Source: an uncultured Chloroflexia bacterium (lineage in GTDB: Bacteria > Chloroflexota > Limnocylindria > Limnocylindrales > CSP1-4). Taken from it: 64,000 nucleotides of DNA. Within the stretch, counting starts at the first letter, position 1. Every line of letters begins with the position of its first letter. The translations under genes were made by a program, and so were the position numbers. The stretch lies in contig CAVONF010000003.1 of the NCBI GenBank assembly GCA_963697275.1, positions 68,028-132,027 of the forward strand. The letters run 5' to 3'. The notes under the pieces were generated by a model. The model did no database searches, was not told the DNA's origin, and saw only the letters and a list, made by a program, of their open reading frames with translations. Shown here in pieces: positions 1 to 64,000 of this stretch.

Positions 1-293
1 AACATGCCGCCCGGGTCCGCCTCACCAGCGTCGGCGAGCACGTCGATGACGATGCGCTGGGCACCGACGGGCAGGACGCTGGGGCCGTGTTCGCGCTCGG
101 TCCTCGTGCGCAGGTCGAAGACGGTGCGTATCCCGAGGTCGGCCAGCCATCGCGCCGTGCCGGCATCAGGATCGCCCGGGACCGCCGAGCGGTACAGCAG
201 ACCCCTTCGCACGCGCAGGCCGCCGGGGACGCGGTGGCCGCCGATGTCCCGGAAGTTGGGCGGGGCGGGGGCAGCGGGCCGGGTCACGGTCAT
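1..293 (-). CDS. protein-tyrosine phosphatase-like protein, N-terminal part (gene runs off the window start)
   Basis: Absent from the ORF track because it has no stop in the window. The minus-strand ATG at 293 gives MTVTRPAAPAPPNFRDIGGHRVPGGLRVRRGLLYRSAVPGD..LADLGIRTVFDLRTRTERE. The NFRDxGG, LYRS and V.DLR motifs are typical of bacterial Y_phosphatase3-type enzymes. Confidence 0.55.
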   Translation of the reverse strand, partial: MTVTRPAAPAPPNFRDIGGHRVPGGLRVRRGLLYRSAVPGDPDAGTARWLADLGIRTVFDLRTRTEREHGPSVLPVGAQRIVIDVLADAGEADPGGM

Positions 294-393
294 CTCGAAG
301 GCAGTCTAGAGCGCCGCTGTGGATGGAGCTTCCCGCGGGAGACGGTACGTGGGAGCAACTGCATCCAGGCTCCCAGGGCTGGGCTCGCGCCCT

Positions 394-1074
394 TCAGCCG
401 ATGTGGGGATCGCCCGTGTAGCCTTGTCGGATGTCCGCGAATCGCGCCTGCCAACCTCGCGGGCCCGTGCGCAGTCGCTCGATGTGGCTCGTGACCTCGA
501 CACGCATCGCCCACCAGTAGAGGACGGTGATGACGAGCCCGTAGAGCGCCGCCGCCGCGTCATCGCGCACCAGCAGGAACCACGGTGCCAGGAGCAGTGT
601 CCAGCCATCGAAGGCGATGAGCCGATCGGCCAGGAGCAGGCCGATGCCGATGCCCAACGGGATGACCACGAGCAACGCCAGGGGATCCACCACCAGCAGG
701 CCACCCAGCATCGGTGACACCCCGAATCCGCCCCGGAAGCGATGCCACAGGGGCCAGATGTGGCCGACCACGCTGAAGGTGGCAGCCACCAGGTACGCCG
801 GCTCGTCGGGGTACAGCAGTCGGAAGACCGCCGTGACGGCGGCGGCCTTGCCGATGTCGAGGAGCGAGACCAGCAGCCCCCAGCGCCGGCCGGCCCTGAC
901 CGAGACGCTCGTCGCGGAGACGCCGCTGACCTCGACGTGGCCAGCTCCCTCGTGGAACTGCAGCCGGGCCATCTGCAGGTCGTCTCCCCGGGCGACCCAT
1001 CTCCCGACCATCCGGGCGAACGAGATCGAGCCCACCAGGTACCCGCTGATCGCCGCCAGCAGCAGCAGGGTCAT
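394..1074 (-). CDS. plsY: glycerol-3-phosphate acyltransferase PlsY
   Basis: 226-aa multi-TM ORF. The N-terminus ISGYLVGSISFARMVG and the central VVGHIWPLWHRFRGGFGV match PlsY family motifs. Confidence 0.85.
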   Translation of the reverse strand: MTLLLLAAISGYLVGSISFARMVGRWVARGDDLQMARLQFHEGAGHVEVSGVSATSVSVRAGRRWGLLVSLLDIGKAAAVTAVFRLLYPDEPAYLVAATFSVVGHIWPLWHRFRGGFGVSPMLGGLLVVDPLALLVVIPLGIGIGLLLADRLIAFDGWTLLLAPWFLLVRDDAAAALYGLVITVLYWWAMRVEVTSHIERLRTGPRGWQARFADIRQGYTGDPHIG

Positions 1075-1077
1075 CGG

Positions 1078-3420
1078 TCAGGCCCGCACTGCTGGTGGCT
1101 CCATGTCCTCCACCAGCACCGTGCCGCTGACGCCGTCGACGATGACCGTGGCGCCGTCGGGGACGGCGATGGTGGCGTTCTCGACGGAGACCACGCAGGG
1201 GATGCCGTACTCGCGCGCGACGATCGAGGAGTGCGAGAGCATGCCGCCAGCTTCTGCCACGACGCCGGCGGCCCGGGTGAACAGCGGCGTCCAGCCCACG
1301 TCGGAGAAGGGGATGACGATGATGTCGCCGGCCTCGACGCGGTCGAAGTCCTGCGCACCCCTCACGATCCGTGCTCGCCCCCTGGCACTGCCGCGTGACG
1401 TGGGGTGACCCGTGAGCGTGGAGCGCACCACCTCGTCGCGACTACGCGGGACGAACGCGTCGCCATAGACCAGGTCGGGCACGATGAGCTCCGCAGCTGC
1501 CGCCACCTCCCGTCGCCTCCGCCCGATCAGCGCGCTGGCCACTTCCGGCTCAGGAGCCTCGCCGGAGAGCCAGGCGCGGACCTCGCCCAGATCGAGATAG
1601 AAGACGTCGTCCGGGGTTCCGAGCAGGCCGCGTGCCACCAGCCGCCTGGCGATCTCCAGGAACGTGCCGCGGAACAGCCCGTACCCGCGCGTGTAGGTGG
1701 AGCTGACCGCCTCACGGTAGACACGGAAGGCCCCGGCTCGTCGCCACAGCAGCCGCAGCCAGGGTCGCCGCCAGGGCGCCGTGCGAGCCTCGATGTCCGT
1801 GAGCCCCGGCAGCTCGCCGGAGGCAGGGGACGTGGTGTCGGCCGGGCCCGGGGAGACAGCATCTCGGGCCAGGACCATGCGCACGACGCGTGCGGGGTCC
1901 TCGCGCCAGGGCGGCACGGAGAAGTCGTTGCCGCTGTCGGACAAGTGCCCGAAGCGCTCCATGAAGCCATCCAGCGTTGCCATGAAGGCGACCAGGTCGG
2001 GGTGCTGGTCACGGGCGGACACCGGATCGGTCTCCAGGGCCTGCCTGACATCGGGCGCCAGGCTCCCCGCCGTTCGGGCCAGGTCGTCAAGCGATGGACC
2101 CGGGTCCCAGGCTGCCCGGTCCGACCGCTCGCGTGCAGCATCGATCCTCGCGGGGTCCAGTCCGGCGCTCGCGACCAGCCGTTCCAGGCCCTTGCCGTAC
2201 ATGAGCATGAGCAGCGGAACGACGATGTTGGCGTAGGCGGCGCGCTGGGTCAGCCGCGCCAGGTCGTCGACTCGCCGCAGCAGGCCGGCGTCATCCAGCC
2301 CGTCAGGCGAGACCCGGGCCACGTCAGCGTAGGCGGCGCCCAGCGTGTGCACCTCGCGGCGCGCCCAGCGGCCGCGCCGCAGGCCGGCACGGACGACGCG
2401 CGGGATACGCTGCAGATGCCTCGCGAACCCCGGTCCCGGCTTGAAGGTCGGCGCCTCCGGTCCCTTGGGCAGGCCCAGCAGCAGTTCCAGCGAGTCGCGC
2501 GGCATCCCCAGGGTCTCGAAGACATCGCCCAGCGTGGTCATGTCGAAGTAGGCGCGGTGACCGAAGGATCGGGCCAGGTCCTCCGGGGCGATGTCCAGTG
2601 GGCCCACCAGCTCCTCGAGCAGGTCGATCCAGGCCGCATTCACGATGGGCACGTTGACCGACCACACGAGTGGCTTGATGACACCGGGCAGGACCTCGCG
2701 GGCGATGCGGTTGGAATAGACGCGCAGGCCCTCCAGCCCGGTCATGGGCCGGCTCTGCAGCCACCACAGCCGCCTGCCGTCGAAGGCCCACTCCACATCG
2801 AGCGGTCGCTTCATGGCAGCAGCCAGGGCGGTGACTCCCTCGACCACGTCGCCGATGACCGACTCAGGGACCCGGGGCTGCTGTGGCGCCGACGTGAACT
2901 CACCCCACCGCCACACCCAGCGGTCCGGGGTGACACCCTCATCCACGAGCGCATGACCCGGGCCTGCCACGGCCTCGACCACGACTTCGGACAGCCCCGT
3001 CAGCGGGTTGCGGCTGAAGGCCACACCCGCGACCCGGGCTGGCACCATCTGCTGGACGATGACGCCGATGCGCGGCACGGCCTCGACACCGCTCCGGACC
3101 AGGTAGGCAGCCAGGCGCTCGGAGCGCGGGTCGGCCACCTTCATGATGGCCGCCAGGATGTCGTGCGGCGGGACGTCCAGGCGGGTGGTGAACTGACCGG
3201 CGAACGAGTGGAGTTCGCCATCCTCGACGTCTGCCGAGGAGCGCACCGCATAGGCGGACCGCGGGTCCAGCCAGCGATCGAGGGCCCCCCGAAGCATCTC
3301 TCGCGCCGCCGCGTCCCCGCCGAGCAACCTCGCGCTGACCTCCGCCGGGACGGCCACGGCAGGCGGCACGGCGATGCCCTGGCTGGCCAGCCACCACAGG
3401 GAGAGGGCCTTGTGGCCCAC
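1078..3420 (-). CDS. PEP-utilising enzyme (pyruvate, water dikinase / phosphotransferase family)
   Basis: ORF 1078..3774. ATP-grasp part: VGHKALSLWWLASQGIAVPP, PLTGLSEVVVEAVAGPG. C-terminal swivel domain: GHPTSRGSARGRARIV..GGMLSHSSIVAREYGIPCVV. The first ~100 codons of the tracked ORF overlap hemH and look non-coding, so I trimmed to the GTG at 3420. The true start is unresolved. Confidence 0.8.
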   Translation of the reverse strand: MGHKALSLWWLASQGIAVPPAVAVPAEVSARLLGGDAAAREMLRGALDRWLDPRSAYAVRSSADVEDGELHSFAGQFTTRLDVPPHDILAAIMKVADPRSERLAAYLVRSGVEAVPRIGVIVQQMVPARVAGVAFSRNPLTGLSEVVVEAVAGPGHALVDEGVTPDRWVWRWGEFTSAPQQPRVPESVIGDVVEGVTALAAAMKRPLDVEWAFDGRRLWWLQSRPMTGLEGLRVYSNRIAREVLPGVIKPLVWSVNVPIVNAAWIDLLEELVGPLDIAPEDLARSFGHRAYFDMTTLGDVFETLGMPRDSLELLLGLPKGPEAPTFKPGPGFARHLQRIPRVVRAGLRRGRWARREVHTLGAAYADVARVSPDGLDDAGLLRRVDDLARLTQRAAYANIVVPLLMLMYGKGLERLVASAGLDPARIDAARERSDRAAWDPGPSLDDLARTAGSLAPDVRQALETDPVSARDQHPDLVAFMATLDGFMERFGHLSDSGNDFSVPPWREDPARVVRMVLARDAVSPGPADTTSPASGELPGLTDIEARTAPWRRPWLRLLWRRAGAFRVYREAVSSTYTRGYGLFRGTFLEIARRLVARGLLGTPDDVFYLDLGEVRAWLSGEAPEPEVASALIGRRRREVAAAAELIVPDLVYGDAFVPRSRDEVVRSTLTGHPTSRGSARGRARIVRGAQDFDRVEAGDIIVIPFSDVGWTPLFTRAAGVVAEAGGMLSHSSIVAREYGIPCVVSVENATIAVPDGATVIVDGVSGTVLVEDMEPPAVRA

Positions 3421-3544
3421 GCTGACCGCATCAGGAGCCGGGGCGCCCGGCCCCAGCGAGACCAGCGGTCGATGGACCTGGGTGTGAGCCGCGGAGCGCC
3501 GGCGCGTGGAGGGGCCCTTCGGCGCGATGCCGCCCGGCCCATGC

Positions 3545-4615
3545 TCACCTTCGTGTGCGTGGGCGGTCCGGGGTGGACGGATCGACGCCGCCGCGGCCGA
3601 AATCGATGAGAGGCTCGATCCAGCGCGCGGCCATGCGCAGCAGCTCGGCATCGTCGTTGAGGCTGGGCAGGCGCAGCACCTCGATGTCCGGATGGGATCG
3701 CCGCAGCTCCTCGGTCGCGTAGCCCACATCGAGGATGGTCTCGTGGTTGTCGGTGACGAATCCGATGGGTGCATAGACGATCGCCTGGGCGCCCGTGGTG
3801 ATGAGGTTGCGCGCCGCCTGCACCATGTCCGGCTGCGTCCAGCGTCCTGGCGTGGGGTGGTTCATCCAGCCCACGGAGAGGTTGGGGTACTCGTGCACCA
3901 GCAGCTCCCGGACGTGGTGGTAGAGCGCTCGGCTCTCCCTGATGCCGGTCTCGAAGCCCTTGGCCTTGTAGGGGCAGCCGTGGTTCAGCAGCACGACGCC
4001 GATCTGCGACGTGGCCCACCTGCGGCGCAGCTCCTGCGCTCCGCTCCTGACGTGCGTGGCCAGGCGCTCGTGGTACTCGGGCCGTTCGTAGAAGCTGGGC
4101 TGGTAACGCACTTCCCGCAGCCAGGTCCCGTCATCCCCGAGCGCCTTGTTGACCTGCTCCAGCGACAGACCGCCGGTGTAGACCGAATCCACCACCAGAA
4201 AGGGGTAGATGACCAGGCGCTCGAACCCCGCCTCGCGAATGCGTGGCACCACCTCCTCGGGCAGGTAGCCCTCGCAGAAGTTGAAGGCCGTGAAGGTCTC
4301 CACGCGATCGCCGTAGCGCTCGTGCAGCGCCTCCGCGATGCCGGCCCGCTGTCGCTCGAAGATGGCATTGTGCGGCGAGATGAAGTCGTTGGCACGCTCG
4401 TACTCGGCGCGTGCGCGCCTGGCCAGGCGACGCGAGAGGAAGGGCACGATCCGGCTGGGGAAGCGGATGGACTTGCTCACCAGCAGGTCGATGGACTTGC
4501 GGTTGTATTCGACGAGGTCGTCGTTGTCCTCGACCTCGCCGTAGCCGCACAGCAGCACGGCGACGCGTTCGCCCTCGCCCTGTGGTTGCCGGTGGTCGTG
4601 CGCTCCCGTGCTCAT
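3545..4615 (-). CDS. hemH: ferrochelatase (coproporphyrin/protoporphyrin ferrochelatase)
   Basis: VAVLLCGYGEV.., ERLVIYPFLVVDSVYTGG and APIGFVTDNHETILDV are ferrochelatase-like. I chose the ATG at 4615 because GGAAGGAGGGG lies 9 nt upstream. Confidence 0.85.
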   Translation of the reverse strand: MSTGAHDHRQPQGEGERVAVLLCGYGEVEDNDDLVEYNRKSIDLLVSKSIRFPSRIVPFLSRRLARRARAEYERANDFISPHNAIFERQRAGIAEALHERYGDRVETFTAFNFCEGYLPEEVVPRIREAGFERLVIYPFLVVDSVYTGGLSLEQVNKALGDDGTWLREVRYQPSFYERPEYHERLATHVRSGAQELRRRWATSQIGVVLLNHGCPYKAKGFETGIRESRALYHHVRELLVHEYPNLSVGWMNHPTPGRWTQPDMVQAARNLITTGAQAIVYAPIGFVTDNHETILDVGYATEELRRSHPDIEVLRLPSLNDDAELLRMAARWIEPLIDFGRGGVDPSTPDRPRTRR

Positions 4616-4667
4616 CGGCGACCGTCCCCTCCTTCCCGTTTCGTGAGCGGGCATGGTGCCACAGGAC

Positions 4668-5751
<1,084 letters not shown>

Positions 5752-5752
<1 letters not shown>

Positions 5753-6604
5753 CAGCCCTTGACCGCTCCTTCCACGAAGCCCTTGACGATGAAGCGCCGG
5801 AAGATGATGGCCAGCAGCACCACCGGGATGCTGGCCAGCACCGCCGCCGCGAGCATCTCACCGTAGAGCGTCTGGTACTGCCCGGAGAACTCGGCGATGG
5901 CGATGGGCGCGGTCTTGATGTCGACCCGCGTGAGGATGATGGCGAAGAAGAACTCGTTCCAGGCCTCGATGAAGGCGAAGACGCCGGCCGCGAACAGCGC
6001 CGGCAGCGAGATGGGCAGGACGACCAGCCGGAAGGTCTGGAAGGTGCTGGCACCGTCGACGGCCGCGGCGCGCTCCAGCTGCGGCGGGATGGACTCGAAG
6101 AAGCCCTTGAGGATCCAGATGACGACCACCAGCGTGAAGGACAGGTAGGTCATCGACAGCGCCGAGGTAGGTGTCGACCAGGCGCAGCTGGCTGAAGACG
6201 ATGAAGAGCGGGATGGCGATGACGATGCCCGGGAACATCTGCGTGGCCAGCACGGCCAGCAGGATCTTGTTGGCGCCCGGCACCCGAAGTCGGGCCAGGG
6301 CGTAGGCGGCCGCGGATCCCAGCGACCAGCGACAGCGACGCGGTGAGCGTGGCCACGACGGCCGAATCGAAGAGCGCGTCCGGCAGGTTGCCCCGCGTCG
6401 ATCAGCACGTCGACGTAGTTGTCCAGGCGTGAAGTTGGAGAGCGACAGGTCGGGCGGCGTCTGGGTCAGGGCGCTGGTGGGCAGGAGGCTGGTGACGACA
6501 CCCCAGGCGATGGGTCCAGAGCCAGCACCAGGAAGACCGAGCAGCGCGAAGCGCGACACGCCCAGGTGCGACCGAGCGCGCCGCGCGCGAGGCCGCGGGG
6601 TCAT
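5752..6604 (-). pseudogene. sugar ABC transporter permease (MalG/UgpE-like), frame-disrupted
   Basis: The C-terminal half, with the EAA loop ERAAAVDGASTFQTFRLVVLPISLP, is in 5752..6408. The N-terminal TMs (AYALARLRVPGANKILLAVLATQMFPGIVIAIPLFIVF) are in the 5858..6805 frame. The ATG at 6604 overlaps the upstream stop (ATGA). Confidence 0.75.
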
Positions 6605-7550
6605 GCGGTCTCCGCCGGCCCGCCGGCGCGCGGCGCTCGGGGTCGAGGGTCGCGCACGTAGACGATGGCGAGCATGAACATGATGCACGAACAGGACGTT
6701 GGCGATGGCCGCGCCGTAGCCGAGGTCGAGGAAGTTGAAGGTGACCCGCCAGGCCAGGAAGTTGAGGACGACGGTGCCGTCCATCGGCCCGCCCTTGGTC
6801 AGCACGAAGACGAGGTCGAAGACCTTGAGCGCCCAGATCGATCTGCAGCACGACCGCGACCAGGATGCGGCACGCGCAGGCCCGGCAGCGTCACGTGCCG
6901 GAAGCGCGCCCAGGCGCCGGCGCCGTCCACGCGCGCCGCGCGGTACAGGTGCGAGGGCACGTTCTGGAGGCCCGCGAGCAGCAGCAGGGTGATGAAGGGG
7001 ATGGCCTTCCAGGCATCCGCGATGAGCATCATGTTCAGCGCCAGGAACGGATCACCCAGCCAGACGACCTTCTGGTCGATGAGCCCCAGCTGCAGCAGGA
7101 TCGTGTTGAGGATGCCGTAGTTGGCGTTGTAGATCCACTTCCAGAGCACGGCGTTGGCGACCGGCGCCAGGGCCCAGGGGATGAGCAGGACGACCAGGAA
7201 GAAGCCGTTGCGGCCGGACGGGCTGGTTGAGCAGCAGCGCCACCGCCAGGCTGATGACGATGACGGCGATGACCTCGACGAAGGTGAAGTAGAGCGAGTT
7301 GCGCAGCGCGATGCGCGAAGGTCGGGTCGGCCAGCATGCGCTCGTAGTTGGCGAGGCCGATCCACTCGCTGGTGACGCCGCCACCGGCGATGGTGGCGTC
7401 CTGGAAGCCCAGGAGCAGCGAGGCCGCGATGGGGTAGGCCAGGACGCCGAGCAGCACCAGGAGCGCCGGCGCCACCAGCCACGAGGCCGGTACGGCGACG
7501 GCGCCCCTCGAAGCTGCTGGAGAGTCAGGCCGCTCGGTCCCGGCCCCCAC
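6601..7550 (-). pseudogene. sugar ABC transporter permease (MalF/UgpA-like), frame-disrupted
   Basis: The pieces WLVAPALLVLLGVLAYPIAASLLLGF (7035..7550), FTFVEVIAVIVISLAVALLLN (7052..7630), LLIPWALAPVANAVLWKWIYN..RAARVDGAGAWARFRHVTLP (6799..7482) and GGPMDGTVVLNFLAWRVTFNFLDLGYGAA (5858..6805) lie in changing frames. Confidence 0.75.
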
Positions 7551-7565
7551 CCTGGGCCGGACCGC

Positions 7566-8899
7566 TCAGGCACGCCGCGCGACGATCGCGCTGACCTGCT
7601 CGGACATGTTGGCGATCGTGGTGGCCGCATCCTGCTGCCCCGCCAGGGCCTTCTGGATCTCCGTGCTGATAGCGATGGTGACCTCGTTGAAGTCCGGGGT
7701 CACGTAGCTGTCGTACGGATACTGGGCCTGCTCGAGCACGACCTTGGCGTTGGCCGACTTCTCCTGCACCTCGGGGTCGTTGAGGACCGAGAGGCGGATG
7801 GGCAGCCAGCCGGTGTCGATGGACTGGCTCTTCTGCACCGCCGGATCGAGGTAGAACTCGATGAGCTTGCGAGCCAGCTCCGGGTCGGCGCTGGTCCTGG
7901 TGATGGTGTAGGCATCCGTGCCGTCGATCGAGGCCGTGCCGGCCGGACCGGCCGGGTTGACCGCCGCACCGACCTGGCCGGCGATGGGAGGTGTCCGGGT
8001 CATTGGCCGGCACCCACATGAACGGCCAGTTCAGCATCATCGCGGCGTTGCCGTCGGTGAACACGTTGGTGGCGTCGTTGATGCCCACGTAGGTGATCGA
8101 GCCCGGGTCGGTGAACGGCATCAGGTCCATCATCATCTGCAGCGAGTCGACGCCGGCCTCGTTGTTGAAGTCCGGCTGGCCGTTCTCGTCGTACAGCCGG
8201 CCGCCGGCCTGCTGGAGGAAGACGAACCAGTAGGTGGCCACGCCGCCGATGCCGGCCGTCTCGCCGTAGTTGAGCACCCAGCCGTACTTGCCGTCCTTGG
8301 TGAGCTGCTCGGCGATGCCCAGCAGCTCGGCCCAGTCCTTGGGCGGCGCCGTGATGCCCTCGGCGTCGAACATGGCCTTGTTGTAGAACGTCGTCAGCAG
8401 CGAGAGCGTGAAGACCACGCCCAGCTTCTGGCCGTCCCAGGTGACCGTCGAGAAGCTGGAGGCGTGGCAGGTCCGCGACGAGGCCGGCGGGCAGGTCATC
8501 CACGAAGGGCAGCAGGAAGTCTGGCGAACTCGGGCACCCAGCCGGACATGTAGACGACGTCGTGGGTGTGCACGCCGGAGGCGAAGTTGGCCGCCATCTT
8601 GTCGTGCAGCTGCGGCCAGGGCACGTCCTCGTAGCCGACGCTTGACCTTGTTGGCCGCCTGCCAGGCCTCGAAGGCGTCGTTGGTCGCCTGCGAGTAGGT
8701 GGCGTCGGGCACGCCCGGAGGGGTCGGGTCCGGCGCGGCGGGAACGAGGGCGCTCAGCGTGGTCTCGTCCTGGCCCAGGGCCGTCGCCCACGCGGGCAGC
8801 ATGCCCGCAGCGGTCAGGCCAGCTGCCGCGGCGCCGCTCCGCTTGAGGAACGAGCGCCGGGAGAAGCCCGCCAGGGGTGTAGATGCGTCGTGGCGTCAT
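7566..8899 (-). pseudogene. extracellular solute-binding protein (family 1, sugar), frame-disrupted
   Basis: A Tat/lipoprotein-like N-terminus and typical SBP_bac_1 segments (WDGQKLGVVFTLSLLTTFYNKAMFDAEGI, GKYGWVLNYGETAGIGG, YPYDSYVTPDFNEVTIAISTEIQKALAG) are split between 8000..8899, 7525..8802 and 7566..8003. AAGGAGGAG precedes the ATG at 8899. Confidence 0.75.
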
Positions 8900-9078
8900 G
8901 TGGGGATCTCCTCCTTACTCTGCGGTTCCGGCAGGGCCATCCGGTGGGCCTCGCCTGGACGGGATTCTCGAAGACGTGGGGCCACGGCTGCGATGACGCT
9001 CCGGAGGTCGGTCTCCGGGGTCGTCTCGCCGCCCCCAGGATCGGCTCGCTGCACCTCCTTCCCGCGTGGCTTGGAACA

Positions 9079-9906
9079 TCAGGCCCTGGGCTTCCAGTCG
9101 GTCAGGCGCCGATTGACCCAGCGCACGAGCTGGTCCGCCAGGAAGGCCATGATGACGATGACGATGAGCGCGGCGACGATATTCTCGGTCAGCAGGTAGC
9201 GCCGGGATGTGACCATGAACCAGCCCACGCCACCCTGGGCGCCCATCAGTTCGGCCGCCACGGCGTAGCCGAAGGAGGCCGCCACCGCCACGCGGATGCC
9301 ACCGAAGATGTCGGGCACGATGGCCGGCACGATGACCCGCCGGAAGACCTGCGAGCGGTTCGCCCCCAGCGTCGCGGCCGCCTGGAGGTAGATGGGCGGC
9401 ACGTTGCGTACGGCCTCGTAGGCCGTCACGACCATGACGATGAAGGTGCCGAAGGCGATCATCACCACGTGGGTGCCGATACCGATGCCGAACCACAGGA
9501 TGAGCAGCGGGATGAGCGCCAGCGGCGGCAGCGGTCGCACCGCCTCCACGATGGGATCGGCGACGGCCCGGAAGGTCTGCGAGATGGCCATCAGGATGCC
9601 CACCACGAGGCCCACGAGCCCACCGAGGATGAAGCCCGGGACGATGCGCAGGCCCACGGTCTGCCAGATGTCGTCCATCATCGACGGCCCCCAGCGCTCG
9701 AAGCCGCGAGCCAGGTCCGCCGGACCGGGTACGAAGAGGGGCCGCACGAAACCGCCGACGGTGGCCACGAGCCAGATGGTCACGAGGATGGTGATGACCG
9801 CGAGGCCGATGAGCCGCTGGCGGGTCAGGACTCGCGAGATCCGTGTCGGCTCAGCCGTGCCGTTCGGCAGGGGTGAGGGCACGCGTGTCTCCGTCGTCCC
9901 GCTCAT
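9079..9906 (-). CDS. ABC transporter permease (NitT/TauT/SsuC-like family)
   Basis: Intact 275-aa ORF with about 6 TM segments and the EAA-type loop LQAAATLGANRSQVFRRVIVPAIVPDIFGG. Its end overlaps the upstream ATPase gene by 4 nt. Confidence 0.8.
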   Translation of the reverse strand: MSGTTETRVPSPLPNGTAEPTRISRVLTRQRLIGLAVITILVTIWLVATVGGFVRPLFVPGPADLARGFERWGPSMMDDIWQTVGLRIVPGFILGGLVGLVVGILMAISQTFRAVADPIVEAVRPLPPLALIPLLILWFGIGIGTHVVMIAFGTFIVMVVTAYEAVRNVPPIYLQAAATLGANRSQVFRRVIVPAIVPDIFGGIRVAVAASFGYAVAAELMGAQGGVGWFMVTSRRYLLTENIVAALIVIVIMAFLADQLVRWVNRRLTDWKPRA

Positions 9907-10748
9907 CGCGCGGCCACCTCGGTCACCTCGTCGATCTCGCGCACCTCGAAGCGCTCCCAGAGCTCCCGGCGGATGGCCTGGAACTCTGCTGACGTGCGCA
10001 GCTCCGGCGTGCGCGGGCGAGGCAGGTCGACCGGCATGATCGAACGGATGACGTTGGGATCCCGACCCATGACCGCGACGCGGGAGCCCAGGTACACGGC
10101 TTCCTCGAGGTCGTGCGTGACGAAGAGGATGGTGCGGCGGTCCGTCTCCCAGATCTGCAGCAGCTCCTCCTGGAGGCGCTGCCGCGTCATGGCGTCGAGG
10201 GCGCCGAAGGGCTCATCCATCAGCAGCACCTGTGGTTCGTTGGCGATGGCCCGGGCGATGTCCACCCGCTTCTTCATGCCGCCGGAGAGCTCGCGCGGCA
10301 ACAGCGAGGCGTGGTCGGTCAAGCCCACCAGGTCGATGTAGCGCTGCCCGATGCGACGCACCTCGGCGGCACCCAGGCCGGCCAGGGAGGGCCCGAACTC
10401 GACGTTGCGCCGCACGTCCAGCCAGGGGAACGTGGCATCCGGCTGGAAGACGACACCACGGCTCTGGTGGGGACCAGCCACGACCTCGCCGTCGACCTCG
10501 ACGCTGCCCTCGCTGGGCGCGATAAGCCCGGCGATCATGAACAGCAGCGTGGACTTGCCACAGCCCGAGGGACCGACCACGCAGACGAACTCCTCGTCCA
10601 TGACCGCCAGGTCCGTGCGCTCCAGGGCCACGAGGTCATCGCGGTCGGGTCGCGGATAGGTCTTGCGTACGCCGTGGCAGGCGATCTTGGGTCGGCTCAG
10701 CGTCGATCCATTCGCCTGCGGGGCGGTCAGCTGTGGACGTGCTGTCAT
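9903..10748 (-). CDS. ABC transporter ATP-binding protein (NitT/TauT family)
   Basis: Walker A GPSGCGKSTLL, signature LSGGMKKRVDIARA, Walker B LLMDEPFGALD. The ATG at 10748 forms an ATGA overlap with the stop of the upstream gene. Confidence 0.85.
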   Translation of the reverse strand: MTARPQLTAPQANGSTLSRPKIACHGVRKTYPRPDRDDLVALERTDLAVMDEEFVCVVGPSGCGKSTLLFMIAGLIAPSEGSVEVDGEVVAGPHQSRGVVFQPDATFPWLDVRRNVEFGPSLAGLGAAEVRRIGQRYIDLVGLTDHASLLPRELSGGMKKRVDIARAIANEPQVLLMDEPFGALDAMTRQRLQEELLQIWETDRRTILFVTHDLEEAVYLGSRVAVMGRDPNVIRSIMPVDLPRPRTPELRTSAEFQAIRRELWERFEVREIDEVTEVAAR

Positions 10749-11987
10749 GCCGGCATCCTCGCGGTGCCTGCCGCCTCGATGGTCCGAGCGATCAGGTCGA
10801 GCCGCTCCGGCGGGACGGACCACAGGTCCCAGGAGAGGACGATGCCGACCTGCGCCGCCGCGGCAGCCCCGACGGCGCGCGCCAGGGTCACATCGTCGAG
10901 GACCGCGAGCCCCTCGATGCGGACGGCGTCGATGCCTGCGCTCGAGCCTGCGCCCGCGCGTTCGCGGAGTCGCGCCAGCTCCGTCTCGAAGGCCGCGATG
11001 CTCAGGCTGGCGCGACAGAGGTCGTCCATCTCGGGCAGAGGGTAGCCGAGCAGCTCACCAAGGCGCGCGGCCGGGGAGGCAACGCCGCCGTCAGCCAGCC
11101 AGCGTGCCAGCCGACAGAGCTCGAAGGAGAGACCCGCCGGTCCATGCGTGCCCAGGTAGAGCATGGCCTTGGTGAATTCCCCGAGCGGAGCGAGCGACGC
11201 CAGGTCCTGACCGACCGAGCCTGCCAGCGACGGCGCGAAGACATCCAGGGCCACGCGCATCGGATCCCCGCCGGGTCCGCGATGCTGGCCGATCAGGGTG
11301 ACGGCTGCCTCCACGGCAGCACTGATGCGCTCGCAACGCCAGCCGAGGAAGCTCTCCAGCAGCGCGCTGTCGGCGACGCCCAGCAGGGCCGCCACCAGCG
11401 CGAGACGCCCGCGCGGCGTCGCGGCGGTCTCGGCCAGGGCGGAGGCCACCGCGTCGAGGTCGATGCCATCCCCTGGCGCCGCAGCCCGGCAGGCATCGCA
11501 GAAGCAGGCCAGCTCCAGCACCGGGTCAGCGCTCGGGCTGGGCCAGCGGATCTTGTCCAGGAACACGCCATCCCAGGCAGCCCGCCCGAGCGCGCTCTCC
11601 AGGCGCTCCAGGGCAGCTGACAGCCCGGTTTCCCGGACGGCGCAGTCGAAGGTGAACTCGGCCATGCCGCCGGGTGGCGGGACCGGTGCGCCCCGTGGCC
11701 CGACGGCTGCGTCCTGCGATGGCATGTACTGGCCATCACCCGAGAGGAATGGATGCCACAGCCACACGGCTGGCGCCCTGGCGACGAGCCTCAGCCGAGA
11801 CCGCCTCGATGAGCGGCAGCGGCAGACCCCAGCCCAGGCAGACGTCATCGATCGACAGGCGCTCCCCGGCCTGTCGCAGACATGTCACAGCGGCGTCCGG
11901 AGCGATGGCTCCGGACGCCGCTCCCCCTTCCAGGAACTGGACGATGACTCGCGGGGAGTCACCGTCCAGCGCGCTGGCGTGGCTCAC
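10745..11987 (-). CDS. hypothetical protein embedded in the ABC operon (CFCDAC motif); probably one frame change near 11770
   Basis: The 10745..11848 ORF has protein-like composition (FLDKIRWPSP, ELACFCDACRAAAP, EFTKAMLYLGTHGP). The 110-aa tail of ORF 11736..13097 (VSHASALDGDSPRVIVQFLEGG..LPLPLIEAVSAEARRQG) also looks like real protein. It starts at a GTG (11987) that overlaps the inferred SBP stop as GTGA. I recognise no family. Confidence 0.45.
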
Positions 11988-13097
11988 TCGCCGCTCATGA
12001 ACTCGGCAAAGTAGGCCGGCGGCGGGAACGAGGGTCGCGAGGTCGATAGCCGACGCATCGAGCCCCTCGGTCTGGCTGAAGAAGTCGACCACGAACTGCA
12101 GTCGATCCATGTAGTAGAACGGGCTCTCCGGGTCATCCCAGAACATGGCTGCAGCCTCTTGGGCTGGGGGCATGATCACGAGGTCCGTGATGAAGCGCTT
12201 GGCATCCTCTGGCGTGAAGCCGGCGCCCGACTGCTCGTTGATCCAGTCGGACATGATCTGGAGCGCCTCGGACTCGTTCTCCTGCAGGAAGTCCATGGCC
12301 TTGTACCAGGCGCGCAGCAGACGGACCGGAGCGTCCGGGTGAGCATCGAGGAAGGCCTGCGTGGTGCCCAGGCCGGCGAGGTCCATGGCGCCGCCGGCCA
12401 GCTGCGGCCCGGTCAGGATGTTGGTCATGCCCTCCTGCTCCAGGCGGAAGCGCTGGGGCAGGCCGTCGCTGTAGAAGTCGGCCTCACCGCGGATGAAGGC
12501 CGCTGCGCCCTCGACGGGGTCGAGGTCCAGGATCTCCACGGCGTCGCGGGTCAGACCGGCATAGCCGAGCGCCGTGTCAAGGACCGGCGTGAAGGAGGCG
12601 CCACCGGGCAGGATGATGGTCTTGCCCTCCAGTTGCGCGGCTGCCTCCGCCAGCGCCTCCTCGTGGCTCTTGCCCTCGGCCACCAGCTCGTCATAGGTCT
12701 TGTAGCCGTCATCCGGCCGGGCCATGATCGAGTAGCCGGCGAAGATGTTGGTCAGCGTGATCATGCGCAGCTCGGGTGCCACCGCCGCCGCGAGGATGAA
12801 GGGCGTGTCGCCCGAGTCGCCGACATCGATGGATCCGCCGAGCATGGCCTCGTACATGGGCTGCTCGACCTCGAAGGTGGTCTTGTCGAAGGTGATGCCT
12901 TCTTCCTCGAGATAGCCCTGCTGCTCGGCGATGGCCCACGGTGCATAGTCAAGGTAGGGCAGCTGACCGAAGCGGATCGTCAGCGGCTCGGCCTCGTCCT
13001 GGGCCACCGCGGCACCGACCGCCGCCAGGCTCCCGATCAGGGCCAGCGCGGCCGCGAGCACGATGGGTGCTCCTCGTCGTCTTGTCATCGGTTCCAC
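11984..13097 (-). CDS. ABC transporter substrate-binding protein (NMT1/THI5-like, SsuA/TauA-type)
   Basis: Signal-like N-terminus IVLAAALALIGSLAAVGAAVA, then RFGQLPYLDYAPWAIAEQQGYLEEEGITFD. GGAGGAG lies upstream of the ATG at 13097. The tracked 453-aa ORF looks like a fusion. One frame over, the sequence ends ..PPPAYFAEFMSGE-stop at 11984, which implies an indel near 12025. Confidence 0.7.
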
Positions 13098-13166
13098 TCC
13101 TCCATGTCCGTTTCGCCCGTCTGGTCTTCGTCTGGCCCCTGGGCGAGCGGCCGGGCGGCAGCCGCG

Positions 13167-13937
13167 TCACCGGGCCGGTCCCTGTGCTCCCTCCTTCCCC
13201 ACGACGACCCGGGTCCCGCGGGCCATCAAGGCCTCGACGAACGGCGCACGGACCCGCTCATCGGTGACGAGCGTGCCGACCTGTTCGAAGCCGAACATGA
13301 AGCCGGGTGCGACCCGGTCGAACTTGCTGGCGTCCGCGAGGATGACCGCGTCACGGGCCATCCTGCGCAGGGCACGGTCCACCGCGATCTCGCGGACGTG
13401 CTCGGTCATGAACCCGTGGTCGAGGTCGATGGCGGAGACGCCCATGAACACGGTGTCCGCCCGCAGGTCGCGGATGGCGTCCTCGGTGAGGTGGCCGCGC
13501 AGGCTATGCACGCCGGGCAGCACCACCCCGCCCAGGACCACGAGCTCGATCTCCGGCGCGTCCAGCAGCGCATTGGCCACGTCGAGCGCGTTGGTGATGA
13601 CGGTGAGGCGGCGGTCTCGCAGTCGCCGGGCCAGCTCCAGCACGGTGCTGCCACTGGACAGGGCCACGGTCGAGCCATCCTCGACGAGGCTGGCGGCAGC
13701 GGCCCCGATGGCCCGCTTCTGCGGCAGCAGCGGATCCGCATCGGCATGGCCGAGGGGCCGCCAGCGACGGTGGCACCGCCGTAGGTCCGGATGACGCGTC
13801 CCTCGCGAGCCAGGCGCTGCAGGGCACGGCGCACGGTGGCCTCCGCGACATCCAGCGTGTCAGCCAGCTCTGACACCGACCGGCTGCCCGATGAGCGCAG
13901 CAGGTCCATGACGAGTTCGTCGCGCGAATGCGTCATC
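13167..13937 (-). pseudogene. DeoR family transcriptional regulator, one frame change near 13745
   Basis: The HTH part MTHSRDELVMDLLRSSGSRSVSELADTLDVAEATVRRALQRLAREGRVIRTYGGA is in the 13406..14647 frame. The sugar-binding part VALSSGSTVLELARRL..VFMGVSAIDLDHGF is in 13167..13667. Confidence 0.8.
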
Positions 13938-14059
13938 ACAGCTGCGATTGTGGGCATCGCTGCCTGCACTGTCAATCCTGGGTGCGCAGTTCGCGCATTG
14001 CCGTCTACCGTGCTGCGCATTCTGGTCTTCCGTGTGTGCGAACTGCTATCGTGGGCGGC

Positions 14060-15104
14060 ATGGACCAGGAGATGCTCGAGCGCGCCAAGCACCCCGACCT
14101 GCGTGTCGGTCACGGCATCCTCCCGGCGGAGGTCGCTCGCGCAGGCGGTCGCTACGCCCTGGTGAGCCAGCCAGAGCCGTTGGCGGTGCTCGACCCCTCG
14201 ATCGCTGCTGCTGCCACCGCCACGCTCGTGGCCGACTCGCTCGACGAAGCGGCCCTGGAGCGGGCCACCACGGAGCCTGCCTGACGTCGATCGCGTCGTC
14301 GGCATCGGCGGCGGCATGGCCATGGACATGGCCAAGTTCCTGGCCTGGAGACGAGGCCTGCCGCTGCTGCTGTCGCCCTCGATCATCAGCGTCGATGCGT
14401 CGGTCACCAACACGGTGGCCGTCCGTCGCGGTGGGCGCGTGGAGTACGACGGCTTCGTGGTCGCCGATCCGATCGTGGCGGATCTCGACCTCATCGCCAC
14501 CGCACCGCCCCGCTTGAACCGCGCCGGGGTGGGTGACCTGCTCTCCATCCAGACCGGTCGCTTCGACTGGGCCCTCGGGGCACGGGCAGGCACGATCGCC
14601 TTCGACGACGCCGTGGATGCGGCAGCCGCAGCGGTCCTGGAGCGCATCTACGGCCTGGCCGATGATGTCGCGGCCGTGACCGACCGCGCACTGGAGGGCA
14701 TCCTGCGTGCCTATGTCGAGGTCAACGCGCTGCTCCTGACCGTCGGCCACAGCGGACCGGAGGAGGGTTCGGAGCACTACTTCGGGTACGCCGTCGAAGC
14801 GCGCACGGGACGCTCCTTCGTCCATGGTGAGCTCATCGGCCTCGGCGTCGTCCTGATGTCGCGCCTGCAGGACAACGAGCCGGGCCGGGCCAGCGCCTTC
14901 CTGGATCGGTGTGGTGTGCAGTGGCACCCGGAGGAGCTGGACCTGGAGCGCGACCTGCTCGGCGAGGTCCTGCTGGACCTGCCGCGCTTCGTGCGCGCGG
15001 CTGCTCTGCCGCACTCGATCCTCGACGAGGTCACGCTCGATCACGACCGCGTGGCAGCGCTGCTCGCCGCCATCCCGACCAGTGACTCCAGCACGGCCAC
15101 CTGA
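14060..15104 (+). pseudogene. glycerol-1-phosphate dehydrogenase / iron-containing alcohol dehydrogenase-like (DHQS superfamily), one frame change near 14280
   Basis: The N-terminus in 13928..14284 stops at ATTEPA. The continuation DRVVGIGGGMAMDMAKFLAW..DASVTN..GHSGPEEGSEHYF..HGELIGLG is in 14316..15104. Confidence 0.65.
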
Positions 15105-15130
15105 GCCAGCCCGACAGGAGGGACAGCCCC

Positions 15131-16281
15131 ATGACAGCACCCCAGCCGCCCGCCGCGACGATGGTCGCGCCCCCGCCGGTGCCGGTCGAGGACGTGACGC
15201 GCTGGCACGCCGCCATCGCCGCCGAGCTGCGCGAGGCCTTCGAGGCCTGCCTGCCGGGGCCACGCTTCACGCTCGGTCCGCAGCTGCGCGCCTTCGAGGC
15301 CGAGTTCGCGGCCTACTGCGGGGCCACGGCGGGTATCGGCATCAGCTCGGGCACCGCGGCCCTGACCCTGGCCCTGCGCGCCCTCGGGGTGGGCCCCGGC
15401 GACGAGGTCATCACCGTGCCCAACACGTACGTGGCCACGGTCTTCGCGATCACCTACACCGGCGCCACCCCGGTCTTCGTCGACGTCGACCCCGCCACCG
15501 CCAACCTCGACCCGGCGCGCCTCGCGGCGGCCCTCACCGAGCGCACCCGGGCGATCATCCCGGTGCACCTCTACGGGGCCTGCGTCGACATCGACGCGGT
15601 CCGCGCCGCGGCCCCGGGCGTGCCCATCCTCGAGGATGCCGCCCATGCCCACGGCGCCACCTACGGCGAGCGGCCGGCCGGCTCCCTCGGCGAGCTGGCG
15701 GCCTTCTCCTTCTACCCCGCCAAGGTCATGGGCGCGCTCGGGGACGGCGGCATCGTGGTGACCTCGGACCCGGCGCTCGAGGCGCGGCTGCGGCAGCTGC
15801 GCTACATGGGCCAGACGACGACGAAGCACGAGCACCTCGTGCTCGGCTACCAGGAGCGCCTCGACGAGCTGCAGGCGGCCTTCCTGCGCGTCAAGCTGCG
15901 CCACCTCGAGGACCAGGTCGCGGGCCGTCGCCGCGTCGCGGCGCGCTACCGCGAGCTGCTCGCCGGGACCCCGCTCGAGCTGCCCGCCCACGACCCCACC
16001 GGGCGCCACGTCTACTACATGTACACGGTGCTGGCGCCCCGAGCGCGAGGCCCTGCGGGCCCATCTCGACGCGGCCGGCATCGCCACCCAGCTCATCTAC
16101 CCGAAGCTCGTGCCCGACCAGGGCGCCTATGCCAGCCACCCCTGGCGCGCCGCCGATGAGCTCGCGGTGGCCCGCTCGCTCGTGCCGCGCCTGCTCTGCC
16201 TGCCCATGTTCGCGGAGCTGACCGACCCCGAGATCGAGCGCGTCGGCGTCGCCGATCCGCGACTTCTACGGCGCGGACTGA
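15131..16281 (+). pseudogene. DegT/DnrJ/EryC1/StrS family sugar aminotransferase, about two frame changes near the 3' end
   Basis: GISSGTAALTLALRALGVGPGDEVI, EDAAHAHGA and FSFYPAKVMGALGDGG are in 15131..16159. The C-terminus ALRAHLDAAGIATQLIYPKLVPDQGAY is in the 16110 frame. The natural-looking end SPIRDFYGAD-stop at 16279-16281 is in a third frame. Confidence 0.8.
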
Positions 16282-16282
16282 G

Positions 16283-17506
16283 GTGCGCTTCGTCATCCTC
16301 GGCGGATCCGGCTCGGCGACGCCGGAGCTCGTCGATGCGCTGGCGGCCTGGCCCGGCGGCATCGAGCGGCGCCCGCCGCTCCAGGTCGTCCTCGTCTCGC
16401 GCTCGGCAGAGCGACTCGGACTGGTGGCCTCGGAGATGCGCCGCCGGTGCCGCTGGCCTGCCGGGCGCCCCGATCGAGGTCGTGGCGGAGACCGACCTGG
16501 GCGCGCTCTCGACGGGGCCGACGTGGTCCTCAACGCGGTGCGCGTCGGTGGCCTCACGGCCCGGGCCTTCGACGAGATCGTTCCCGCAGGCGCGCGGCAT
16601 CCCGGGGGAGGAGACCATCGGCCCAGGCGGCTTCGCGAACGCGCTGCGCACGGTGCCGGTGGCGACGCGACTGTGGGCGGAGGTCGCGCGGCGCTGCGCC
16701 GGAGGCACTCGCCATCAACCTCACCAATCCTTCCGGCATCGTGGTCGCAGCTGTCGAGCGCGAGCTCTCGGGCTGCGGGTCTTCTCGGTCTGCGATTCGC
16801 CGGTCACCTTCTGTCGCGCCATCGCGAGCCGGCTGGGACAGCCGGACGGGGACATCCGCGCTCGCTACCTGGGCCTGAACCACGTGGGCTGGTGGGTCCC
16901 GCGCAGCGACACCGAACTGGAGGCCACCGCGGACCTGGCGAGCGGCCAGGACGTCGAGGCGGTCCGGGTCCAGCGCGCGCTGGGTGCGCCATACGTCCGC
17001 TACTACGTGCATCCCGAGCGCATCCTCGCCTCCCAGCTGTCGGCCGGCGAGGTCCGGGCCCAGCAGCTGCAACGGCTCGAGGCAGCCCTGCTGGCGGGCT
17101 ATTCGAGCGGGGCTGCGGGGCTGCCGCGCCGCGGCGCCGTCTGGTACGGCAGCGCCGTGCTGCCGCTGGTGGATGCCTGGTTCAACGGCTCATCGGAGAT
17201 CCTCACCATCGGAGCCCGCGCAACGACGGACGCATCCCGGGCCTGCCCGACGCTGTCATCACCGAGGGGCCGGTGCGCTTCGAGCGACCCCGGCAGCTGG
17301 AGCCGCTGGACGTGCCGGACCTGCCCCCGCTGCCGGCGGCCATCCTCGCGGCCCACGCGGCGTACGAGATGCTCACCGTCGAGGCGACGCGACCGGAGGC
17401 CACCCGCGAAGACCGCCTCCGGGCGCTGATGGCCAACCCGCTGGTGCGCTCCTTCGACCAGGCCGACGAGCTGGCCGACGACATCGAGTCCGGCTCCCCG
17501 CACTAG
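16283..17506 (+). pseudogene. glycoside hydrolase family 4-like NAD-dependent enzyme, multiply frame-disrupted
   Basis: MRFVILGGSGSATPELV (Rossmann), GIPGEETIGPGGFANALRTVP, INLTNPSGIV, SVCDSPV, YLGLNHVGWW and the C-terminus RALMANPLV alternate between the 16283, 16110 and 16447 ORF frames (at least five changes). Confidence 0.7.
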
Positions 17507-17624
17507 GGTCGTGGTCGGGGATGCCGGCCGTACACCGGGCACACCGGGTCAAGCGGCTGCCCTGGCGGACCCGACCCGACCCGGCCCTGGCGACCCGAGC
17601 CGGCCGGGTCCTGTCACTCATGCA

Positions 17625-17641
17625 CCGGTGGACTGGTAGAC
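17625..17641. repeat. half-site copy CCGGTGGACTGGTAGAC, exact inverted repeat of 17770-17786
   Basis: Read directly from the sequence: the reverse complement of 17770-17786 is identical. The spacer is 128 nt. Confidence 0.85.
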
Positions 17642-17769
17642 CGAAGGTCGGCACCCAGGCGTGGCCAGTGGACCGGCGGCGGGACCTCCGGGCGTTCAGC
17701 GTGAGCGTGGCGAGGACTTCCGGCGCTGTCCTTGATGGCCCTGGAGGCACGTCGGCCCGACCAGCTTCT

Positions 17770-17798
17770 GTCTACCAGTCCACCGGGGACTGGCTGAC
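17770..17798. promoter_or_regulatory. 29-nt near-palindrome GTCTACCAGTCCACCGGGGACTGGCTGAC, candidate operator upstream of the LLM oxidoreductase gene
   Basis: 11 of 14 arm positions are self-complementary. It ends 52 nt upstream of the ATG at 17851. Confidence 0.4.
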
Positions 17799-17850
17799 AG
17801 GGACGACCACGAGCAGACCGGCGCGTCGCGACTCGAGCCGGTCCTGAACG

Positions 17851-18732
17851 ATGCACATGGCGGTCGTCGGCTTCGGTAGGCTTGACGGCGTGACCGGACT
17901 GCGCTTCGCCATCGACATCGCCCCGCTGGGGGACCTGTCAGATCCTCGGGCCATCGTCCGGCTCGCGCGTGCGGCTGAAGAGACGGGCTGGGATGGCCTT
18001 TCCATCTGGGACAGCCTCGGCCTGTCGATGGGCAGTTCCGCAGCGGATCCCTTCGTGGCGCTGGCTGCGGTGGCAACCCGGACCAACCGACTGCGGCTCA
18101 TCACCTCGATCATCGCGCTCGCTCGCCGCCGCCCACAGCTGGTGGTGCAGGCTGCGGCCACGCTGGACCAGCTCAGCGATGGACGGCTCATCCTCGGGCT
18201 TGGCGCCGGTGAGGATCGGCCCGACTTCGAGGCCTTCGGTGAGCCCTACGACCGTGCCGCTCGAATCGCACTGATGGACGAGGGCCTGGCCATCGTCGAC
18301 GCCGGCCTGCGAGGGGCCGAGTTCGATCACCAGGGGCCTCGACTTCGCGCCCACGGCGTCGTGCTGGGGCCGCGGCCGGTCCAGGAGCCTCGTCCACCGA
18401 TCTGGTTGGGTGCCTACAAGCCCGGAGGCATCCGGCGGGCAGCCCGCTGGGACGGCTGGATCGCGGTGGCCATGAGCGAGGACGGCAGCGGCATGGCCAT
18501 GTCCGCAGACGAGTTCGCCGGTCTCGTCGAGCTCTGCCACCTGGAACGGCTGCAGCTGGGCAGGGCAGGGGAGGCCTTCGACATCGCCGTGCTCGGGATC
18601 TCGAGCCGGCGAGGACCACCCAGCCCGGCGCTTCGCGGACGCGGGAGCGACCTGGTGGCTGGAATCGCTCTCACCGATGCGGGGCTCGGTCGACGAGCTG
18701 GAGACCATCGTCCGGCGCGGCCCGCCGCGGTA
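17851..18732 (+). pseudogene. LLM-class F420-dependent oxidoreductase (luciferase-like), one frame change near 18600
   Basis: FAIDIAPLGDL.., RLITSIIALARRRPQLVVQAAATLDQLSDGRLILGLGAG. The family-typical C-terminus RFADAGATWWLESLSPMRGSVDELETIVRRGPPR-stop (18730-18732) is one frame away from the tracked ORF 17851..19104. Confidence 0.75.
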
Positions 18733-18748
18733 GGCATAAGGGGGGCGC

Positions 18749-19711
18749 GTGGCCATCGAAGCCTTCGCACGGGTCCTGCCCATCCTGCTCCTGGTGGGCC
18801 TGGGTGTCCTCATCCGCCGCGGGGGACTCATGTCGCCCGCCACCATCGGCGACCTGCGTCGCCTCATCGTCACCATCACGCTGCCGGCGACCCTCTTCCA
18901 GGCCTTCCTGCGTGTGCAACTGGAGCTCCAGTACGCGGTCATCGTGGTCAGCATCTTCCTGGCCTGCGTGGCCGTCCTGGCCATCTCGCCCTGGCTGCGC
19001 CGGGGTGCCGGCGTCCAGGCCACGTCGATGCCCAACCTGATGGCGGGTTTCGAGGCCGGCATGCTCGGCATCCCGCTGTTCACGGGCGTCTTCGGCGCCA
19101 GTGAGCTGTATCGCTTCGCCATCGTCGAGATCGGCCAGGAGTTGTTCGTCTTCTTCATCCTGGTCACCGTCGTGGTCATGCGCGCCAGCGGGCACCGACC
19201 CCCGCTCAGCGAGACGGTCGGCACCTTCTTCCGCCATCCGGTCATCCTGGCCATCCTGGCCGGCATCGGTGGCAGCATCATCGGACTGGGCGAGATGCTC
19301 GATGCGAACCCCTTCGGCGAGGCCTTCCTGACCACGGTGAGCCTGCTGGCGGCCCTGACCACGCCGCTCATCGCCATCGTGCTCGGCTACTCCACCTCGC
19401 TGCGGGCAGGTTCCCTGCGCGATCCGGCCCGGACGCTGGCGGTGCGTATGCCCATCTGGGTCGGCCTCGCGGTGATCTTCAACATCATCGTCATCGATGG
19501 CCTGCTGGGGCTTGATCGCCTGTTCCAGGCTGCCGTGATGACGATGGCCATCCTGCCGCCACCGTTCGTGGTGCCGCTCTACATGGCGCGGGCCAGCAAG
19601 CACGCCGTCGAGGACGACCCCGAGCACGACTACACCGTGAACACACTCTCCCTGGCCACGCTGGCGACGCTGGTGGCCATCGTCGTCGTCGGGGTCGTCT
19701 ACGCCACCTGA
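18749..19711 (+). CDS. AEC (auxin efflux carrier) family transporter
   Basis: Intact 320-aa ORF with about 10 TMs. The N-terminus FARVLPILLLVGLGVLIRRGGLMSPATIGDLRRLIVTITLPATLF is typical of the family. Confidence 0.75.
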   Translation: MAIEAFARVLPILLLVGLGVLIRRGGLMSPATIGDLRRLIVTITLPATLFQAFLRVQLELQYAVIVVSIFLACVAVLAISPWLRRGAGVQATSMPNLMAGFEAGMLGIPLFTGVFGASELYRFAIVEIGQELFVFFILVTVVVMRASGHRPPLSETVGTFFRHPVILAILAGIGGSIIGLGEMLDANPFGEAFLTTVSLLAALTTPLIAIVLGYSTSLRAGSLRDPARTLAVRMPIWVGLAVIFNIIVIDGLLGLDRLFQAAVMTMAILPPPFVVPLYMARASKHAVEDDPEHDYTVNTLSLATLATLVAIVVVGVVYAT

Positions 19712-19847
19712 GTCACGCGCCTCCGGCGTTCGGCCCCCGATGATCGATGCATCGACGACTCCGGGCCGGCAGCCCCGCTCACCGCGGGTCAGGACGCGCT
19801 CGCTGGGTCGCCTCGGCCGGAGCCGTGGCGCGGCAGCGTGGACGCGG

Positions 19848-20234
19848 TCAGTGACCCACGATCTCCGCGAAGCGCTGGTGGTACTCCGGCGGTTCCAGCG
19901 CGCTCGCGAAGTAGTAGTCGACCGCGATGACGCTGCCGGCGTCGAGTTTGATGAGCGCGACGATGTGATCGGGGCCGTGATCGCCGGCGGCATCCTCGAT
20001 GACACCCTGGCCGATCCAGGTCTGCCCCTCACCGTGGACCCGGCGCCACTCGATGGACGGCGGCTCACCCTTGCGGCTGCGGTACATGCCCATGATCCGC
20101 GCGCGCCCATTGAAGCGCTCGCCCATCTGCGGCCGGCCCTCCACGGCACCCGGCGCGAGCAGCGATTCATAGGTGTCCAGGTCCCACTCCGCGAACGCGC
20201 GCAGGAACTTCCGGGCCACGACGCCCTCTTTCAT
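19848..20234 (-). CDS. SnoaL-like / NTF2-fold protein
   Basis: About 128 aa starting at MKEGVVARKFLRAFAEWDLDTYESLL. The size and pattern are consistent with a ketosteroid-isomerase-like fold. The upstream part of ORF 19848..20366 looks non-coding. Confidence 0.5.
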   Translation of the reverse strand: MKEGVVARKFLRAFAEWDLDTYESLLAPGAVEGRPQMGERFNGRARIMGMYRSRKGEPPSIEWRRVHGEGQTWIGQGVIEDAAGDHGPDHIVALIKLDAGSVIAVDYYFASALEPPEYHQRFAEIVGH

Positions 20235-20430
20235 GGTGCTCGCACCTCCTGCCCTGCATCGTAGCCCCTGCGGGCCATGACCATCGGATGCGGCGGCGGC
20301 GCGAGGGCGCTCCGATGCGCGGTCCACCCCGCCGACAGACCCCGAACGGCACCCGAGACCGGCCACCCACCGGGCTGCGATGAGCCGGCAGGGACCGACC
20401 GCGCCGGCTGGGCGCGATGGGAAGCAGGCG

Positions 20431-21911
20431 ATGGGCGAAGGGGCGACGCCATCGAGACGACCGAGCGGGGAGACATCCGCCTGGGTACACCGACTGCCCT
20501 GTCTGGAGCAGGCACGTCACTATCGCCGCGCCTGGCTGGCGCGGGATCTGCTGCGCCGGCCTCGCGCTCACGGGTATCCTCGTTCCGACGGGCATGGCCT
20601 ATGCGGAGGCCTCCGGTCTACCAGCCATCACCGGCCTCTACGCCACCATCGTGCCGCTGCTGGCCTATGCCGTGCTGGGTCCCTCCCGTCTGCTGGGGCC
20701 GGATCCTCCCTGGTCCCGCTCATCCTGGCCGCGCTGGCGCCGTTCGCGATGCTGGGCTCCGCGGCACGCATCGAGCATGCCGCGCTGCTCGGGATCATGG
20801 TGGGGGTCCTCATGTGGCCATGGGCCTGCCGCGCCTCGGCTTCATTCGCCGATCTCATCTCGATGCCGGTCCGCGAAGGCTGCAGCAGCGGGAGTTGGGC
20901 CGCGAAGAAGATGACGGCGATGCCGACCAGGTATCCCCGCTGCTTCCGGCCGCAGTCAGCCTCATGCTCGTGACCGCTGCCGACACCGTCATCATCGCGC
21001 GCATCTTCGCGGCCAGGCACAGCTACCGCTCCTCACCCGACCAGGAGCTGGTGGCGCTGGGCGGCGCCGACGTCGCTGCCGGCTTCTTCTCGGGCTACCC
21101 CATCAGCTCGAGCTCATCGCGAACCGCCGTGGCCGAGGCCGCCCGACAGAAGACCCAGCTGGTCGGCGTCGTCGGCGCGCTCGCGACCACGACGATGCTG
21201 GTGTGGGCGCCCGGACCGCTGGCAGCACTCCCGGATTCCGCGCTAGCCGCCGTGGTCATCGCCGCAGCCATCGGCCTCATCGTGCTGTCGGCCTGGCGGC
21301 GCCGGACCTGGCGGCGCAGCGAGTTCCTCGTCGCACTCGTGACCCTGCTGGGTGTGCCCGTCCTGAGAGTCGTGGAGTGCATCCTGGCTGCCGTGGTGCT
21401 CTCCCTGCTGGCCTCCCCGTGCCGGGCCTGGTGGCCCCACGACGCCGTGCTCGGTCGCGAGACGGGCCTGAAGGGCTAGCACGACCTGACCTTCGATCCC
21501 GCTGCCCGTCGCATCCCGGGCCTGGTCCGCTACCGCCTCGATGCACCGCTGTCGTTCTTCAACGCCGATCCCTTCAGGGAGCGCATCCTCGACGTCATCT
21601 CCGAGGTTGACCCGCCGGCGCGCTGGGTGGTGGTGACAGCCGCCCCCACCACCGACGTCGACGCCGCCGCCGCCGAACACCTGGGCGGGTTGCTCGACGA
21701 GCTCGAGGGCCGCTCCCTGACACTCGCCTTCGCGAAGATGAAGGACCCGGTCAAGCAGCGGCTGCGGACTTGCGGCCTGTTCGAGCGCGTCGGGGAGGAG
21801 CGCTTCCTCGCCACGCTGGGGACGGCCGTGGACGGCTACCTGACCACGACCGGGACCGACTGGGTCGACTGGGAGGAGCAACGGCAGGAGGACGTCGCCG
21901 ACGCGTCATGA
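20431..21911 (+). pseudogene. SulP family anion transporter with C-terminal STAS domain, heavily disrupted (frame changes, probable internal loss and a small inverted segment)
   Basis: RRAWLARDLL, LTGILVPTGMAYAEASGLPAITGLYATIVPLLAYAVLGPS, SLVPLILAALAPF, PDQELVALGGADVAAGFFSGYPISSSSSRTAV and the STAS part [30 protein letters not shown] are spread over three frames. Confidence 0.75.
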
Positions 21912-21982
21912 CCCCCGGACCGCACCTGAGGGCCCACCGGCCCATCAGGGCGCTCGCGGGGCCGGATACCATCGCGCTCACG

Positions 21983-24739
21983 ATGACCGACATGACCGCC
22001 ACCCCAGCTCCTGTCCAGGACCAGCCCTCAACGCCGTCCCGCCCCGTACGCAGATCCCTGCGGACCTTCTTCAAGCCCAGGTCCGTGGCCTTGATCGGCG
22101 CCACCGAGAAGCCCGGCAGCGTGGGCCGGACCATCCTGTCCAACCTCATCGCCAGCCCCTTCGGCGGGACCGTCTATCCCGTCAACCCCAACCGGCCCAG
22201 TGTGCTGGGCATCCAGAGCCATCCCAACGTGGCCTCGATCCCGGAGCAGGTGGACCTGGCGGTCATCGTGACGCCGCCGGCCAGCATCCCCGGCCTCATC
22301 GCCGAATGCGGCGAGGCCGGCGTACCCACGGCGGTGGTCATCTCGGCCGGCTTCAAGGAGGTCGGCGAGGAAGGGGCGGCGCTGGAGCTGCAGGTGGTGG
22401 AGGAGGCGCGCCGCTTCGGCATGCGCGTGGTGGGGCCCAACTGCCTGGGCATCATGAACCCCATCTCCGGGCTGAACGCCACGTTCGCTGCCGGGATGGC
22501 CAGGAAGGGCCGGGTCTCCTTCATCGGCCAGAGCGGTGCGCTCATCACGGCCATCCTCGACTGGAGCCTCCGCGAGCAGGTCGGCTTCAGCTCCATCGTC
22601 TCCCTGGGCTCGATGGCCGATGTGGGCTGGGGTGACCTCATCGACTACCTCGGCGACGATCCCGACACCGACGCCATCGTGCTTTACATGGAGACCGTCG
22701 GCGACGCCCGGGCCTTCCTCTCGGCGGTGCGCGAGGTCGCCCTCGCCAAGCCCATCATCGTCATGAAGCCCGGCCGCTCGGAGGAGGCCTCCAAGGCTGC
22801 TGCCTCGCACACGGGCTCCATGACCGGCTCAGACGAGGTCCTGGACGCCGCGTTCCGGCGCGTCGGCGTCCTGCGCGCCGAGCGCATCTCGGATCTGTTC
22901 TACTTCGCCGAGGTCCTCGGCAAGCAGCCCCTGCCCAGGGGTCCGCGCCTGACCGTGCTCAGCAACGCCGGTGGCCCGGGCGTCATGGCCACGGACGCGC
23001 TCATCCGGGGCGGCGGCAAGCTGGCTCCGGTCTCCGCGGCGACCACGGCCGCGCTCAACGAGGTCCTGCCGCCCACCTGGAGCCACGCCAACCCGATCGA
23101 CATCATCGGCGATGCTCCGCCCGATCGGTACGCCAAGGCCCTGGAGATCCTGGCCAAGGACGAGGACAGCGACGGGCTGCTGGTCATCCTGACCCCGCAG
23201 GCGATGACCGACCCGACCAAGACCGCGCAGCGACTCATCCCCTTCACCATCGACGCCAAGAAGCCGATCATGGCCAGCTGGATGGGTGGCAGCGATGTCG
23301 CCAACGGCGAGCGCATCCTCAGCGAGGCCGGGGTGGCCACCTTCCCGTACCCCGACAGCGCCGCCAAGATGTTCACCGAGCTGGTGCAGTACGGCGAGAA
23401 CCTCAAGTCCCTGTACGAGACGCCCAGCCTGACCCCCGAATGGGTGCGTAGCCCGGAGCGCGGCCGGGCCAGCCAGCTCATCGAGCAGGCGCGCGCGCAG
23501 GGCCGCACGACCCTGTCCGAGCCCGAGTCCAAGGAACTGCTCGATGCCTACGGCATCCCCGTGGCCGAGACCCGAACGGCAGGCAACATGGAGGAGGCGG
23601 TCGCGGCCGCCGATGCCATCGGATACCCGGTCGTCGTCAAGCTGGTCTCCCACACCATCACCCACAAGTCGGACGTGGGCGGCGTGCGTCTGAACCTGCC
23701 CGACGCGGCGGCCGTCCGCGAGGCCTACTCCGCCATCGAGCGCGCCGTTGCCGACAAGCACGGCGCGGAGCACTTCGAGGGTGTCTCGGTCCAGCCCATG
23801 ATCGACCGCGATGGCTACGAGCTCATCATCGGCAGCACGGTGGACCCGCAATTCGGGCCGGTGCTGCTCTTCGGACTTGGTGGCGAGCTGGTGGAGGTCT
23901 TCCAGGACCGTTCCCTGGGGCTGCCGCCGCTGACCACGACACTGGCCCGCCGCATGATGGAGCGGACCAAGGTCTACACCGCCCTCAAGGGCGTGCGTGG
24001 ACGAGCCAGTATCGACATGGCCGCCCTGGAGCAGCTCATGGTCCGCTTCAGCGAGATGGTCGTAGAGCAGCCGGCGATCGCCGAGCTGGACATCAACCCC
24101 CTGCTGGCCTCGCCGCAGCGCCTGCTCGCGCTCGACGCGCGGGTCATCCTGCACCCGCAGGACATCGCCGCTGCGGAGCTGCCCCGCCCGGCCATCCGCC
24201 CCTACCCGCGCAAGTACGCCAGGCCGTGGACCTCACCCGACGGCCGGTCCTGCGTCATCCGCCCCATCCGGCCGGAAGACGAGACCCTGGTGGTGGACTT
24301 CCACGGGCGCCTCTCGGACGAGGCCGTCTACCAGCGCTACTTCACCAAGCTCGGGTACGAGCAGCGCGTGGCCCACGAGCGGCTCGTCCGTGTCTGCTTC
24401 ACCGACTACGATCGCGAGATCGCACTGGTGGCCGAACAGCTCGATCCCGAGACCGGCCGCGCGCGCATCGCCGGCATCGCCCGCATGATCCGGCTGCACA
24501 ACTCCGGCGACGCGGAGTTCTCGCTCATCATCTGCGATGAGTGCCAGGGACAGGGCCTGGGGACGGAGATGCTCAGCCGTCTCGTGGAGGTCGGCCGCGA
24601 AGAGGGCCTCGATCGGCTCGTCGCGGAGATGCTGGCCACCAACGGCAGCATGATCCGCATCTGCCAGGAACTGGGCTTCACCATCAAGGCCGACGAGGGT
24701 GGCGAGACCGTGCAGGCGGAGCTGAACCTGAACGGGTAG
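21983..24739 (+). CDS. bifunctional acetyl-CoA synthetase (ADP-forming)-like / GNAT protein acetyltransferase (Pat-like)
   Basis: Intact ORF. CoA-binding part: [32 protein letters not shown]. An ATP-grasp region follows. C-terminal GNAT: [24 protein letters not shown]. The start is uncertain (ATG at 21908, 21983 or 21992). Confidence 0.8.
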
Positions 24740-24754
24740 CTGCCCGCCGTCGTC

Positions 24755-24774
24755 GTCGGCTGCTGGTCGCCGAC
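24755..24774. terminator. short GC hairpin between convergent genes (GTCGGC-8 nt-GCCGAC)
   Basis: Seen in the 40-nt gap between the Pat-like stop (24739) and the flavodoxin stop (24779). There is no clear U tract. Confidence 0.25.
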
Positions 24775-24778
24775 CGGC

Positions 24779-25264
24779 TCAGGCAGCGACAGGGTGGGGG
24801 TGTCGGGCCGCTGCCGCCTGCGCGGCCTCTGCCGCCAGCCGCGCCCAGACCGGGGCGCGCTCGAGCTCACCTTCCTTCAGGCGGGGCTCCGTGGTGACCA
24901 GGAAGGACTCATCGGGAGCGACCACATCCGCCCCCGCATCACGCAGCCAGTGGTGGATGTCCGACGCGGCCGAGCCGGAGATGAGCCGCGGCCAGTCCAG
25001 ACGCGTGTCGAACGCCGCAGCAGCGATACCCCGCAGGGCGTGGGCGGGCAGGCGATCGAAGAACGCGTGCACCGCCGGTGTGGCATGGCGCCCTTCGGTG
25101 GGGCCACCGATGACCAGCAGGTCGCAGTGCTCCCAGACCGTAGCCGAGGCATCCTGCGCGGCCAGCGTCCGGGCGCGCCCGAACTCTGCGAGGGCCGCGG
25201 CGATCGCTTCTGCGACTCGCCTGGTGTTACCACTGCGGGTGTCAAAGACGACGACGGACTTCAC
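24779..25264 (-). CDS. flavodoxin family protein
   Basis: MKSVVVFDTRSGNTRRVAEAIA.. and LLVIGGPTEG. GGAGGTGA lies upstream of the GTG at 25264. Confidence 0.75.
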   Translation of the reverse strand: MKSVVVFDTRSGNTRRVAEAIAAALAEFGRARTLAAQDASATVWEHCDLLVIGGPTEGRHATPAVHAFFDRLPAHALRGIAAAAFDTRLDWPRLISGSAASDIHHWLRDAGADVVAPDESFLVTTEPRLKEGELERAPVWARLAAEAAQAAAARHPHPVAA

Positions 25265-25611
25265 GACGGGTCACCTCCGGCCGAGCCGGTTCAGGCTCGG
25301 CCCGCTCGACGGCCGGGGACGGATCGGCGGCGTGCGAGACGCCGCGGACGGAGGCACCAGCCCGGCGACGCCAGGGCAGCGGATACGGGCGCTCCCGGAC
25401 GACGAGGGAACGGACCGCCACGCCGCGCCGGCCAGCGCGGGCGACGAACGCCGGCACGATGAGGGCCTCCTTTCGCCCCGATGTTCGAACGTGCGCCGGG
25501 TGTTGGCCATGTGCCGAAGGTCCCGACCGGCGTGCGCCAGTCCGGCTGATCCATGGCGCTCCGTTCGCCGTAGCGCTCCGGTCGCGGGGCTGCCTGCTCG
25601 AGCGGTGTCGG

Positions 25612-26661
25612 CTACTCGACCGGTCTGGAGCGATAGCGCGTCACGAGCTCCCGGGCAGCCATCTGGTTGCGCACCGGTGGCAGGCCCCTGGCCATGAGCT
25701 CCAGGTCGTCGAGGACCATCTCGCCGATCTCATGGAACGCCGACGGGATACCGCCGGCGCGGTGTGCCGAGAGGACCATGCCCTCCAGCTGGCGCGCCGG
25801 ATGATCGGGCGGCGCGGGCTCCTCGGGCCAGACATCGGTGGCACACAGGAAGCGGCCCTCGGCGACGTAGCGGACCAGGGCCTCGAAGTCGACCACGGCG
25901 GCGCGACTGGAGAGCACCACGCGCGCGCCGGCCGGGATGAGCTTCATGTTCTCCGCGTTCAGCAGGTGCGTCGACTCCTCGGTCACGGTGGCGAGGATGA
26001 ACAGGAACGTGCTCCTGGAGAGCACCTCCTCCAGCGAAGCCGGCTCCATGCCCGCCTCGCGGATGACCGCGTCCGGCAACCACGGGTCATAGCAGCGGAT
26101 CCGGTCGGGGCGGAAGGCCTGCAGCAGCGGCAGCAGCTTGCGACCGATGTTGCCATAGCCGAGGATGCCCATCTCCGACCCGCGCAGCAGGATGGCGTCC
26201 TGGTTCCCGGCCGAGACGTAGCGCTCGCGACCCTCGCGGAAGGCGCGGTCCTCGCGGCTGATGCCACGCGCCAGGTCGACGGCGAGGCCGAGGGCATGCT
26301 CAGCCACGGGCTGGGCATACACGGGCATGCAGGCCACGACGTTGACACCGCGTGAGAAGGCCGCCTCATAGTCGACGTTCTGGAAGAAGTTGCCCTCCAC
26401 GTTCAGGATGCCCCGCAGTCTGGGCGCACGCTCCAGCCGCTCCGCGGGCAGGTCCGGCTGGCCGATGATGGCGAAGACCTCCGGCAGGCAGGCCTCGATG
26501 GCCTCCTCGGAGGGGTCTGCCTCACCATCGATGACCGTGTACCGCTCCTTGAGGCGCCGCAGGGCATCGTCGCTGAAGATGCGCGCGACGATCTGCGGCG
26601 CCGGGCGCAGCAGCACCACCGGCTTGGCGCTGACAGACTGGTCTGACATCGGCCCTGGCAT
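25612..26661 (-). CDS. D-isomer-specific 2-hydroxyacid dehydrogenase family protein
   Basis: NAD motif MGILGYGNIGRKL, catalytic region LSSRAAVVDFEAL..DVWPEEP, and SAHRAGG. Trimmed to the ATG at 26661 (alternative 26649). Confidence 0.8.
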   Translation of the reverse strand: MPGPMSDQSVSAKPVVLLRPAPQIVARIFSDDALRRLKERYTVIDGEADPSEEAIEACLPEVFAIIGQPDLPAERLERAPRLRGILNVEGNFFQNVDYEAAFSRGVNVVACMPVYAQPVAEHALGLAVDLARGISREDRAFREGRERYVSAGNQDAILLRGSEMGILGYGNIGRKLLPLLQAFRPDRIRCYDPWLPDAVIREAGMEPASLEEVLSRSTFLFILATVTEESTHLLNAENMKLIPAGARVVLSSRAAVVDFEALVRYVAEGRFLCATDVWPEEPAPPDHPARQLEGMVLSAHRAGGIPSAFHEIGEMVLDDLELMARGLPPVRNQMAARELVTRYRSRPVE

Positions 26662-26900
26662 GTCCGTGAAGCCCTCCCTCTGTGCATGCGACCGCGTGCG
26701 CATCGGCGACTCTGTCTCGGGTCGGGATGCGGGACAAGGGTACGCCGCATGGCTGGGCTGGTGCGAACGGATGGCCACGGGTCTTCCGGCACGGTCCGGC
26801 CCGTCGATGCCGTCGGAGGCAGCACTGACGGATGGTCGAGCATCGCTCCCGGAAGCGCTGCACACTACGGTCATCGCGATCGCTGTTGGAGGAGCGCCCG

Positions 26901-28189
26901 ATGCGCGGCTGGATGATCGTCCCGACCCTGATCCTCGCACTCACAGCTGTCTCGGCCGGTCCCGTTGCGGGCACCGCAGCAGACCCTGCTTCCGGGAGCG
27001 GCTCCCCAGGAGCCTTCCTGGAAGCCCTGGCCATGGTCCCCGACGCGCCCCAGGCACGCCGCTCGATGCTCTCCTACCTCGACATGGGAGCCGTGGCGGC
27101 GGCGCGGCCTGGTGCCGCCCAGCCCGGTTCCGTCGCCGAGCTGCAGGCACTCCTCACCGCCGACGACCCCGCCGCGGAGCGGTGGCGGGCTGCGCTCATG
27201 GGCGCCAGGAGCGGTGACATGGAGCTGCTCCAGCGCCTGGGCGCGGCCGGGAGCTGGCCCGACGTGCTGGGGTTCGACCCATTCGATGTCGAGCGGCACC
27301 TGACCTTTGGCGAGCCACCCAGCGATGGCTCCGTCCTGCTCGGCGATGTCGACCCCGATGCCATCGCCAGCGCGTTCGCCGCGCAGGGTTACAGCAGTTC
27401 CCCGAAGGGGGCGTGGACCCTCCTCTGCGGTGCAGCGGGTTGCGACAAGGGCTTGACACCCGATCTCGCCAACGTCGATCGCAGCCTGCCCTTCGGCAGG
27501 AGAGATCGGACGCAGCGAGCCGCTGGCGGTGTCCCGGCGCGGCATCCTCAGCTCTGCGGACCTGGCCACGATCGAGGCCATGCTGGCGACCGCAGCCGGC
27601 GAGACGCCTTCGCTGCTGGACGACCCGGCCTACCGCGCGGTGGCAGGCGCCGGGGCGCCCGATGCGCTCCTCGTGCAGGCCACGCTACTGCCCGGCAGCA
27701 TGGCCTCGGTGGCTCCCTACCTAGGGTCGCTGGACCTATCGCCTGCTGAGTTGGCCCAGCGGGCGGACGAACTGACAGGCGGCACTCGAGCCGATGCCCA
27801 TGGCGGAGGTGATCGCCATCCTGGACAGCGCGACCCCGACGGAACAGGTCGTGACCATCGCCCTGGCATACGCGAGTGACGCAGATGCAGCCACGGCCGC
27901 CGAGGTCCTGCCGCATCGTCTGGAGACGCTTCCGACCCTCTACGGCGAAGGGTCGCTGGCCGATCTGTTGTCAAGCCGAGGTGTCACCTCCATCACCGGC
28001 ACGGTCGTGCCCGCCGGCGAGGGGACCGCGGCCGTCGCACGCGTGGAGCTCCGCGCCCCGCTTGCCAGCGACGAGCCCGACGGGGGGACTGGCATACTGG
28101 AGGCCTCCAGCCGCCTGTACGGCCTGTTCCTGGGCCTGGTGTCGCAGCGCGACCTGCTCTGGCTGACACCCAGCCTGCCCCTCCCATAA
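26901..28189 (+). pseudogene. secreted hypothetical protein, two frame changes (about 27500 and 27790)
   Basis: Signal peptide MRGWMIVPTLILALTAVSAGPVAG. Protein-like sequence continues through the 26832, 27529 and 27794 ORF fragments in series. I recognise no family. Confidence 0.5.
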
Positions 28190-28232
28190 GCCGCCCCGCC
28201 CCGACCCGTGGGCCGGTCGGCGCCGGCGTCGC

Positions 28233-28238
28233 TACAAT
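28233..28238 (+). promoter_or_regulatory. TACAAT -10-like hexamer upstream of the sulfotransferase gene
   Basis: Perfect TACAAT, ending 15 nt before the ATG at 28254. This implies a very short leader. No convincing -35 element. Confidence 0.3.
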
Positions 28239-28253
28239 CGGCGCCCATGCGAT

Positions 28254-29111
28254 ATGTCGGTCGGTCACGCCAGCTGCGAGGGACGACGGCTGATGGCCGC
28301 TGACGCCCAGCGGGAGCCCGGGCGAGAATCGGAGCGACGTGGACGCCAGGCCCCGGCCATCCCCGAGGGCGCCTCCGTCGGTCCGCCGGACTTCGTCGGC
28401 GTCGGTGTCCACAAGGCCGGCACGACCTGGTGGTGGGCGCTGCTCGTGGGCCACCCCGAGGTCGACGGCGTCGCCCGTCGCAAGGAACTGCACCTGCTCG
28501 ACCGCATGCGCGAGGGACCCATCAGCGACGACCAGAAGGAGTGGTACTACCGCCAGTTCCCACGTCTGCCAGGCCACATCGCCGGTGAATGGACGCCACG
28601 CTACATGGCCATGCCGCCGATGCCGCGGATCATCGCCGAGGTGGCCCCCAGGGCGAAGCTGCTGACCATCCTCCGCGAGCCCATCGAGCGCTATCGCTCC
28701 GGCTTCAAGCAGTGGCAGGAACAGTCCAGGCGCCGCTCGCTGCGCCGCGACGAGCGCGTCGGGAAGCGCGAAGCGCTGATGCGTGGCTTCTATGGCCGGC
28801 AGATCGAGCGGCTCCTGGAGGTCGTACCCCGGGAGCGGCTCCTGGTGCTGCAGTACGAGCGCTGCGTGCGGGCACCCGCGGAGGAATTCGCACGTACGCT
28901 GGAGTTCCTGGGCGTAGCGCCCTGGGAGCCCGATCGACGCCTGCTGACGATGCGCTACAACCAGACGCTGGGCGACAAGGGCACCCTGTCCGCCAGGGAC
29001 GAAGCCACGCTGATGGCCGAGTACGAGCCCGAGGTGGTGCTGCTCAAACGACTCGTGCCGGACATCGACCTGTCGCTGTGGCCGAGGTTCGCACACCTGG
29101 AGTCAGCCTAG
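28254..29111 (+). CDS. sulfotransferase family protein
   Basis: PAPS 5'-phosphosulfate loop GVGVHKAGTTWW and 3'-phosphate motif TILREPIERYRSGF. Intact 285-aa ORF (alternative start at 28293). Confidence 0.8.
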   Translation: MSVGHASCEGRRLMAADAQREPGRESERRGRQAPAIPEGASVGPPDFVGVGVHKAGTTWWWALLVGHPEVDGVARRKELHLLDRMREGPISDDQKEWYYRQFPRLPGHIAGEWTPRYMAMPPMPRIIAEVAPRAKLLTILREPIERYRSGFKQWQEQSRRRSLRRDERVGKREALMRGFYGRQIERLLEVVPRERLLVLQYERCVRAPAEEFARTLEFLGVAPWEPDRRLLTMRYNQTLGDKGTLSARDEATLMAEYEPEVVLLKRLVPDIDLSLWPRFAHLESA

Positions 29112-29220
29112 CGAGGACTCAGCCTGGCGAGCAGCCATCCCCAGGCCCCTCGACAAGCATCGCAGGTCTGGCAAGCGACTCCCTCGCATCAGCCGATTCC
29201 TCACGGTCGCGAGCCGGGTC

Positions 29221-30054
29221 GTGGCCGTTGCCGACAGTGCGATGGGCGCGACCCCGACCGTTCGCGCCGAGGACCAGCCCGTCGTGGCCCTGCCCACCGC
29301 GCAGTGGATCGATGGCCACCGCGCCCTGGAGACCGACGACAACGTGCGCCCGGCTCCGAGCGTCTTCGACGTCGAGGCCGCCGGCGCTCTGGCCCTGGCC
29401 GAGGTCGACCAGTTCGACGCGACCACCTGGGAGATCGAGGGCATGGCCGCGACCCTGGGACCCGAACCCCCTCCGGCCTTCGAGTGGGTACGTGACCGTC
29501 TCGCACTCGCCCGTACCCGGGCGTGCTTCGCGGAGCACACCGCGCCCTGGTGGCCCGGGCCGGAAACGCCTGGGACCGAGCCCTCCTGTTGCAGGCGCTG
29601 CCGCGCGAGAACGGCCACGAGACACGCCTTGCCACGGCCGACCTCGATGAGGGGTCGGCGGGTGCCGTCCTCGGGCGTGCGCTCGAGGGCGCGGTCGAGC
29701 CACCGGCCGATCCCGATGCGGCCGAGCTGCTGGGCCTCGACCTGGAGGCTATCGCGACGCGCGCATGGCGCGACCACGCCTTCCTGCTCGAGGCCCTGGG
29801 CGACGGTCTTCCTGCTGACGGCACCGCGGGCACGATGTCAGCTCAGGGTGGGCTCGGTCCCCATGCCTGGGTCCAGCTCCGACCGGACGACGACAGCTGG
29901 CTTGACCTCGATCCCACGCTGCCTTCGATGCAGCCGGGAGACAGGCTCGTCGAGGTCACCACCACGCTCGACGGACCGGGCCGCCTCGGGGAGCACACTC
30001 CTGGGGGCACTCCTGCCTCGAGCGGCGCTTCGTCCCTGGCCGTCAGCCACCTGA
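29221..30054 (+). pseudogene. transglutaminase-like domain protein, frame-disrupted and possibly truncated
   Basis: FEWVRDRLAL is in the 29221 frame. The core ARAGNAWDRALLLQAL..GHETRLATADL..HAWVQLRPDDDSWLDLDPT is in the 29523 frame. The C-terminal end is unclear. Confidence 0.55.
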
Positions 30055-30157
30055 CCCCGTTCACAGGGGATAGGATGCTTCCGCGTTTCACGGGTCTGTC
30101 ACGGCCGTGCGCTACGCTCCCGCTGTCGTTGCCACGCTGGGAGGACACACGTCACCG

Positions 30158-30871
30158 ATGTTCCTGTGGGGTCTCTGGATCGATCCGCTCTACCTCGTCA
30201 TCTTCGTCGTCACGCTCGTCATCTCGGGCGCGTCACAGGTCTACATCAGATCCACCTTCGGCAGGTGGAGCCAGGTCGCCAACTCGGCTGGCCTGTCCGG
30301 TGCCCAGGTCGGTGAGCGGCTCGTGTCGCGGGTCCGCTTCGGCAGCGCGACCGGCCCGGCGACAGGCATCAGCTTCAAGATCGTGCCCGGCGACCTCTCC
30401 GATCATTTCGACCCGCGCACTCGCCAGATCGGCCTCTCGCAGGAGGTCGCCGTGCGCCAGTCGGTGGCCGCCATGGCCGTGACCGCCCACGAGGTGGGCC
30501 ACGCCCAGCAGCATGCGGAGGGGACGGTGGCGATGCGGGCGCGCGCCTTCCTGGTCCCGGCCCTCACGTTCAGCCCGACCCTGAGCTACCTGCTCATCTT
30601 CCTGGGCCTGATCTTCAACCTGAGCGGCCTGTTCTACCTGGGCATCATCGTCTTCGGGATCATGGTCGTGTTCAGCATCCTCACCTTGCCGGTCGAGATC
30701 GGGGCCAGCCGCCGTGCCCTCGTGATGCTGCGCGAGACCGGCCTGCTGGTCCGGCCGGAGGACGAGGCGGGCACGAAGCGCGTGCTCACCGCCGCAGCCC
30801 TGACCTACGTGGCGGCGGCGGTGACCTCGATCCTGATGCTGCTGTACTACCTCTCGCTGGCGCGGCGCTAG
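30158..30871 (+). CDS. zinc metallopeptidase (YugP-like, membrane-associated)
   Basis: MFLWGLWIDPLYLVIFVVTLVISGASQ.., LSDHFDPRTRQIGLS, HEVGHAQQH (HExxH), and C-terminal TMs. Confidence 0.8.
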   Translation: MFLWGLWIDPLYLVIFVVTLVISGASQVYIRSTFGRWSQVANSAGLSGAQVGERLVSRVRFGSATGPATGISFKIVPGDLSDHFDPRTRQIGLSQEVAVRQSVAAMAVTAHEVGHAQQHAEGTVAMRARAFLVPALTFSPTLSYLLIFLGLIFNLSGLFYLGIIVFGIMVVFSILTLPVEIGASRRALVMLRETGLLVRPEDEAGTKRVLTAAALTYVAAAVTSILMLLYYLSLARR

Positions 30872-30877
30872 AAGCAG

Positions 30878-32581
30878 GTGGCTGAGGCACCGTCACCGGC
30901 CGAGGTACCGTCACCGGCCGAGGCACCGTCACCGGCCGAGACCGCGAGCTCAGCGGAGGCTCCCGGGGACCACGAGGAACGACCTCGTCGCCGGCCGAGC
31001 GCCGCGGCCCTGGGCACCGCGGCGCTCCTCGGCATCATGGTGGTGGCCGGCCTGGTGGCCGCGTTCATGGCCACGCCGCGTCCCGACGAGGAGGCCCTGC
31101 TCCGGCCGACTGACAGCGACGTCGTGCTGGCCGGTGGTGCGCCGGCGAGCTGGGACCCCGCGGTCATCTCCGATTCGGTCTCGGCACAGCTGCTCTCGCA
31201 GGTCTTCGAAGGCCTGACGACGGTCGACACCGCAGCCGCGGTGCGGCCGGCCCTGGCCGAGTCCTGGACGGTCGAGGAGGAGGGTCGCCGCATCGTCTTC
31301 ACGCTCCGCGAGGGGCTCACCTTCAGTGATGGCAGCCCCCTCGAGGCGGCTGACGTGCGCCGCTCCTGGCTGCGCGTCATCGATCCCGTGCGACCGAGTC
31401 CGCTCTCGAGCCTGCTCGACGATGTCGCGGGTGCCGCAGCGTATGCGCGAGGGGAGGGCAGCGCAGAGACCGTGGGCATCCGCGCCGCTGGTCGCACCCT
31501 GACCGTGGACTTCGTGCGGCCGGCGGCCTACTTCCCGGCCGTGGCGGCGTCGCCGAACCTGGCCGTGGTACCCGCCTCCATCGATGGCGCGGCAGCGGGC
31601 CCACGAGAGAGGCAGCCCTTCGTGGCGTCCGGTCCATACGTACCTGTCGAACAGACGCAGAGCGAGGTGCGCCTGCGTGCCAATGATGCCTACTGGGCAG
31701 GCCCCCCCGCCAGCGCGCGCATCAGCGTGGTCACCGACATCGCGGGGCGCAGCGAGGTCGACGTCTTCGAGGATGGGGCCGTCGACTGGACGCTCATCTC
31801 GCCGGCCGATGCCACCTGGATCCGCTATGACCAGCGCCTGGGGCCACAGTTGCGGTACGCCGACGAGCTGGCCGTGGAGTACCTGGGGTTCGATACCAGC
31901 CAGCCGCCCTTCGATGACGTCCACGCCCGGCGCGCCGTGGCCATGGCCGTGGACTGGCGTCGCCTCTCGGCGGCTGGAGCGGAGACCGGGCCGGCGACCT
32001 CGATCGTGCCCCCGGGCATCGCCGCACGCGGCGATGGCGACTACCTGCTGGCCCACGATCCCGAGTCTGCCCGGGCCGAGCTCGCGGCCGCGGGGTACCC
32101 GGATGGCGAGGGCTTCCCAGGCATCTCGCTGGCGAGCTACGGCATCGGCCCGAGCGCCGCCATCGCCTTCGAGCTGGAGCGCGAGCTGGGCATCCAGGTC
32201 GACGTGGAGGAGTGGTCCTTCGCCGACCACTCCGCCTTGCTCGATACCGACCCGCCGGCGCTGTGGACACTGGCGTGGAGCGCTGACTACCCGCACGCGC
32301 ACGATTTCCTGGGCCTGTTGCTGCGCAGCGACAGCAGCGCCAACGTCGGCGGTTGGGCTGATGCCGGATACGACGCCCTCATCGACGCCGCCGCAGCCAC
32401 GACCGAGGCGGCCGAGCAGGAGCGCCTCTACGCCGAGGCCCAGGCCATCATCCGCGAGCAGGTCCCCCTCATCCCGCTCGACTACAGCAGTTCCTGGGCG
32501 CTGAGCCGGGAGGGGCTCGCAGGCGCCGGGCCATCCGGTGTGGGCCTGTTGCGCTACGCCGACCTGGAATGGAGCCGCTGA
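30878..32581 (+). CDS. ABC transporter substrate-binding protein (family 5, peptide/nickel type)
   Basis: Intact 567-aa ORF with a TM anchor ALGTAALLGIMVVAGLVAAF. LAESWTVEEEGRRIVFTLREGLTFSDGSPLEAADV is typical of SBP_bac_5. Confidence 0.8.
   Translation: MAEAPSPAEVPSPAEAPSPAETASSAEAPGDHEERPRRRPSAAALGTAALLGIMVVAGLVAAFMATPRPDEEALLRPTDSDVVLAGGAPASWDPAVISDSVSAQLLSQVFEGLTTVDTAAAVRPALAESWTVEEEGRRIVFTLREGLTFSDGSPLEAADVRRSWLRVIDPVRPSPLSSLLDDVAGAAAYARGEGSAETVGIRAAGRTLTVDFVRPAAYFPAVAASPNLAVVPASIDGAAAGPRERQPFVASGPYVPVEQTQSEVRLRANDAYWAGPPASARISVVTDIAGRSEVDVFEDGAVDWTLISPADATWIRYDQRLGPQLRYADELAVEYLGFDTSQPPFDDVHARRAVAMAVDWRRLSAAGAETGPATSIVPPGIAARGDGDYLLAHDPESARAELAAAGYPDGEGFPGISLASYGIGPSAAIAFELERELGIQVDVEEWSFADHSALLDTDPPALWTLAWSADYPHAHDFLGLLLRSDSSANVGGWADAGYDALIDAAAATTEAAEQERLYAEAQAIIREQVPLIPLDYSSSWALSREGLAGAGPSGVGLLRYADLEWSR
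30884..30937 (+). repeat. 18-bp tandem repeat x3 (gag-gYa-ccg-tca-ccg-gcc), coding for E(A/V)PSPA
   Basis: Read directly. Degenerate copies follow. It lies in the N-terminal linker of the SBP5 gene. Confidence 0.85.
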
Positions 32582-32583
32582 GC

Positions 32584-33775
32584 ATGACCCCAGGAACACC
32601 GCTCCAGCGCCTGCTCGGTGCGAGCCTGGCGCTGCTGCTGACGCTCGGCGCGCCCATGGGCCCGGCGGTGGCAACCGAGGTGGCCGTCCAGGCGGCCGAC
32701 CAGGCGGCGGTCCAGGCGGCCGACCGGGCGGCCGTCCGGTTCGGGGAGCCGCAGGCGGCGGGTGACTTCGGCGAGACCGTCGTCTTCCGGACGTCGTTCC
32801 GGTCGCCCACCGCGCCACGGCGCGTGGAGCTGCTGACGGCGCTGCCCCACGACAGCGGCCAGCGCGTCAGTGTCGCCTCGATGGAGCGGACCGGTCCGGA
32901 CACCTGGGAGGCCACCGTCTTCCAGGGTGGCCACGTGGTACCCAATACCTCCTACGCCTACCGCTTCCGGGTCATCGCCGAGGACGGCCCCGTCCTGGGT
33001 CCGGAAGCGACGCACCGGGTCGTCGATACGCGCCTGGAGTGGCAGCAGCTCGCCGGTGACCACGTCACCGTGTGGTGGCACGCCGGAGACCGGGGGTTCG
33101 CCCAACGTGCCCTGGACATCGCCGAGCGCGCGGTGGTGGAAGCCGCCGAGCTGCTCGGCGTGCGCGACATCGAGCCGGTCGACTTCTTCATCTACTCGGA
33201 CAGTCGCGCCTTCCGCCAGGCCCTGGGCCCGGCGACGCGCGAGAACGTCGGCGGCCAGGCGCATCCCGACATCCGCACGCTCTTCGGGCTCATCGAGCCA
33301 CGCCAGGTCGAGTCGGACTGGGTCGAGGAGCTCGTGGTCCACGAGCTGACCCACCTGGTCTTCGACGAGGCCGTGGGCAATCCGTACGACTACCCGCCCC
33401 GCTGGCTCAACGAAGGCCTGGCTGTCTACCTCGCGAGGGCTACGACGCCGGCGATCGGGCGCAGGTGGCGGGCGGCCGCGCGTACGGGCACGATCATCCC
33501 GCTCGAGGGCCTGGCCGGCCAGTTCCCGACGCGGCCGCGCCGCTTCAGCCTGGCCTACGCCGAGAGCGTCTCCGCCGTCGACTACTTCGTCGAGACGTAC
33601 GGCCAGGAGACGCTCGTCGAGCTCATCACCTCGTTCGCGGACGGCCGGCGGTCGACGAGGCCTTCGTGGCCGCCACCGGGCGCCCTTCCCCGCCTTCGAG
33701 GACGCCTGGCTGGCGTCGGTCGGCGCGGAGCGTCCAGAGCCCTACGGGCCGCGACCGGCCGAGCCCGGTCCATGA
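32584..33775 (+). pseudogene. peptidase MA-like secreted zinc metalloprotease, frame-disrupted near the 3' end
   Basis: A signal peptide, then WVEELVVHELTHLVFDEAVG and PRWLNEGLAVYLAR (HExxH plus a downstream E). The C-terminus ..FVAATGRP..EDAWLASVGAERPEPYGPRPAEPGP-stop is reached only after frame changes. Confidence 0.65.
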
Positions 33776-33831
33776 CCCTGCCGGATGCGGGGGCAGCGAC
33801 GTCCGGCGGCTTTGCTACGCTGAGGTCATCC

Positions 33832-35281
33832 ATGGAGACCTGGCCCGACGCGCCCTCGATACCGCCACCAGCTCGGCGCCGAGCTATGCCGACGTCCGCG
33901 TCGTGCGACGCCGGGACCAGATCGCCACCGTCAAGGGCGGGTCGGGTGGACGGCCTGAGCCTCGGCGAGACGGAAGGCTTCGGGGTCCGCGTCCTCGTGG
34001 ACGGCGCCTGGGGCTTCGCCAGCTCCGGCCGCATGGACGGCCCGGAGGCGGACGAGGTCGCGGCGCTGGCCGTGCGCATCGCGCGCGCCTCGGCCCGCGT
34101 CGCCCACCGACCGCGTCGTCCTGGCCGACCGGCCACCCGCGCATGGGCCGCTACGAGACGCCGGTCGCGCGAGGACCCCTTCACGGTGCCCATCGACCGC
34201 ACCGTCGACATGCTGCTCGCGGCCGAGCGCGCCATGGCGGCCGTCCGGGCGTCGCACCACGAAGGCCGACTACCACGCCTTCCGGGAGTGGAAGGAGCTC
34301 TACGCCACGGATGGCTCGGAGACCGAGCAGGTCATCACCCACGTCGGTGCCGGCCTCGAGGCGCAGGCCGCCAGCGACGACGACCTGCAGCGTCGCACCT
34401 TCCCGGAAGCCGGCGGCTACCGCGCGGCGGGCTACGAGCACGTCCGCGGCCTGGACCTCGTCGAGCGGGCGCCCGTGCTGGCCGAGGAGGCCGTCGAGCT
34501 GCTCTCCGCGCCCCAGTCTGCCGCCCGGCCGCCGCACCATCGTGCTGCACCCCTCGCAGCTGTACCTGCAGATCCACGAGAGCTGCGGTCACCCCACCGA
34601 GCTCGATCGGGTCTTCGGCACGGAGGCCGCCTACGCCGGCACCAGCTTCCTGACCACGGACAAGCTCGATGCCGGCTTCCGCTACGGCTCCGACCTGGTC
34701 ACGCTCGTGGCGGACGCCACGACGCCGGGCGGCCTGGGCACCTTCGGCTGGGATGACGAGGGCGTCGCCGCGCAGCGCGTGCCGCTCGTCAGCGAGGGCA
34801 TCTTCAGCGGCTACCTGACCAGTCGCGAGACGGCGCCCCGCATCGGCCGGCGGCAGCGGCGGCGCCATGCGCGCCGACGGCTGGAACCGCCTGCCGCTCA
34901 TCCGCATGACCAACATCAACCTGGAGCCGCGCCCGGGCATGAGCCTCGACGAGATCATCGCCGACACCGATGACGGCCTGCTCCTCGAGTCGAACCGCAG
35001 CTGGTCCATCGACGACCGGCGGCTGAACTTCCAGTTCGGCGTGGAGATCGCTCGCGAGATCAAGGGCGGCCAGCTGGGGCAGCTCTACCGCAACGCCACC
35101 TACACCGGCATCACGCCCCAGTTCTGGGGCTCCTGCGATGCCGTGGCTGACGAGCGCAGCTGGATGCTCGTCGGCGTGACCAACTGCGGCAAGGGCCAGC
35201 CGGGCCAGGGCATGCACGTGGGCCACGGCTGCAGCGGCGCGCGCTTCCGGGACGTCCAGGTCGGGGTCGGGCAACTCGTGA
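33832..35281 (+). pseudogene. tldD: TldD family metalloprotease, multiply frame-disrupted
   Basis: YADVRVVRRRDQ, GFGVRVLVDGAWGFASS, LQIHESCGHPTELDR, WDDEGVAAQRVPLVSEGI, RADGWNRLPLIRMTNINLEP and VGVTNCGKGQPGQGMHVGHGCSGARF lie in alternating frames (32569, 33072 and 34867 ORFs). Confidence 0.8.
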
Positions 35282-36633
35282 GCAGCCGCCAGTCCGGAGG
35301 GCATCGAACTCGCCGAGCGTGCGGTGGCCATGGCGCTCGAGGCCGGCGCGACGCAGGCCGAGGCGCTGGTCATGCGCAGCCACGAGCGCGCTGACGCGCT
35401 TCGCCAACAACGAGATCCACCAGAACGTGGCCGAGACGGACACCGTGGTGAACCTGCGCTTCGTCGATGGCCAGCGGGTCGGCGTGGCCTCCGGCAATCG
35501 CCTCGATGACGCCGCGCTGCGCAGCTGGCTGACTCAGCCGCGATCACGGCACGACTGCAGCCGGAGCACAGCGACTTCACCTCGCTGCCCCGTCCCCGGC
35601 CCACTCCGCTCGTCGCCGGTGCCTACGCCGCCGCCACGGCCACGGCTGACCCGGAGGACCGCGCCGACGCGGCCGCGGCCGTCATCGCCGCGGCCGAGGC
35701 GGTGGGGGCCCAGGCCTTCGGCTACGCCCAGACCGGCTGGGAGGAGGTCAGCGTCGTCAACTCGCTGGGCATCCGTGTCAGCGAGCCGCGCACCCGGGCG
35801 CAGGTGCTGACGGTGATGATGGGTCCCGGCGGCGGGACCGGCTACGCCGAGCAGGTGGCCGTGGACATCGCAGCCATCGATGCCTCGGCCATCGGCCGCG
35901 AGGCTGCCGAACGCACCCGCGCCATGCGCGACCCCATCGAGCTGCCGGCTGGGGACTACCCGGTGGTGCTCGACAGCTACGCGGTCATGGACTTCACCGA
36001 CATGCTCGGCTACCTCGGGTTCTCCGCCCTCGCGGTGCAGGAGGAGCGCTCCTTCTTCGAGCCCGGCAAGGTCATCGGCTCACCGTTGGTCAGCATCAGC
36101 GACGACGCCGCCGACCCAGCCGGCACGCCAGCCTCGTTCGACTACGAGGGCGTGCCCACGCAGCGCGTCACGCTCGTCGAGGCGGGCGTCTGCCGCGACG
36201 TCGTGCATGACACACCAGACAGCCGCCCGGGCCGGCCGTGACATCGACCGGCCACGGCCTGCCGGCCCCCAACCCCTGGGGCCCGTTCCCGCTGCACATG
36301 ATCATGGCCGCGGGCGAGCACCCCGCGCGACGAGCTCATCGGCGGCCTCGAGCGCGGGCTGCTGGTGACGCGCTTCCACTACACCAACGTGGTGCACCCC
36401 AAGCCGGTCATCATCACGGGCATGACCCGCGACGGGCTGTTCCTCGTCGAGGACGGCGCAGGTCCGGGCAGCCGTGCGCAACCTGCGCTTCACGCAGAGC
36501 TACCTCGAGGCCCTCGCCGGGGTCGAAGCCGTGAGCTCGGAGCGGCGCGCCCTCGAGGGCTTCCTGGGGACCGCGCTGGTGCCCGGCGCTGCGCCTCCGC
36601 TCGTTCACGTTCACGGGCACGACCGAGCACTAG
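35278..36633 (+). pseudogene. pmbA: PmbA/TldE family metalloprotease partner, multiply frame-disrupted
   Basis: IELAERAVAMALEAGATQAEALV, TRFANNEIHQNV, DYPVVLDSYAVMDFTDMLGYLGF, FDYEGVPTQRVTLVEAG, LLVTRFHYTNVVHP and RNLRFTQSYLEAL lie in at least four frame segments. The stop is at 36631-36633. Confidence 0.75.
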
Positions 36634-36661
36634 GGCGCAGATCGCTGGACCGACCACCGCG

Positions 36662-38178
36662 ATGAGCCACATCAGGGAGCAGGTCGACGACGCCATCACC
36701 ATCGAGGGCGGCAGCGACCTCGGGACGCCCAACGCGTCCTGCCCAACCCCAGGTTCCTGGCGCTCTTCGGGTCGCAGATCTTCACCCAGGTCGGCGGCAA
36801 CATGGTGCTGTTCGGCCTCACCGTCACGGTCTTCGGCCTGACCGACTCGAGCACCTCGGTCAGCATCCTGCTGCTGACGTTCCTGGTGCCCGCGGTCGTC
36901 TTCGGCGCCATCGCCGGGGTCTTCGTGGACATGTTCGACCGGCGCACGATCCTCATCTCCACGAACTTCGCGCGCGGCGGGCTCTTCCTGCTGCTGGTCT
37001 TCTTCGCCGACCAGATCGCACTCATCTACGTGGTCACCGCCATCGTGGCCACGCTGACCACCTTCTTCGCGCCAGCCGAGGCGGCCATGATCCCGCTGGT
37101 CGTCAAGCGCGACCAGCTGATGACCGCCAACAGCCTCTTCATCCTGGCTCTGCAGGCCTCGTTCGTGCTGGGCTTCGCGGTGCTCGGGCCGCTGGCCCAG
37201 ACGGTCTTCGGGACGCAGATGCTCATCCTCATCGTGGCCGTGGCCTACGGCCTCGCCGGACTCTTCTGCTGGGTCCTGCCCTCGGCCCCACCCAGCAGCG
37301 CCGGGCAGGCCTCGCTGGCATCGGCCCGGGGCGCCCTGAGCTCCACGTATGAGCAGCTCAAGGAGGGCCTCGCCTACATCCGTCAGCACCACAACATCTT
37401 CTGGTCGCTGACGTACCTGGCCATGGTGGCCTCGCTCATCGGCGTGCTCGGCGTGCTCGGCCCGGACTTCGCCAAGTCCGTGCTGGGACTCGAGGAAGGC
37501 GACCTGGTGGTGGTGCTGCTGCCGCTGGGCGCCGGCCTCATCGGCGGCATCGTGGTGCTCAACCTCATCGGCAAGTACCTCTCGCGACGGCGCCTCATCG
37601 AGGGCGGCATGATCGTGCTGGCCGCGTCACTGGTCATCCTCGGCCTGGCCCAGAACCTCGCCGCCCCGGGCGATGGTGACGACATCACGGCACTCCTGAC
37701 CGTGGTCGTCATCGTGGCCTTCGTCGCGGGCATCTGCTACGCGTTCGTGGCCGTGCCCGCACAGACATCGCTGCAGGAGGAGCTGCCCCCGGACGTGCGC
37801 GGCCGCGTCTTCGGCGTGCTCAACATGCTGGTGAGCCTGGCGTCCTTCATGCCCATCATCGTCGTCGGCCCGCTGGCCGACATCGTCAGTCCCGCTGCCG
37901 TCATCGTGACCGCGGCTGTCATCGTCGGCGTGGTGGGGGTCCTGTCCATCCTCTTCGCACATCCACGCGTCACCGGCTCGGCCAGGCCCGTCAACATCGA
38001 GCCGGTCGATCCGATGACCATCACGACCGCCTCGTCCACGCTGAACCGGCCCGTCCGGCTGCGCTACATCGCCGAGGACGGCGCGGGTGGCGGACCCATC
38101 CAGATGCTCGCCAGCCCGGTCGTGCCCGGCAGGGCGGGTCCGGCTCCGGAGCGGCCGCCTCACCCGCCGCACGGCTAA
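36662..38178 (+). CDS. MFS transporter (the first ~25 codons appear to be in another frame)
   Basis: ORF 36802..38178 is a 12-TM-like MFS body. TM1 (LPNPRFLALFGSQIFTQVGGNMVLFG) lies upstream of its first ATG in the same frame without a start codon. The only upstream ATG (36662) is in a different frame. Confidence 0.7.
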
Positions 38179-38184
38179 GCCGCG

Positions 38185-39206
38185 ATGGCTGAGCGCCCGC
38201 GTGTCGTGGTCATCTTCACCGGGGGCACCATCGCCATGCTTCCCGACGACCGCACCGGCGCCGCCGTCCCGGCGCTGCGCGGCGGGGAGATCCTCGCGCG
38301 CATGCCCGGCCTGGCCGGGATCGCAGACCTCGAGGCCATCGACTGGGGGCTCGTGCCGGCGTCGCACCTGCGCTTCTCGCAGCTGCTGGAGATCGGCGGC
38401 CTGATCGAGGCCGCGGCTGCTCGGGACGATGTCGCCGGCGTGGTCGTGGTGCAGGGCACCGACGTGCTCGAGGAGACGGCCTTCGCCTGGGACCTGCTGC
38501 CCGGGATCGACACACCGGTCGTGGTGGTCGGCGCCATGCGCAACGCTGGCGACCCCGACTACGACGGACCCAGGAACCTGGCGACGCACTCCGGGTGGCC
38601 ATCGATCCGCGCCTGCGCGGCCAGGGCGTGGTGGTCGTGATGGCTGGCCTGATCCTGCCGGCCGACGATGTCACCAAGACCGACAGCCAGGCGCTGGACA
38701 CGTTCCAGGCGCCCAACCAGGGGGCGCTGGGGCGCGTCAGCGGCGGACGCGTGCTGGTGGAGCGCCAGCGCGCGACCAGGCGCGTGCCTGCCCGCGGTGC
38801 CCGCCGCTGCGGCGGAGCCGATCGCCCTGCTGACCGCCGTGGTCTCCACCGACGGCGACCTGCTCCGCGCCGCCGTGGCGGCCGGGGCGGCGGGTGTCGT
38901 CGTCGAGGCCACCGGCTCAGGCAACACGGACCCGGACCTGCTGGCGGCCGCCGTGGACGCCATGGCGCAGCGACGTGCCCGTCGTGCTCGCGACCCGCTG
39001 TGCCTCGGGACCGGTGGGCCCCTGCTACGGCTTCCCTGGTGGCGGCCGGACGCTGGCAGGAGGCCGGCGCCATCATGGCCGGCACCCTCAGCGGACCCAA
39101 GGCCCGCATCGCGCTGGCCCTGGGCATGGGCGCCGGACTGGACCGTCGCGGGCTCGCCGAGCTGATCGGAGGGGCCGGAACGGTGGCGGGTGGCGGGCGT
39201 GCCTGA
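38185..39206 (+). pseudogene. L-asparaginase (type I/II family), multiply frame-disrupted
   Basis: VVIFTGGTIAM, VVVQGTDVLEETAF, GVVVVMAGLILPADDVTKT, AGVVVEATGSGN and AGTLSGPKARIALAL are split over the 38185, 38595, 38668 and 38894 frames. Confidence 0.8.
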
Positions 39207-39210
39207 AGCC

Positions 39211-40899
39211 ATGCGGGCGGACCTCATCATCAGCGGGCGCATCGCCACGCTGGCTGGCAGTGGCGGGTTCGGCTGGGTCGAGGCGCTGGCCATCCGTGCC
39301 GGCCGCGTACTGGCCGGCGGGACCTGGTCCGACGTCGAGCCGCTCGCCGGCGCAGCGACCAGGCAGTGGCGCCTGGGCCGCGACGTCGTCGTCACGCCCT
39401 CCATCACCGACGCGCACCTGCACCTGGCGGCCGCCGCCCTGGCGGCCGGGCAGCCGGACCTGACCGGGCTCGACCGCGCCGCCGTGTGCGCCGTCATCGC
39501 CGCGGCGCACGAGCAGCGTCTCGCAGCCGGCGACGCCGATGGCTGGCTGCTGGGACATGGCTGGTCCTTCGCTGCCCTGGGCGAGCATCCCGACGCAGCC
39601 TGGCTCGACGAGGCGGCCCCGGGACGGCCGGTCGCGCTTGTGGGCGCACGACCACCACTCCCGCTGGCTGAGCGCACGGGCCGTGCAGCTCGCCGGCCTG
39701 GCGGCCCAGGCGGACCCGCCGTCCGGTCGCATCGAGCGGGACGCCGACGGGCGGCCGACGGGCATCCTGTACGAGACCGCGGCCGGGCTCGTCGATGCCG
39801 TCGTCCCGCCGCCGACCTCCGACGCGGTCGACTGGGCCATCGGGGCCTACGCCCGCACGCTGGCGGAGCTGGGTGTCACCTCCGTCCACGATCCCGGCGG
39901 CCTGGCCCCGGACCCGGAGCTGCGCCTGGGCCCGACCCTCTACCGCGCGATGGCCGCGCGGCGGCCGGCTGCCACTGCGCGTCACGGCCTGCGTCCGCGC
40001 GGAGCAGCTCGAGCGGCGCCATCGAGATCGGCTTCCGGAGCGGGCGGGCAGAGGTCGAGCCGGTCAGCTGGCAGGACCGGGCTCAGGTCGGTACCGCGAC
40101 GGCTGGCTGAAGCTCTTCGCCGACGGCGCCCTGGGCAGCCGGACGGCAGCGCTGCTGGCGCCCTACGAGGCCGACGACCCGGCCGGTCCACCGCCGGGCG
40201 GCCCGACCGGGATGCCGCTGCTGGACCGTGAGCAGCTCGCCGAGCTGGCCGGCCGGGCCGCCGACGCCGGCATCGCCAGCCAGATCCACGCCATCGGCGA
40301 CGCCGCGGTGCGCACCGTGCTCGACGTCCTCGAGCGGCTCCCGTCCGTCCAGGGCGCCCGGCACCGCATCGAGCACGCCCAGCTGATCCATCCCGGGGAC
40401 CTGCACCGCTTCAGCGCGCTGGGGGTCGCAGCCTCGGTGCAGCCCTGTCACCTGCTCAGCGATGCGGAGGCGATGCGCCAGGCCTGGGGTGAGCGTGCGA
40501 CCACGGCCTTCCCGCTGGCCGACCTCGATCGAGCCGGCACGCTGCTCCCGTTCGGCACCGACGCACCGGTCGAGCCACCCGATCCCTGGCCGGGCATCGC
40601 GGCGGCCGTGACACGCGCAGGGTCCCGCCTGGCGTCTGGGCGAGCCGTTCCACCCGGAGCAGGCCATCAGCCTCGAGCGCGCCCTCCGCGCGGCGTGCCT
40701 GGATGGACCGCGCTCGGCGCTGACATCCGACGAGGGCCACCTTGCGGTCGGTGCGCGGGCCGACCTGCTGGTGCTGCCGGCAGCAGCCTTCGATGCGCCG
40801 CGCCGACCCAGTGGACCCGTCGCTCGGCACGCATCCGGCCGCTGGCGACGCTGCTGGACGGGCGGCCGCTCTACGAAGCGCTCGGGCTTCGATCCCTGA
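39211..40899 (+). pseudogene. amidohydrolase family protein (YtcJ-like metal-dependent hydrolase), multiply frame-disrupted
   Basis: [80 protein letters not shown] and FGTDAPVE lie in the 39190, 39539 and 39795 frames. The 3' end is approximate. Confidence 0.7.
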
Positions 40900-45165
<4,266 letters not shown>

Positions 45166-45169
<4 letters not shown>

Positions 45170-45958
45170 CGCGATGACCGGCTCGGCGCGCCTGTCGGCG
45201 AGCCGCGACGGCGGCGGTCGAGTCCAGCTCGACCAGGATCAGCTCCCGCACCTGGGCGCCCAGGACAGCGCGGGCCTCGCGATCGAGCCGTCGAGTCGCG
45301 TGATGACGGATGTCCGCGCGAGACAGGCGCGCGATGGTGCTCACGCCGGTGACGCCCCACTTGGTGTGGTCTGCCGATCACGACCAGCCGACCGCCCGTC
45401 TCGATCAGGGCCTGGTTCGTCTCCGCCTCGAGCATGTTGGGGGTGGTGAAGCCGGCGCGCTCGTGCATGCCATGGACGCCCAGGAAGACGAGGTCGACGT
45501 TGACGGCTGCGCAGCGCGTTGACCGCGAACGGCCCCACCAGGGCATCCGACGGGGTGCGCACACCCCCGCTCAGGATGATGGTCTGGTCCGCGCGGCCAC
45601 CGTGGTAGAGGACCTCCGCGGCCGGCACCGAGTTGGTCACCACGGTCAGGCGGGGCACCCGGCCAGCAGGCGGCTGACCTCATAGGTGGTGCGTGCCGGC
45701 CGAGACGTGCCACGGCCATGCCGGGCTCGACCAGTGCTGCGGCCGCGCGCGCGATGGCCACCTTGGCCTCGTGCTCGAGCGTCCGCTTGGTGTCGAAGCC
45801 GGGCTCGTGGACGGCCGAATCTGCGCGAGCAGCGTCGCGCCGCCATGGACCTTCACGCAGGTGGCCCTGTCGCCTCGAGCACGCTCCAGGTCGCGGCGCA
45901 CGGTCATGTCCGAGACGGCCAGCTCCCGCATCAGATCGGCGACGCGGACGCGCGCCAT
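45166..45958 (-). pseudogene. DeoR family transcriptional regulator, multiply frame-disrupted
   Basis: The HTH part VADLMRELAVSDMTVRRDLE is in 45680..45958. The C-terminal sugar-binding pieces (LTVVTNSVPAAEVLY, VDLVFLGVHGMHERAGFTTPNMLEAETNQALIE) are in other frames. Confidence 0.7.
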
Positions 45959-46126
45959 CGGCGCGCAGCCGCTCGAGGATGAAGGCGTGGCGCTGCGGAG
46001 CCAGCACGGTGCCGATGCTCCCCCTGCCTGGGACTTGATCAGTGCTGGGATGTCCAGTCCTGCGCAGTCCCACAGAAGTCAACGTATGCTTAGCGGCATT
46101 CTCCCTGGATATCACCAGATTCGACC

Positions 46127-46156
46127 TTGACATGGCTACGCGAAGCGCGCCACAAT
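46127..46156 (+). promoter_or_regulatory. candidate sigma-70-type promoter (TTGACA-18 nt-CACAAT) in the deoR / ABC divergent region
   Basis: TTGACA is at 46127-46132 and CACAAT at 46151-46156. This is the lowest-GC intergenic stretch of the area. AGGAGGAGG precedes the ATG at 46220. Confidence 0.3.
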
Positions 46157-46219
46157 CCGGGGGAACCGTGTTGGTTTCTGTTGGACCGATGGGAGTCCAC
46201 AGCAATAGGAGGAGGAACC

Positions 46220-47513
46220 ATGGCGTTCCCTGAGTCCCGCACCCGCGGCGGGCGACGGTCATGGCGACCGCGCTGGCCACGGCAGCGCTGCTCTTCTCGA
46301 GCATCGGCGTCGCGGCACAGGACACGAGCACCACCCTCGGCTCGAACGAGAGCGACGAGGTCCCGAAGCACGGCGGTCGCACAACATCGTCAACTACTGC
46401 CAGGAGCAGGCCGGCATCGATGTCACGGTCAACGTCAACGACCACAACACCTTCCAGAACCAGATCAGCGCCTATCTGCAGGGCACGCCGGACGACATCG
46501 TCAAGTGGTTCGCCGGCAACCGCCTGCGCTTCTTCGCGGCCCAGGGCCTGCTCGCGCCGATCAACGACGTCTGGGACAGAGGTCCATGCAGTACCAGACC
46601 GAGGGCCTCAAGGACGGCCTCCACGGGCGACGACGGCAACCAGTACTTCGTGCCCGGTCTACAACTACCCTGGGTGGTGATGTACCGCAAGAGCGTCTGG
46701 GACGAGAAGGGCTACACCGTGCCCACGACCATGGAGGAGTTCAAGGCCCTGGGCGACCAGATGATCGCCGACGGCCTGATCCCGCTGGCCCTTGGCGACC
46801 AGGACGGCTGGCCGGCCATGGGCACGTTCGACATCCTGAACATGCGCCAGAACGGCTACGACTTCCACATCGGCCTGATGGAGGGCCGCGAGCAGTGGTC
46901 CGACCCGCGCGTCAAGACGGTCTTCGAGATCTGGCGCGACGACGTCCTGCCGTACACGCAGGAGGGCGCGCCGGCCGCACGTGGCAGGATGCCGCCAAGG
47001 CGGCGCTCGTCGACAAGACCGCGGGCATGTACTTCCTGGGCACCTTCGCCGCTGAGCAGGCCGCGGTCGAGGACATCCCCGACATCGGCTTCTTCCCCTG
47101 GCCCGACGCTGGGCACCGAGTTCGACGCCGAGAACGCCATCGACGCGCCGATCGACGGCTTCATGCTCAGCGCCAACCCCAAGAACCCCGAGGCCGCCAA
47201 GGCCTTCCTGAAGTGCGTCGCCACGCCTGAGGCGCAGCTCGCCTACGTGCTGACGCCGGGCATCGGCAGCGTGGCGGTCTCGCCGCTGGCCGACACCGAG
47301 CGGCTACAACACGCTCCAGGCAGCCTCGGCCGAGGTCCTCAAGAACGCCGGCAACATCGCGCAGTTCCTGGACCGGGATGCACGCGCCGACTTCGCCGGT
47401 CCGTCCGGCATGCAGGGCTTCCTGCTCAGCTTCCTGACCGACCCGGACCAGGACCTCGACGCCTTCCTGGGCGGCATCCAGGCCTACTACGACTCGCTTC
47501 CGCCGGAGGCTGA
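46220..47513 (+). pseudogene. sugar ABC transporter substrate-binding protein, multiply frame-disrupted
   Basis: A signal peptide ATALATAALLFSSIGVAAQ, then NQISAYLQGTPDDIVKWFAGNRL, PWVVMYRKSVWDEKGYTVPTTMEEFKALGDQMIADGLIPLALGDQDGWPAMGTFD and LSANPKNPEAAKAFLK lie in several frames (the 46127, 46261, 46650 and 47410 ORFs). The 3' end is approximate. Confidence 0.75.
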
Positions 47514-47619
47514 TCGACGTGATGACCCTCCAGTCCTGACACGGACCGGCAGGACCTGGCTGCGACCCCCGTCCTGCGCCACGCCGGACGGGGGTCGCAC
47601 ACATGCGGGAGGAGAGCGG

Positions 47620-48728
47620 ATGACAGTCGCTGCCGCTCGCGGCAACCCGGTCGTCCGGATCGTCCTGAGCCTGCTTGCCATCGCGCGTCGGCGTGGTCGC
47701 GCTCGCTGGTGCTCGGCTACGGCGCTGCTGGCGTTCCTCATCGTGCCGCCGGTCGAGGTGGTCACGGTCTCGGCCGTCGTCGTCACCGCGCTGGTCGTGC
47801 TTGGCCGTGACCGCGGTCGTCGTGCGCTCCAACCGGTCGGCCGCACTCTCGCGGCGCGACAAGATCACGCTCGGGCTGATGGTCGGCATCCCCACGTCCA
47901 TCCTGACCATCTTCATCCTCGTGCCCGCTGGTGGCATCGTTGACGCTGTCGCTCACCAGCTGGAACGGGATCGGCGGCCTGGACTCGCATCCAGTTCGTC
48001 GGCCTCAAGAACTACATCGACCTGCACCAGGTCTACAAGCCCTTCTACCCGGCACTGCTGCACAACCTCATCTGGCTGCTCTTCTTCATCTTCATCGCCA
48101 CGCCGCTGGGCATGTTCTTCGCCGTCCTGCTGGACAAGAACATCCGGGGCACGCGCTTCTACCAGAGCGCGCTGTACATGCCGGTCGTGCTCTCGCTGGC
48201 CATCGTCGGCTTCATCTGGCAGCTCATCTATGCGCCGGAGCAGGGCCTGCTCAACAACATCCTGGGCACGAACACGCCAGGGCAACCTCATCAGCTGGCT
48301 GGGTGATCCGAACATCAACCTGTGGGCCGTCCTGGTCGCCGCCAGCTGGCGCCACGTCGGCTACGTGATGGTGCTCTACCTGGCCGGCCTCAAGGCCGTC
48401 GACCCGACGCTGCGTGAGGCCGCCTCGATCGACGGCGCCAACGAGCGTCAGACCTTCTTCCGCGTCGTCTTCCCGGTGCTGAAGCCCATCAACATCGTGG
48501 TCATCGTCATCACGGTCATCGAGTCGCTGCGGGCGTTCGACCTGGCCTTCATCGTCAACAAGGGCCTCAACGGCCTGGAGCTGCTGTCCACGCTGGTCAC
48601 CAACAACATCATCGGTGAGACCAGCCGCATCGGCTTCGGCTCGGCCATCGCGGTCGTGCTGCTCGCTGCTCTCGGTCGTGCCCATCGTCATCTACCTGAG
48701 CCGCGCCCTGCGGGAGGACAACGCATGA
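47620..48728 (+). pseudogene. sugar ABC transporter permease (MalF-like), frame-disrupted
   Basis: GGGAGGAGAG lies upstream of the ATG at 47620. The pieces LTSWNGIGG, MFFAVLLDKNIRGTRFYQSALYMPVVLSLAIVGFIWQLIY and SWRHVGYVMVLYLAGLKAVDPTLREAASIDGANERQTFFRVVFPVLKP lie in different frames. Confidence 0.75.
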
Positions 48729-49651
48729 CCGCCGCAGCCTCACGCCCAGCGCCGTCGGCGCGCAACACGCGGACGGACCTGCGACGGGCCGCACTGCACG
48801 CGTTCCTCATCGCCATGGCGATCCTCTGGCTCCTGCCGCTTGCCTTCGCGGTGTACACCAGCCTGCGTCCACGCGAGGAGACCGACGCCCTCGGCTACCT
48901 GTCGCTGCCGCCGCACGACCGCTCAACCTGGACAACTACATCAACGCCTGGGACCAGGTCCGAGCTGGTGCGCTACTTCCTCAACACGCTCGTCATCGTC
49001 GTCCCGGCGGTGCTGCTGGTGCTCTTCCTGGCCTCGATGATGGCCTTCGCCGTGTCGCGCTACAGCTGGCGCTTCAACCTCGTCTTCCTGCTGCTCTTCA
49101 CGGCCGCGAACCTGCTGCCGCCGCAGGTCATCATCACGCCGCTCTACCGCATCTTCCTGCGGCTCTGGCTGCCCGACGGACGTCGGGGTGGCGGGGTTCC
49201 CGTCGGACAACGGGCTCTTCTACGACCAGTACATCGGCATCATCGCCATCCACGTGGCCTTCCAGCTGGGCTTCTGCACGTTCGTGCTCTCCAACTACAT
49301 GAAGACCATCCCACGCGAGCTCAACGAGGCCGCCGTCGTGGATGGCGCGTCGATCTGGAAGACCTATCGGTCGGTCATCATGCCGCTGACGCGGCCGGCC
49401 CTGGCGGCGCTGGCAACGCTCCAGGTGACGTGGGTCTACAACGACTTCTTCTGGGCCCTGGTCCTCATGATCGGCAGGGCTCCAAGATGCCCATCACGTC
49501 CGCGCTCAACAATCTCAAGGGCCAGTTCTTCACCGACTACAACCTGCTCGCTGCGGGCGCGGTGCTGGTGGCGATACCCACGCTCATCGTGTTCTTCGCG
49601 CTGCAGAAGCAGTTCATCAGCGGCCTGACGCTGGGCTCGACCAAGGGGTAG
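48725..49651 (+). pseudogene. sugar ABC transporter permease (MalG-like), frame-disrupted
   Basis: ATGA overlap with the upstream permease. The pieces LHAFLIAMAILWLLPLAFAVYTSLRP, NTLVIVVPAVLLVLFLASMMAFAVSRY, NEAAVVDGASIWKTYRSVIMPLTRPAL and LLAAGAVLVAIPTLIVFFALQKQFISGLTLGSTKG lie in more than one frame. Confidence 0.75.
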
Positions 49652-50051
49652 CTCTGTCGCACCTGGCCGGTCGCACCTGGTCGGTCGCGCCTGGGAGCGC
49701 GCGTGCACGCGACGGCGCCAGCCCCAGGGTCCCAGCCGTCACCAGGGCGGAACCGAGATGTGCCGCTCGTCGCTGGCCCGGTCGAGCGGCGGATCGACCT
49801 CGCGGTTCCTGTCACCCATGCAGCGGCGGACTGGCAGGCAGACAGCGGCATCCAGCCGGCCACTCGCGATAGGTCCAGACAGGCGGAAGCATGCCCGTCC
49901 ACGCTCAGGAGCGGGCCGCCGCTGAGGCGACCCGACCGAAACCGCGCCCAAGGCGGCGCGCAAGGCTGTCGAGTAGTCCGGGGGTGACTGGGTGACAGGA
50001 ACGATACGGCGGACCGCCGTCCCAGCACCGGCGATCGGGCCGCTCAGTCGG

Positions 50052-51241
<1,190 letters not shown>

Positions 51242-51349
51242 GGGCCCGATGGTACGGCCGATCAGGGCGGCCCGCTGGCCTCTCGTGGTACGGTTTCGCG
51301 GTCGTGGATCGACCGTCGTCGCCGTGGCGCCCGATCCGGGCGTCCAGGC

Positions 51350-52312
51350 ATGCTGCTCTGTGCGGTATTGGCCGGGGTGCTGATCGTGCCCGGGTCGACC
51401 GGCGCAGCCGCGGGCGACGATGCCCGGGCCGCCGCGCGCCTCGCAGCCGAGCCCGCCAAGGCCGGGTTCCGCGTCGGCAAGTGGGAGCTCCAGCAGGTGA
51501 CCTGGAAGCAGCTCCACTTCACCGGGGGCGCACCCCTGCCCGTCAAGACCGTCGGGCCGAAGGATGACAAGGGCATCTCCCTGCGACCCCTGGGGCCGGG
51601 CAAGTCACTCGTCTACAACCCGACCGTGCTCGCCCAGCAGGGCATGAAGCGGCTCGACACGTGGCAGCAGACGGGCAAGTCCGTGCACCTGCGCTACGCC
51701 CGCAAGCTCGTGCGCAAGCTCGACGAGCTGGCCGTCGGCAACCGCAAGCTGCGCTGGCAGCCACATGACTACCCGCGTGGCGGCAATGGCGTGGGCTGGG
51801 TGAACTCGAACTCACATGGCCTGGTGCTCTCGTTCCTGAGCCGTTTCCACCGCCTCACCGGGTCCGCGCGCAGCCTGGAGGGCGCGCGGGCCATGCTGGC
51901 CGCGTTCGGGGCGCGCAAGGGGGAGCGGCGCTGGTTCAGCGTGGTCACGCCGTCGCGCCACATCTGGTTCGAACACTGGCCCGGTGGGAGATATGCCCAC
52001 ACCCTCAATGCCCACATGAACGCCGCTCTTCGGCCTCTACGACTACTGGCAGCTGACCGGATCAGCCAAGGCCAGGCGCTACTTCCTGGGCGGCGCGCAG
52101 ACCGTCCGCGCCAAGCTGCACAAGTTCCGTCGCGAGGGCAAGCTCTCGCGCTACAGCCTCAGCGGCACGAGCGGCTCGCTGCACTACCACCACACGCACA
52201 TCTGGCAGCTGCGGCTGCTGGCGCGCATGACCGGCGATCGCTGGTTCGCGAAGCAGGCACAGCTGTTCAAGCAGGACGAGCGCGCCTGGCGCGCCGCCGG
52301 TCGCCCCGACTG
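51350..52312 (+). pseudogene. secreted D-glucuronyl C5-epimerase C-terminal-domain-like protein, one frame change near 52030
   Basis: Signal peptide [46 protein letters not shown].., HTLNAHMNA then (next frame) LFGLYDYWQLTGSAKARRYF..LSRYSL..HYHHTHIWQLRLLARMTGDRWF resembles the C5-epimerase C-terminal domain pattern. Confidence 0.55.
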
Positions 52313-52436
52313 AGCCAAACCAACGCGGATATCTGCCCTGGCTGGTCGCACTCCCGGCACGCGCTGGTCTACGATGAGCGCGCACACCAGACAGCGGCAC
52401 GGCGTTCGTGGCTGACCAGCATCGAGGAGGGACAAC

Positions 52437-52682
52437 ATGATCCAGCGTGGCATCGGCATCACGGTCGGCGCCCTCGTGACCCTGATCCTTCTAGTCCTCA
52501 TGGCGGGCGGGAACCCCTGGCAGGACTACATCGCACCACTCGTCATCGGTGGCGTGGCGGCCTTCTTCTGGCCCGTCGTCATCGGCTGGTATCTGGTCCG
52601 CCGCGGCAAGCAGCGCCGGGAGGACCAGATCCAGAGCGAAGTGCAGCGCCAGCTCGACCAGGAGCGCAACCAGGGCCGCTAG
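52437..52682 (+). CDS. small membrane protein (2 TM plus a charged C-tail)
   Basis: 81 aa. GAGGAGGG precedes the ATG. There are two hydrophobic spans, then RRGKQRREDQIQSEVQRQLDQERNQGR. Confidence 0.55.
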   Translation: MIQRGIGITVGALVTLILLVLMAGGNPWQDYIAPLVIGGVAAFFWPVVIGWYLVRRGKQRREDQIQSEVQRQLDQERNQGR

Positions 52683-52767
52683 CCACCCGGTGGGGTGGGC
52701 GGCCGCTCGCCCCACCCGCAGCCACCGTGTCATACGCTGAAGGGCCGACCCTGACCCCCGCGAGTCC

Positions 52768-54831
52768 GTGACCGACCAGGGGCGCGAGACCTACTTCCGC
52801 CCGGACATCGAGGGTCTGCGCGCCGTCGCCATCGGCGCGGTGCTGCTGTACCACGCCGGCGTGCCCGGCGCCGACGGCGGCTTCGTCGGCGTCGACGTCT
52901 TCTTCGTCATCTCCGGCTTCCTCATCACCGGACTGCTGGTCCGCGAGTGGTCCACGCACGGCCGCATCGACCTCGTGGCCTTCTACGCGCGACGCCTCCG
53001 GCGTCTGCTGCCGGCGGCGTTGCTGGCCATCGCCGTCACCACGCTGGCCTCCTGGCTGGTGCTGTCGAGCCTGCGCTTCCCGGCTGTGGCCGGCGATGCC
53101 GCCGCGGCTGCGCTGTACGTCTCCAACATCCGCTTCGCCGCCAACGCCATCGACTACCTCGGCAGCGAGGTCGCGCCATCACCGCTGCTGCACTTCTGGT
53201 CGCTGGGCGTCGAGGAGCAGTTCTATCTCTTCTGGCCGCTCATCATCCTGCTCTCGCTGCGCCTGATGGCGCAGCGCCGCCTGGGTCTCCTCATCGGCGC
53301 CATGGCCGTCGTCTCGTTCTGGCTGGGCCTCATCTGGACCGACCTGGCGGCACCCTGGGCGTTCTTCTCGCTGCCCACGCGGGCCTGGCAGCTGGGGACC
53401 GGCGCGCTCATCGCCATCGGGGTCCTGCGCCTGCCGGGCCGGACGCCGCACGTCGCTGGCATCGCTGGCCGTGTGGCTCGGTCTGGGCCTCATCGCTGCG
53501 GCGCATCGTCGTCATCGGCCCGGGCACGCCGTATCCGGGAACGGCCGCCCTCATCCCGGTCATCGGCACCGCGCTCGTGATCATCGGCGGCAGCGACCGG
53601 ACCTCGCTGCCGTCGCGCCTCCTGGCGCTGTCGGTCCCGCGCTGGATCGGACGCATCTCCTACTCCCTGTACCTGTGGCACTGGCCCATCCTGGTGCTGG
53701 TGCCGCTGGCGCTGGGCATCGAGAGCCTGGCCCTGAACCTGGTGCTGGTCGGCGTCGCCGTGGCCATCGCGGCGGCAAGCACGGAGCTCATCGAGGTGCC
53801 CATCCGGCAGGGTCGCCTGCTGCCCCTCGCCGCCGCGTGCCAGCGTCGTCACGGCGGTGTCGGCCTCGGTGCGTGGTGGCGGCGGGAGCCGTCACCGCTG
53901 GCGCCATCGTCCGTGGCCCTGGCACGACTCCCGTCGTCGCCGATGGATCGACCATCCGCGCCGGCGCAGCTCCCGGAGGCGGTCCGCACGGGGCCAGTGC
54001 CGGCGGACCTGACGCCGACGCTGGCACAGGCCTACTACGACCTGCCGAGCGGCTACGGCGATGGGTGCCACCTCGACTTCCCCGAGGTCGAGCCACCCGA
54101 GTGTACCTACGGACCCGCCGACGCCACGACGCCCGTGCTGCTGCTCGGCGATTCGCACGCACAGCAGTGGCTGCCGGCCCTGGAGCGGCTCGCGGATGAG
54201 CGGGGCTGGCGATTGCGAGCCATCACCAAGGGCGCCTGCCCGATGGTCGAAGCGACGGTGTGGAACTACCCACTGAAGCGCGCCTACCGTGAGTGCGACG
54301 AGTGGCGCGAGCGGGCCCTGAGGCTCATCGAGGAGGACGAGCCGCAGCTGGTGCTCCTGGCCGCGGCGGACATGTACGACCTGGTCGACGAGCAGGGTGG
54401 GCTCATCAGGGACGGTCCGGACGGCGAGGCCGCGGAGGCTGCCGCCTGGGATGCCGGGTTGGCGGACTACCTGGCGCAGGTCGCCGAGCGCGCTCCGCGC
54501 GTGGTCCTCCTGGCCGATACGCCACGGGTCGGCTACGACCCGGCGGAGTGCCTCGCCACGAGCGCCGGCATCGAGGCCTGCGACACGCAGCAGCGAGCGC
54601 ATGGTCGATGACGCCTACCGTGAGCGGGAGGCTGCCGCCGCCGCGGAAGCCGGGGTGGGACTCATCTCCGCGACCGACTGGCTCTGCCCGCAGGAGGACT
54701 GTCCGCTCGTGCGTGGTCCGTTCCTCGTGTATCGTGACCAGCACCATCTGACAGCCACCTTCGCCGCGCAGCTCGCGAGCCAGTTGGGCGCGGCGCTCGA
54801 TGCCGTGACTGGGGGTGACCTTGCCCGATAA
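52768..54831 (+). pseudogene. acyltransferase-3 (OafA/YrhL-type O-acetyltransferase) fused to a C-terminal SGNH domain, several frame changes
   Basis: AT3 part: RPDIEGLRAVAIGAVLLYHAG, VDVFFVISGFLIT, LHFWSLGVEEQFYLFWP, GRISYSLYLWHWP. SGNH part: VLLLGDSHAQQWLPALE..KGACP..VLLADTP..YRDQHHLTATFA. The segments are in the 52768, 53471, 52947 and 54397 frames. Confidence 0.8.
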
Positions 54832-54854
54832 CCACTCGCCCGTGCGTCCCAGGT

Positions 54855-55249
54855 CCGTGAGCCGGCTCTCCCGGCGCGGTGCCCCGGCCGTGCTCCTGCT
54901 GATGGTGCTGCTGGGGACGCTGGCCGCCACCCCGGTGCTGGCTGCCGACAGCGATGGTGATGGTCTGCGCGATGGCTTCGAGGCCCGCTGGGGCGTGACC
55001 AGTCCGACCAGCGCCGACAGCGATGGCGACGGCGTCATCGATGCCGCCGAGGACAGCGACGGCGACCGTCTCTCCGATCTGGGGGAGCAGCGCTTCCGCA
55101 GTGACCCCGGCGCCCGCGACAGCGACGGCGACGGGCGCCCAGACGGCCGCGAGGACCACGACCGGGACGGGCGCAGCAACGCCCGTGAGCAGGATCAGCG
55201 GCCCCTGCCGGCCGGGCTCCGGCCGTCGCTGGCCAGGGCGGCGGCGGAC
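54855..55249 (+). repeat. 395-bp direct repeat, copy 1 (5' modules of SGNH paralogs 1 and 2)
   Basis: Base-by-base comparison with 56011-56405 shows one difference (cccctg vs ccgctg) and no indel. Confidence 0.9.
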
Positions 55250-56016
55250 CTCTGGAAGGGTGAACGCGCCTGCAACACCCGCGCGGGCGCCGCCGACCCC
55301 AGGCGCTGCCAGTTCGGGGACCCTGCCAGCGAGACCACCATCGCCGTCATCGGCGACTCCAAGGCAGTGATGCTCATGCCGGCGTTCGTCAGCGCCGCCG
55401 ACGGGCGGGCTGGCAGGTCGTGACGCTCCTGAAGGGGGCCTGCACTCCGGTCCTGGGCACACTCAACAGCCAGCAGGACGCCCTCGACGGAGGTCGCACC
55501 TGCCGCGCCTGGCGGCGCAACGTCATCGAGCGGCTCAACGCCGACCCACCAGACCTCATCGTCTTCGTCCACTCGGATGACTACCGTCTGCTCGACGCCC
55601 GCGGGCGGACGCTTTCAGGCGAGCGCAAGGTCAGAGCCTGGCGAACGGGCATGCAACGGACCCTGGCGGCTCTGCCCACCGCATCGCGTGCCCTGCTGCT
55701 GGGAGATGTGCCTGAGAACGCGGGCAACCCGGTCAGGTGCCTGAAGAGCAACCGTCGTGACATGTCCGCGTGCCAGGCCGCCCGGCAGCCTCTCGCCCAG
55801 CGCACCATCGAGCGGGCCCTGCGCGCTGCTGCCGCGGCCGCTGGTGCGCGGTTCGGCACCCTGTACGACCAGGTCTGCAGCTACGACCCGTGCCCCCTGG
55901 TCCAGGGCAAGGTCCTGATGTGGCGCGACGATCGACACCTCACGGCCACCTTCACCGAGCGCCTGACGCCCTCGTTGCAGGGACTGCTGGCTGACACGCT
56001 GGCGGGTGACCCGTGA
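54857..56016 (+). pseudogene. secreted TSP3-repeat (DxDxDG calcium-binding) / OafA-type SGNH domain protein, paralog 1, one frame change near 55400
   Basis: A signal peptide, then DSDGDGLRDGFE, DSDGDGVIDAAEDSDGDRLSD and DSDGDGRPDGREDHDRDGRSN, followed by IAVIGDSKAVML. In the 55420 frame: KGACTPV..LLLGDVPEN..MWRDDRHLTATF. The alternative GTG at 54815 overlaps the OafA end. Confidence 0.7.
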
Positions 56017-56405
56017 GCCGGCTCTCCCGGCGCGGTGCCCCGGCCGTGCTCCTGCTGATGGTGCTGCTGGGGACGCTGGCCGCCACCCCGGTGCTGGCTG
56101 CCGACAGCGATGGTGATGGTCTGCGCGATGGCTTCGAGGCCCGCTGGGGCGTGACCAGTCCGACCAGCGCCGACAGCGATGGCGACGGCGTCATCGATGC
56201 CGCCGAGGACAGCGACGGCGACCGTCTCTCCGATCTGGGGGAGCAGCGCTTCCGCAGTGACCCCGGCGCCCGCGACAGCGACGGCGACGGGCGCCCAGAC
56301 GGCCGCGAGGACCACGACCGGGACGGGCGCAGCAACGCCCGTGAGCAGGATCAGCGGCCGCTGCCGGCCGGGCTCCGGCCGTCGCTGGCCAGGGCGGCGG
56401 CGGAC
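56011..56405 (+). repeat. 395-bp direct repeat, copy 2
   Basis: See copy 1. The offset is 1156 nt. Confidence 0.9.
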
Positions 56406-57191
56406 GTCCCCGGCGAGCGAGAGAGCTGCCAGACTGGCGCCGGTTCGTCGGAGCCCCTGGCGTGCGAGTTCGGGGTCGCGGAGAGCGCCACCACGGTCGT
56501 GCTGCTGGGCGACTCGCACGCGATGATGTATCTCCCGGCGCTGCGGCCGGTGGTCGCGGAACGAGGCTGGCGGCTGGTGACCCTCGTCAAGAGCGCCTGC
56601 CCGCCCGTGCTGGGGATCCGCAGCATCGACCAGCAGCGGCTCGATGAGGGCCGCTCGTGCCTGGAGTGGCAGCGCAACGTCTTTGCCCGCCTGCAGGCGG
56701 ACCCTCCCGATGTCATCGTCGTGGCGCACTCCGACAGCTACAAGATCGTCGATGAGGCGGGGCAGGTCGTGCCCACCCGGCAACGGCCCACGACCTGGAA
56801 GACGGGCATGCGGCGGACGCTGGCGGCACTGCCCTGGACGTCTCGTGTGCTGGTGCTGGGTGACGTTCCTGACAATCGCGGCAACCCGGTCATCTGCCTG
56901 CGAAAGCACAAGGGCGACATCTCCGCGTGTACCGCGCCCCGCGAGTCGCGAGGGCAGCGCACCGTCGAGGCCGCGCTGCGGCAGGCAGCCGTGAAGATGG
57001 GCGCGCAGTTCCGGACCCTGTACGGCAAGATCTGCACCTACGATCCATGCCCGCTGGTCCAGGGCGAGGTGCTCATGTGGCGTGATGGCGGACACCTCAC
57101 CGCGACGTTCGCGACTCGCCTGATCCCGGCGTGGCGTGAGTTGCTGGGCAGCGCGGTCGCGTCGGCGCCCAGGTCGTCAGCACGGCGTTGA
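56013..57191 (+). CDS. secreted TSP3-repeat / OafA-type SGNH domain protein, paralog 2
   Basis: Intact 392-aa ORF with a GTGA overlap with paralog 1. The N-terminal ~130 aa are identical to paralog 1. The SGNH part reads VVLLGDSHAMMYLPAL..KSACPPV..VLVLGDVPDN..MWRDGGHLTATF. Confidence 0.75.
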   Translation: MSRLSRRGAPAVLLLMVLLGTLAATPVLAADSDGDGLRDGFEARWGVTSPTSADSDGDGVIDAAEDSDGDRLSDLGEQRFRSDPGARDSDGDGRPDGREDHDRDGRSNAREQDQRPLPAGLRPSLARAAADVPGERESCQTGAGSSEPLACEFGVAESATTVVLLGDSHAMMYLPALRPVVAERGWRLVTLVKSACPPVLGIRSIDQQRLDEGRSCLEWQRNVFARLQADPPDVIVVAHSDSYKIVDEAGQVVPTRQRPTTWKTGMRRTLAALPWTSRVLVLGDVPDNRGNPVICLRKHKGDISACTAPRESRGQRTVEAALRQAAVKMGAQFRTLYGKICTYDPCPLVQGEVLMWRDGGHLTATFATRLIPAWRELLGSAVASAPRSSARR

Positions 57192-58438
57192 TGCCGGACC
57201 TGGCCCGTCCGGGGCGGTGGCAAGGCACCACCCTCCCGGGCATCACCCTGGCGCTGCTCCTCGCGCTCCTCGCCGCGAGCAGCGCGGCAGCGAGCGAGCC
57301 CGACAGCGATGCGGATGGACTCAGCGACCGCTTCGAGATCCGCTGGGGCCTGACCAGTCCGACGAGCGCCGACAGCGACGGCGACGGCCTCATCGACGCT
57401 GCCGAGGACGACGATGGCGACGGCCTCGGCGCCCTGGGCGAGCAGCGCTTCGGGACGGACCCCGGCGATGCTGACAGCGACGCTGACGGCATCCTCGATG
57501 GTGACGAGGACTCGAACGGCGACGGCCGGACCGACGCCCAGCAACAGGACCTGCGACGAGTCCCCCGCGACCTGCGGCCCAGCCTCGAGTCGGCCTGGTG
57601 GGACCGGCCCGACAGCTACGACGATCGCTGCCACAACGACGCGGTCGACGCCGAGCTGCACCCCTGCAGCTTCGCTGCGCTCGGCGGTGACGTGCGCGTG
57701 GTCATCTTCGGGGATTCGCATGCCCTGCAGTGGCTGCCGGCCCTCGTGAGCGCCGGCCAGTCAGAAGGCTGGGAGATCGTGGCTCTCACGAAGGCCGCCT
57801 GTCCGCCGGCCCAGGTCGAGTTCGGGCGCAAGGAGACCGAGGCCGCTCCCTCGTGCCGGACATGGCGGCAACAGGCGCTGGCCTGGCTGGCCGATGAACC
57901 GCCGGACCTGCTGCTCCTGGTCGGAGCCGGGCGTGTCTACAAGTTGCTCGATCAGGATGGCACACGACTGCCGCCCGAGGCCGCCCTGGCCACCTGGGCG
58001 GCGGGCCTGGCCCGGACGCTCGAAGGACTCCCCGACGCCACCTCGACCATCGTCCTCGCCGACACCCCCTTGATGCAGCCCAACCCGGTCTCCTGCCTGG
58101 AGCGGAACCCCGGGGACATCTCCGCCTGCGTCTCGCCCCGGTCAGCAGCCATCGACCAGGACCTCGACGAGGCCGAGCGCGAGACCGCCGAGGCGGCGGG
58201 TGCCTCCTTCGAGAGCCTCAATCACCTCGTCTGCCCCTACGATCCCTGCCCCGTGATCGCGGGTGACATGCTGATGTGGCGCAACGGCGACCACATCACG
58301 GCCACGTTCGCAGAGCAGCTGACCCCCGCGATGCGCGAGCTGCTGTTGCGCGCCCTCGACGACCACTCCGCGGCGGTCGACACTGACATCGCCGCCGCGG
58401 CCTCGCTCGAAGGCCCCTCGGAGGGTCCGGACGGCTGA
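57191..58438 (+). CDS. secreted TSP3-repeat / OafA-type SGNH domain protein, paralog 3
   Basis: Intact ORF. The ATG at 57191 overlaps the paralog 2 stop by 1 nt (a TTG at 57188 is also possible). Repeats: DSDADGLSDRFE, DSDGDGLIDAAEDDDGDGL, DADSDADGILDGDEDSNGDGRTD. SGNH part: VVIFGDSHALQWLPAL..KAACPP..IVLADTP..MWRNGDHITATF. Confidence 0.75.
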   Translation: MPDLARPGRWQGTTLPGITLALLLALLAASSAAASEPDSDADGLSDRFEIRWGLTSPTSADSDGDGLIDAAEDDDGDGLGALGEQRFGTDPGDADSDADGILDGDEDSNGDGRTDAQQQDLRRVPRDLRPSLESAWWDRPDSYDDRCHNDAVDAELHPCSFAALGGDVRVVIFGDSHALQWLPALVSAGQSEGWEIVALTKAACPPAQVEFGRKETEAAPSCRTWRQQALAWLADEPPDLLLLVGAGRVYKLLDQDGTRLPPEAALATWAAGLARTLEGLPDATSTIVLADTPLMQPNPVSCLERNPGDISACVSPRSAAIDQDLDEAERETAEAAGASFESLNHLVCPYDPCPVIAGDMLMWRNGDHITATFAEQLTPAMRELLLRALDDHSAAVDTDIAAAASLEGPSEGPDG

Positions 58439-58443
58439 TCCCG

Positions 58444-58632
58444 CTAGCGTTCGTCCGCGCGAGGTCCGGGTCGGCGCGCCAGGGGCAGCAGGATGGGCTG
58501 CCAGTCGATGCCGTTGCGGTCGCGGTGCCAGAAGACGATGGCGTTGTAGCGCCGAGCCAGGGCCATCACGAAGCGGTAGTCACGCGGGTTGATGGCGCCC
58601 GTCGGCAGCGGCCCGATGTCGATCTCGTCCAC
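58444..58632 (-). CDS. small hypothetical protein (start uncertain)
   Basis: The C-terminal part of ORF 58444..58848 (VDEIDIGPLPTGAINPRDYRFVMALARRYNAIVFWHRDRNGIDWQPILLPLARR) is protein-like. The upstream part overlaps the hemerythrin gene. I chose the GTG at 58632 tentatively. Confidence 0.3.
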   Translation of the reverse strand: MDEIDIGPLPTGAINPRDYRFVMALARRYNAIVFWHRDRNGIDWQPILLPLARRPGPRADER

Positions 58633-58744
58633 ACGCCCCTCAGCCTGGGGCCGATCGCGACCGATGGTCAGCCGCTGACGCCTCGGCCTATCGTATCGGT
58701 CCGTCGGCAGTTCGTCCCGGGTGGCGGCCGTCAGCGCGTCCGCC

Positions 58745-59230
58745 CTACTCGGAAGCGGCGTGCGCCAGGCCCCTGACGATGGCTTCCTGCTCCTCGCTGG
58801 AGAGGTTGCCCTGCAGGACGCGAAGGTACTCCTCCTCCTCGGCGACATGCGTCTTCACCAGGGCGTAGAAGGAGATGATGAGCCGGCGCAGGCCGAGTGC
58901 GTCCGTCGGGTTCAGCGGGCCCTTCTCTACGCGCTCCATGTACTCACCCATCTTGTCGATGAGCTCACCCAACTGGGCGTGCTCACGCTTCATGGGTGAC
59001 ATCGAGTGGCGGTTCTGCATGAGTCGTTCGAGCTCCGGGTAGACGTTCTCCTCGACGACCTTGACATGCGGCCACAGGGTCCCGGTGATGAAGGCGTACT
59101 CCTTGCCGAACTGCGTCGCGAACTCCGGCGGCGGCGGGCGCAGCTCGAGCATGTCGGCCAGTGCGGGCAGGCGGTCGACGTGCTCGCGGATGCGCTCATG
59201 GTGCTCATGACCGGTGTGTGGCAATGTCAT
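58745..59230 (-). CDS. hemerythrin HHE cation-binding domain protein
   Basis: MTLPHTGHEHHERIREHVDRL.., HVKVVEENVYPEL, MKREHAQLGELIDKM and THVAEEEEYL are four-helix His/Glu-rich motifs. Confidence 0.7.
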   Translation of the reverse strand: MTLPHTGHEHHERIREHVDRLPALADMLELRPPPPEFATQFGKEYAFITGTLWPHVKVVEENVYPELERLMQNRHSMSPMKREHAQLGELIDKMGEYMERVEKGPLNPTDALGLRRLIISFYALVKTHVAEEEEYLRVLQGNLSSEEQEAIVRGLAHAASE

Positions 59231-59452
59231 CACTGACCTCATCGCTGGGCCCGACCGTCCCCTGGCCGGAGCGTTCGTTCGAGCGGCGACCATGGCACGA
59301 CCGCCTCTTCAGAGCGTGCCCGCAGAAGGGTCGCCTCGACAGGGCCGAAGGGACCGTATTCGGCCCGGCCGGCCACGCGGGGCTACGAGGCGCAGTCGCC
59401 CGCCAGTGCGGAGAACACCAACCCCGGCGGCTCTGCTCTCGTGCACGTGACG

Positions 59453-59492
59453 AGGCGGCTAGCTCAGCTGGTTAGAGCACCTGCTTGACATG
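59453..59492 (+). pseudogene. tRNA-Val(GAC) 5' half only (acceptor 5' strand, D arm, anticodon stem 5' strand and loop), copy A
   Basis: AGGCGGC-TA-GCTC-AGCTGGTTA-GAGC-A-CCTGC-TTGACAT. No complementary anticodon-stem 3' strand, T arm or GCCGCC acceptor strand follows within 300 nt. Confidence 0.7.
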
Positions 59493-59743
59493 TAGCTCCC
59501 AGCAAGCGCCGTGGGTGTCCGGCCTCCGTGGTCGGGCCGACATGCGACAGCCGGACAGTCATGCGGTGGAGTCGAGCGCCTCACCGGGCGCCTGCGGACG
59601 AAGCGCCCGGCGCGTCCGCCCGGCGCGCGGCGGCCAGCACTCGCCAGGCCCGGCAGCGAAGGAAGCTCGCGGACCCGGCTCTGGGCTCCCAGCGTCGCTG
59701 GTGGTGGCCTGCGGGCCTCGGTGTAGGGTAGTCTGTCGCCGGT

Positions 59744-59765
59744 AACCGTACGGATCTGTACGGTT
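59744..59765. promoter_or_regulatory. perfect inverted repeat AACCGTAC-ggatct-GTACGGTT, candidate AbiEi operator
   Basis: Read directly. It ends 35 nt upstream of the abiEi ATG (59801). AbiEi antitoxins are known autorepressors that bind inverted repeats. Confidence 0.45.
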
Positions 59766-59800
59766 GACGGGAATGGGACACCCCGACAGGACCGGATCAG

Positions 59801-60538
59801 ATGAGTTGCGCCGACATCCCCGAGTGGTACCTGCGTCACCGCATCCCGGTGATCAACACCCGGTCAGACACCTGGCGCGAAGTCAGTGACCAGCTGCTTC
59901 CGCCCGGATACGAGACCACGACCTGCCTGCGGCGGCTGGCTGACGCCAAGAGGGTCCGACAGCTCGCCCGCGGGCTGTGGCAGGTCCTCGATCCAGCGCG
60001 CGAACCGCCCGCCATCGCGGTGGCGGACGCCGTCTTCCGCGATGTCGCGCACTACCTCACGACGGACGCCGCGCTCGCAGCGGAAGGCCTGATCGACCAG
60101 CCCGTCCCGGTGATCACGGTCGTGGCGCGGAAGAAGCCGCGACCGCTCGCGGTCGGACCGGCCACCATCCGAGCCGTCTGGATGGACGAACGAGACCTGG
60201 CCGCTGCCGAGGTCGTGCGCACGACCCGCGACGGTTACCAGGTCACGCTCGCATCGCCGACACAAGCCATCGTGGATGCGCTGGCCGAGCCTCGGTGGAT
60301 GACCCACGGCTCCCTGCTCCCGGAGGTGCTCCAGCAGCTGCCCGCGACGGACATCGAAGCAGCAGCCGGGCGATCGCTGGCCCGCAGCAAGGCGGCCGCG
60401 GCGCGACTCGGGTACTGGCTCGAAGGCACCGGGCTGCCCATCCCCGAGCCACTGGCTTCGTTCGTCCCCAACGCCAGGACCGAACTGGTGCCCGGCCGTC
60501 GCGGCCCGTACTCCACCCGGTGGCGTGTCTATGGCTGA
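59801..60538 (+). CDS. abiEi: type IV toxin-antitoxin system AbiEi family antitoxin
   Basis: Intact 245-aa ORF directly upstream of, and overlapping, an AbiEii-type gene. It has an N-terminal wHTH-like region (LRRLADAKRVRQLARGLW). The call rests mainly on gene pairing and size. Confidence 0.65.
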   Translation: MSCADIPEWYLRHRIPVINTRSDTWREVSDQLLPPGYETTTCLRRLADAKRVRQLARGLWQVLDPAREPPAIAVADAVFRDVAHYLTTDAALAAEGLIDQPVPVITVVARKKPRPLAVGPATIRAVWMDERDLAAAEVVRTTRDGYQVTLASPTQAIVDALAEPRWMTHGSLLPEVLQQLPATDIEAAAGRSLARSKAAAARLGYWLEGTGLPIPEPLASFVPNARTELVPGRRGPYSTRWRVYG

Positions 60539-61367
60539 GCGACACACGCTCGACACCATCGAAGCGGCCTTCATCGAGGCGCGTCAGGCCGGTGATGGCG
60601 CGGCGATGGCGCGACTGCGGAACGAGGAAGCCTGCGTGGTCCTGTTGACGCTCCTGGGTCGGCTGGCTTCGGACGATGCGACGTTCATCCATGACGTCGC
60701 CCTGAAAGGCGGGATCCTCATGGCCGGTGAGCTCGCGAGCCCGCGCGTCTCGGCGGACATCGATGCCACCACCGGCGCGATGCGGAGGATCGATCCCCAA
60801 CGCATCGTGGATGATCTGCGTCGTCACGGCCGCGACCTCGACGTGCGGCGGCGCGCGGAGGACACCCGGACGACCGGAGGGACGATCGTCCATCTGTCCT
60901 TCGCGTCGCGCACGGATGGCGGCGCCGCCAAGCTCGAGGTGAGCGTGCGGGAGGATCTGGTCTTCGCCGTCCGTGACGCCTATTTCGACGTGACCGACCT
61001 TGGCATCGAGGCGTTCACCCTTCCTGCCATCGCCGAGGTCGAGATCGTCGCCGAGAAGCTCCGCACCCTCGTGCAACGCGCACAGCCCAGGGACCTCTTC
61101 GACCTCCGACTGCAGCTCACCGATGCGGGCTGGCATCTCGACCCAGTGCAGCTCCGCGAGGCTGTCGACGCCAAGCTCTCGATCACGCGGTACAAGCGAT
61201 GGAAGCCCGGGCTGTGGCGCACCCACCTTGATGAGATCGGGGCCATCTGGGAGGCTGTGCTTGCCGAGTGGATCGAGCCTGGGCGCATCCCCTCGTTCGA
61301 CGAGTCCGTCGTTCTCGTCGGGAGGCGCCTGCGAGAACTCGGACTGGATCGAACCGGCGCGTCCTGA
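60531..61367 (+). CDS. abiEii: nucleotidyltransferase AbiEii/AbiGii toxin family protein (DUF1814)
   Basis: ALKGGILMAGELASPRVSADIDAT and AQPRDLFDL match the KGG..R.S.DID and RD(L/Y)(F/Y)DL motifs of the family. The ATG at 60531 gives an ATGGCTGA overlap with the abiEi stop (the tracked GTG at 60525 is also possible). Confidence 0.75.
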   Translation: MAERHTLDTIEAAFIEARQAGDGAAMARLRNEEACVVLLTLLGRLASDDATFIHDVALKGGILMAGELASPRVSADIDATTGAMRRIDPQRIVDDLRRHGRDLDVRRRAEDTRTTGGTIVHLSFASRTDGGAAKLEVSVREDLVFAVRDAYFDVTDLGIEAFTLPAIAEVEIVAEKLRTLVQRAQPRDLFDLRLQLTDAGWHLDPVQLREAVDAKLSITRYKRWKPGLWRTHLDEIGAIWEAVLAEWIEPGRIPSFDESVVLVGRRLRELGLDRTGAS

Positions 61368-61450
61368 CTACTCGCCGGTGTCCCTCCGTCGCGGGGCAAG
61401 GGTGGCCATCCTCACCCAGCCCTGCGTGCGCGGCTCACCTCGCATACGCC

Positions 61451-61906
61451 CTACTGCTCGTAGTACACCTCCGTGCTGGCGATCCTTCGCGGCGAGATGG
61501 TGCTGGCCCCGTTCATCTCGAACGGGATGGCTCCCTCGACCGGCAGCATACGGAGGAAGGTGAAGTCGCCACCGAGGATGTCACCGTCCTGGTCGCGGTA
61601 CACGGCCATCACCTGGACACCCTCCTGCGGGTCGTTGAACAGGCTCTCCACCGTGCCGGTGGTCCGTGGCCCCCTGCCCCGGTGCTGCGTCCTGACCTTG
61701 TCGAAGGCAAGGTCCCCGGTCACGTAGTCATAGACGACCCAGTACCTGAGCCCCTCCTCGATGGCGGCGTCCACGCTCGCCGCTCCCTTGGTGCCGGGGA
61801 TGACGCCGACGACAGCTCCCGTCTGTCCGGGCAGCAGCGTGATGAACTCCATCTCGGTCGCGACGGGGACGCCCTCGTCGTCGAGCACGTCGATGCGGAC
61901 CGGCAT
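61451..61906 (-). CDS. hypothetical protein (convergent with abiEii)
   Basis: Protein-like composition (IDVLDDEGVPVATEMEFITLLPGQTGAVVGVIPG..QVMAVYRDQDGDILGG) suggests a beta-rich fold. The start is uncertain: the ATG at 61906, or 61981, which would abut tRNA-half copy B. Confidence 0.45.
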   Translation of the reverse strand: MPVRIDVLDDEGVPVATEMEFITLLPGQTGAVVGVIPGTKGAASVDAAIEEGLRYWVVYDYVTGDLAFDKVRTQHRGRGPRTTGTVESLFNDPQEGVQVMAVYRDQDGDILGGDFTFLRMLPVEGAIPFEMNGASTISPRRIASTEVYYEQ

Positions 61907-62015
61907 GGCCCATGCCGACCAGCGGCTCGGGTTCGGGTTGCGCCGAGGCTTCGGCCGGCAGTCGGGAGAGCCCACGAACACAGCCCGCGGCGGCTCTGCT
62001 ATCGTGTCTGGCCTC

Positions 62016-62056
62016 GGGCGGCTAGCTCAGCTGGTGTAGAGCACTTGCTTGACATG
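62016..62056 (+). pseudogene. tRNA-Val(GAC) 5' half only, copy B
   Basis: GGGCGGC-TA-GCTC-AGCTGGTGTA-GAGC-A-CTTGC-TTGACAT, then unrelated sequence and a terminator-like hairpin. The upstream 19 nt (cggcggctctgctAtcgtg) also match copy A. Confidence 0.7.
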
Positions 62057-62095
62057 CGTCCCGCCGAATGCGGCGTAGGTGTCGCACGACGACGA

Positions 62096-62118
62096 GCCCT
62101 CACCGATGCGGTGAGGGC
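62096..62118. terminator. 9-bp perfect GC-rich hairpin (GCCCTCACC-gatgc-GGTGAGGGC) followed by CTTGTTAT
   Basis: Read directly. It lies 40 nt after tRNA-half copy B and 177 nt beyond the stop of the minus-strand M15 gene, so it could act in either direction. Confidence 0.45.
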
Positions 62119-62294
62119 CTTGTTATGGGCTGAACGTTATCGGCTGAATTGAGCTTGGACGTGCCTGATCGCCACTCTGCCGGGTGGACGAGACACATCG
62201 CTAGCGGTGGTGCCGGCGGACGGAAGGGACCGGGTCCGGCGGCCGCGCAAGGACTACGGGTCGTGGCCGTACGCGCTACAACAGTGCCCGTGGG

Positions 62295-63195
62295 TCAGGG
62301 CGGCACCCTTGGATAGACACATCCCCCTATCTTGACGGTGTCTCGAACCGACGGCGGATCATGCTGCCAGTGCCACGGCTCCTTCCAGTACGGGCTGAAG
62401 CCGTAGTCCTTCGCATGAGCAACGAGCCAACTGTAGAGCCAAGTGCGTTTCCAGCTTGCCTTCTGCGAACTGTTCGCCGCGTACGTCGTCTTGCCTTCCG
62501 TCGTCATGAAATCAATGGCCAGCCCCTTGGTATGCAAGCTGTACCCAGGGATTGCTTTCCACTTCATCAGTCTCCGAGCGAGGTATTCAACGGCAGCCTT
62601 GCCGTAGGCGCCGCTCTTCAGGGCGGCTCTGGCTTTCTTGGTGCGCTCGAAATGCGTCGCGTAGGCGTTCTTCCAGTTGCTGGACTCGCGCGCCAGACCG
62701 GTGTAGGTCCTCTTAAATCCAATCGTCTTAACGCGGAGCGCCTTTGCGCGCGCCTTCCTGTCAAGGTTGTCCTTGGCCTGCGCCAATCTCAAGTCCGCCC
62801 TCGCAGCGGATAGCAGGTCCCGCGCGTCCCCCTCGACGCCGGCACGCATCTGGAATCCAGTCGATCCGCCGACCTCAGCGAGCTCGTCCTTCGACAACCC
62901 AGGCGAGAACACCCTCTTCGGATTGCTTGCGGTCAGCTCGAGCTGCCTGTCATAGACCGCACGTCGGAACGCCGTCTCCTCGGGGGTACCGAGCTTCCCC
63001 AACTGGCTCATAAATCGCACCCTCTGGAATCCTCGGCTCCTTCGGTGACTTCGGTCTGCGAGCCGGGGCCCTTTGGAGCCCATACCCAAACCCAGGCGCC
63101 GAGCGAACCAGTCGCTGGACGGCGCGGTTCCCGGCGGTCGACTGCAAAGCCAGCAGTTCCGCGGCACGCAGCGCATGCGTCGTCTCTGGACGCAT
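62295..63195 (-). pseudogene. M15 (VanY / D-Ala-D-Ala carboxypeptidase-like) peptidase with an N-terminal LQSTAGNRAVQRL leader, one frame change near 63020
   Basis: The C-terminal domain has YSLHTKGLAIDF and EPWHWQH (SxHxxGxAxD / ExWH) in ORF 62295..63272. The leader MRPETTHALRAAELLALQSTAGNRAVQRLV plus a P/K/R-rich linker is in ORF 62950..63306. GC content is visibly lower than in the flanks. Alternatively this is two overlapping genes, with an ATG at 63011. Confidence 0.6.
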
Positions 63196-63562
63196 GCGCC
63201 ATGGGACACCGGCGTGAGCTCCTCCGTTGGAGTCATGCCGTGGATGCTGCGGCGACGGGGCCGTTGCTGCAAGTCTGCGCACTCCCGTCGCGGGCGCCCA
63301 GTCCAACTAGATCCCCCTTACAATCATGGCCGCAGTATCGGCTTGAACACGCATACCCACGGGGCATGTCTGCCTGCCCGAACGGACCTCTAGCGGCCCC
63401 TCTGGCGGGCAGCCGAAAGGAAACGGAAGTCCTTGGCCAGCGTGGTGGAATCCCATGGTTGGTGTCACAGCGCGTCATCATCGCGTCCGATTCCTAGCTC
63501 GCCAGGAGTAGCACCGGGGCCGCCTAATCTCATTCGGTGACTGCTTCGAGCATAGCCTCCCG

Positions 63563-63766
63563 ATGGGAGAGGGGACTCGACTCGTCTTCCTCGGGGCTTC
63601 GCTGCCCATGGTCATCGAGACCACGCCGGTCCACGGGCAGAACTCCTTCGATGACTTCCTCGCCGAGGTCCAGCCCGTCATCGACTCACCGAACTTCGAC
63701 GCAGGCGCGTGGGGCCTCCCAAGGTACGCGGCAGTCTGGAGCGGTGGCCGAAACGCCGGCGTCTGA
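63563..63766 (+). CDS. small hypothetical protein
   Basis: 67-aa ORF with balanced, non-shadow composition (VIETTPVHGQNSFDDFLAEVQPVIDSPNFDAGAWG). There is no clear RBS and I recognise no family. Confidence 0.25.
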   Translation: MGEGTRLVFLGASLPMVIETTPVHGQNSFDDFLAEVQPVIDSPNFDAGAWGLPRYAAVWSGGRNAGV

Positions 63767-63875
63767 CGATCACGCCTGACGCTCGACTTCGCCACTGCCG
63801 CCGACGCCAGCACGTCGCCGAGGCCGCCTCGTGACCAATCGCACGTCCTCTGGTATCGTTCGTCGTCTCAGGCAC

Positions 63876-64000
63876 CTAGTGTCTCGATTCGCTGATCGCT
63901 GGCGGCTTGCGGACCGCCTTGGCGAGGATTCTGGTCGGCGGTCTTGACCCAGGTGAAGGGGCTGGCACCCTCGTTCCATCGGCGGGTGAAGGCGTCGATC
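63876..64000 (-). mobile_element. IS630 family transposase, C-terminal end (continues beyond the window), with an apparent 1-nt insertion
   Basis: The minus strand reads IDAFTRRWNEGASPFTWVKTADQ, then goes out of frame. Removing one A in cagAAtcc restores ILAKAVRKPPAISESRH-stop (stop at 63876-63878), the usual IS630 transposase C-terminus. Confidence 0.6.

Follow-up and report, generated by a model that had tools for sequence, protein, structure and literature searches.

Watson and Warr reportedly described, in 2019, how indel errors truncate predicted proteins in long-read assemblies, and IDEEL-type length-ratio tests check for proteins shortened in this way. Such errors split genes by single-base indels, while the corrected genes have the length of their orthologues and contain no nonsense codons, and this description also fits the 64-kb stretch of DNA analysed here (the window). 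The damage is known to depend on coverage: in Nanopore-only soil MAG pipelines using metaFlye and one Medaka round, coding density is reduced in lower-coverage MAGs (PMC12313526). Unlike usual long-read error, the damage in the window is strongly concentrated in patches along a single contig, favours insertions and shows no link to homopolymers. Reductive decay of the Mycobacterium leprae type and of recent host-restricted bacteria resembles the window in that neighbouring metabolic genes are frameshifted and others are intact. However, real decay proceeds gene by gene and, besides frameshifts, brings nonsense codons, deletions of larger size, raised amino-acid change and a deletion bias, and the window shows none of these features, save possibly in SulP. 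Programmed ribosomal frameshifting and transcriptional slippage also place a frame change inside a conserved gene, but they act on a slippery run at one conserved site per gene, whereas genes of the window have up to 15 sites in a non-repetitive context that relatives do not share; both processes were rejected. Judged from the sequence, the broken genes are very probably the product of a long-read metagenome assembly whose consensus is of low quality in patches, not of gene decay.

We compared intact orthologues from syntenic relatives (L001, L002, L083, L084, L085, L091 and L123) with the window using a frameshift-aware aligner and identified a total of 132 frameshifts, the positions of which agreed to 3-9 nt whichever reference was used. 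An earlier note on this DNA had claimed that many genes can be read only by repeated frame changes, and the contrast with clean genes proved stronger than it had counted. The alignments gave the following results per gene:

glpK: 9 frameshifts
glpD: 15 frameshifts
galT: 12-14 frameshifts
45164-46007, DeoR gene: 9-13 frameshifts
galK: 12 frameshifts
TldD: 7 frameshifts
PmbA: 7 frameshifts
amidohydrolase: 6-9 frameshifts
asparaginase: 4 frameshifts
OafA-like gene: 5 frameshifts, and 1 more in its SGNH part
C5-epimerase-like gene: 4 frameshifts
sugar ABC operon 2: 22 frameshifts (10 + 8 + 4)
SulP: 5 frameshifts
luciferase-like gene: 1 frameshift
MFS gene: 1 frameshift
21908-24736, plus strand, Pat-like acetyl-CoA synthetase/GNAT gene: clean, without a frameshift relative to a 90% identical short-read orthologue

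The note had put glpK at about eight frame changes and glpD, galT, galK and the GH4-like gene at five or more each; most of the GH4-like gene lies within a patch of about 9 changes. Frameshifts were also found wherever it had seen several per gene, namely in TldD/PmbA, the asparaginase, the amidohydrolase, SulP, the second DeoR gene, the OafA-like gene and both sugar ABC operons. Its clean set held as well for the genes that were aligned, with zero frameshifts in Pat (2829 nt), the PEP-utilising enzyme (about 2.5 kb), SBP5 (1680 nt), hemH, AEC, the 2-hydroxyacid dehydrogenase and the sulfotransferase, and the same was true of SnoaL. Together, these clean units sum to 12.4 kb. A uniform indel rate, which the note had argued could not easily give both classes, was rejected on the 110 events then known (chi-square 151, 25 df, p = 6e-20), and under such a rate the probability of zero events across the 12.4 kb was 7e-20. 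Segmentation of the window by codon usage with a Viterbi model likewise revealed long one-frame stretches interleaved with stretches that switch frame every 50-400 nt. Sugar ABC operon 1, the DegT C-terminus and the GH4-like gene were without a close reference for alignment counts, but Pfam domains continue over the frame junctions of their stitched translations, which confirms that they are frameshifted too.

The events fall into discrete patches separated by clean sequence:

5476-8874, minus strand, patch D: at least 14 frame changes (Viterbi segmentation and Pfam continuity)
16037-17231, plus strand, patch E: about 9 frame changes (Viterbi segmentation and Pfam continuity)
18606, plus strand: lone +1 insertion close to the 3' end of the luciferase-like monooxygenase gene
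20395-20934, plus strand, patch F: SulP 5' half, 5 frameshift indels
33438-36720, plus strand, patch A: 19 events, 5.8 per kb (L001 and L083 references concordant)
36721-38585, plus strand: clean block separating patches A and B
38586-52174, both strands, patch B: 101 events, 7.4 per kb
53450-54595, plus strand, patch C: 6 events inside the OafA-like acyltransferase-SGNH gene

Patch borders fall within the MFS, PepMA2, ATPase, DegT, SulP and OafA genes, indicating that the damage follows position and not gene. The MFS gene has a single shift at codon ~20, beside the broken PmbA, and is then clean for 1455 nt, and PepMA2 is clean for 720 nt before 4 shifts that adjoin the broken TldD; damage in the ATPase, DegT and SulP genes is one-ended in the same manner. 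Patch D contains the first ~93 codons of a MalK-like ABC ATPase, the other 263 codons of which (4686-5475) are clean, together with two permeases and a solute-binding protein (sugar ABC operon 1). The Pfam domains ABC_tran, OB_MalK, TOBE_2 and SBP_bac_1 bridge its frame junctions in stitched translations. Because the sole reference for this operon, L090, is just 24-35% identical and thus too distant for exact counts, the numbers given here come from the codon model and from the continuity of Pfam domains. Patch E takes in the final ~70 codons of a DegT/DnrJ/EryC1 aminotransferase together with the bulk of the GH4-like gene; a DegT match extending over profile positions 3-356 of 360 and both GH4 domains bridge its junctions. 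The GH4 C-terminus (17246-17500) is clean, a C-terminal fragment from L085 aligning to it without a frameshift. The luciferase-like monooxygenase is unbroken (293 aa) in four short-read sister contigs.

In patch A, the events comprise 4 in the last third of the peptidase_MA_2 gene, 7 in TldD, 7 in PmbA and the 1 at MFS codon ~20, and at least eight JGI relatives reveal the same uncompensated, window-specific indels. The clean block that follows, made up of the remaining MFS gene and the first 134 asparaginase codons, would be free of events at the patch rate with a probability of only 1e-6. Patch B runs through the asparaginase, amidohydrolase, glpK, glpD, galT, DeoR, sugar ABC operon 2, galK and C5-epimerase-like genes, whose order is intact in the Logan short-read contigs L123 and L124 and in L001 and L002. 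Event spacing within it is Poisson-like (coefficient of variation 1.00, n=101), and the local rate passes from 3 to 14, 2, 9 and 3 per kb along the sequence, varying smoothly over genes, strands and operons. In the gene of patch C, the first 680 nt are clean, as are the SGNH paralogues downstream. Errors caused by extreme GC content were ruled out, since the patches include the coding sequence of highest GC content (0.75, at 38-44 kb) as well as that of lowest (0.66, at 46-50 kb).

We further analysed the spectrum of the indels. Among the first 99 events, 74 were +1, 22 were -1 and 3 were +/-2, and against L123 alone there were 65 insertions and 17 deletions. Insertions thus outnumber deletions by about 3.4 to 1, with single-base insertions making up ~75% of the indels and deletions about 20%. 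Of 47 isolated insertions, 17 were a uniquely placed base that differs from both neighbours. The mean longest run near the sites was 2.36 compared with 2.45 at random positions, and homopolymer-linked error was ruled out by this lack of enrichment; the earlier note's reading of patchy assembly or consensus error was otherwise supported, with homopolymer siting the part that failed. Inserted bases that are unique and do not copy a neighbour, without homopolymer enrichment, are unlike the product of replication slippage. Bacterial mutation bias, including that of pseudogenes, runs towards deletions. Descriptions of Nanopore consensus error usually link it to homopolymers, and errors in older PacBio continuous long reads are insertion-rich and context-free. 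Because both the insertion bias and the missing homopolymer link differ from the textbook Nanopore consensus profile, the platform is uncertain.

Other signs of decay were sought in the frameshift-corrected genes. As the note had stated, the damage is almost purely indel: with more than 120 frameshifts corrected, no in-frame stop was found in any patch gene, and the catalytic motifs that it had called letter-perfect were all located at their expected places. At only three substitutions per indel, one would expect 8-9 stops, and the probability of observing 0 is 1e-4 to 3e-4. The corrected proteins fit their orthologues in length and identity; glpK, for example, has 501 aa compared with 500 aa and is 82% identical. 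In trios with L002, window-branch ratios were 1.14-1.42 in broken genes vs 0.81 in one clean control gene, and we tentatively attribute the somewhat longer branch to mistranslated junction residues; with these allowed for, the excess length is not clear. The relative-rate test gave no clear substitution excess in broken genes, a comparison that is confounded by garbled junction residues and draws on one or two clean controls. Genuine pseudogenes would show deletion bias, with siting in homopolymers or short repeats, as well as nonsense codons and raised amino-acid change; none of these was seen in the broken genes, except for a TAG codon in SulP.

Orthologues of the broken genes, a comparison that the note had proposed, are intact in L001, L002, L083, L084, L085-88, L091-93, L123/L124 and the JGI contigs L095-L118. 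None of the window indels is shared by these relatives (more than 10, which are 80-95% identical and not of the same strain), the closest of which have about 90-95% nucleotide identity where they cover the patches. The nearest relatives among short-read contigs derive from the runs SRR19019137, SRR19019139, DRR824897 and SRR22387827. A scan of species-representative genomes with the PEP-utilising enzyme gave no match above 40% identity. The same error class, +1-biased and without stops, is present in another contig, the sister L089 (ERZ25039603 contig_38052), which is 94.5% identical to the window at the nucleotide level and whose Flye-style 'contig_N' name suggests a long-read assembly. L089 carries 41 frameshifts (25 of +1 and 13 of -1) and zero stops, and its damage lies in the luciferase, AEC, Pat (5 frameshifts), sulfotransferase and 2-hydroxyacid dehydrogenase genes, those genes being clean in the window.

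The reading as patchy consensus error is supported by borders that cut genes, Poisson spacing within a patch, insertion-biased indels unlike slippage, the lack of nonsense codons and of a clear substitution excess, indels missing from relatives, damage elsewhere in L089, and a structural glitch in SulP at one patch border. The window belongs to a 135.7-kb contig of a metagenome-assembled genome, from a high-GC organism related to MAGs of the Chloroflexota / Limnocylindrales type. Consensus quality along the contig would then be uneven: stretches of 0.5 to 13.6 kb, built from scant or poorly polished long-read data, would retain single-base indel errors at about 0.6-0.7%, chiefly bases added spuriously, and the intervening stretches would be well supported and error-free. 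Since every error shifts the frame, genes in bad stretches look shattered and those in good stretches perfect. Because genes of one function are clustered, a patch on the kilobase scale would hit one functional cluster, so that the sugar and glycerol theme would be only apparent. We infer low local read depth or failed polishing as the cause, and the sequencing platform and assembler in the same way.

The note's other reading was a real and very recent pseudogenisation, in which the organism would no longer use glycerol or galactose, a pair of sugar uptake systems or certain peptidases, and selection keeps the remaining genes. The broken genes do form a coherent functional set, made up of glp and gal genes, DeoR regulators and both sugar ABC operons, and SulP, which is variably present among relatives, carries a nonsense codon and a rearrangement besides its indels. 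Nevertheless, this reading is contradicted by patch borders inside genes that must otherwise be either selected or dead, by 9-15 frameshifts per gene with zero stops and no clear substitution excess, and by damage to other genes in L089, including Pat and AEC. The insertion bias of about 3-4 to 1 runs counter to the excess of deletions known from bacterial pseudogenes, the added bases lie outside repeats and in many cases match neither neighbour, and rates differ four-fold between adjacent genes of one cluster. We consider such a loss very improbable. Even more remote is the prospect that the indels are real and arose in a localised burst of error-prone synthesis adding untemplated single bases over kilobase tracts (an indel shower), for which a sloppy polymerase repairing long single-stranded gaps might be responsible, too recently for other mutations to accumulate; the bacterium concerned would be an uncultured, free-living relative of Chloroflexota.

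Artefacts of other kinds deserve somewhat more weight. If two co-occurring strains had been merged, with polymorphic sites written twice and clean stretches drawn from one strain, errors would be mostly insertions outside homopolymers, as observed, and relatives of 90-95% identity do occur in several metagenomes, one of them sharing a sample with L001. However, strain differences concentrate at codon position 3, whereas the 17 uniquely placed insertions include 11 at position 2 but only 4 at position 3; the codon-position analysis thus lends no support to doubled wobble-site polymorphisms, and the deletions, about 20% of events, are left unexplained, making strain collapse unlikely. The sharp, two-state alternation of indel density (0 or about 7 per kb), the structural glitch at one junction and an insertion-rich, context-free spectrum resembling that of older PacBio continuous long reads would all suit a hybrid assembly, in which the gaps between accurate short-read contigs were filled from long reads that were raw or had been lightly corrected. 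The error rate in patch B is graded and not flat, though, and L001, L083 and L089, with their Flye-style 'contig_N' names, may be long-read-only (cf. the Nanopore-only pipeline in PMC12313526), so we regard hybrid assembly as a tentative and rather doubtful alternative.

Under the reading as patchy consensus error, the frameshift pattern has no biological significance and only practical consequences. Taken at face value, the contig would lead to a wrong metabolic reconstruction, a wrong pseudogene count or a wrong claim that sugar and glycerol use has been lost. Consensus errors in long-read metagenomes can thus be strongly patchy and, via gene clustering, mimic function-specific decay, and genome-wide averages such as coding density can mask locally unusable sequence. 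The position of patch borders relative to gene borders, the insertion:deletion ratio, repeat context, the absence of stops and comparison with short-read relatives offer reusable filters.

SulP is a possible exception. Relative to the sisters L089, L091 and L092, patch F closes with an inverted segment of 52 nt (20883-20933), after which about 300 nt are lost, with junctions at 20881/20883 and 20933/20938; this structural glitch sits exactly on the patch border. The 3' half of the gene (20934-21902) is without frameshift indels and contains the sole in-frame stop found:

21477-21479, plus strand: stop codon TAG within SulP, against TAT in three sister contigs

Because this stop is the only one and lies in otherwise clean sequence outside the indel-rich part, it may be a genuine nonsense mutation, and the lesions of the window may not all be technical. 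With its nonsense codon, small inversion and deletion, SulP may be a real pseudogene.

The GC content is 70% all along the window, and among named organisms its GlpK, Pat-like and permease proteins are closest to those of metagenome-assembled Chloroflexota or Candidatus Limnocylindrales. When the window was segmented by a Viterbi codon-usage model that had been trained on its long open frames, two types of sequence separated: long single-frame segments, and stretches in which the frame changes on the same strand every 50–400 nt. All five motifs quoted in the earlier note, which had described clean genes interleaved with genes readable only by repeated frame changes, were found at the expected genes.

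To make frameshift counting independent of a composition model, we used intact orthologues as references. The stitched GlpK translation, used as a query, retrieved hundreds of 500-aa glycerol kinases (~80% identity, 99% query coverage), and the contigs bearing them are syntenic with the window. A purpose-written protein-to-DNA aligner, which allows frameshifts and passes in-frame stops at a cost, gave the following counts, with event positions agreeing to a few nucleotides among three independent references.

Frameshifts per gene by frameshift-aware alignment
glpK: 9
glpD: 15
galT: 12–14
DeoR: 9–13
galK: 12
TldD: 7
PmbA: 7
amidohydrolase: 6–9
asparaginase: 4
OafA-like gene: 5, plus 1 in the SGNH part
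C5-epimerase-like gene: 4
sugar ABC operon 2 genes: 10, 8 and 4
PepMA2 (peptidase_MA_2): 4
SulP: 5
luciferase-like gene: 1
MFS: 1

No frameshifts relative to orthologues were found in the genes for Pat, the PEP-utilising enzyme, SBP5, hemH, AEC, SnoaL, the 2-hydroxyacid dehydrogenase and the sulfotransferase. Sugar ABC operon 1, the DegT C-terminus and the GH4-like gene, for which there was no close reference, were judged by the Pfam continuity of stitched translations, and single Pfam domains span their frame junctions. These alignments and domains confirm the contrast between broken and clean genes and show that the earlier counts, made by eye, were too low. The 31 kb of coding sequence that was assessed rules out a uniform indel rate, already doubted there (chi-square 151, 25 df, p = 6e-20); at such a rate, the clean units, 12.4 kb in total, would escape every event with a probability of 7e-20.

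The events cluster in contiguous blocks along the contig, and the block borders cut within genes.

Indel-rich blocks
5476–8874: assigned by the codon model
16037–17231: assigned by the codon model
20395–20934: 5 events
33438–36720: 19 events
38586–52174: 101 events, 7.4 per kb
53450–54595: 6 events

The single shift in MFS lies at codon ~20, beside the broken PmbA, and the next 1455 nucleotides are clean; PepMA2 has 720 clean nt followed by four shifts adjoining the broken TldD. Damage is confined to the first 93 codons of the MalK-like ATPase, beside a broken permease, to the last 70 codons of DegT, beside the broken GH4 gene, and, as regards indels, to the 5' half of SulP. Within the largest block (38586–52174), events are spaced as in a Poisson process (coefficient of variation 1.00), and the local rate shifts through 3, 14, 2, 9 and 3 per kb over different genes, both strands and several operons. 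At the patch rate, the clean gaps that separate the blocks would be very improbable (1e-6 for 36721–38585). Because the borders fall inside genes, the spacing is Poisson-like and the clean gaps are improbable, the damage is tied to position; the pattern is that expected of a positional property such as read depth, unlike that of gene-level selection.

Among the first 99 events, 74 were one extra base, 22 one missing base and three two-base changes; against the L123 reference, a short-read contig, there were 65 single-base insertions and 17 single-base deletions. The sites are not enriched in homopolymers, where the earlier note had suggested looking: the longest run in the 5 nt around a position averaged 2.36 at sites and 2.45 at random positions. 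For 47 isolated insertions, each nearby single-base deletion was tried and the outcome scored against the orthologue. This left a single unique culprit base in 17 (for example, atggCgcag, ggcgAcgca and gtgaTcggc), so in these the inserted base is not a copy of its neighbour; 11 of the 17 lie at codon position 2. Spontaneous indels in bacteria come mainly from slippage at runs and repeats, and deletions predominate in pseudogenes; the indels in the window show the opposite spectrum.

The damage is, as first described, almost purely indel. Frameshift-aware alignments revealed no in-frame stops in the patch genes. With about 2.5–2.9% of random substitutions creating stops under this codon usage, substitutions at three times the indel number would give 8–9 stops (probability of none, 1e-4 to 3e-4), and at ten times the probability falls below 1e-11. 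The frame-corrected proteins have orthologue length and 65–86% identity to orthologues, resembling clean genes. In three-taxon comparisons, the window branch was not clearly lengthened in broken genes; one trio showed a modest excess, of the size expected from mistranslated junction residues.

No window indel was shared with any relative examined. Contig L001 carries intact SGNH, OafA, C5-epimerase, galK, DeoR, galT, glpD, glpK, amidohydrolase, asparaginase, MFS, PmbA, TldD, peptidase_MA_2 and SBP5 genes, and L002 is intact from DeoR to MFS. L083 carries luciferase, AEC, SnoaL, Pat, 2-hydroxyacid dehydrogenase, sulfotransferase, SBP5, PepMA2, TldD, PmbA, MFS and asparaginase genes. L123 and L124, two short-read contigs from Logan, preserve the exact MFS-to-galK order of the window, including sugar ABC operon 2. 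In other Logan short-read contigs, 88–92% identical at the nucleotide level, the genes for luciferase (293 aa), AEC, SulP (594 aa), Pat, 2-hydroxyacid dehydrogenase and sulfotransferase are intact. At least eight JGI contigs over TldD, PmbA and MFS all expose identical uncompensated window-specific indels (for example, at about 36214, 36240, 36318, 36458, 36582 and 36725). The most informative relative, L089 (ENA ERZ25039603 contig_38052; 42.9 kb), shares its ENA sample with L001 and is 94.5% identical to 20934–26649 of the window over 5.7 kb. Against short-read orthologues, L089:5500-15700 contains 41 frameshifts (25 +1, 13 -1) and no stops: 11 in luciferase, nine in sulfotransferase, seven in AEC, six in SulP, five in Pat, two in 2-hydroxyacid dehydrogenase and one in SnoaL. 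Since the window has no or almost no damage in these genes, one class of damage, insertion-biased in both, strikes different genes in two closely related contigs, as a technical cause would predict; selection could hardly account for it.

The feature is thus very probably an assembly artefact. The positional blocks, indel spectrum, stop-free genes and L089 all support patchy consensus error, one of two readings offered earlier; as far as sequence can tell, the best-supported account is a long-read metagenome assembly whose consensus varies in quality. Where reads were few or polishing ineffective, the contig would retain about 0.6–0.7% single-base indels, and it would be accurate elsewhere; the kilobase patch size and stepwise rate changes would match the scale of long-read depth shifts at read starts and ends. 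Among soil MAGs built by a published workflow from Nanopore reads only (metaFlye with a single round of Medaka), those of lower coverage had reduced coding density (PMC12313526). L001, L083 and L089 have Flye-style 'contig_N' names, which do not place them or the window in that study or in any long-read workflow. Nanopore consensus error as usually described is not insertion-rich and context-free, unlike the spectrum here. Short-read contigs gap-filled with long reads are a possible variant, as is the collapse of co-occurring strains into one consensus, although the excess of unique insertions at codon position 2 runs contrary to the latter. The biological interest is low; the value lies in an annotation warning for this genome and a worked example for separating patchy consensus error from gene decay.

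The other reading, recent indel-driven gene loss, is contradicted overall by block edges within genes and by L089, and possibly applies to SulP only. At 20881–20938, exactly where the indel-rich part of SulP stops, the window diverges from L089, L091 and L092: a 52-nt segment is inverted, and about 300 nt immediately beyond it are lost. A faulty assembly join seems to be the cause, although a real rearrangement is possible. Within the clean 3' half, the codon at 21477–21479 reads TAG in the window and TAT in three sisters, and SulP is wholly missing from L083 and L084; for these reasons SulP may be a genuine pseudogene, or a gene being lost in the lineage, atop the technical noise.

Several further observations concern gene content. 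Sugar ABC operon 2 (46220–49648) lies between DeoR and galK in the window, L123 and L124 and is missing there in L001 and L002; its proteins are 85–86% identical to those of L123, against 65–75% for the flanking glp/gal proteins. This identity contrast and patchy presence suggest, from sequence comparison, separate histories or exchange of the operon. SGNH paralogue 1 (54815–56016) consists of two ORFs (54815–55423 and 55420–56016) joined by a GTGA overlap, whereas paralogues 2 and 3 (56013–57191 and 57188–58438) are single fused ORFs; because L001 has the identical split (179 + 220 aa), it looks conserved and real rather than an error. For the OafA-SGNH gene, L001:1-3500 has two overlapping gene calls, of 551 and 137 aa, so that L001, with its Flye-style name, may itself contain a frameshift error at this place. 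The block at 26883–28183 (~1.3 kb), which separates the 2-hydroxyacid dehydrogenase gene from the sulfotransferase gene, encodes a signal-peptide protein without a Pfam match in three successive frames; the changes near 27498 and 27776 may be frameshifts, and the block is missing from the close relative L084. At 61910–64000, where GC drops to about 0.64 and the codon model reads mostly non-coding sequence, a VanY-like peptidase ORF (62295–63272, minus strand) adjoins the AbiEi/AbiEii pair (59801–61367), and this stretch is probably foreign or mobile DNA.

Follow-up and report, generated by a model that had tools for sequence, protein, structure and literature searches.

A gene for an AT3-SGNH acyltransferase, followed on the same strand by three genes for secreted copies of its own SGNH domain on calcium-binding stalks, was recognized in a 64,000-nucleotide stretch of DNA (the window) from an uncultured, Limnocylindria-like soil Chloroflexota bacterium. 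The 2025 literature recognizes two paradigms, an MBOAT protein with a separate SGNH protein, or an AT3 domain fused to SGNH. As the first-pass annotation had supposed, no description of an AT3 gene with free TSP3-SGNH genes was found in the literature searched, and the arrangement appears to be undescribed. The framing of the locus as one of Actinomycetota was wrong; all named homologues are from Chloroflexota. Tentatively, the genes are read as a conserved Chloroflexota operon that may modify a polysaccharide of the cell envelope on the outer side of the cytoplasmic membrane, with the AT3 protein as donor for the three free SGNH paralogs.

The AT3-SGNH gene (52768..54831, + strand) is of the OafA/SucT type, and both of its domains were matched by Pfam (PF01757 and PF19040). 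The fusion is as first described, but in the window it is not a single open reading frame. Frameshift-aware alignment with an intact orthologue located six 1-nt breaks, at about 53456, 53505, 53830, 53873, 53946, and 54589. The frame-corrected protein contains no stop codon and shares 76% identity along its entire length with the unbroken 686-aa orthologue from locus L008, and the motifs R-X10-H, FFxISG, RxxR, GDSHA, and DQHH are readable in the frame-corrected alignment. The closest curated model is NCBIfam SucT (NF058601), the AT3-SGNH protein of Mycobacterium smegmatis acting on arabinogalactan/LAM. The L008 orthologue aligns with it end-to-end (residues 5-680 versus 26-721; e-value 5e-72), and the free paralogs match the C-terminal domain of SucT. 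The score of 243 bits is far under the equivalog cutoff of 1275 bits, and hence the AT3-SGNH protein is not an orthologue of SucT. SucT is not known to be accompanied by such a set of unfused SGNH paralogs.

The three paralogs are S1 (54857..56016), S2 (56013..57191), and S3 (57188..58438), all on the + strand. S1 is of the GDSKA type and has one break near 55405, while S2 (392 aa) and S3 (416 aa) are intact. PF19040, the model for SGNH domains fused to AT3 domains, matches S2 with 109 bits, S3 with 95 bits, and both halves of S1, against a cutoff of 27 bits. The proposed homology of all three to the C-terminal domain of the AT3 gene was thereby confirmed, and they also have in common the linker extension and the OafA-type Cys pairs. 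Each paralog has a Sec-type signal peptide and five DxDxDx loops, in line with the calcium-binding repeats first noticed, and none has a membrane anchor. The Pfam model TSP3_bac scores 16.8-17.9 bits on the window proteins, under its cutoff of 25, a value that orthologues exceed. The gene overlaps hold within the array: GTGA joins S1 to S2, and TTGATG joins S2 to S3. S1 most likely begins at 54857, without overlapping the stop of the AT3-SGNH gene at 54831. The MWRD..H pattern, thought to be shared, does not extend to S3; S2 reads GDSHA and WRDGGH, while S3 reads WRNGDHIT, with Asn replacing the block V Asp. The catalytic Ser and His are kept in the free proteins, and the Asp of the DxxH block is missing in S3. 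The orthologous terminal clade has RNxDHI at L008, L009, L012, L014, L018, L001, L003, and L004.

In a family alignment of 36 members, 46 columns are invariant, among them S168, H361, R357, and eight Cys. The TSP3/linker region (residues 31-123) accounts for 26 of the 46. The eight Cys probably form four disulfides, which would place the proteins outside the cytoplasm. The spacings match three of the pairs given as conserved and disulfide-bonding in the OafA paper, in the linker, block II, and the C-terminal CxxxxC (PMC7448272). The AlphaFold2 model of S2 has pLDDT >90 in its SGNH part, and its best PDB match is the periplasmic domain of Salmonella OafB (6SE1, e-value 1.6e-10); esterases come second. 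S1 and S2 also share a stretch of about 380 nt (54855..55234 and 56011..56390, both + strand) covering the signal peptide and the TSP3 module, with 349 nt of perfect identity and one mismatch before a fall to about 62% identity, and the second copy is taken as a gene-conversion tract. The tree supports the origin of the free genes as tandem copies of the fused domain and its linker extension. A signal peptide and a stalk of calcium-binding TSP3 repeats would have taken the place of the eleventh transmembrane helix. Being tandem duplicates, the free genes owe their adjacency to the AT3 gene partly to descent and not to selection.

The two genes reported upstream are both present. The C5-epimerase-like gene (51293..52313, + strand; start uncertain, GTG 51293 or ATG 51350) encodes an N-terminal signal or anchor and has one break near 52026. 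The Pfam model C5-epim_C gives 21.8 bits for the fragment in the window, compared with 86 bits for the unbroken L008 orthologue, and the D-glucuronyl C5-epimerase of PDB entry 4PW2 is matched with an e-value of 1e-6. Between it and the AT3 gene lies a gene for a small protein of 81 aa that contains two hydrophobic segments (52437..52682, + strand); it is conserved at 16 loci in tblastn searches and matches no Pfam or NCBIfam family above cutoff.

The order galK, C5-epimerase-like gene, small 2-TM gene, AT3-SGNH gene, two to nine TSP3-SGNH genes, and hemerythrin gene was found in about 16 species representatives as well as at L001 and L004. At the divergent loci L030 and L031, the AT3-SGNH gene still adjoins a TSP3-SGNH gene and the remaining neighbours are absent. 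The three paralogs of the window are orthologues of the conserved minimal set, and their classes (GDSKA, standard, and RNxDH) occur in constant order in the window, L008, L009, L012, L014, and L018. Not every family member adjoins an AT3 gene; genomes carrying the array also have solo members with no AT3 gene within 10 kb. One class of solo copies is located between a femX-like gene and aspS, and others adjoin a gene for an SDR or for an ECF sigma factor. Next to the array locus itself, neither glycosyltransferase genes nor genes for polysaccharide export were seen.

The window proteins resemble OafA/OafB, the Salmonella O-antigen O-acetyltransferases, in the AT3 motifs R-X10-H, FFxISG, and RxxR, the structured linker extension, the PF19040-type SGNH domain, the Ser-Asp-His triad, and the conserved Cys pairs. 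In contrast to OafA/OafB, the fused enzyme of this locus type is followed by two to nine unfused, secreted linker-plus-SGNH copies on TSP3 repeats, and the host belongs to Chloroflexota; identity to 6SE1 is only 17%, and there is a fourth Cys pair. PatA/PatB and AlgI/AlgJ/AlgX/AlgF likewise combine, in one operon, a membrane acyl donor with at least one unfused extracytoplasmic SGNH protein. The alginate system has two SGNH-like proteins per donor and C5-epimerisation by AlgG after polymerisation, while the PatA/PatB operon includes the SGNH esterase Ape1. Unlike in these MBOAT systems, the membrane component in the window is an AT3 protein that keeps its own fused SGNH domain, and its free domains are not of PatB or AlgX type but belong to the PF19040 type, as paralogs of the fused one. 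At least 14 cluster representatives of about 950-1000 aa contain two SGNH stretches (e.g., P0126, P0136, P0156, and P0165), and Pfam confirmed one AT3 and two SGNH domains in all three candidates scanned. These uncharacterised AT3-SGNH-SGNH fusions also pair one AT3 with two or more PF19040 SGNH domains, although the extra domain is covalently fused, lacks the TSP3 stalk, and is only 26-34% identical to a window paralog. One of them is encoded within an ABC-transporter-type glycan gene cluster.

It is plausible that the free SGNH domains are coupled to the AT3 protein as donor. Conserved synteny speaks for such coupling less strongly than it might seem, because tandem duplicates are neighbours by descent. 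The solo copies, the secretion without a membrane anchor, and the lack of glycosyltransferase or export genes next to the locus also weigh against the preferred reading. The AT3 domain already has its own fused SGNH domain, which counts against docking of the free ones.

It is possible, but somewhat unlikely, that the free SGNH proteins are de-O-acylases, editing or remodelling esterases that remove or trim the acyl groups set by the AT3-SGNH protein on the same surface glycan. The PatA-PatB-Ape1 operon for O-acetylation of Gram-negative peptidoglycan, with a transferase and an SGNH esterase together, is a precedent (PMC12148441). Most SGNH domains are hydrolases, esterases are second among the structural matches, secretion without an anchor suits a mature polymer distant from the membrane, and solo copies without an AT3 neighbour are more readily explained by esterases. 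However, these domains belong to PF19040 and are nearest to OafB, a transferase domain; by our reading of the alignment they lack the canonical Gly in block II and GxND in block III seen in typical esterases, and up to nine esterases for a single modification seems excessive. The SGNH domains of OafA and OafB have esterase activity in vitro as well, so the direction of the reaction, transferase or esterase, is not readable from sequence.

An unlikely explanation is that the paralogs act independently as secreted lipases or esterases, perhaps to scavenge acetylated polymers of plants or microbes in the soil, and adjoin the AT3 gene only because tandem duplication put them there. The duplication origin in the tree, a copy number of two to nine like that of nutrient-acquisition families, the unrelated contexts of solo copies, and the soil and sediment MAGs that make up the relatives of identifiable origin are consistent with it. 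Against it, the linkage at L030 and L031 is kept after the loss of other neighbours, the overlapping starts and stops point to co-translation along the array, the order of orthologous paralog classes is fixed across species, and the AT3-SGNH-SGNH fusions argue for more than one SGNH domain per AT3. A match to a characterised lipase or esterase family, which would have spoken against the first-pass model, was not obtained with Pfam for the free SGNH proteins.

The open reading frames of the window had been assumed intact, but the AT3-SGNH gene (six breaks), S1 (one), and the epimerase-like gene (one) are all frame-broken, as is galK (12). MFD MAGs are Nanopore-only assemblies with one round of Medaka (PMC12313526). 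The Nanopore-only loci contain 26 breaks in 145 kb versus none in the 30.4 kb of orthologous loci assembled from Illumina reads, and because the latter are intact, the breaks are long-read indel sequencing errors and not gene decay. That the locus is decaying, with the AT3-SGNH gene and S1 as pseudogenes and only S2 and S3 functional, is suggested by the breaks in the window as read but is very improbable, given the stop-free corrected AT3-SGNH protein with every motif intact, the similar breaks in the housekeeping gene galK (after correction 82% identical to its orthologue and without stop codons), and the broken hisS (four pieces in one MAG) and relA of sister Nanopore MAGs.

For the tentatively preferred reading as an envelope-polysaccharide-modifying operon, the C5-epimerase-like neighbour may count by analogy, since it recalls alginate, which is epimerised and O-acetylated, both after polymerisation. 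The exported epimerase-like enzyme and the small 2-TM protein would be part of the polysaccharide-modifying set. The AT3-SGNH protein would take an acyl group from acyl-CoA and move it across the membrane; the group would be acetyl or, as in SucT, possibly succinyl. The free SGNH domains may accept it from the AT3 domain or from an already acylated glycan, form acyl-serine intermediates, and pass it on to various positions or acceptors, while the strongly conserved TSP3 stalk may serve to dock them or to retain them at the cell surface.

The locus is best explained as an envelope-glycan acyl-modification operon. The AT3-SGNH gene (52768-54831, + strand) is followed on the same strand by three genes, S1 (54857-56016), S2 (56013-57191) and S3 (57188-58438), each of which is an ORF of its own that encodes a signal peptide and is not covalently fused to AT3. 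The first-pass annotation had recognized these three genes as homologs of the AT3-linked SGNH domain, and Pfam supported it for each of them. PF19040 (cutoff 27) scored 109.4 bits for S2 and 95.4 bits for S3, while the C-terminal and N-terminal halves of S1 scored 59.8 and 21.0 bits.

The same annotation took the ORFs of the four genes to be intact, which was not the case: as sequenced, only S2 (392 aa) and S3 (416 aa) are intact. The ORF listing and translation revealed that the AT3-SGNH gene is spread over several frames rather than one uninterrupted frame, and S1 is represented by two ORFs, 54815-55423 and 55420-56016. A frameshift-aware dynamic programme was used to align intact orthologs with the DNA of the window. 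It placed six single-base skips in the AT3-SGNH gene (around 53456, 53505, 53830, 53873, 53946 and 54589), and the corrected reading contains no stop codon, shows 76% identity to a 686-aa ortholog, keeps all motifs intact and restores the putative eleventh hydrophobic helix. One correction was needed for S1, near 55405, and one for the C5-epimerase-like gene (51293-52313), near 52026. The neighboring housekeeping gene galK (50067-51148, - strand) needed twelve, mostly for single extra bases, and then shows 82% identity to its ortholog without a stop codon. The broken frames are also apparent in the GC3 frame plot and in a simple frame-state model, both of which reveal many frame changes elsewhere in the window too.

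The frame breaks of the AT3-SGNH gene are attributed to assembly or sequencing errors rather than to gene decay. The same genes in related loci contain no frame breaks in 30.4 kb from Illumina-assembled MAGs, versus 26 in 145 kb from Nanopore-only Microflora Danica MAGs, which were assembled with one round of Medaka polishing (PMC12313526). In one of the latter MAGs, hisS is found in four pieces. These observations make real pseudogenization very unlikely, and together with the corrected reading frames and the breaks in galK they led to its rejection. The frame-state model suggests similar breaks at 33945-36734, 40938-44315 and 46379-49654, whereas some genes of 3 kb are uninterrupted; thus, indel errors are frequent in the window and unevenly distributed. 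Because the assembly is long-read and rich in indels, apparent pseudogenes in the window should not be accepted as such. Separately, an ORF at 32569-34653 (+ strand) encodes Peptidase_MA_2 followed by the first PmbA/TldD domain, and may represent a pair of genes that a frame error has merged. Another ORF, at 21770-24739 (+ strand), is intact and encodes a 989-aa protein with CoA-binding, succinyl-CoA-ligase-like and ATP-grasp domains, followed at the C-terminus by a GNAT domain. Pat-type protein acetyltransferases have this architecture, and the gene is unrelated to the SGNH locus.

The AT3-SGNH gene corresponds to the OafA/OatA/SucT type in its domains and motifs. The first ORF fragment matches PF01757 (Acyl_transf_3) with 73.2 bits (cutoff 31), compared with 105 bits for the intact ortholog of L008, a related locus from an Illumina MAG. 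PF19040 matches the two fragments of the gene with 83.6 and 36.9 bits. In the corrected reading, GDSHA and RDQHH supply the Ser (GDS) and the Asp-x-x-His of the triad. The AT3 motifs, as defined previously (R/K-X10-H in TMH1, FFxISG and RxxR; PMC7448272), are readable as LRAVAIGAVLLYH, VFFVISG and ARRLRRL, respectively. The hydrophobic stretch ASVVTAVSASV/VVAAGAVTAGAIV aligns with a helix of the L008 ortholog and may form the eleventh transmembrane helix, which would put the SGNH domain on the outer side of the membrane. The NCBIfam model nearest to the L008 ortholog is mycobacterial SucT, with a score far below the equivalog cutoff, and the PDB sequence search with the AT3-SGNH ortholog gave no match. 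S1-S3 differ from the OafA/OatA/SucT type in being unfused.

The catalytic residues of the free paralogs were compared in a 36-member family alignment. S168 in block I (GDS) and H361 in block V are invariant and present in S1, S2 and S3, so that the catalytic Ser and His are retained in the paralogs, as the earlier model requires. R357 and eight Cys residues are also invariant in the catalytic part. So is D358 with few deviations, except in the terminal clade, to which S3 belongs: there, Asn is kept throughout and an Asp adjoins the His. The WRDxxH-type block reported as common to the paralogs is accordingly found in S1 (RDDRH) and S2 (RDGGH) with Asp at the His-3 position, but not in S3, which reads RNGDH. 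In OafA, mutants of the Ser and the His are dead, while the Asp mutant D587A retained about 10% activity (PMC7448272). Three Cys-pair spacings, in the linker, in block II and in the C-terminal CxxxxC, agree with the conserved disulfide-bonding pairs of OafA (PMC7448272).

The AlphaFold model of S2 shows pLDDT above 90 from around residue 113 onward, including the linker extension, while the repeat stalk is not confidently predicted. The predicted fold matches best the periplasmic domain of OafB (6SE1; E-value 1.6e-10, TM-score 0.65 normalized to the target), and PatB and various esterases rank behind it; for S2, the model therefore points to an AT3-linked SGNH domain. This link to OafB comes from the fold search and not from the PDB sequence searches, which returned nothing for the SGNH part with either S2 or the family profile and detected only the Ca-binding loops of Bap. 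No characterized esterase was matched in these sequence searches. At E-values of 0.01 or below, no Lipase_GDSL-type or other lipase/esterase Pfam model was reported, only PF19040; a match to a characterized lipase/esterase family would have spoken against the earlier model.

Each paralog has a Sec-type signal peptide followed by five DxDxDx loops with invariant Asp residues. The loops are putative calcium-binding TSP3-like repeats: with TSP3_bac (PF18884, cutoff 25), the window proteins stay below the threshold at 16.8-17.9 bits, while orthologs exceed it with 31.5 and 27-28 bits. In the PDB sequence search, the family profile matches Bap, a biofilm protein, in its Ca-binding region (E-value 1e-4), and the NCBIfam models nearest to the stalk are the myxobacterial TSP3 proteins CglD, MtsC and MtsD. 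In the 36-member alignment, 26 of the 46 invariant columns lie within residues 31-123, a region comprising the Asp-rich loops together with the EQDxRxxPxxLxP junction. S1 and S2 share a near-identical tract of about 380 nt (54855-55234 and 56011-56390) spanning the signal peptide and the TSP3 stalk, with 349 nt of perfect identity and one mismatch, after which the identity drops sharply to about 62% in the SGNH domains. Identical N-terminal modules among paralogs are also seen in two related loci (L004 and L005), which suggests occasional gene conversion of the N-terminal module. The S1/S2 tract may thus originate from gene conversion or, less likely, from an assembly artifact. Homogenization of the N-terminus as a general feature is ruled out, as it is absent from the group of L008, L009, L012 and L014.

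The locus had been framed as a feature of Actinomycetota, and this framing is incorrect. Each of the 120 best homologs of S2 is a metagenomic stand-alone PF19040 protein with a length of about 385 aa, and the organism names among them are only Chloroflexota and Candidatus Limnocylindrales. The cluster look-ups gave few organism names, every one from Chloroflexota, and full-length relatives among GTDB species representatives were found only in Chloroflexota MAGs. Limnocylindrales is placed in the class Candidatus Limnocylindria of Chloroflexota. The earlier observation of the locus is real, yet it was read from indel-ridden sequence and given the wrong phylum.

According to gene tables and tblastn maps, the layout galK (- strand), C5-epim_C, a small protein of about 80 aa, AT3-SGNH, two to nine TSP3-SGNH genes and hemerythrin (- strand) is shared by about 16 species representatives, L001, L004 and the window. 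In the divergent loci L030 and L031, the adjacency of AT3-SGNH and TSP3-SGNH is kept while the other neighbors are gone. The tree of SGNH domains contains four clades that cut across genomes: the fused domains, the terminal genes (S3), the "GDSKA" type (S1) and the clade containing S2. Arrays of three genes are present in L008, L009, L012, L014, L018 and the window, and the order in three-paralog genomes is always the GDSKA type, the standard type and the RNxDHI type. With orthologous classes in constant order, the array of the window represents a conserved minimal set and not a random remnant; truncation from a larger array is ruled out by the presence of the same ordered set in five species representatives, including the Illumina MAG. 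The overlapping junctions described previously hold for S1/S2 (GTGA) and S2/S3 (TTGATG), but not for AT3-SGNH/S1, where the start of S1 is placed at 54857 by homology with S2, 26 nt past the AT3-SGNH stop codon.

Among the neighbors, the epimerase-like protein carries a hydrophobic segment at its N-terminus and matches structures of D-glucuronyl C5-epimerases (E-value 1e-6). In the related locus L003, a sulfatase gene (14865-16340) directly follows the SGNH array. A GC-rich hairpin of 12-14 bp lies at 52689-52716, between the stop codon of the small 2-TM gene (52437-52682) and the start of the AT3 gene; compared with shuffled sequences it has no significance, and relatives have other inverted repeats there without sequence conservation. 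The scan of 51000-59400 for promoters and terminators gave nothing useful. In the loci examined, no glycan-synthesis genes were found near the locus or near solo copies of the family, and no MBOAT gene was found within 10 kb, the membrane partner being AT3.

A search with the SGNH module over 1.84 billion cluster representatives matched 7883 of them, among which are stand-alone forms, AT3-SGNH proteins and proteins with two SGNH stretches. Two such stretches are present in at least 14 representatives, with lengths of about 950-1000 aa, and AT3 with two PF19040 domains was confirmed by Pfam in all three scanned proteins of this class (exemplified by P0126, P0136, P0156 and P0165). The gene at 8001-10889 in L077 encodes a protein of the same class. 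These AT3-SGNH-SGNH fusions speak for the ability of a single AT3 to cooperate with more than one SGNH domain. P0165, of the same length class and listed with AT3 and SGNH, is encoded among Wzm/Wzt-type ABC transporter genes, in a polysaccharide cluster with genes for a glycosyltransferase, UDP-glucose dehydrogenase, a methyltransferase, a pyruvyl-transferase-like protein and a sulfotransferase. Two or three tandem TSP3-SGNH units are found in one polypeptide in P0121 (1232 aa, from a Chloroflexota MAG) and at 6582-8768 in L003, and these are either true paralog fusions or read-through caused by errors.

The adjacency of TSP3-SGNH genes to AT3 is conserved across species, and the same genomes also contain solo members of the family with no AT3 within 10 kb. 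One solo class is conserved in the order relA-hisS-femX-like-(eamA)-SGNH-aspS (8001-9155 in L078 and 8001-9143 in L079; also in L007, L010, L013 and L032), where the gene is flanked by a FemX/FemAB-like gene, in some cases with an EamA transporter gene after it, and by aspS; this context suggests a cell-wall connection. Other solo copies adjoin an SDR gene or an ECF sigma factor gene. The adjacency to AT3 is partly historical, because tandem duplication of the fused domain gave rise to the free genes.

In the proposed operon, the OafA/SucT-like AT3-SGNH enzyme would acylate an extracytoplasmic glycan with acyl-CoA as the source, accompanied by secreted paralogs of its own SGNH module that appear catalytically competent from their conserved residues. 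It is possible, and proposed here tentatively, that S1-S3 act as additional transferases supplied with acyl groups by the AT3 donor. The conserved synteny, the overlapping coding regions, the orthologous and ordered paralog classes and the existence of AT3-SGNH-SGNH fusions elsewhere are in favor of this role, whereas the inheritance of adjacency through tandem duplication and the solo members distant from AT3 weaken it, and the evidence fits an esterase as well as a transferase. An SGNH-family transferase and an esterase are encoded side by side in the PatA-PatB-Ape1 operon (PMC12148441); a role of S1-S3 as editing esterases is nevertheless rather unlikely. That S1-S3 are independent hydrolases, a reading favored by the solo copies and opposed by the conserved order beside AT3-SGNH, is less probable still.

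The transferase role can be extended to a system in which one AT3 donor would serve two to nine unfused, secreted SGNH transferases derived from its own fused domain, each specific for an acceptor or a position and held or docked at the surface by the conserved TSP3 stalk, which would be homogenized at times by gene conversion. Such combinatorial acylation of a surface glycan in Chloroflexota is a speculative proposal and is considered doubtful. A review of AT3 proteins described stand-alone AT3 and fused AT3-SGNH, with unfused SGNH partners for MBOAT systems only, and raised a possible "missing" SGNH partner of stand-alone AT3 proteins as well as the question of how the AT3 domain releases the acyl group (PMC9558356). 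A paper from 2025 likewise distinguished two designs: in one, MBOAT works with a separate SGNH protein, and in the other, AT3 and SGNH are fused (PMC12148441). In PatA/PatB and AlgI/J/X the membrane component belongs to the MBOAT proteins, in contrast to AT3 in this locus. No paper joining SGNH, thrombospondin type 3 and acyltransferase was found.

If the one-donor proposal is true, no AT3 system before this one would have used SGNH partners in trans, and the AT3-fused paradigm would be connected with that of MBOAT plus separate SGNH. The presence of one AT3-SGNH gene beside free SGNH copies, together with the AT3-SGNH-SGNH fusions, offers a test of SGNH charging in trans, and the same natural systems provide a route to how acceptor specificity evolves. 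For the host lineage, the locus provides a first lead on envelope glycan modification in the abundant, uncultured soil Chloroflexota (Limnocylindria-like).

Follow-up and report, generated by a model that had tools for sequence, protein, structure and literature searches.

Two promoter-bearing tRNA-Val(GAC) halves as probable junction scars of tandem islands in a Ca. Limnocylindria genome

Gene content and tRNA halves at the locus

The window considered here is a stretch of 64,000 nucleotides on contig C3 of a metagenome-assembled genome (MAG; 10 contigs, 63% complete) of a soil Chloroflexota bacterium in Ca. Limnocylindria, an abundant and uncultured class of soil and freshwater. Near its right end lie two promoter-bearing 5' halves of tRNA-Val(GAC), copies A and B, which enclose an AbiE cassette (island 1) and are followed by a second segment (island 2) that continues past the window; a hemerythrin-domain gene lies directly left of copy A (Table 1).

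Table 1. Features around the two tRNA-Val(GAC) halves; roles in integration are proposed ones.
Feature	Position	Strand	Remarks
Hemerythrin-domain gene	58745..59293	-	Chromosomal left flank of the tRNA-Val locus; Pfam PF01814
Copy A upstream block cggcggctctgctctcgtg	59425-59443	+	TCTCGT at 59437-59442
Copy A promoter region	59425..59452	+	Putative native tRNA-Val promoter, now displaced; aligns with upstream regions of relatives' intact tRNA-Val genes
Copy A	59453..59492	+	Putative original 5' half, displaced; tRNA nt 1-40, G1A and T29C; left junction (attL) of the array
Island 1 left arm, A-type P' arm	59493..59570	+	GC hairpin ~59516-59557; degenerate arm motif GTCATGCGGTG at 59558-59568
Perfect 8-6-8 palindrome AACCGTAC-N6-GTACGGTT	59744..59765		Read directly from the sequence
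abiEi, island 1 cargo	59801..60538	+	Predicted antitoxin/regulator; PADLOC AbiEi E 6e-12
abiEii, island 1 cargo	60525..61367	+	Predicted DUF1814 nucleotidyltransferase toxin; Pfam PF08843 E 8e-17; PADLOC AbiEii E 3e-14
151-aa ORF, last gene of island 1	61451..61906	-	176 aa from upstream GTG; GC3 0.91
Island 1 right arm	61980..62015	+	Native-like tRNA promoter, putatively carried by the element; TATCGT at 62000-62005
Copy B upstream block cggcggctctgctatcgtg	61988-62006	+	TATCGT at 62000-62005
Copy B	62016..62056	+	5' half putatively supplied by an element, then displaced; nt 1-40 plus inserted G in D loop
Island 2 left arm, B-type P' arm	62057..62170	+	Contains TGCGGCGTAGG; terminator-like hairpin 62096-62118, then CTTGTT
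Direct repeats in island 2 left arm	TTATGGGCTGAA 62123-62134; TTATCGGCTGAA 62137-62148	+	
VanY/M15-type peptidase gene, island 2 cargo	62295..63011	-	Pfam PF02557
IS630-family element (end in window)	63876..64000	-	Two overlapping frames encode DDE_3 and HTH domains; runs on to ~65019

Both halves were found where a sequence-only reading of the window had placed them together with their promoters (59425-59492 and 61988-62056), including the upstream blocks and, in copy B, the hexamer TATCGT. Chance resemblance is excluded because copies A and B match the intact tRNA-Val(GAC) gene of the same genome (C9:4-80) with identities of 97.4% over nt 2-40 (E 1e-13) and 97.6% over nt 1-41 (E 5e-13), respectively. 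That reading had described the two as differing by one mismatch and a 1-nt indel; the indel was confirmed, but two substitutions were counted (A vs G at position 1, C vs T at position 29). The -10 hexamer of copy A is mutated, TCTCGT vs the genus consensus TATCGT. Promoters were called from conservation upstream of intact tRNA genes; a sigma-70 scan returned none, its consensus (TTGACA/TATAAT) being one that may not match the promoters of a high-GC host. Since ARAGORN called no tRNA in the window, and Rfam none there at gathering scores and none at E ≤ 10 in 59300-62400, both copies are considered to lack a 3' half, as had been claimed, and no complete tRNA in the window was misread as a fragment; the cloverleaf, T arm and 3' acceptor strand of a functional tRNA were detected in neither copy by these programs at the thresholds used. 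The block of strong identity ends after TTGACATG(C), in the anticodon loop, in A, B and 59 other displaced copies, and the break lies at the anticodon-centred sublocation recognised by Islander. Similarity had been said to stop altogether at this point, but a weaker motif continues in both copies (aGCGcCGTgGGTGTC in A vs tGCGgCGTaGGTGTC in B), which is a conserved motif of the element arms found in dozens of other genomes.

The left arm of island 1 shares 93% identity with L051 over 59454-59514 and 85-88% with L078, L091, L062, and L055; its hairpin has a folding energy of -21 kcal/mol, and its degenerate motif matches GTTATGCGGTG of L051. The adjacent abiEi and abiEii (DUF1814) genes, which overlap by 14 nt, would constitute an AbiE type IV toxin-antitoxin or abortive-infection system. 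AbiEi proteins repress their own promoter, and the palindrome upstream of abiEi is likely an AbiEi operator within abiE's own promoter region. The ORF that closes the island has no match in Pfam, NCBIfam, or PADLOC, and its GC3 suggests that it is coding. Homology of the right arm to the units of other genomes begins at 61980-61995. As the exact cassette of abiE plus ORF is absent elsewhere among 400 genomes of the class (best matches 67-72% identity), island 1 itself bears no direct sign of recent movement. The AbiE homologues detected in those 400 genomes are distant and none lies beside tRNA halves; a search for contigs encoding AbiEi returned none on record.

Copy B is part of a conserved ~190-nt unit that comprises the promoter, the 5' half, a terminator-like hairpin, and two TTATsGGCTGAA repeats, and this B-type unit borders integrase-less cassettes in five other genomes. 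Counterparts of the island 2 left arm, with 84-94% identity, occur in ~25 units of other Limnocylindria MAGs and on 10 metagenome contigs. Its terminator-like hairpin was assessed by a terminator scan and by folding energies, and may serve to keep the displaced tRNA promoter from transcribing the island. Island 2 holds the M15 peptidase gene, with a G+C content of 58-63% vs ~70% for the genome, the IS630 element, and a broken beta-lactamase-like gene. In G032, a copy of the IS630 element with 88% identity disrupts a tRNA-half unit. Past the window, a cargo segment (65021-66737) is 96% identical to G031 whereas the syntenic flanks reach only 70-75%, and this is counted as evidence of a probable recent exchange with the G031 lineage.

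The empty site in relatives and related elements elsewhere

Comparison with relatives that lack the insertion, which had been put forward as a check on the initial reading, revealed an uninterrupted target in three members of the same genus (G002, G004, and G001), where the order is SGNH - orf - hemerythrin(-) - ctctgcTATCGTg - tRNA-Val - glgX and a hemerythrin orthologue (73-79% amino acid identity) immediately precedes the intact tRNA-Val(GAC). Since nothing intervenes in these relatives between the hemerythrin gene, promoter, tRNA-Val, and glgX, at least 8.2 kb has been inserted at the anticodon loop in the genome studied. The sequence that would directly adjoin 59492 at an empty site is CAAGAGGTCACTGG.

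The sole intact tRNA-Val(GAC) found in the assembly, and as such likely essential, occupies the first bases of contig C9 and is followed by glgX and treS-mak. The third copy with a genuine 3' half that had been predicted therefore exists, is intact, and precedes the relatives' downstream gene, but it is located at the beginning of C9, not on C3 past position 64000. The half-tRNAs on C3 and the intact gene were ordered and oriented by synteny with the same three relatives, and the strands of both contigs agree with the order hemerythrin - tRNA-Val - glgX; by this synteny, the end of C3 would join the start of C9. A search for contig-end overlaps within the assembly found none. C9 breaks 3 nt before the tRNA, and C6 likewise ends exactly at a tRNA gene.

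The arrangement recurs in dozens of Ca. Limnocylindria MAGs, several of them with contigs of 0.4-2 Mb, and on separate metagenome contigs. At the hemerythrin/glgX locus, arrays of 2-8 units are present in G031, G032, and G035, and two halves followed by an intact tRNA in G033 and G034. Of 38 further MAGs, 23 show a half and an intact copy on a shared contig and strand, separated by 0.9-31 kb, and a recombinase with PF00589 and SAM-like domains is located inside the half-to-intact interval in 10 of the 17 MAGs tested. In the seven elements retrieved, the integrase gene is divergent from the intact tRNA, lies on the other strand, and ends 77-140 nt upstream of it; these seven integrases share 38-96% mutual identity; the same-genus G011 has a frameshifted integrase copy directly beside its tRNA-Val. 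Elements carrying a promoter plus 5' half, postulated at first from the window alone, are thus present in related genomes with a tyrosine integrase beside the rebuilt tRNA. A further case, taken to be a complete element, is the terminally redundant IMG/VR contig L127 (13.8 kb), in which a 44-bp direct terminal repeat consists of CAG and tRNA nt 1-41 and ends at the same base as the identity block of A and B. Besides an integrase of the tRNA-Val element family, L127 encodes a toxin-antitoxin pair and an AAA_25 replication-type protein.

The arms keep 84-94% identity across genomes with completely different cargo. Their hairpin is kept with differing stem sequences among subfamilies when each arm is folded singly; RNAalifold on 27 arms, in which the subfamily hairpins were misaligned, gave no meaningful consensus fold and no fold conserved across the unit. 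The upstream regions supplied by elements are of two kinds, a TTATCGGGTGAA type and a native-like type. Internal units have a native-like promoter, unlike the TTATCGG-type arm of the integrase-bearing elements, a feature for which the model presented below lacks an explanation.

A tyrosine integrase had been expected just outside the window. None was found in 59493-64000 or in the next 3.7 kb of C3, and the assembly as a whole contains only two Xer-type recombinases, both in the middle of C7, and no island integrase. No integrase was found in the five other genomes with B-type units either, and all-against-all ORF clustering with Pfam searches recovered no recurrent mobility gene in the integrase-less arrays, only diverse cargo.

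Serial integration and alternative explanations

It is very probable that tandem islands have split tRNA-Val(GAC), each bringing a promoter and 5' half, and that the halves observed are junction scars. Serial integration with a replacement promoter and 5' half was the leading proposal of the sequence-only reading and is supported on every testable point, namely the third copy, the empty site, and the related elements. Flanked by the hemerythrin gene and glgX, tRNA-Val(GAC) would have served at least twice as the attachment site of elements that bear a promoter and tRNA nt 1 to ~41 on one arm of their own site. With each integration, the promoter and 5' half already in place would end up at the distal end of the inserted DNA, and the tRNA would then be rebuilt from the element's promoter and 5' half joined to the chromosomal 3' half. 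Copy A, as attL of the array, would preserve the chromosome's own promoter and 5' half; copy B would have come with island 1 and been displaced on the arrival of island 2, an order that we infer; and the working gene would be the one now at the start of C9. Strand exchange most likely occurred in the anticodon loop; the data confine it to the part of the 44-bp block 3' of tRNA position 17, because the displaced halves of G033 have T17 and its rebuilt gene C17. The recombinase of the family is an Xer-like tyrosine integrase of ~320-350 aa, whose gene lies immediately upstream of the rebuilt tRNA and points away from it. As neither island 1 nor island 2 carries an integrase, they may be either remnants of decayed elements or cassettes without an integrase that were mobilised in trans.

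The halves could in principle also descend from an ancestral tandem tRNA-Val(GAC) array that decayed by loss of its 3' halves, an origin considered from the outset; tandem repeats are common among tRNA genes, and A and B keep their promoters. However, each of the 13 same-genus relatives examined carries only one tRNA-Val(GAC) at this locus, and the 18 kb upstream of it contain no fragment, while A and B break at the same nucleotide, run into arms conserved in unrelated genomes, and have foreign cargo between them; such decay is refuted by the relatives. A chimeric contig, joined in assembly through a 40-190 nt repeat so that the halves belong to separate molecules, is highly improbable: the fragmentation of this MAG and the contig ends at tRNA genes on C9 and C6 would be in keeping with it, but the architecture recurs in dozens of independent MAGs, long contigs included, as well as on separate metagenome contigs, and the sequences of A, B, and the intact gene are all different, which indicates distinct loci.

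The units might also be expressed genes for a ~105-nt tRNA-half-like RNA, which could for instance lead or regulate the cassette, or decoy AbiEii and other toxins that target tRNA, a role compatible with that of an attachment site. The promoter matches that of the working gene, a hairpin and T-rich run follow 80-105 nt downstream, and the whole unit is kept at 84-94% across species. On the other hand, TATCGT is missing in 7 of 19 displaced promoters, copy A among them, vs none of 9 intact native-type genes, and substitutions occur in 7 of 59 displaced halves vs none of 30 intact ones, besides indels; this excess of mutations is a weak trend (p ~0.06-0.09) in the expected direction. Covariation is absent outside the hairpin, and the unit does not accompany AbiE homologues elsewhere. 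Expression is therefore unlikely, and the earlier suggestion of a tRNA-like leader RNA tied to AbiE found no support, given abiE's own palindromic operator region, homologues away from tRNA halves, and the more mutated displaced copies. Entry by homologous recombination through conserved flanks (tRNA half, hemerythrin, and glgX), with arrays built elsewhere and inherited as a block, would suit the lack of an integrase in this genome and in other B-type arrays, the homology offered by ~190-nt units at ~90% identity, and the cargo segment 96% identical to G031. Nevertheless, the first formation of each junction would still require a site-specific event, and the flanks of genomes that share cargo differ by 25-30%, making a poor substrate, so that we also regard this route as improbable.

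Serial site-specific integration remains the preferred reading, and it allows a tentative, rather doubtful extension, in which the B-type units, with their conserved arm of ~110 nt, are the borders of a cassette-exchange system. Integrase-less cassettes would accumulate at an essential tRNA gene and pass from one Limnocylindria lineage to another through Xer-like integrases of sibling elements acting in trans. If so, the B-type system would be an integron-like gene-capture platform on a tRNA gene, and every cassette would have to bring a working promoter and 5' half for the tRNA to survive. If movement of integrase-less cassettes in trans proves real, the locus would amount to a natural platform for gene capture, and the short Xer-like integrase with its 44-bp site could serve as a compact site-specific tool. 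The locus is a hot spot of accessory genes in Ca. Limnocylindria, including defence genes, cell-wall enzymes, transporters, and STAND NTPases, and its structure explains why MAG assemblies of this class break at tRNA-Val(GAC). Such islands would be missed by finders that need an integrase or seek 3' fragments only.

Comparison with known systems

Using a tRNA gene in mirror image, with the promoter and 5' half contributed by the element, is rare but already known. The family described here is a clear and well-populated case: a mobile element, and not the chromosome, provides the tRNA's 5' half together with its promoter. Among 3919 islands in Islander, 159 have 5' fragments, and 125 tandems are recorded (Hudson, Lau and Williams 2015, PMC4383910); for islands with 5' tDNA fragments, see also Zhao and Williams (2002, J Bacteriol 184:859; cited in PMC6563490). 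Like Islander-type islands, the tRNA-Val elements carry a tyrosine integrase, split a tRNA gene at an anticodon-centred sublocation, and restore it from their own sequence, with a displaced fragment marking the far end of the island and tandems arising by reuse of the rebuilt gene. Unlike them, the element arm holds the tRNA promoter besides the 5' half, and the islands in the window have no integrase inside, in contrast to 10 of the 17 related elements, and would fail Islander's integrase filter. A limited literature search, aimed at other questions, found no description of a tRNA-Val element family in Limnocylindria.

Successive integrations at one tRNA gene are shared with the tycheposons of Prochlorococcus, in which newcomers push older elements deeper and leave partial tRNAs and degraded elements scattered through the island (Hackl et al., bioRxiv 10.1101/2020.12.28.424599). 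The present elements differ in host phylum and in duplicating the 5' part of the tRNA; their integrase is Xer-like. Islands specific for dusA reportedly supply a replacement 5' end, through an integrase family that we take to differ from that of the tRNA-Val elements. Their insertion likewise takes place at a gene's 5' end (Farrugia et al. 2015, PMC4482086), although the target there is a protein-coding gene and here a tRNA gene.

Integrons were considered as a candidate and rejected: the family integrases score 39-45 bits vs the integron-integrase cut-off of 265, Xer models fit best, and the borders are tRNA halves, not attC. The stacks nevertheless resemble integron cassette arrays and integrase-less mobilisable islands (CIMEs/MGIs) in that integrase-less cargo bounded by a conserved recombination site accumulates at one locus. 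Unlike integrons, they lack an intI/attI platform and folded sites of the attC type, and their recombination site is the tRNA gene itself. As with CIMEs/MGIs, the recombinase of the tRNA-Val cassettes is presumably encoded elsewhere and would act in trans.

The split tRNA-Val(GAC) gene and its empty site

The two promoter-bearing 5' halves of tRNA-Val(GAC), copies A and B, lie where the sequence-only reading had placed them (table) and match the intact tRNA-Val(GAC) of the genome over nucleotides 2-40 (E 1e-13) and 1-41 (E 5e-13), respectively. Neither is a full tRNA, as that reading held, and the window is without any tRNA call by ARAGORN or by Rfam, even at E<=10. The reported 1-nt indel between the copies was recovered, but two substitutions were counted instead of a single mismatch, and the similarity does not stop completely after TTGACATG, since a weaker common motif, GCGnCGTrGGTGTC, runs on beyond it.

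The window spans C3:68028-132027 of an assembly (2.1 Mb, 10 contigs, 70% G+C, 63% complete) that public-record matches assign to Chloroflexota, Ca. Limnocylindria. This source assembly contains a single tRNA-Val(GAC), detected by ARAGORN three bases from the start of contig C9 and followed by glgX and treS-mak. The third, intact copy predicted beyond 64000 was thus found, with glgX next to it, on C9. Comparison with relatives lacking the segment, also proposed from sequence alone, revealed the uninterrupted site in three genomes of the same genus (G002, G004, and G001), in the order SGNH genes, small ORF, hemerythrin (minus strand), ctctgcTATCGTg, intact tRNA-Val(GAC), and glgX. In the source genome, copy A has the hemerythrin gene with its conserved terminator as its immediate left neighbour, indicating that copy A is the original promoter and 5' half. 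The inserted DNA begins at 59493 and takes up the rest of contig C3, at least 8.2 kb. The working gene would be located downstream, on C9, the C3-C9 join being inferred from synteny and strand; no overlaps between contig ends were found in the assembly.

Positions of the features, in window coordinates unless another sequence is named
Feature	Position	Strand	Remark
Hemerythrin gene	58745-59293		
Copy A, upstream block	59425-59443		
Copy A, tRNA nt 1-40	59453-59492		
Island 1	59493-62015		abiEi, abiEii, palindrome, one ORF without assignment on minus strand
Palindrome	59744-59765		perfect 8-6-8, AACCGTAC-GGATCT-GTACGGTT, 35 nt upstream of abiEi
Copy B unit	61980-62170		
Copy B, upstream block	61988-62006		
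Copy B, tRNA part	62016-62056		
Island 2	starts 62057		VanY/M15 peptidase gene, IS630-family element in two frames, beta-lactamase-family gene in two pieces
VanY/M15 peptidase gene	62295-63272	-	G+C 58-63%
IS630-family element	63876 onward		
Short repeat, beyond window	65161-65213; 66878-66987		
PF00144 gene, beyond window	65460-66643; L001 8488-9671		126-aa and 236-aa pieces
IS630-family copy, G032 C1	L103 7752-8900		
Integrase, G011	L036 16891-17858		oriented 20-kb region
tRNA-Val(CAC) gene	L127 5882-5960	-	
Intact tRNA-Val(GAC)	C9:4-80		

Related elements and their integrase

When genomes, one per species, were scanned for 5' halves that do not continue into the proper anticodon-stem strand, 56 loci were recovered, all from Chloroflexota/Limnocylindria MAGs and all consisting of promoter and 5' half, then an arm. 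Arrays occupy the hemerythrin/glgX locus in G031 (at least 8 units), G032, and G035, and two halves precede the intact gene at a spacing of 0.95-4 kb in G033 and G034. A half and an intact copy share contig and strand in 23 of 38 further MAGs, 0.9-31 kb apart, and in 10 of 17 of those genomes a tyrosine recombinase lies within the interval, at its intact-tRNA end. In all seven elements retrieved, the intact tRNA is the distal copy, and the integrase is on the opposite strand, ending 77-140 nt from the tRNA. These integrases (311-349 aa, pairwise identity 38-96%) combine a SAM-like N-terminal domain with PF00589, and their best NCBIfam matches are XerC/XerD/XerA, under the model cut-offs.

In G011, of the same genus, a frameshifted family integrase directly upstream of the intact tRNA-Val accounts for the non-native upstream sequence. 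No displaced 5' half was found within 18 kb of this tRNA-Val, so that the element is either large or has lost its far junction. The non-native upstream sequences of G016 and G017 probably have the same cause. The IMG/VR contig L127 (13.8 kb) carries an identical 44 bases, CAG plus tRNA nucleotides 1-41, at both ends, and encodes an integrase of the family clade, an AAA_25 replication-type protein, and a MerR-DUF433/PIN-like pair. Whether this contig represents a circle after assembly or an element severed precisely at the att repeats, its sequence supplies the attP of a complete element, with P arm, 5' half, and P' arm. Besides the half in its att site, L127 has its own tRNA-Val(CAC) gene.

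Every arm type follows one plan: TGCGGCGTAG-like bases come about 13-22 nt past the junction, and the segment from about +35 to +65 forms a GC-rich hairpin, with a stem that varies in sequence by subfamily and a T-rich run behind it. TTATsGGnTGAA is present once or twice in each arm, and integrase-bearing elements also have a single copy of it in their P arm. As a possible terminator, the hairpin would keep transcription from the displaced tRNA promoter out of the island. About 25 units of other MAGs and 10 metagenome contigs match the copy B unit at 84-94% identity, and past 62148-62170 the relatedness ends. The copy A arm is of a different subtype (93% identity to the retrieved region L051). 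All B-type units have a native-like promoter, which internal ones carry in place of a TTATCGG-type P arm. Their cargo is varied and includes no recombinase, and no integrase was found in the checked arrays and intervals of G031, G032, G035, G036, and G059 or on the short metagenome contigs with such units.

Content and decay of the islands

The palindrome in island 1, lying in abiE's own promoter region, is likely the AbiEi operator. In island 2, the G+C content of the VanY/M15 peptidase gene is clearly below its surroundings, and its long in-frame upstream extension is of doubtful reality. The broken PF00144 beta-lactamase-family gene shares 96% DNA identity with an intact 438-aa gene of the G031 array, and PF00144 genes also occur in several other B-type cassettes. 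A repeat of about 50-110 nt, present twice, is 80-88% identical to sequences in the G031 and G032 arrays, pointing to a small repeat with a mobile or regulatory role. The IS630-family copy of G032, 88% identical to the element here, has inserted at the very start of a displaced tRNA half and takes the promoter's place.

A 1.7-kb cargo segment just past the window is 96% identical to a segment of the G031 array, compared with only 70-75% identity for the syntenic flanks of the two genomes. Substitutions occur in 7/59 displaced halves and 0/30 intact genes, and TATCGT is absent from 7/19 displaced native-type promoters and 0/9 intact ones; both differences, statistically weak (p about 0.06-0.09), point towards relaxed constraint on displaced copies. 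Decay has gone further in copy A (three changes) than in copy B (one), consistent with A as the older of the two junctions. Position 17 is T in the displaced halves of G033 and C in the rebuilt gene, which places the strand exchange 3' of position 17.

Origin of the halves and known systems

Integrative islands at the tRNA-Val gene very probably explain the halves. Serial integration by elements supplying a promoter and 5' half, as the sequence-only reading had proposed, is backed by the empty site, the third copy, and the integrase-bearing family. The split target, the empty site, the family with its cognate integrase, and an identity block of 44 bp that stops within the anticodon loop are established; the anticodon-centred class of Islander suggests, by analogy, that the crossover lies in that loop. 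The tyrosine integrase expected near the window was not found: the insertion contains none, and the only Phage_integrase matches of the assembly are two Xer-type genes in mid-C7. Decay of a tandem tRNA-Val array, another origin considered, is ruled out by the same-genus relatives: in all 13 examined, tRNA-Val(GAC) is single, and the 18 kb upstream of it contain no fragment. A link between AbiE and the halves, through tRNA-like leader RNAs reading into abiEi/abiEii, found no support, as abiE appears to have its own operator and none of the AbiE homologues found in other genomes of the class adjoins a tRNA half; AbiE is ordinary cargo.

Under serial integration, the newest island would be nearest to the intact gene, and the islands of the source genome may be remnants or cassettes mobilised in trans. 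Integron-like exchange of integrase-less cassettes at the tRNA-Val gene is conceivable, though less likely. Elsewhere in the assembly, the final 77 bases of contig C6 are a tRNA-Cys(GCA) gene, the last of a Phe-Gly-Gln-Cys tRNA cluster, and contig and gene end on the same base. Two contigs thus break at a tRNA gene, and the one on C6 may mark another variable integration site.

Islander recorded 3' fragments in 3760 islands and 5' fragments in 159, with 125 tandem arrays (PMC4383910), and a passage in a review of archaeal elements, citing Zhao and Williams (2002), describes 5'-distal recombination as considerably less frequent (PMC6563490). In tycheposon islands, as here, older elements are pushed inward and partial tRNAs are scattered (bioRxiv 10.1101/2020.12.28.424599). 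The tRNA-Val islands therefore belong to a known but uncommon kind.
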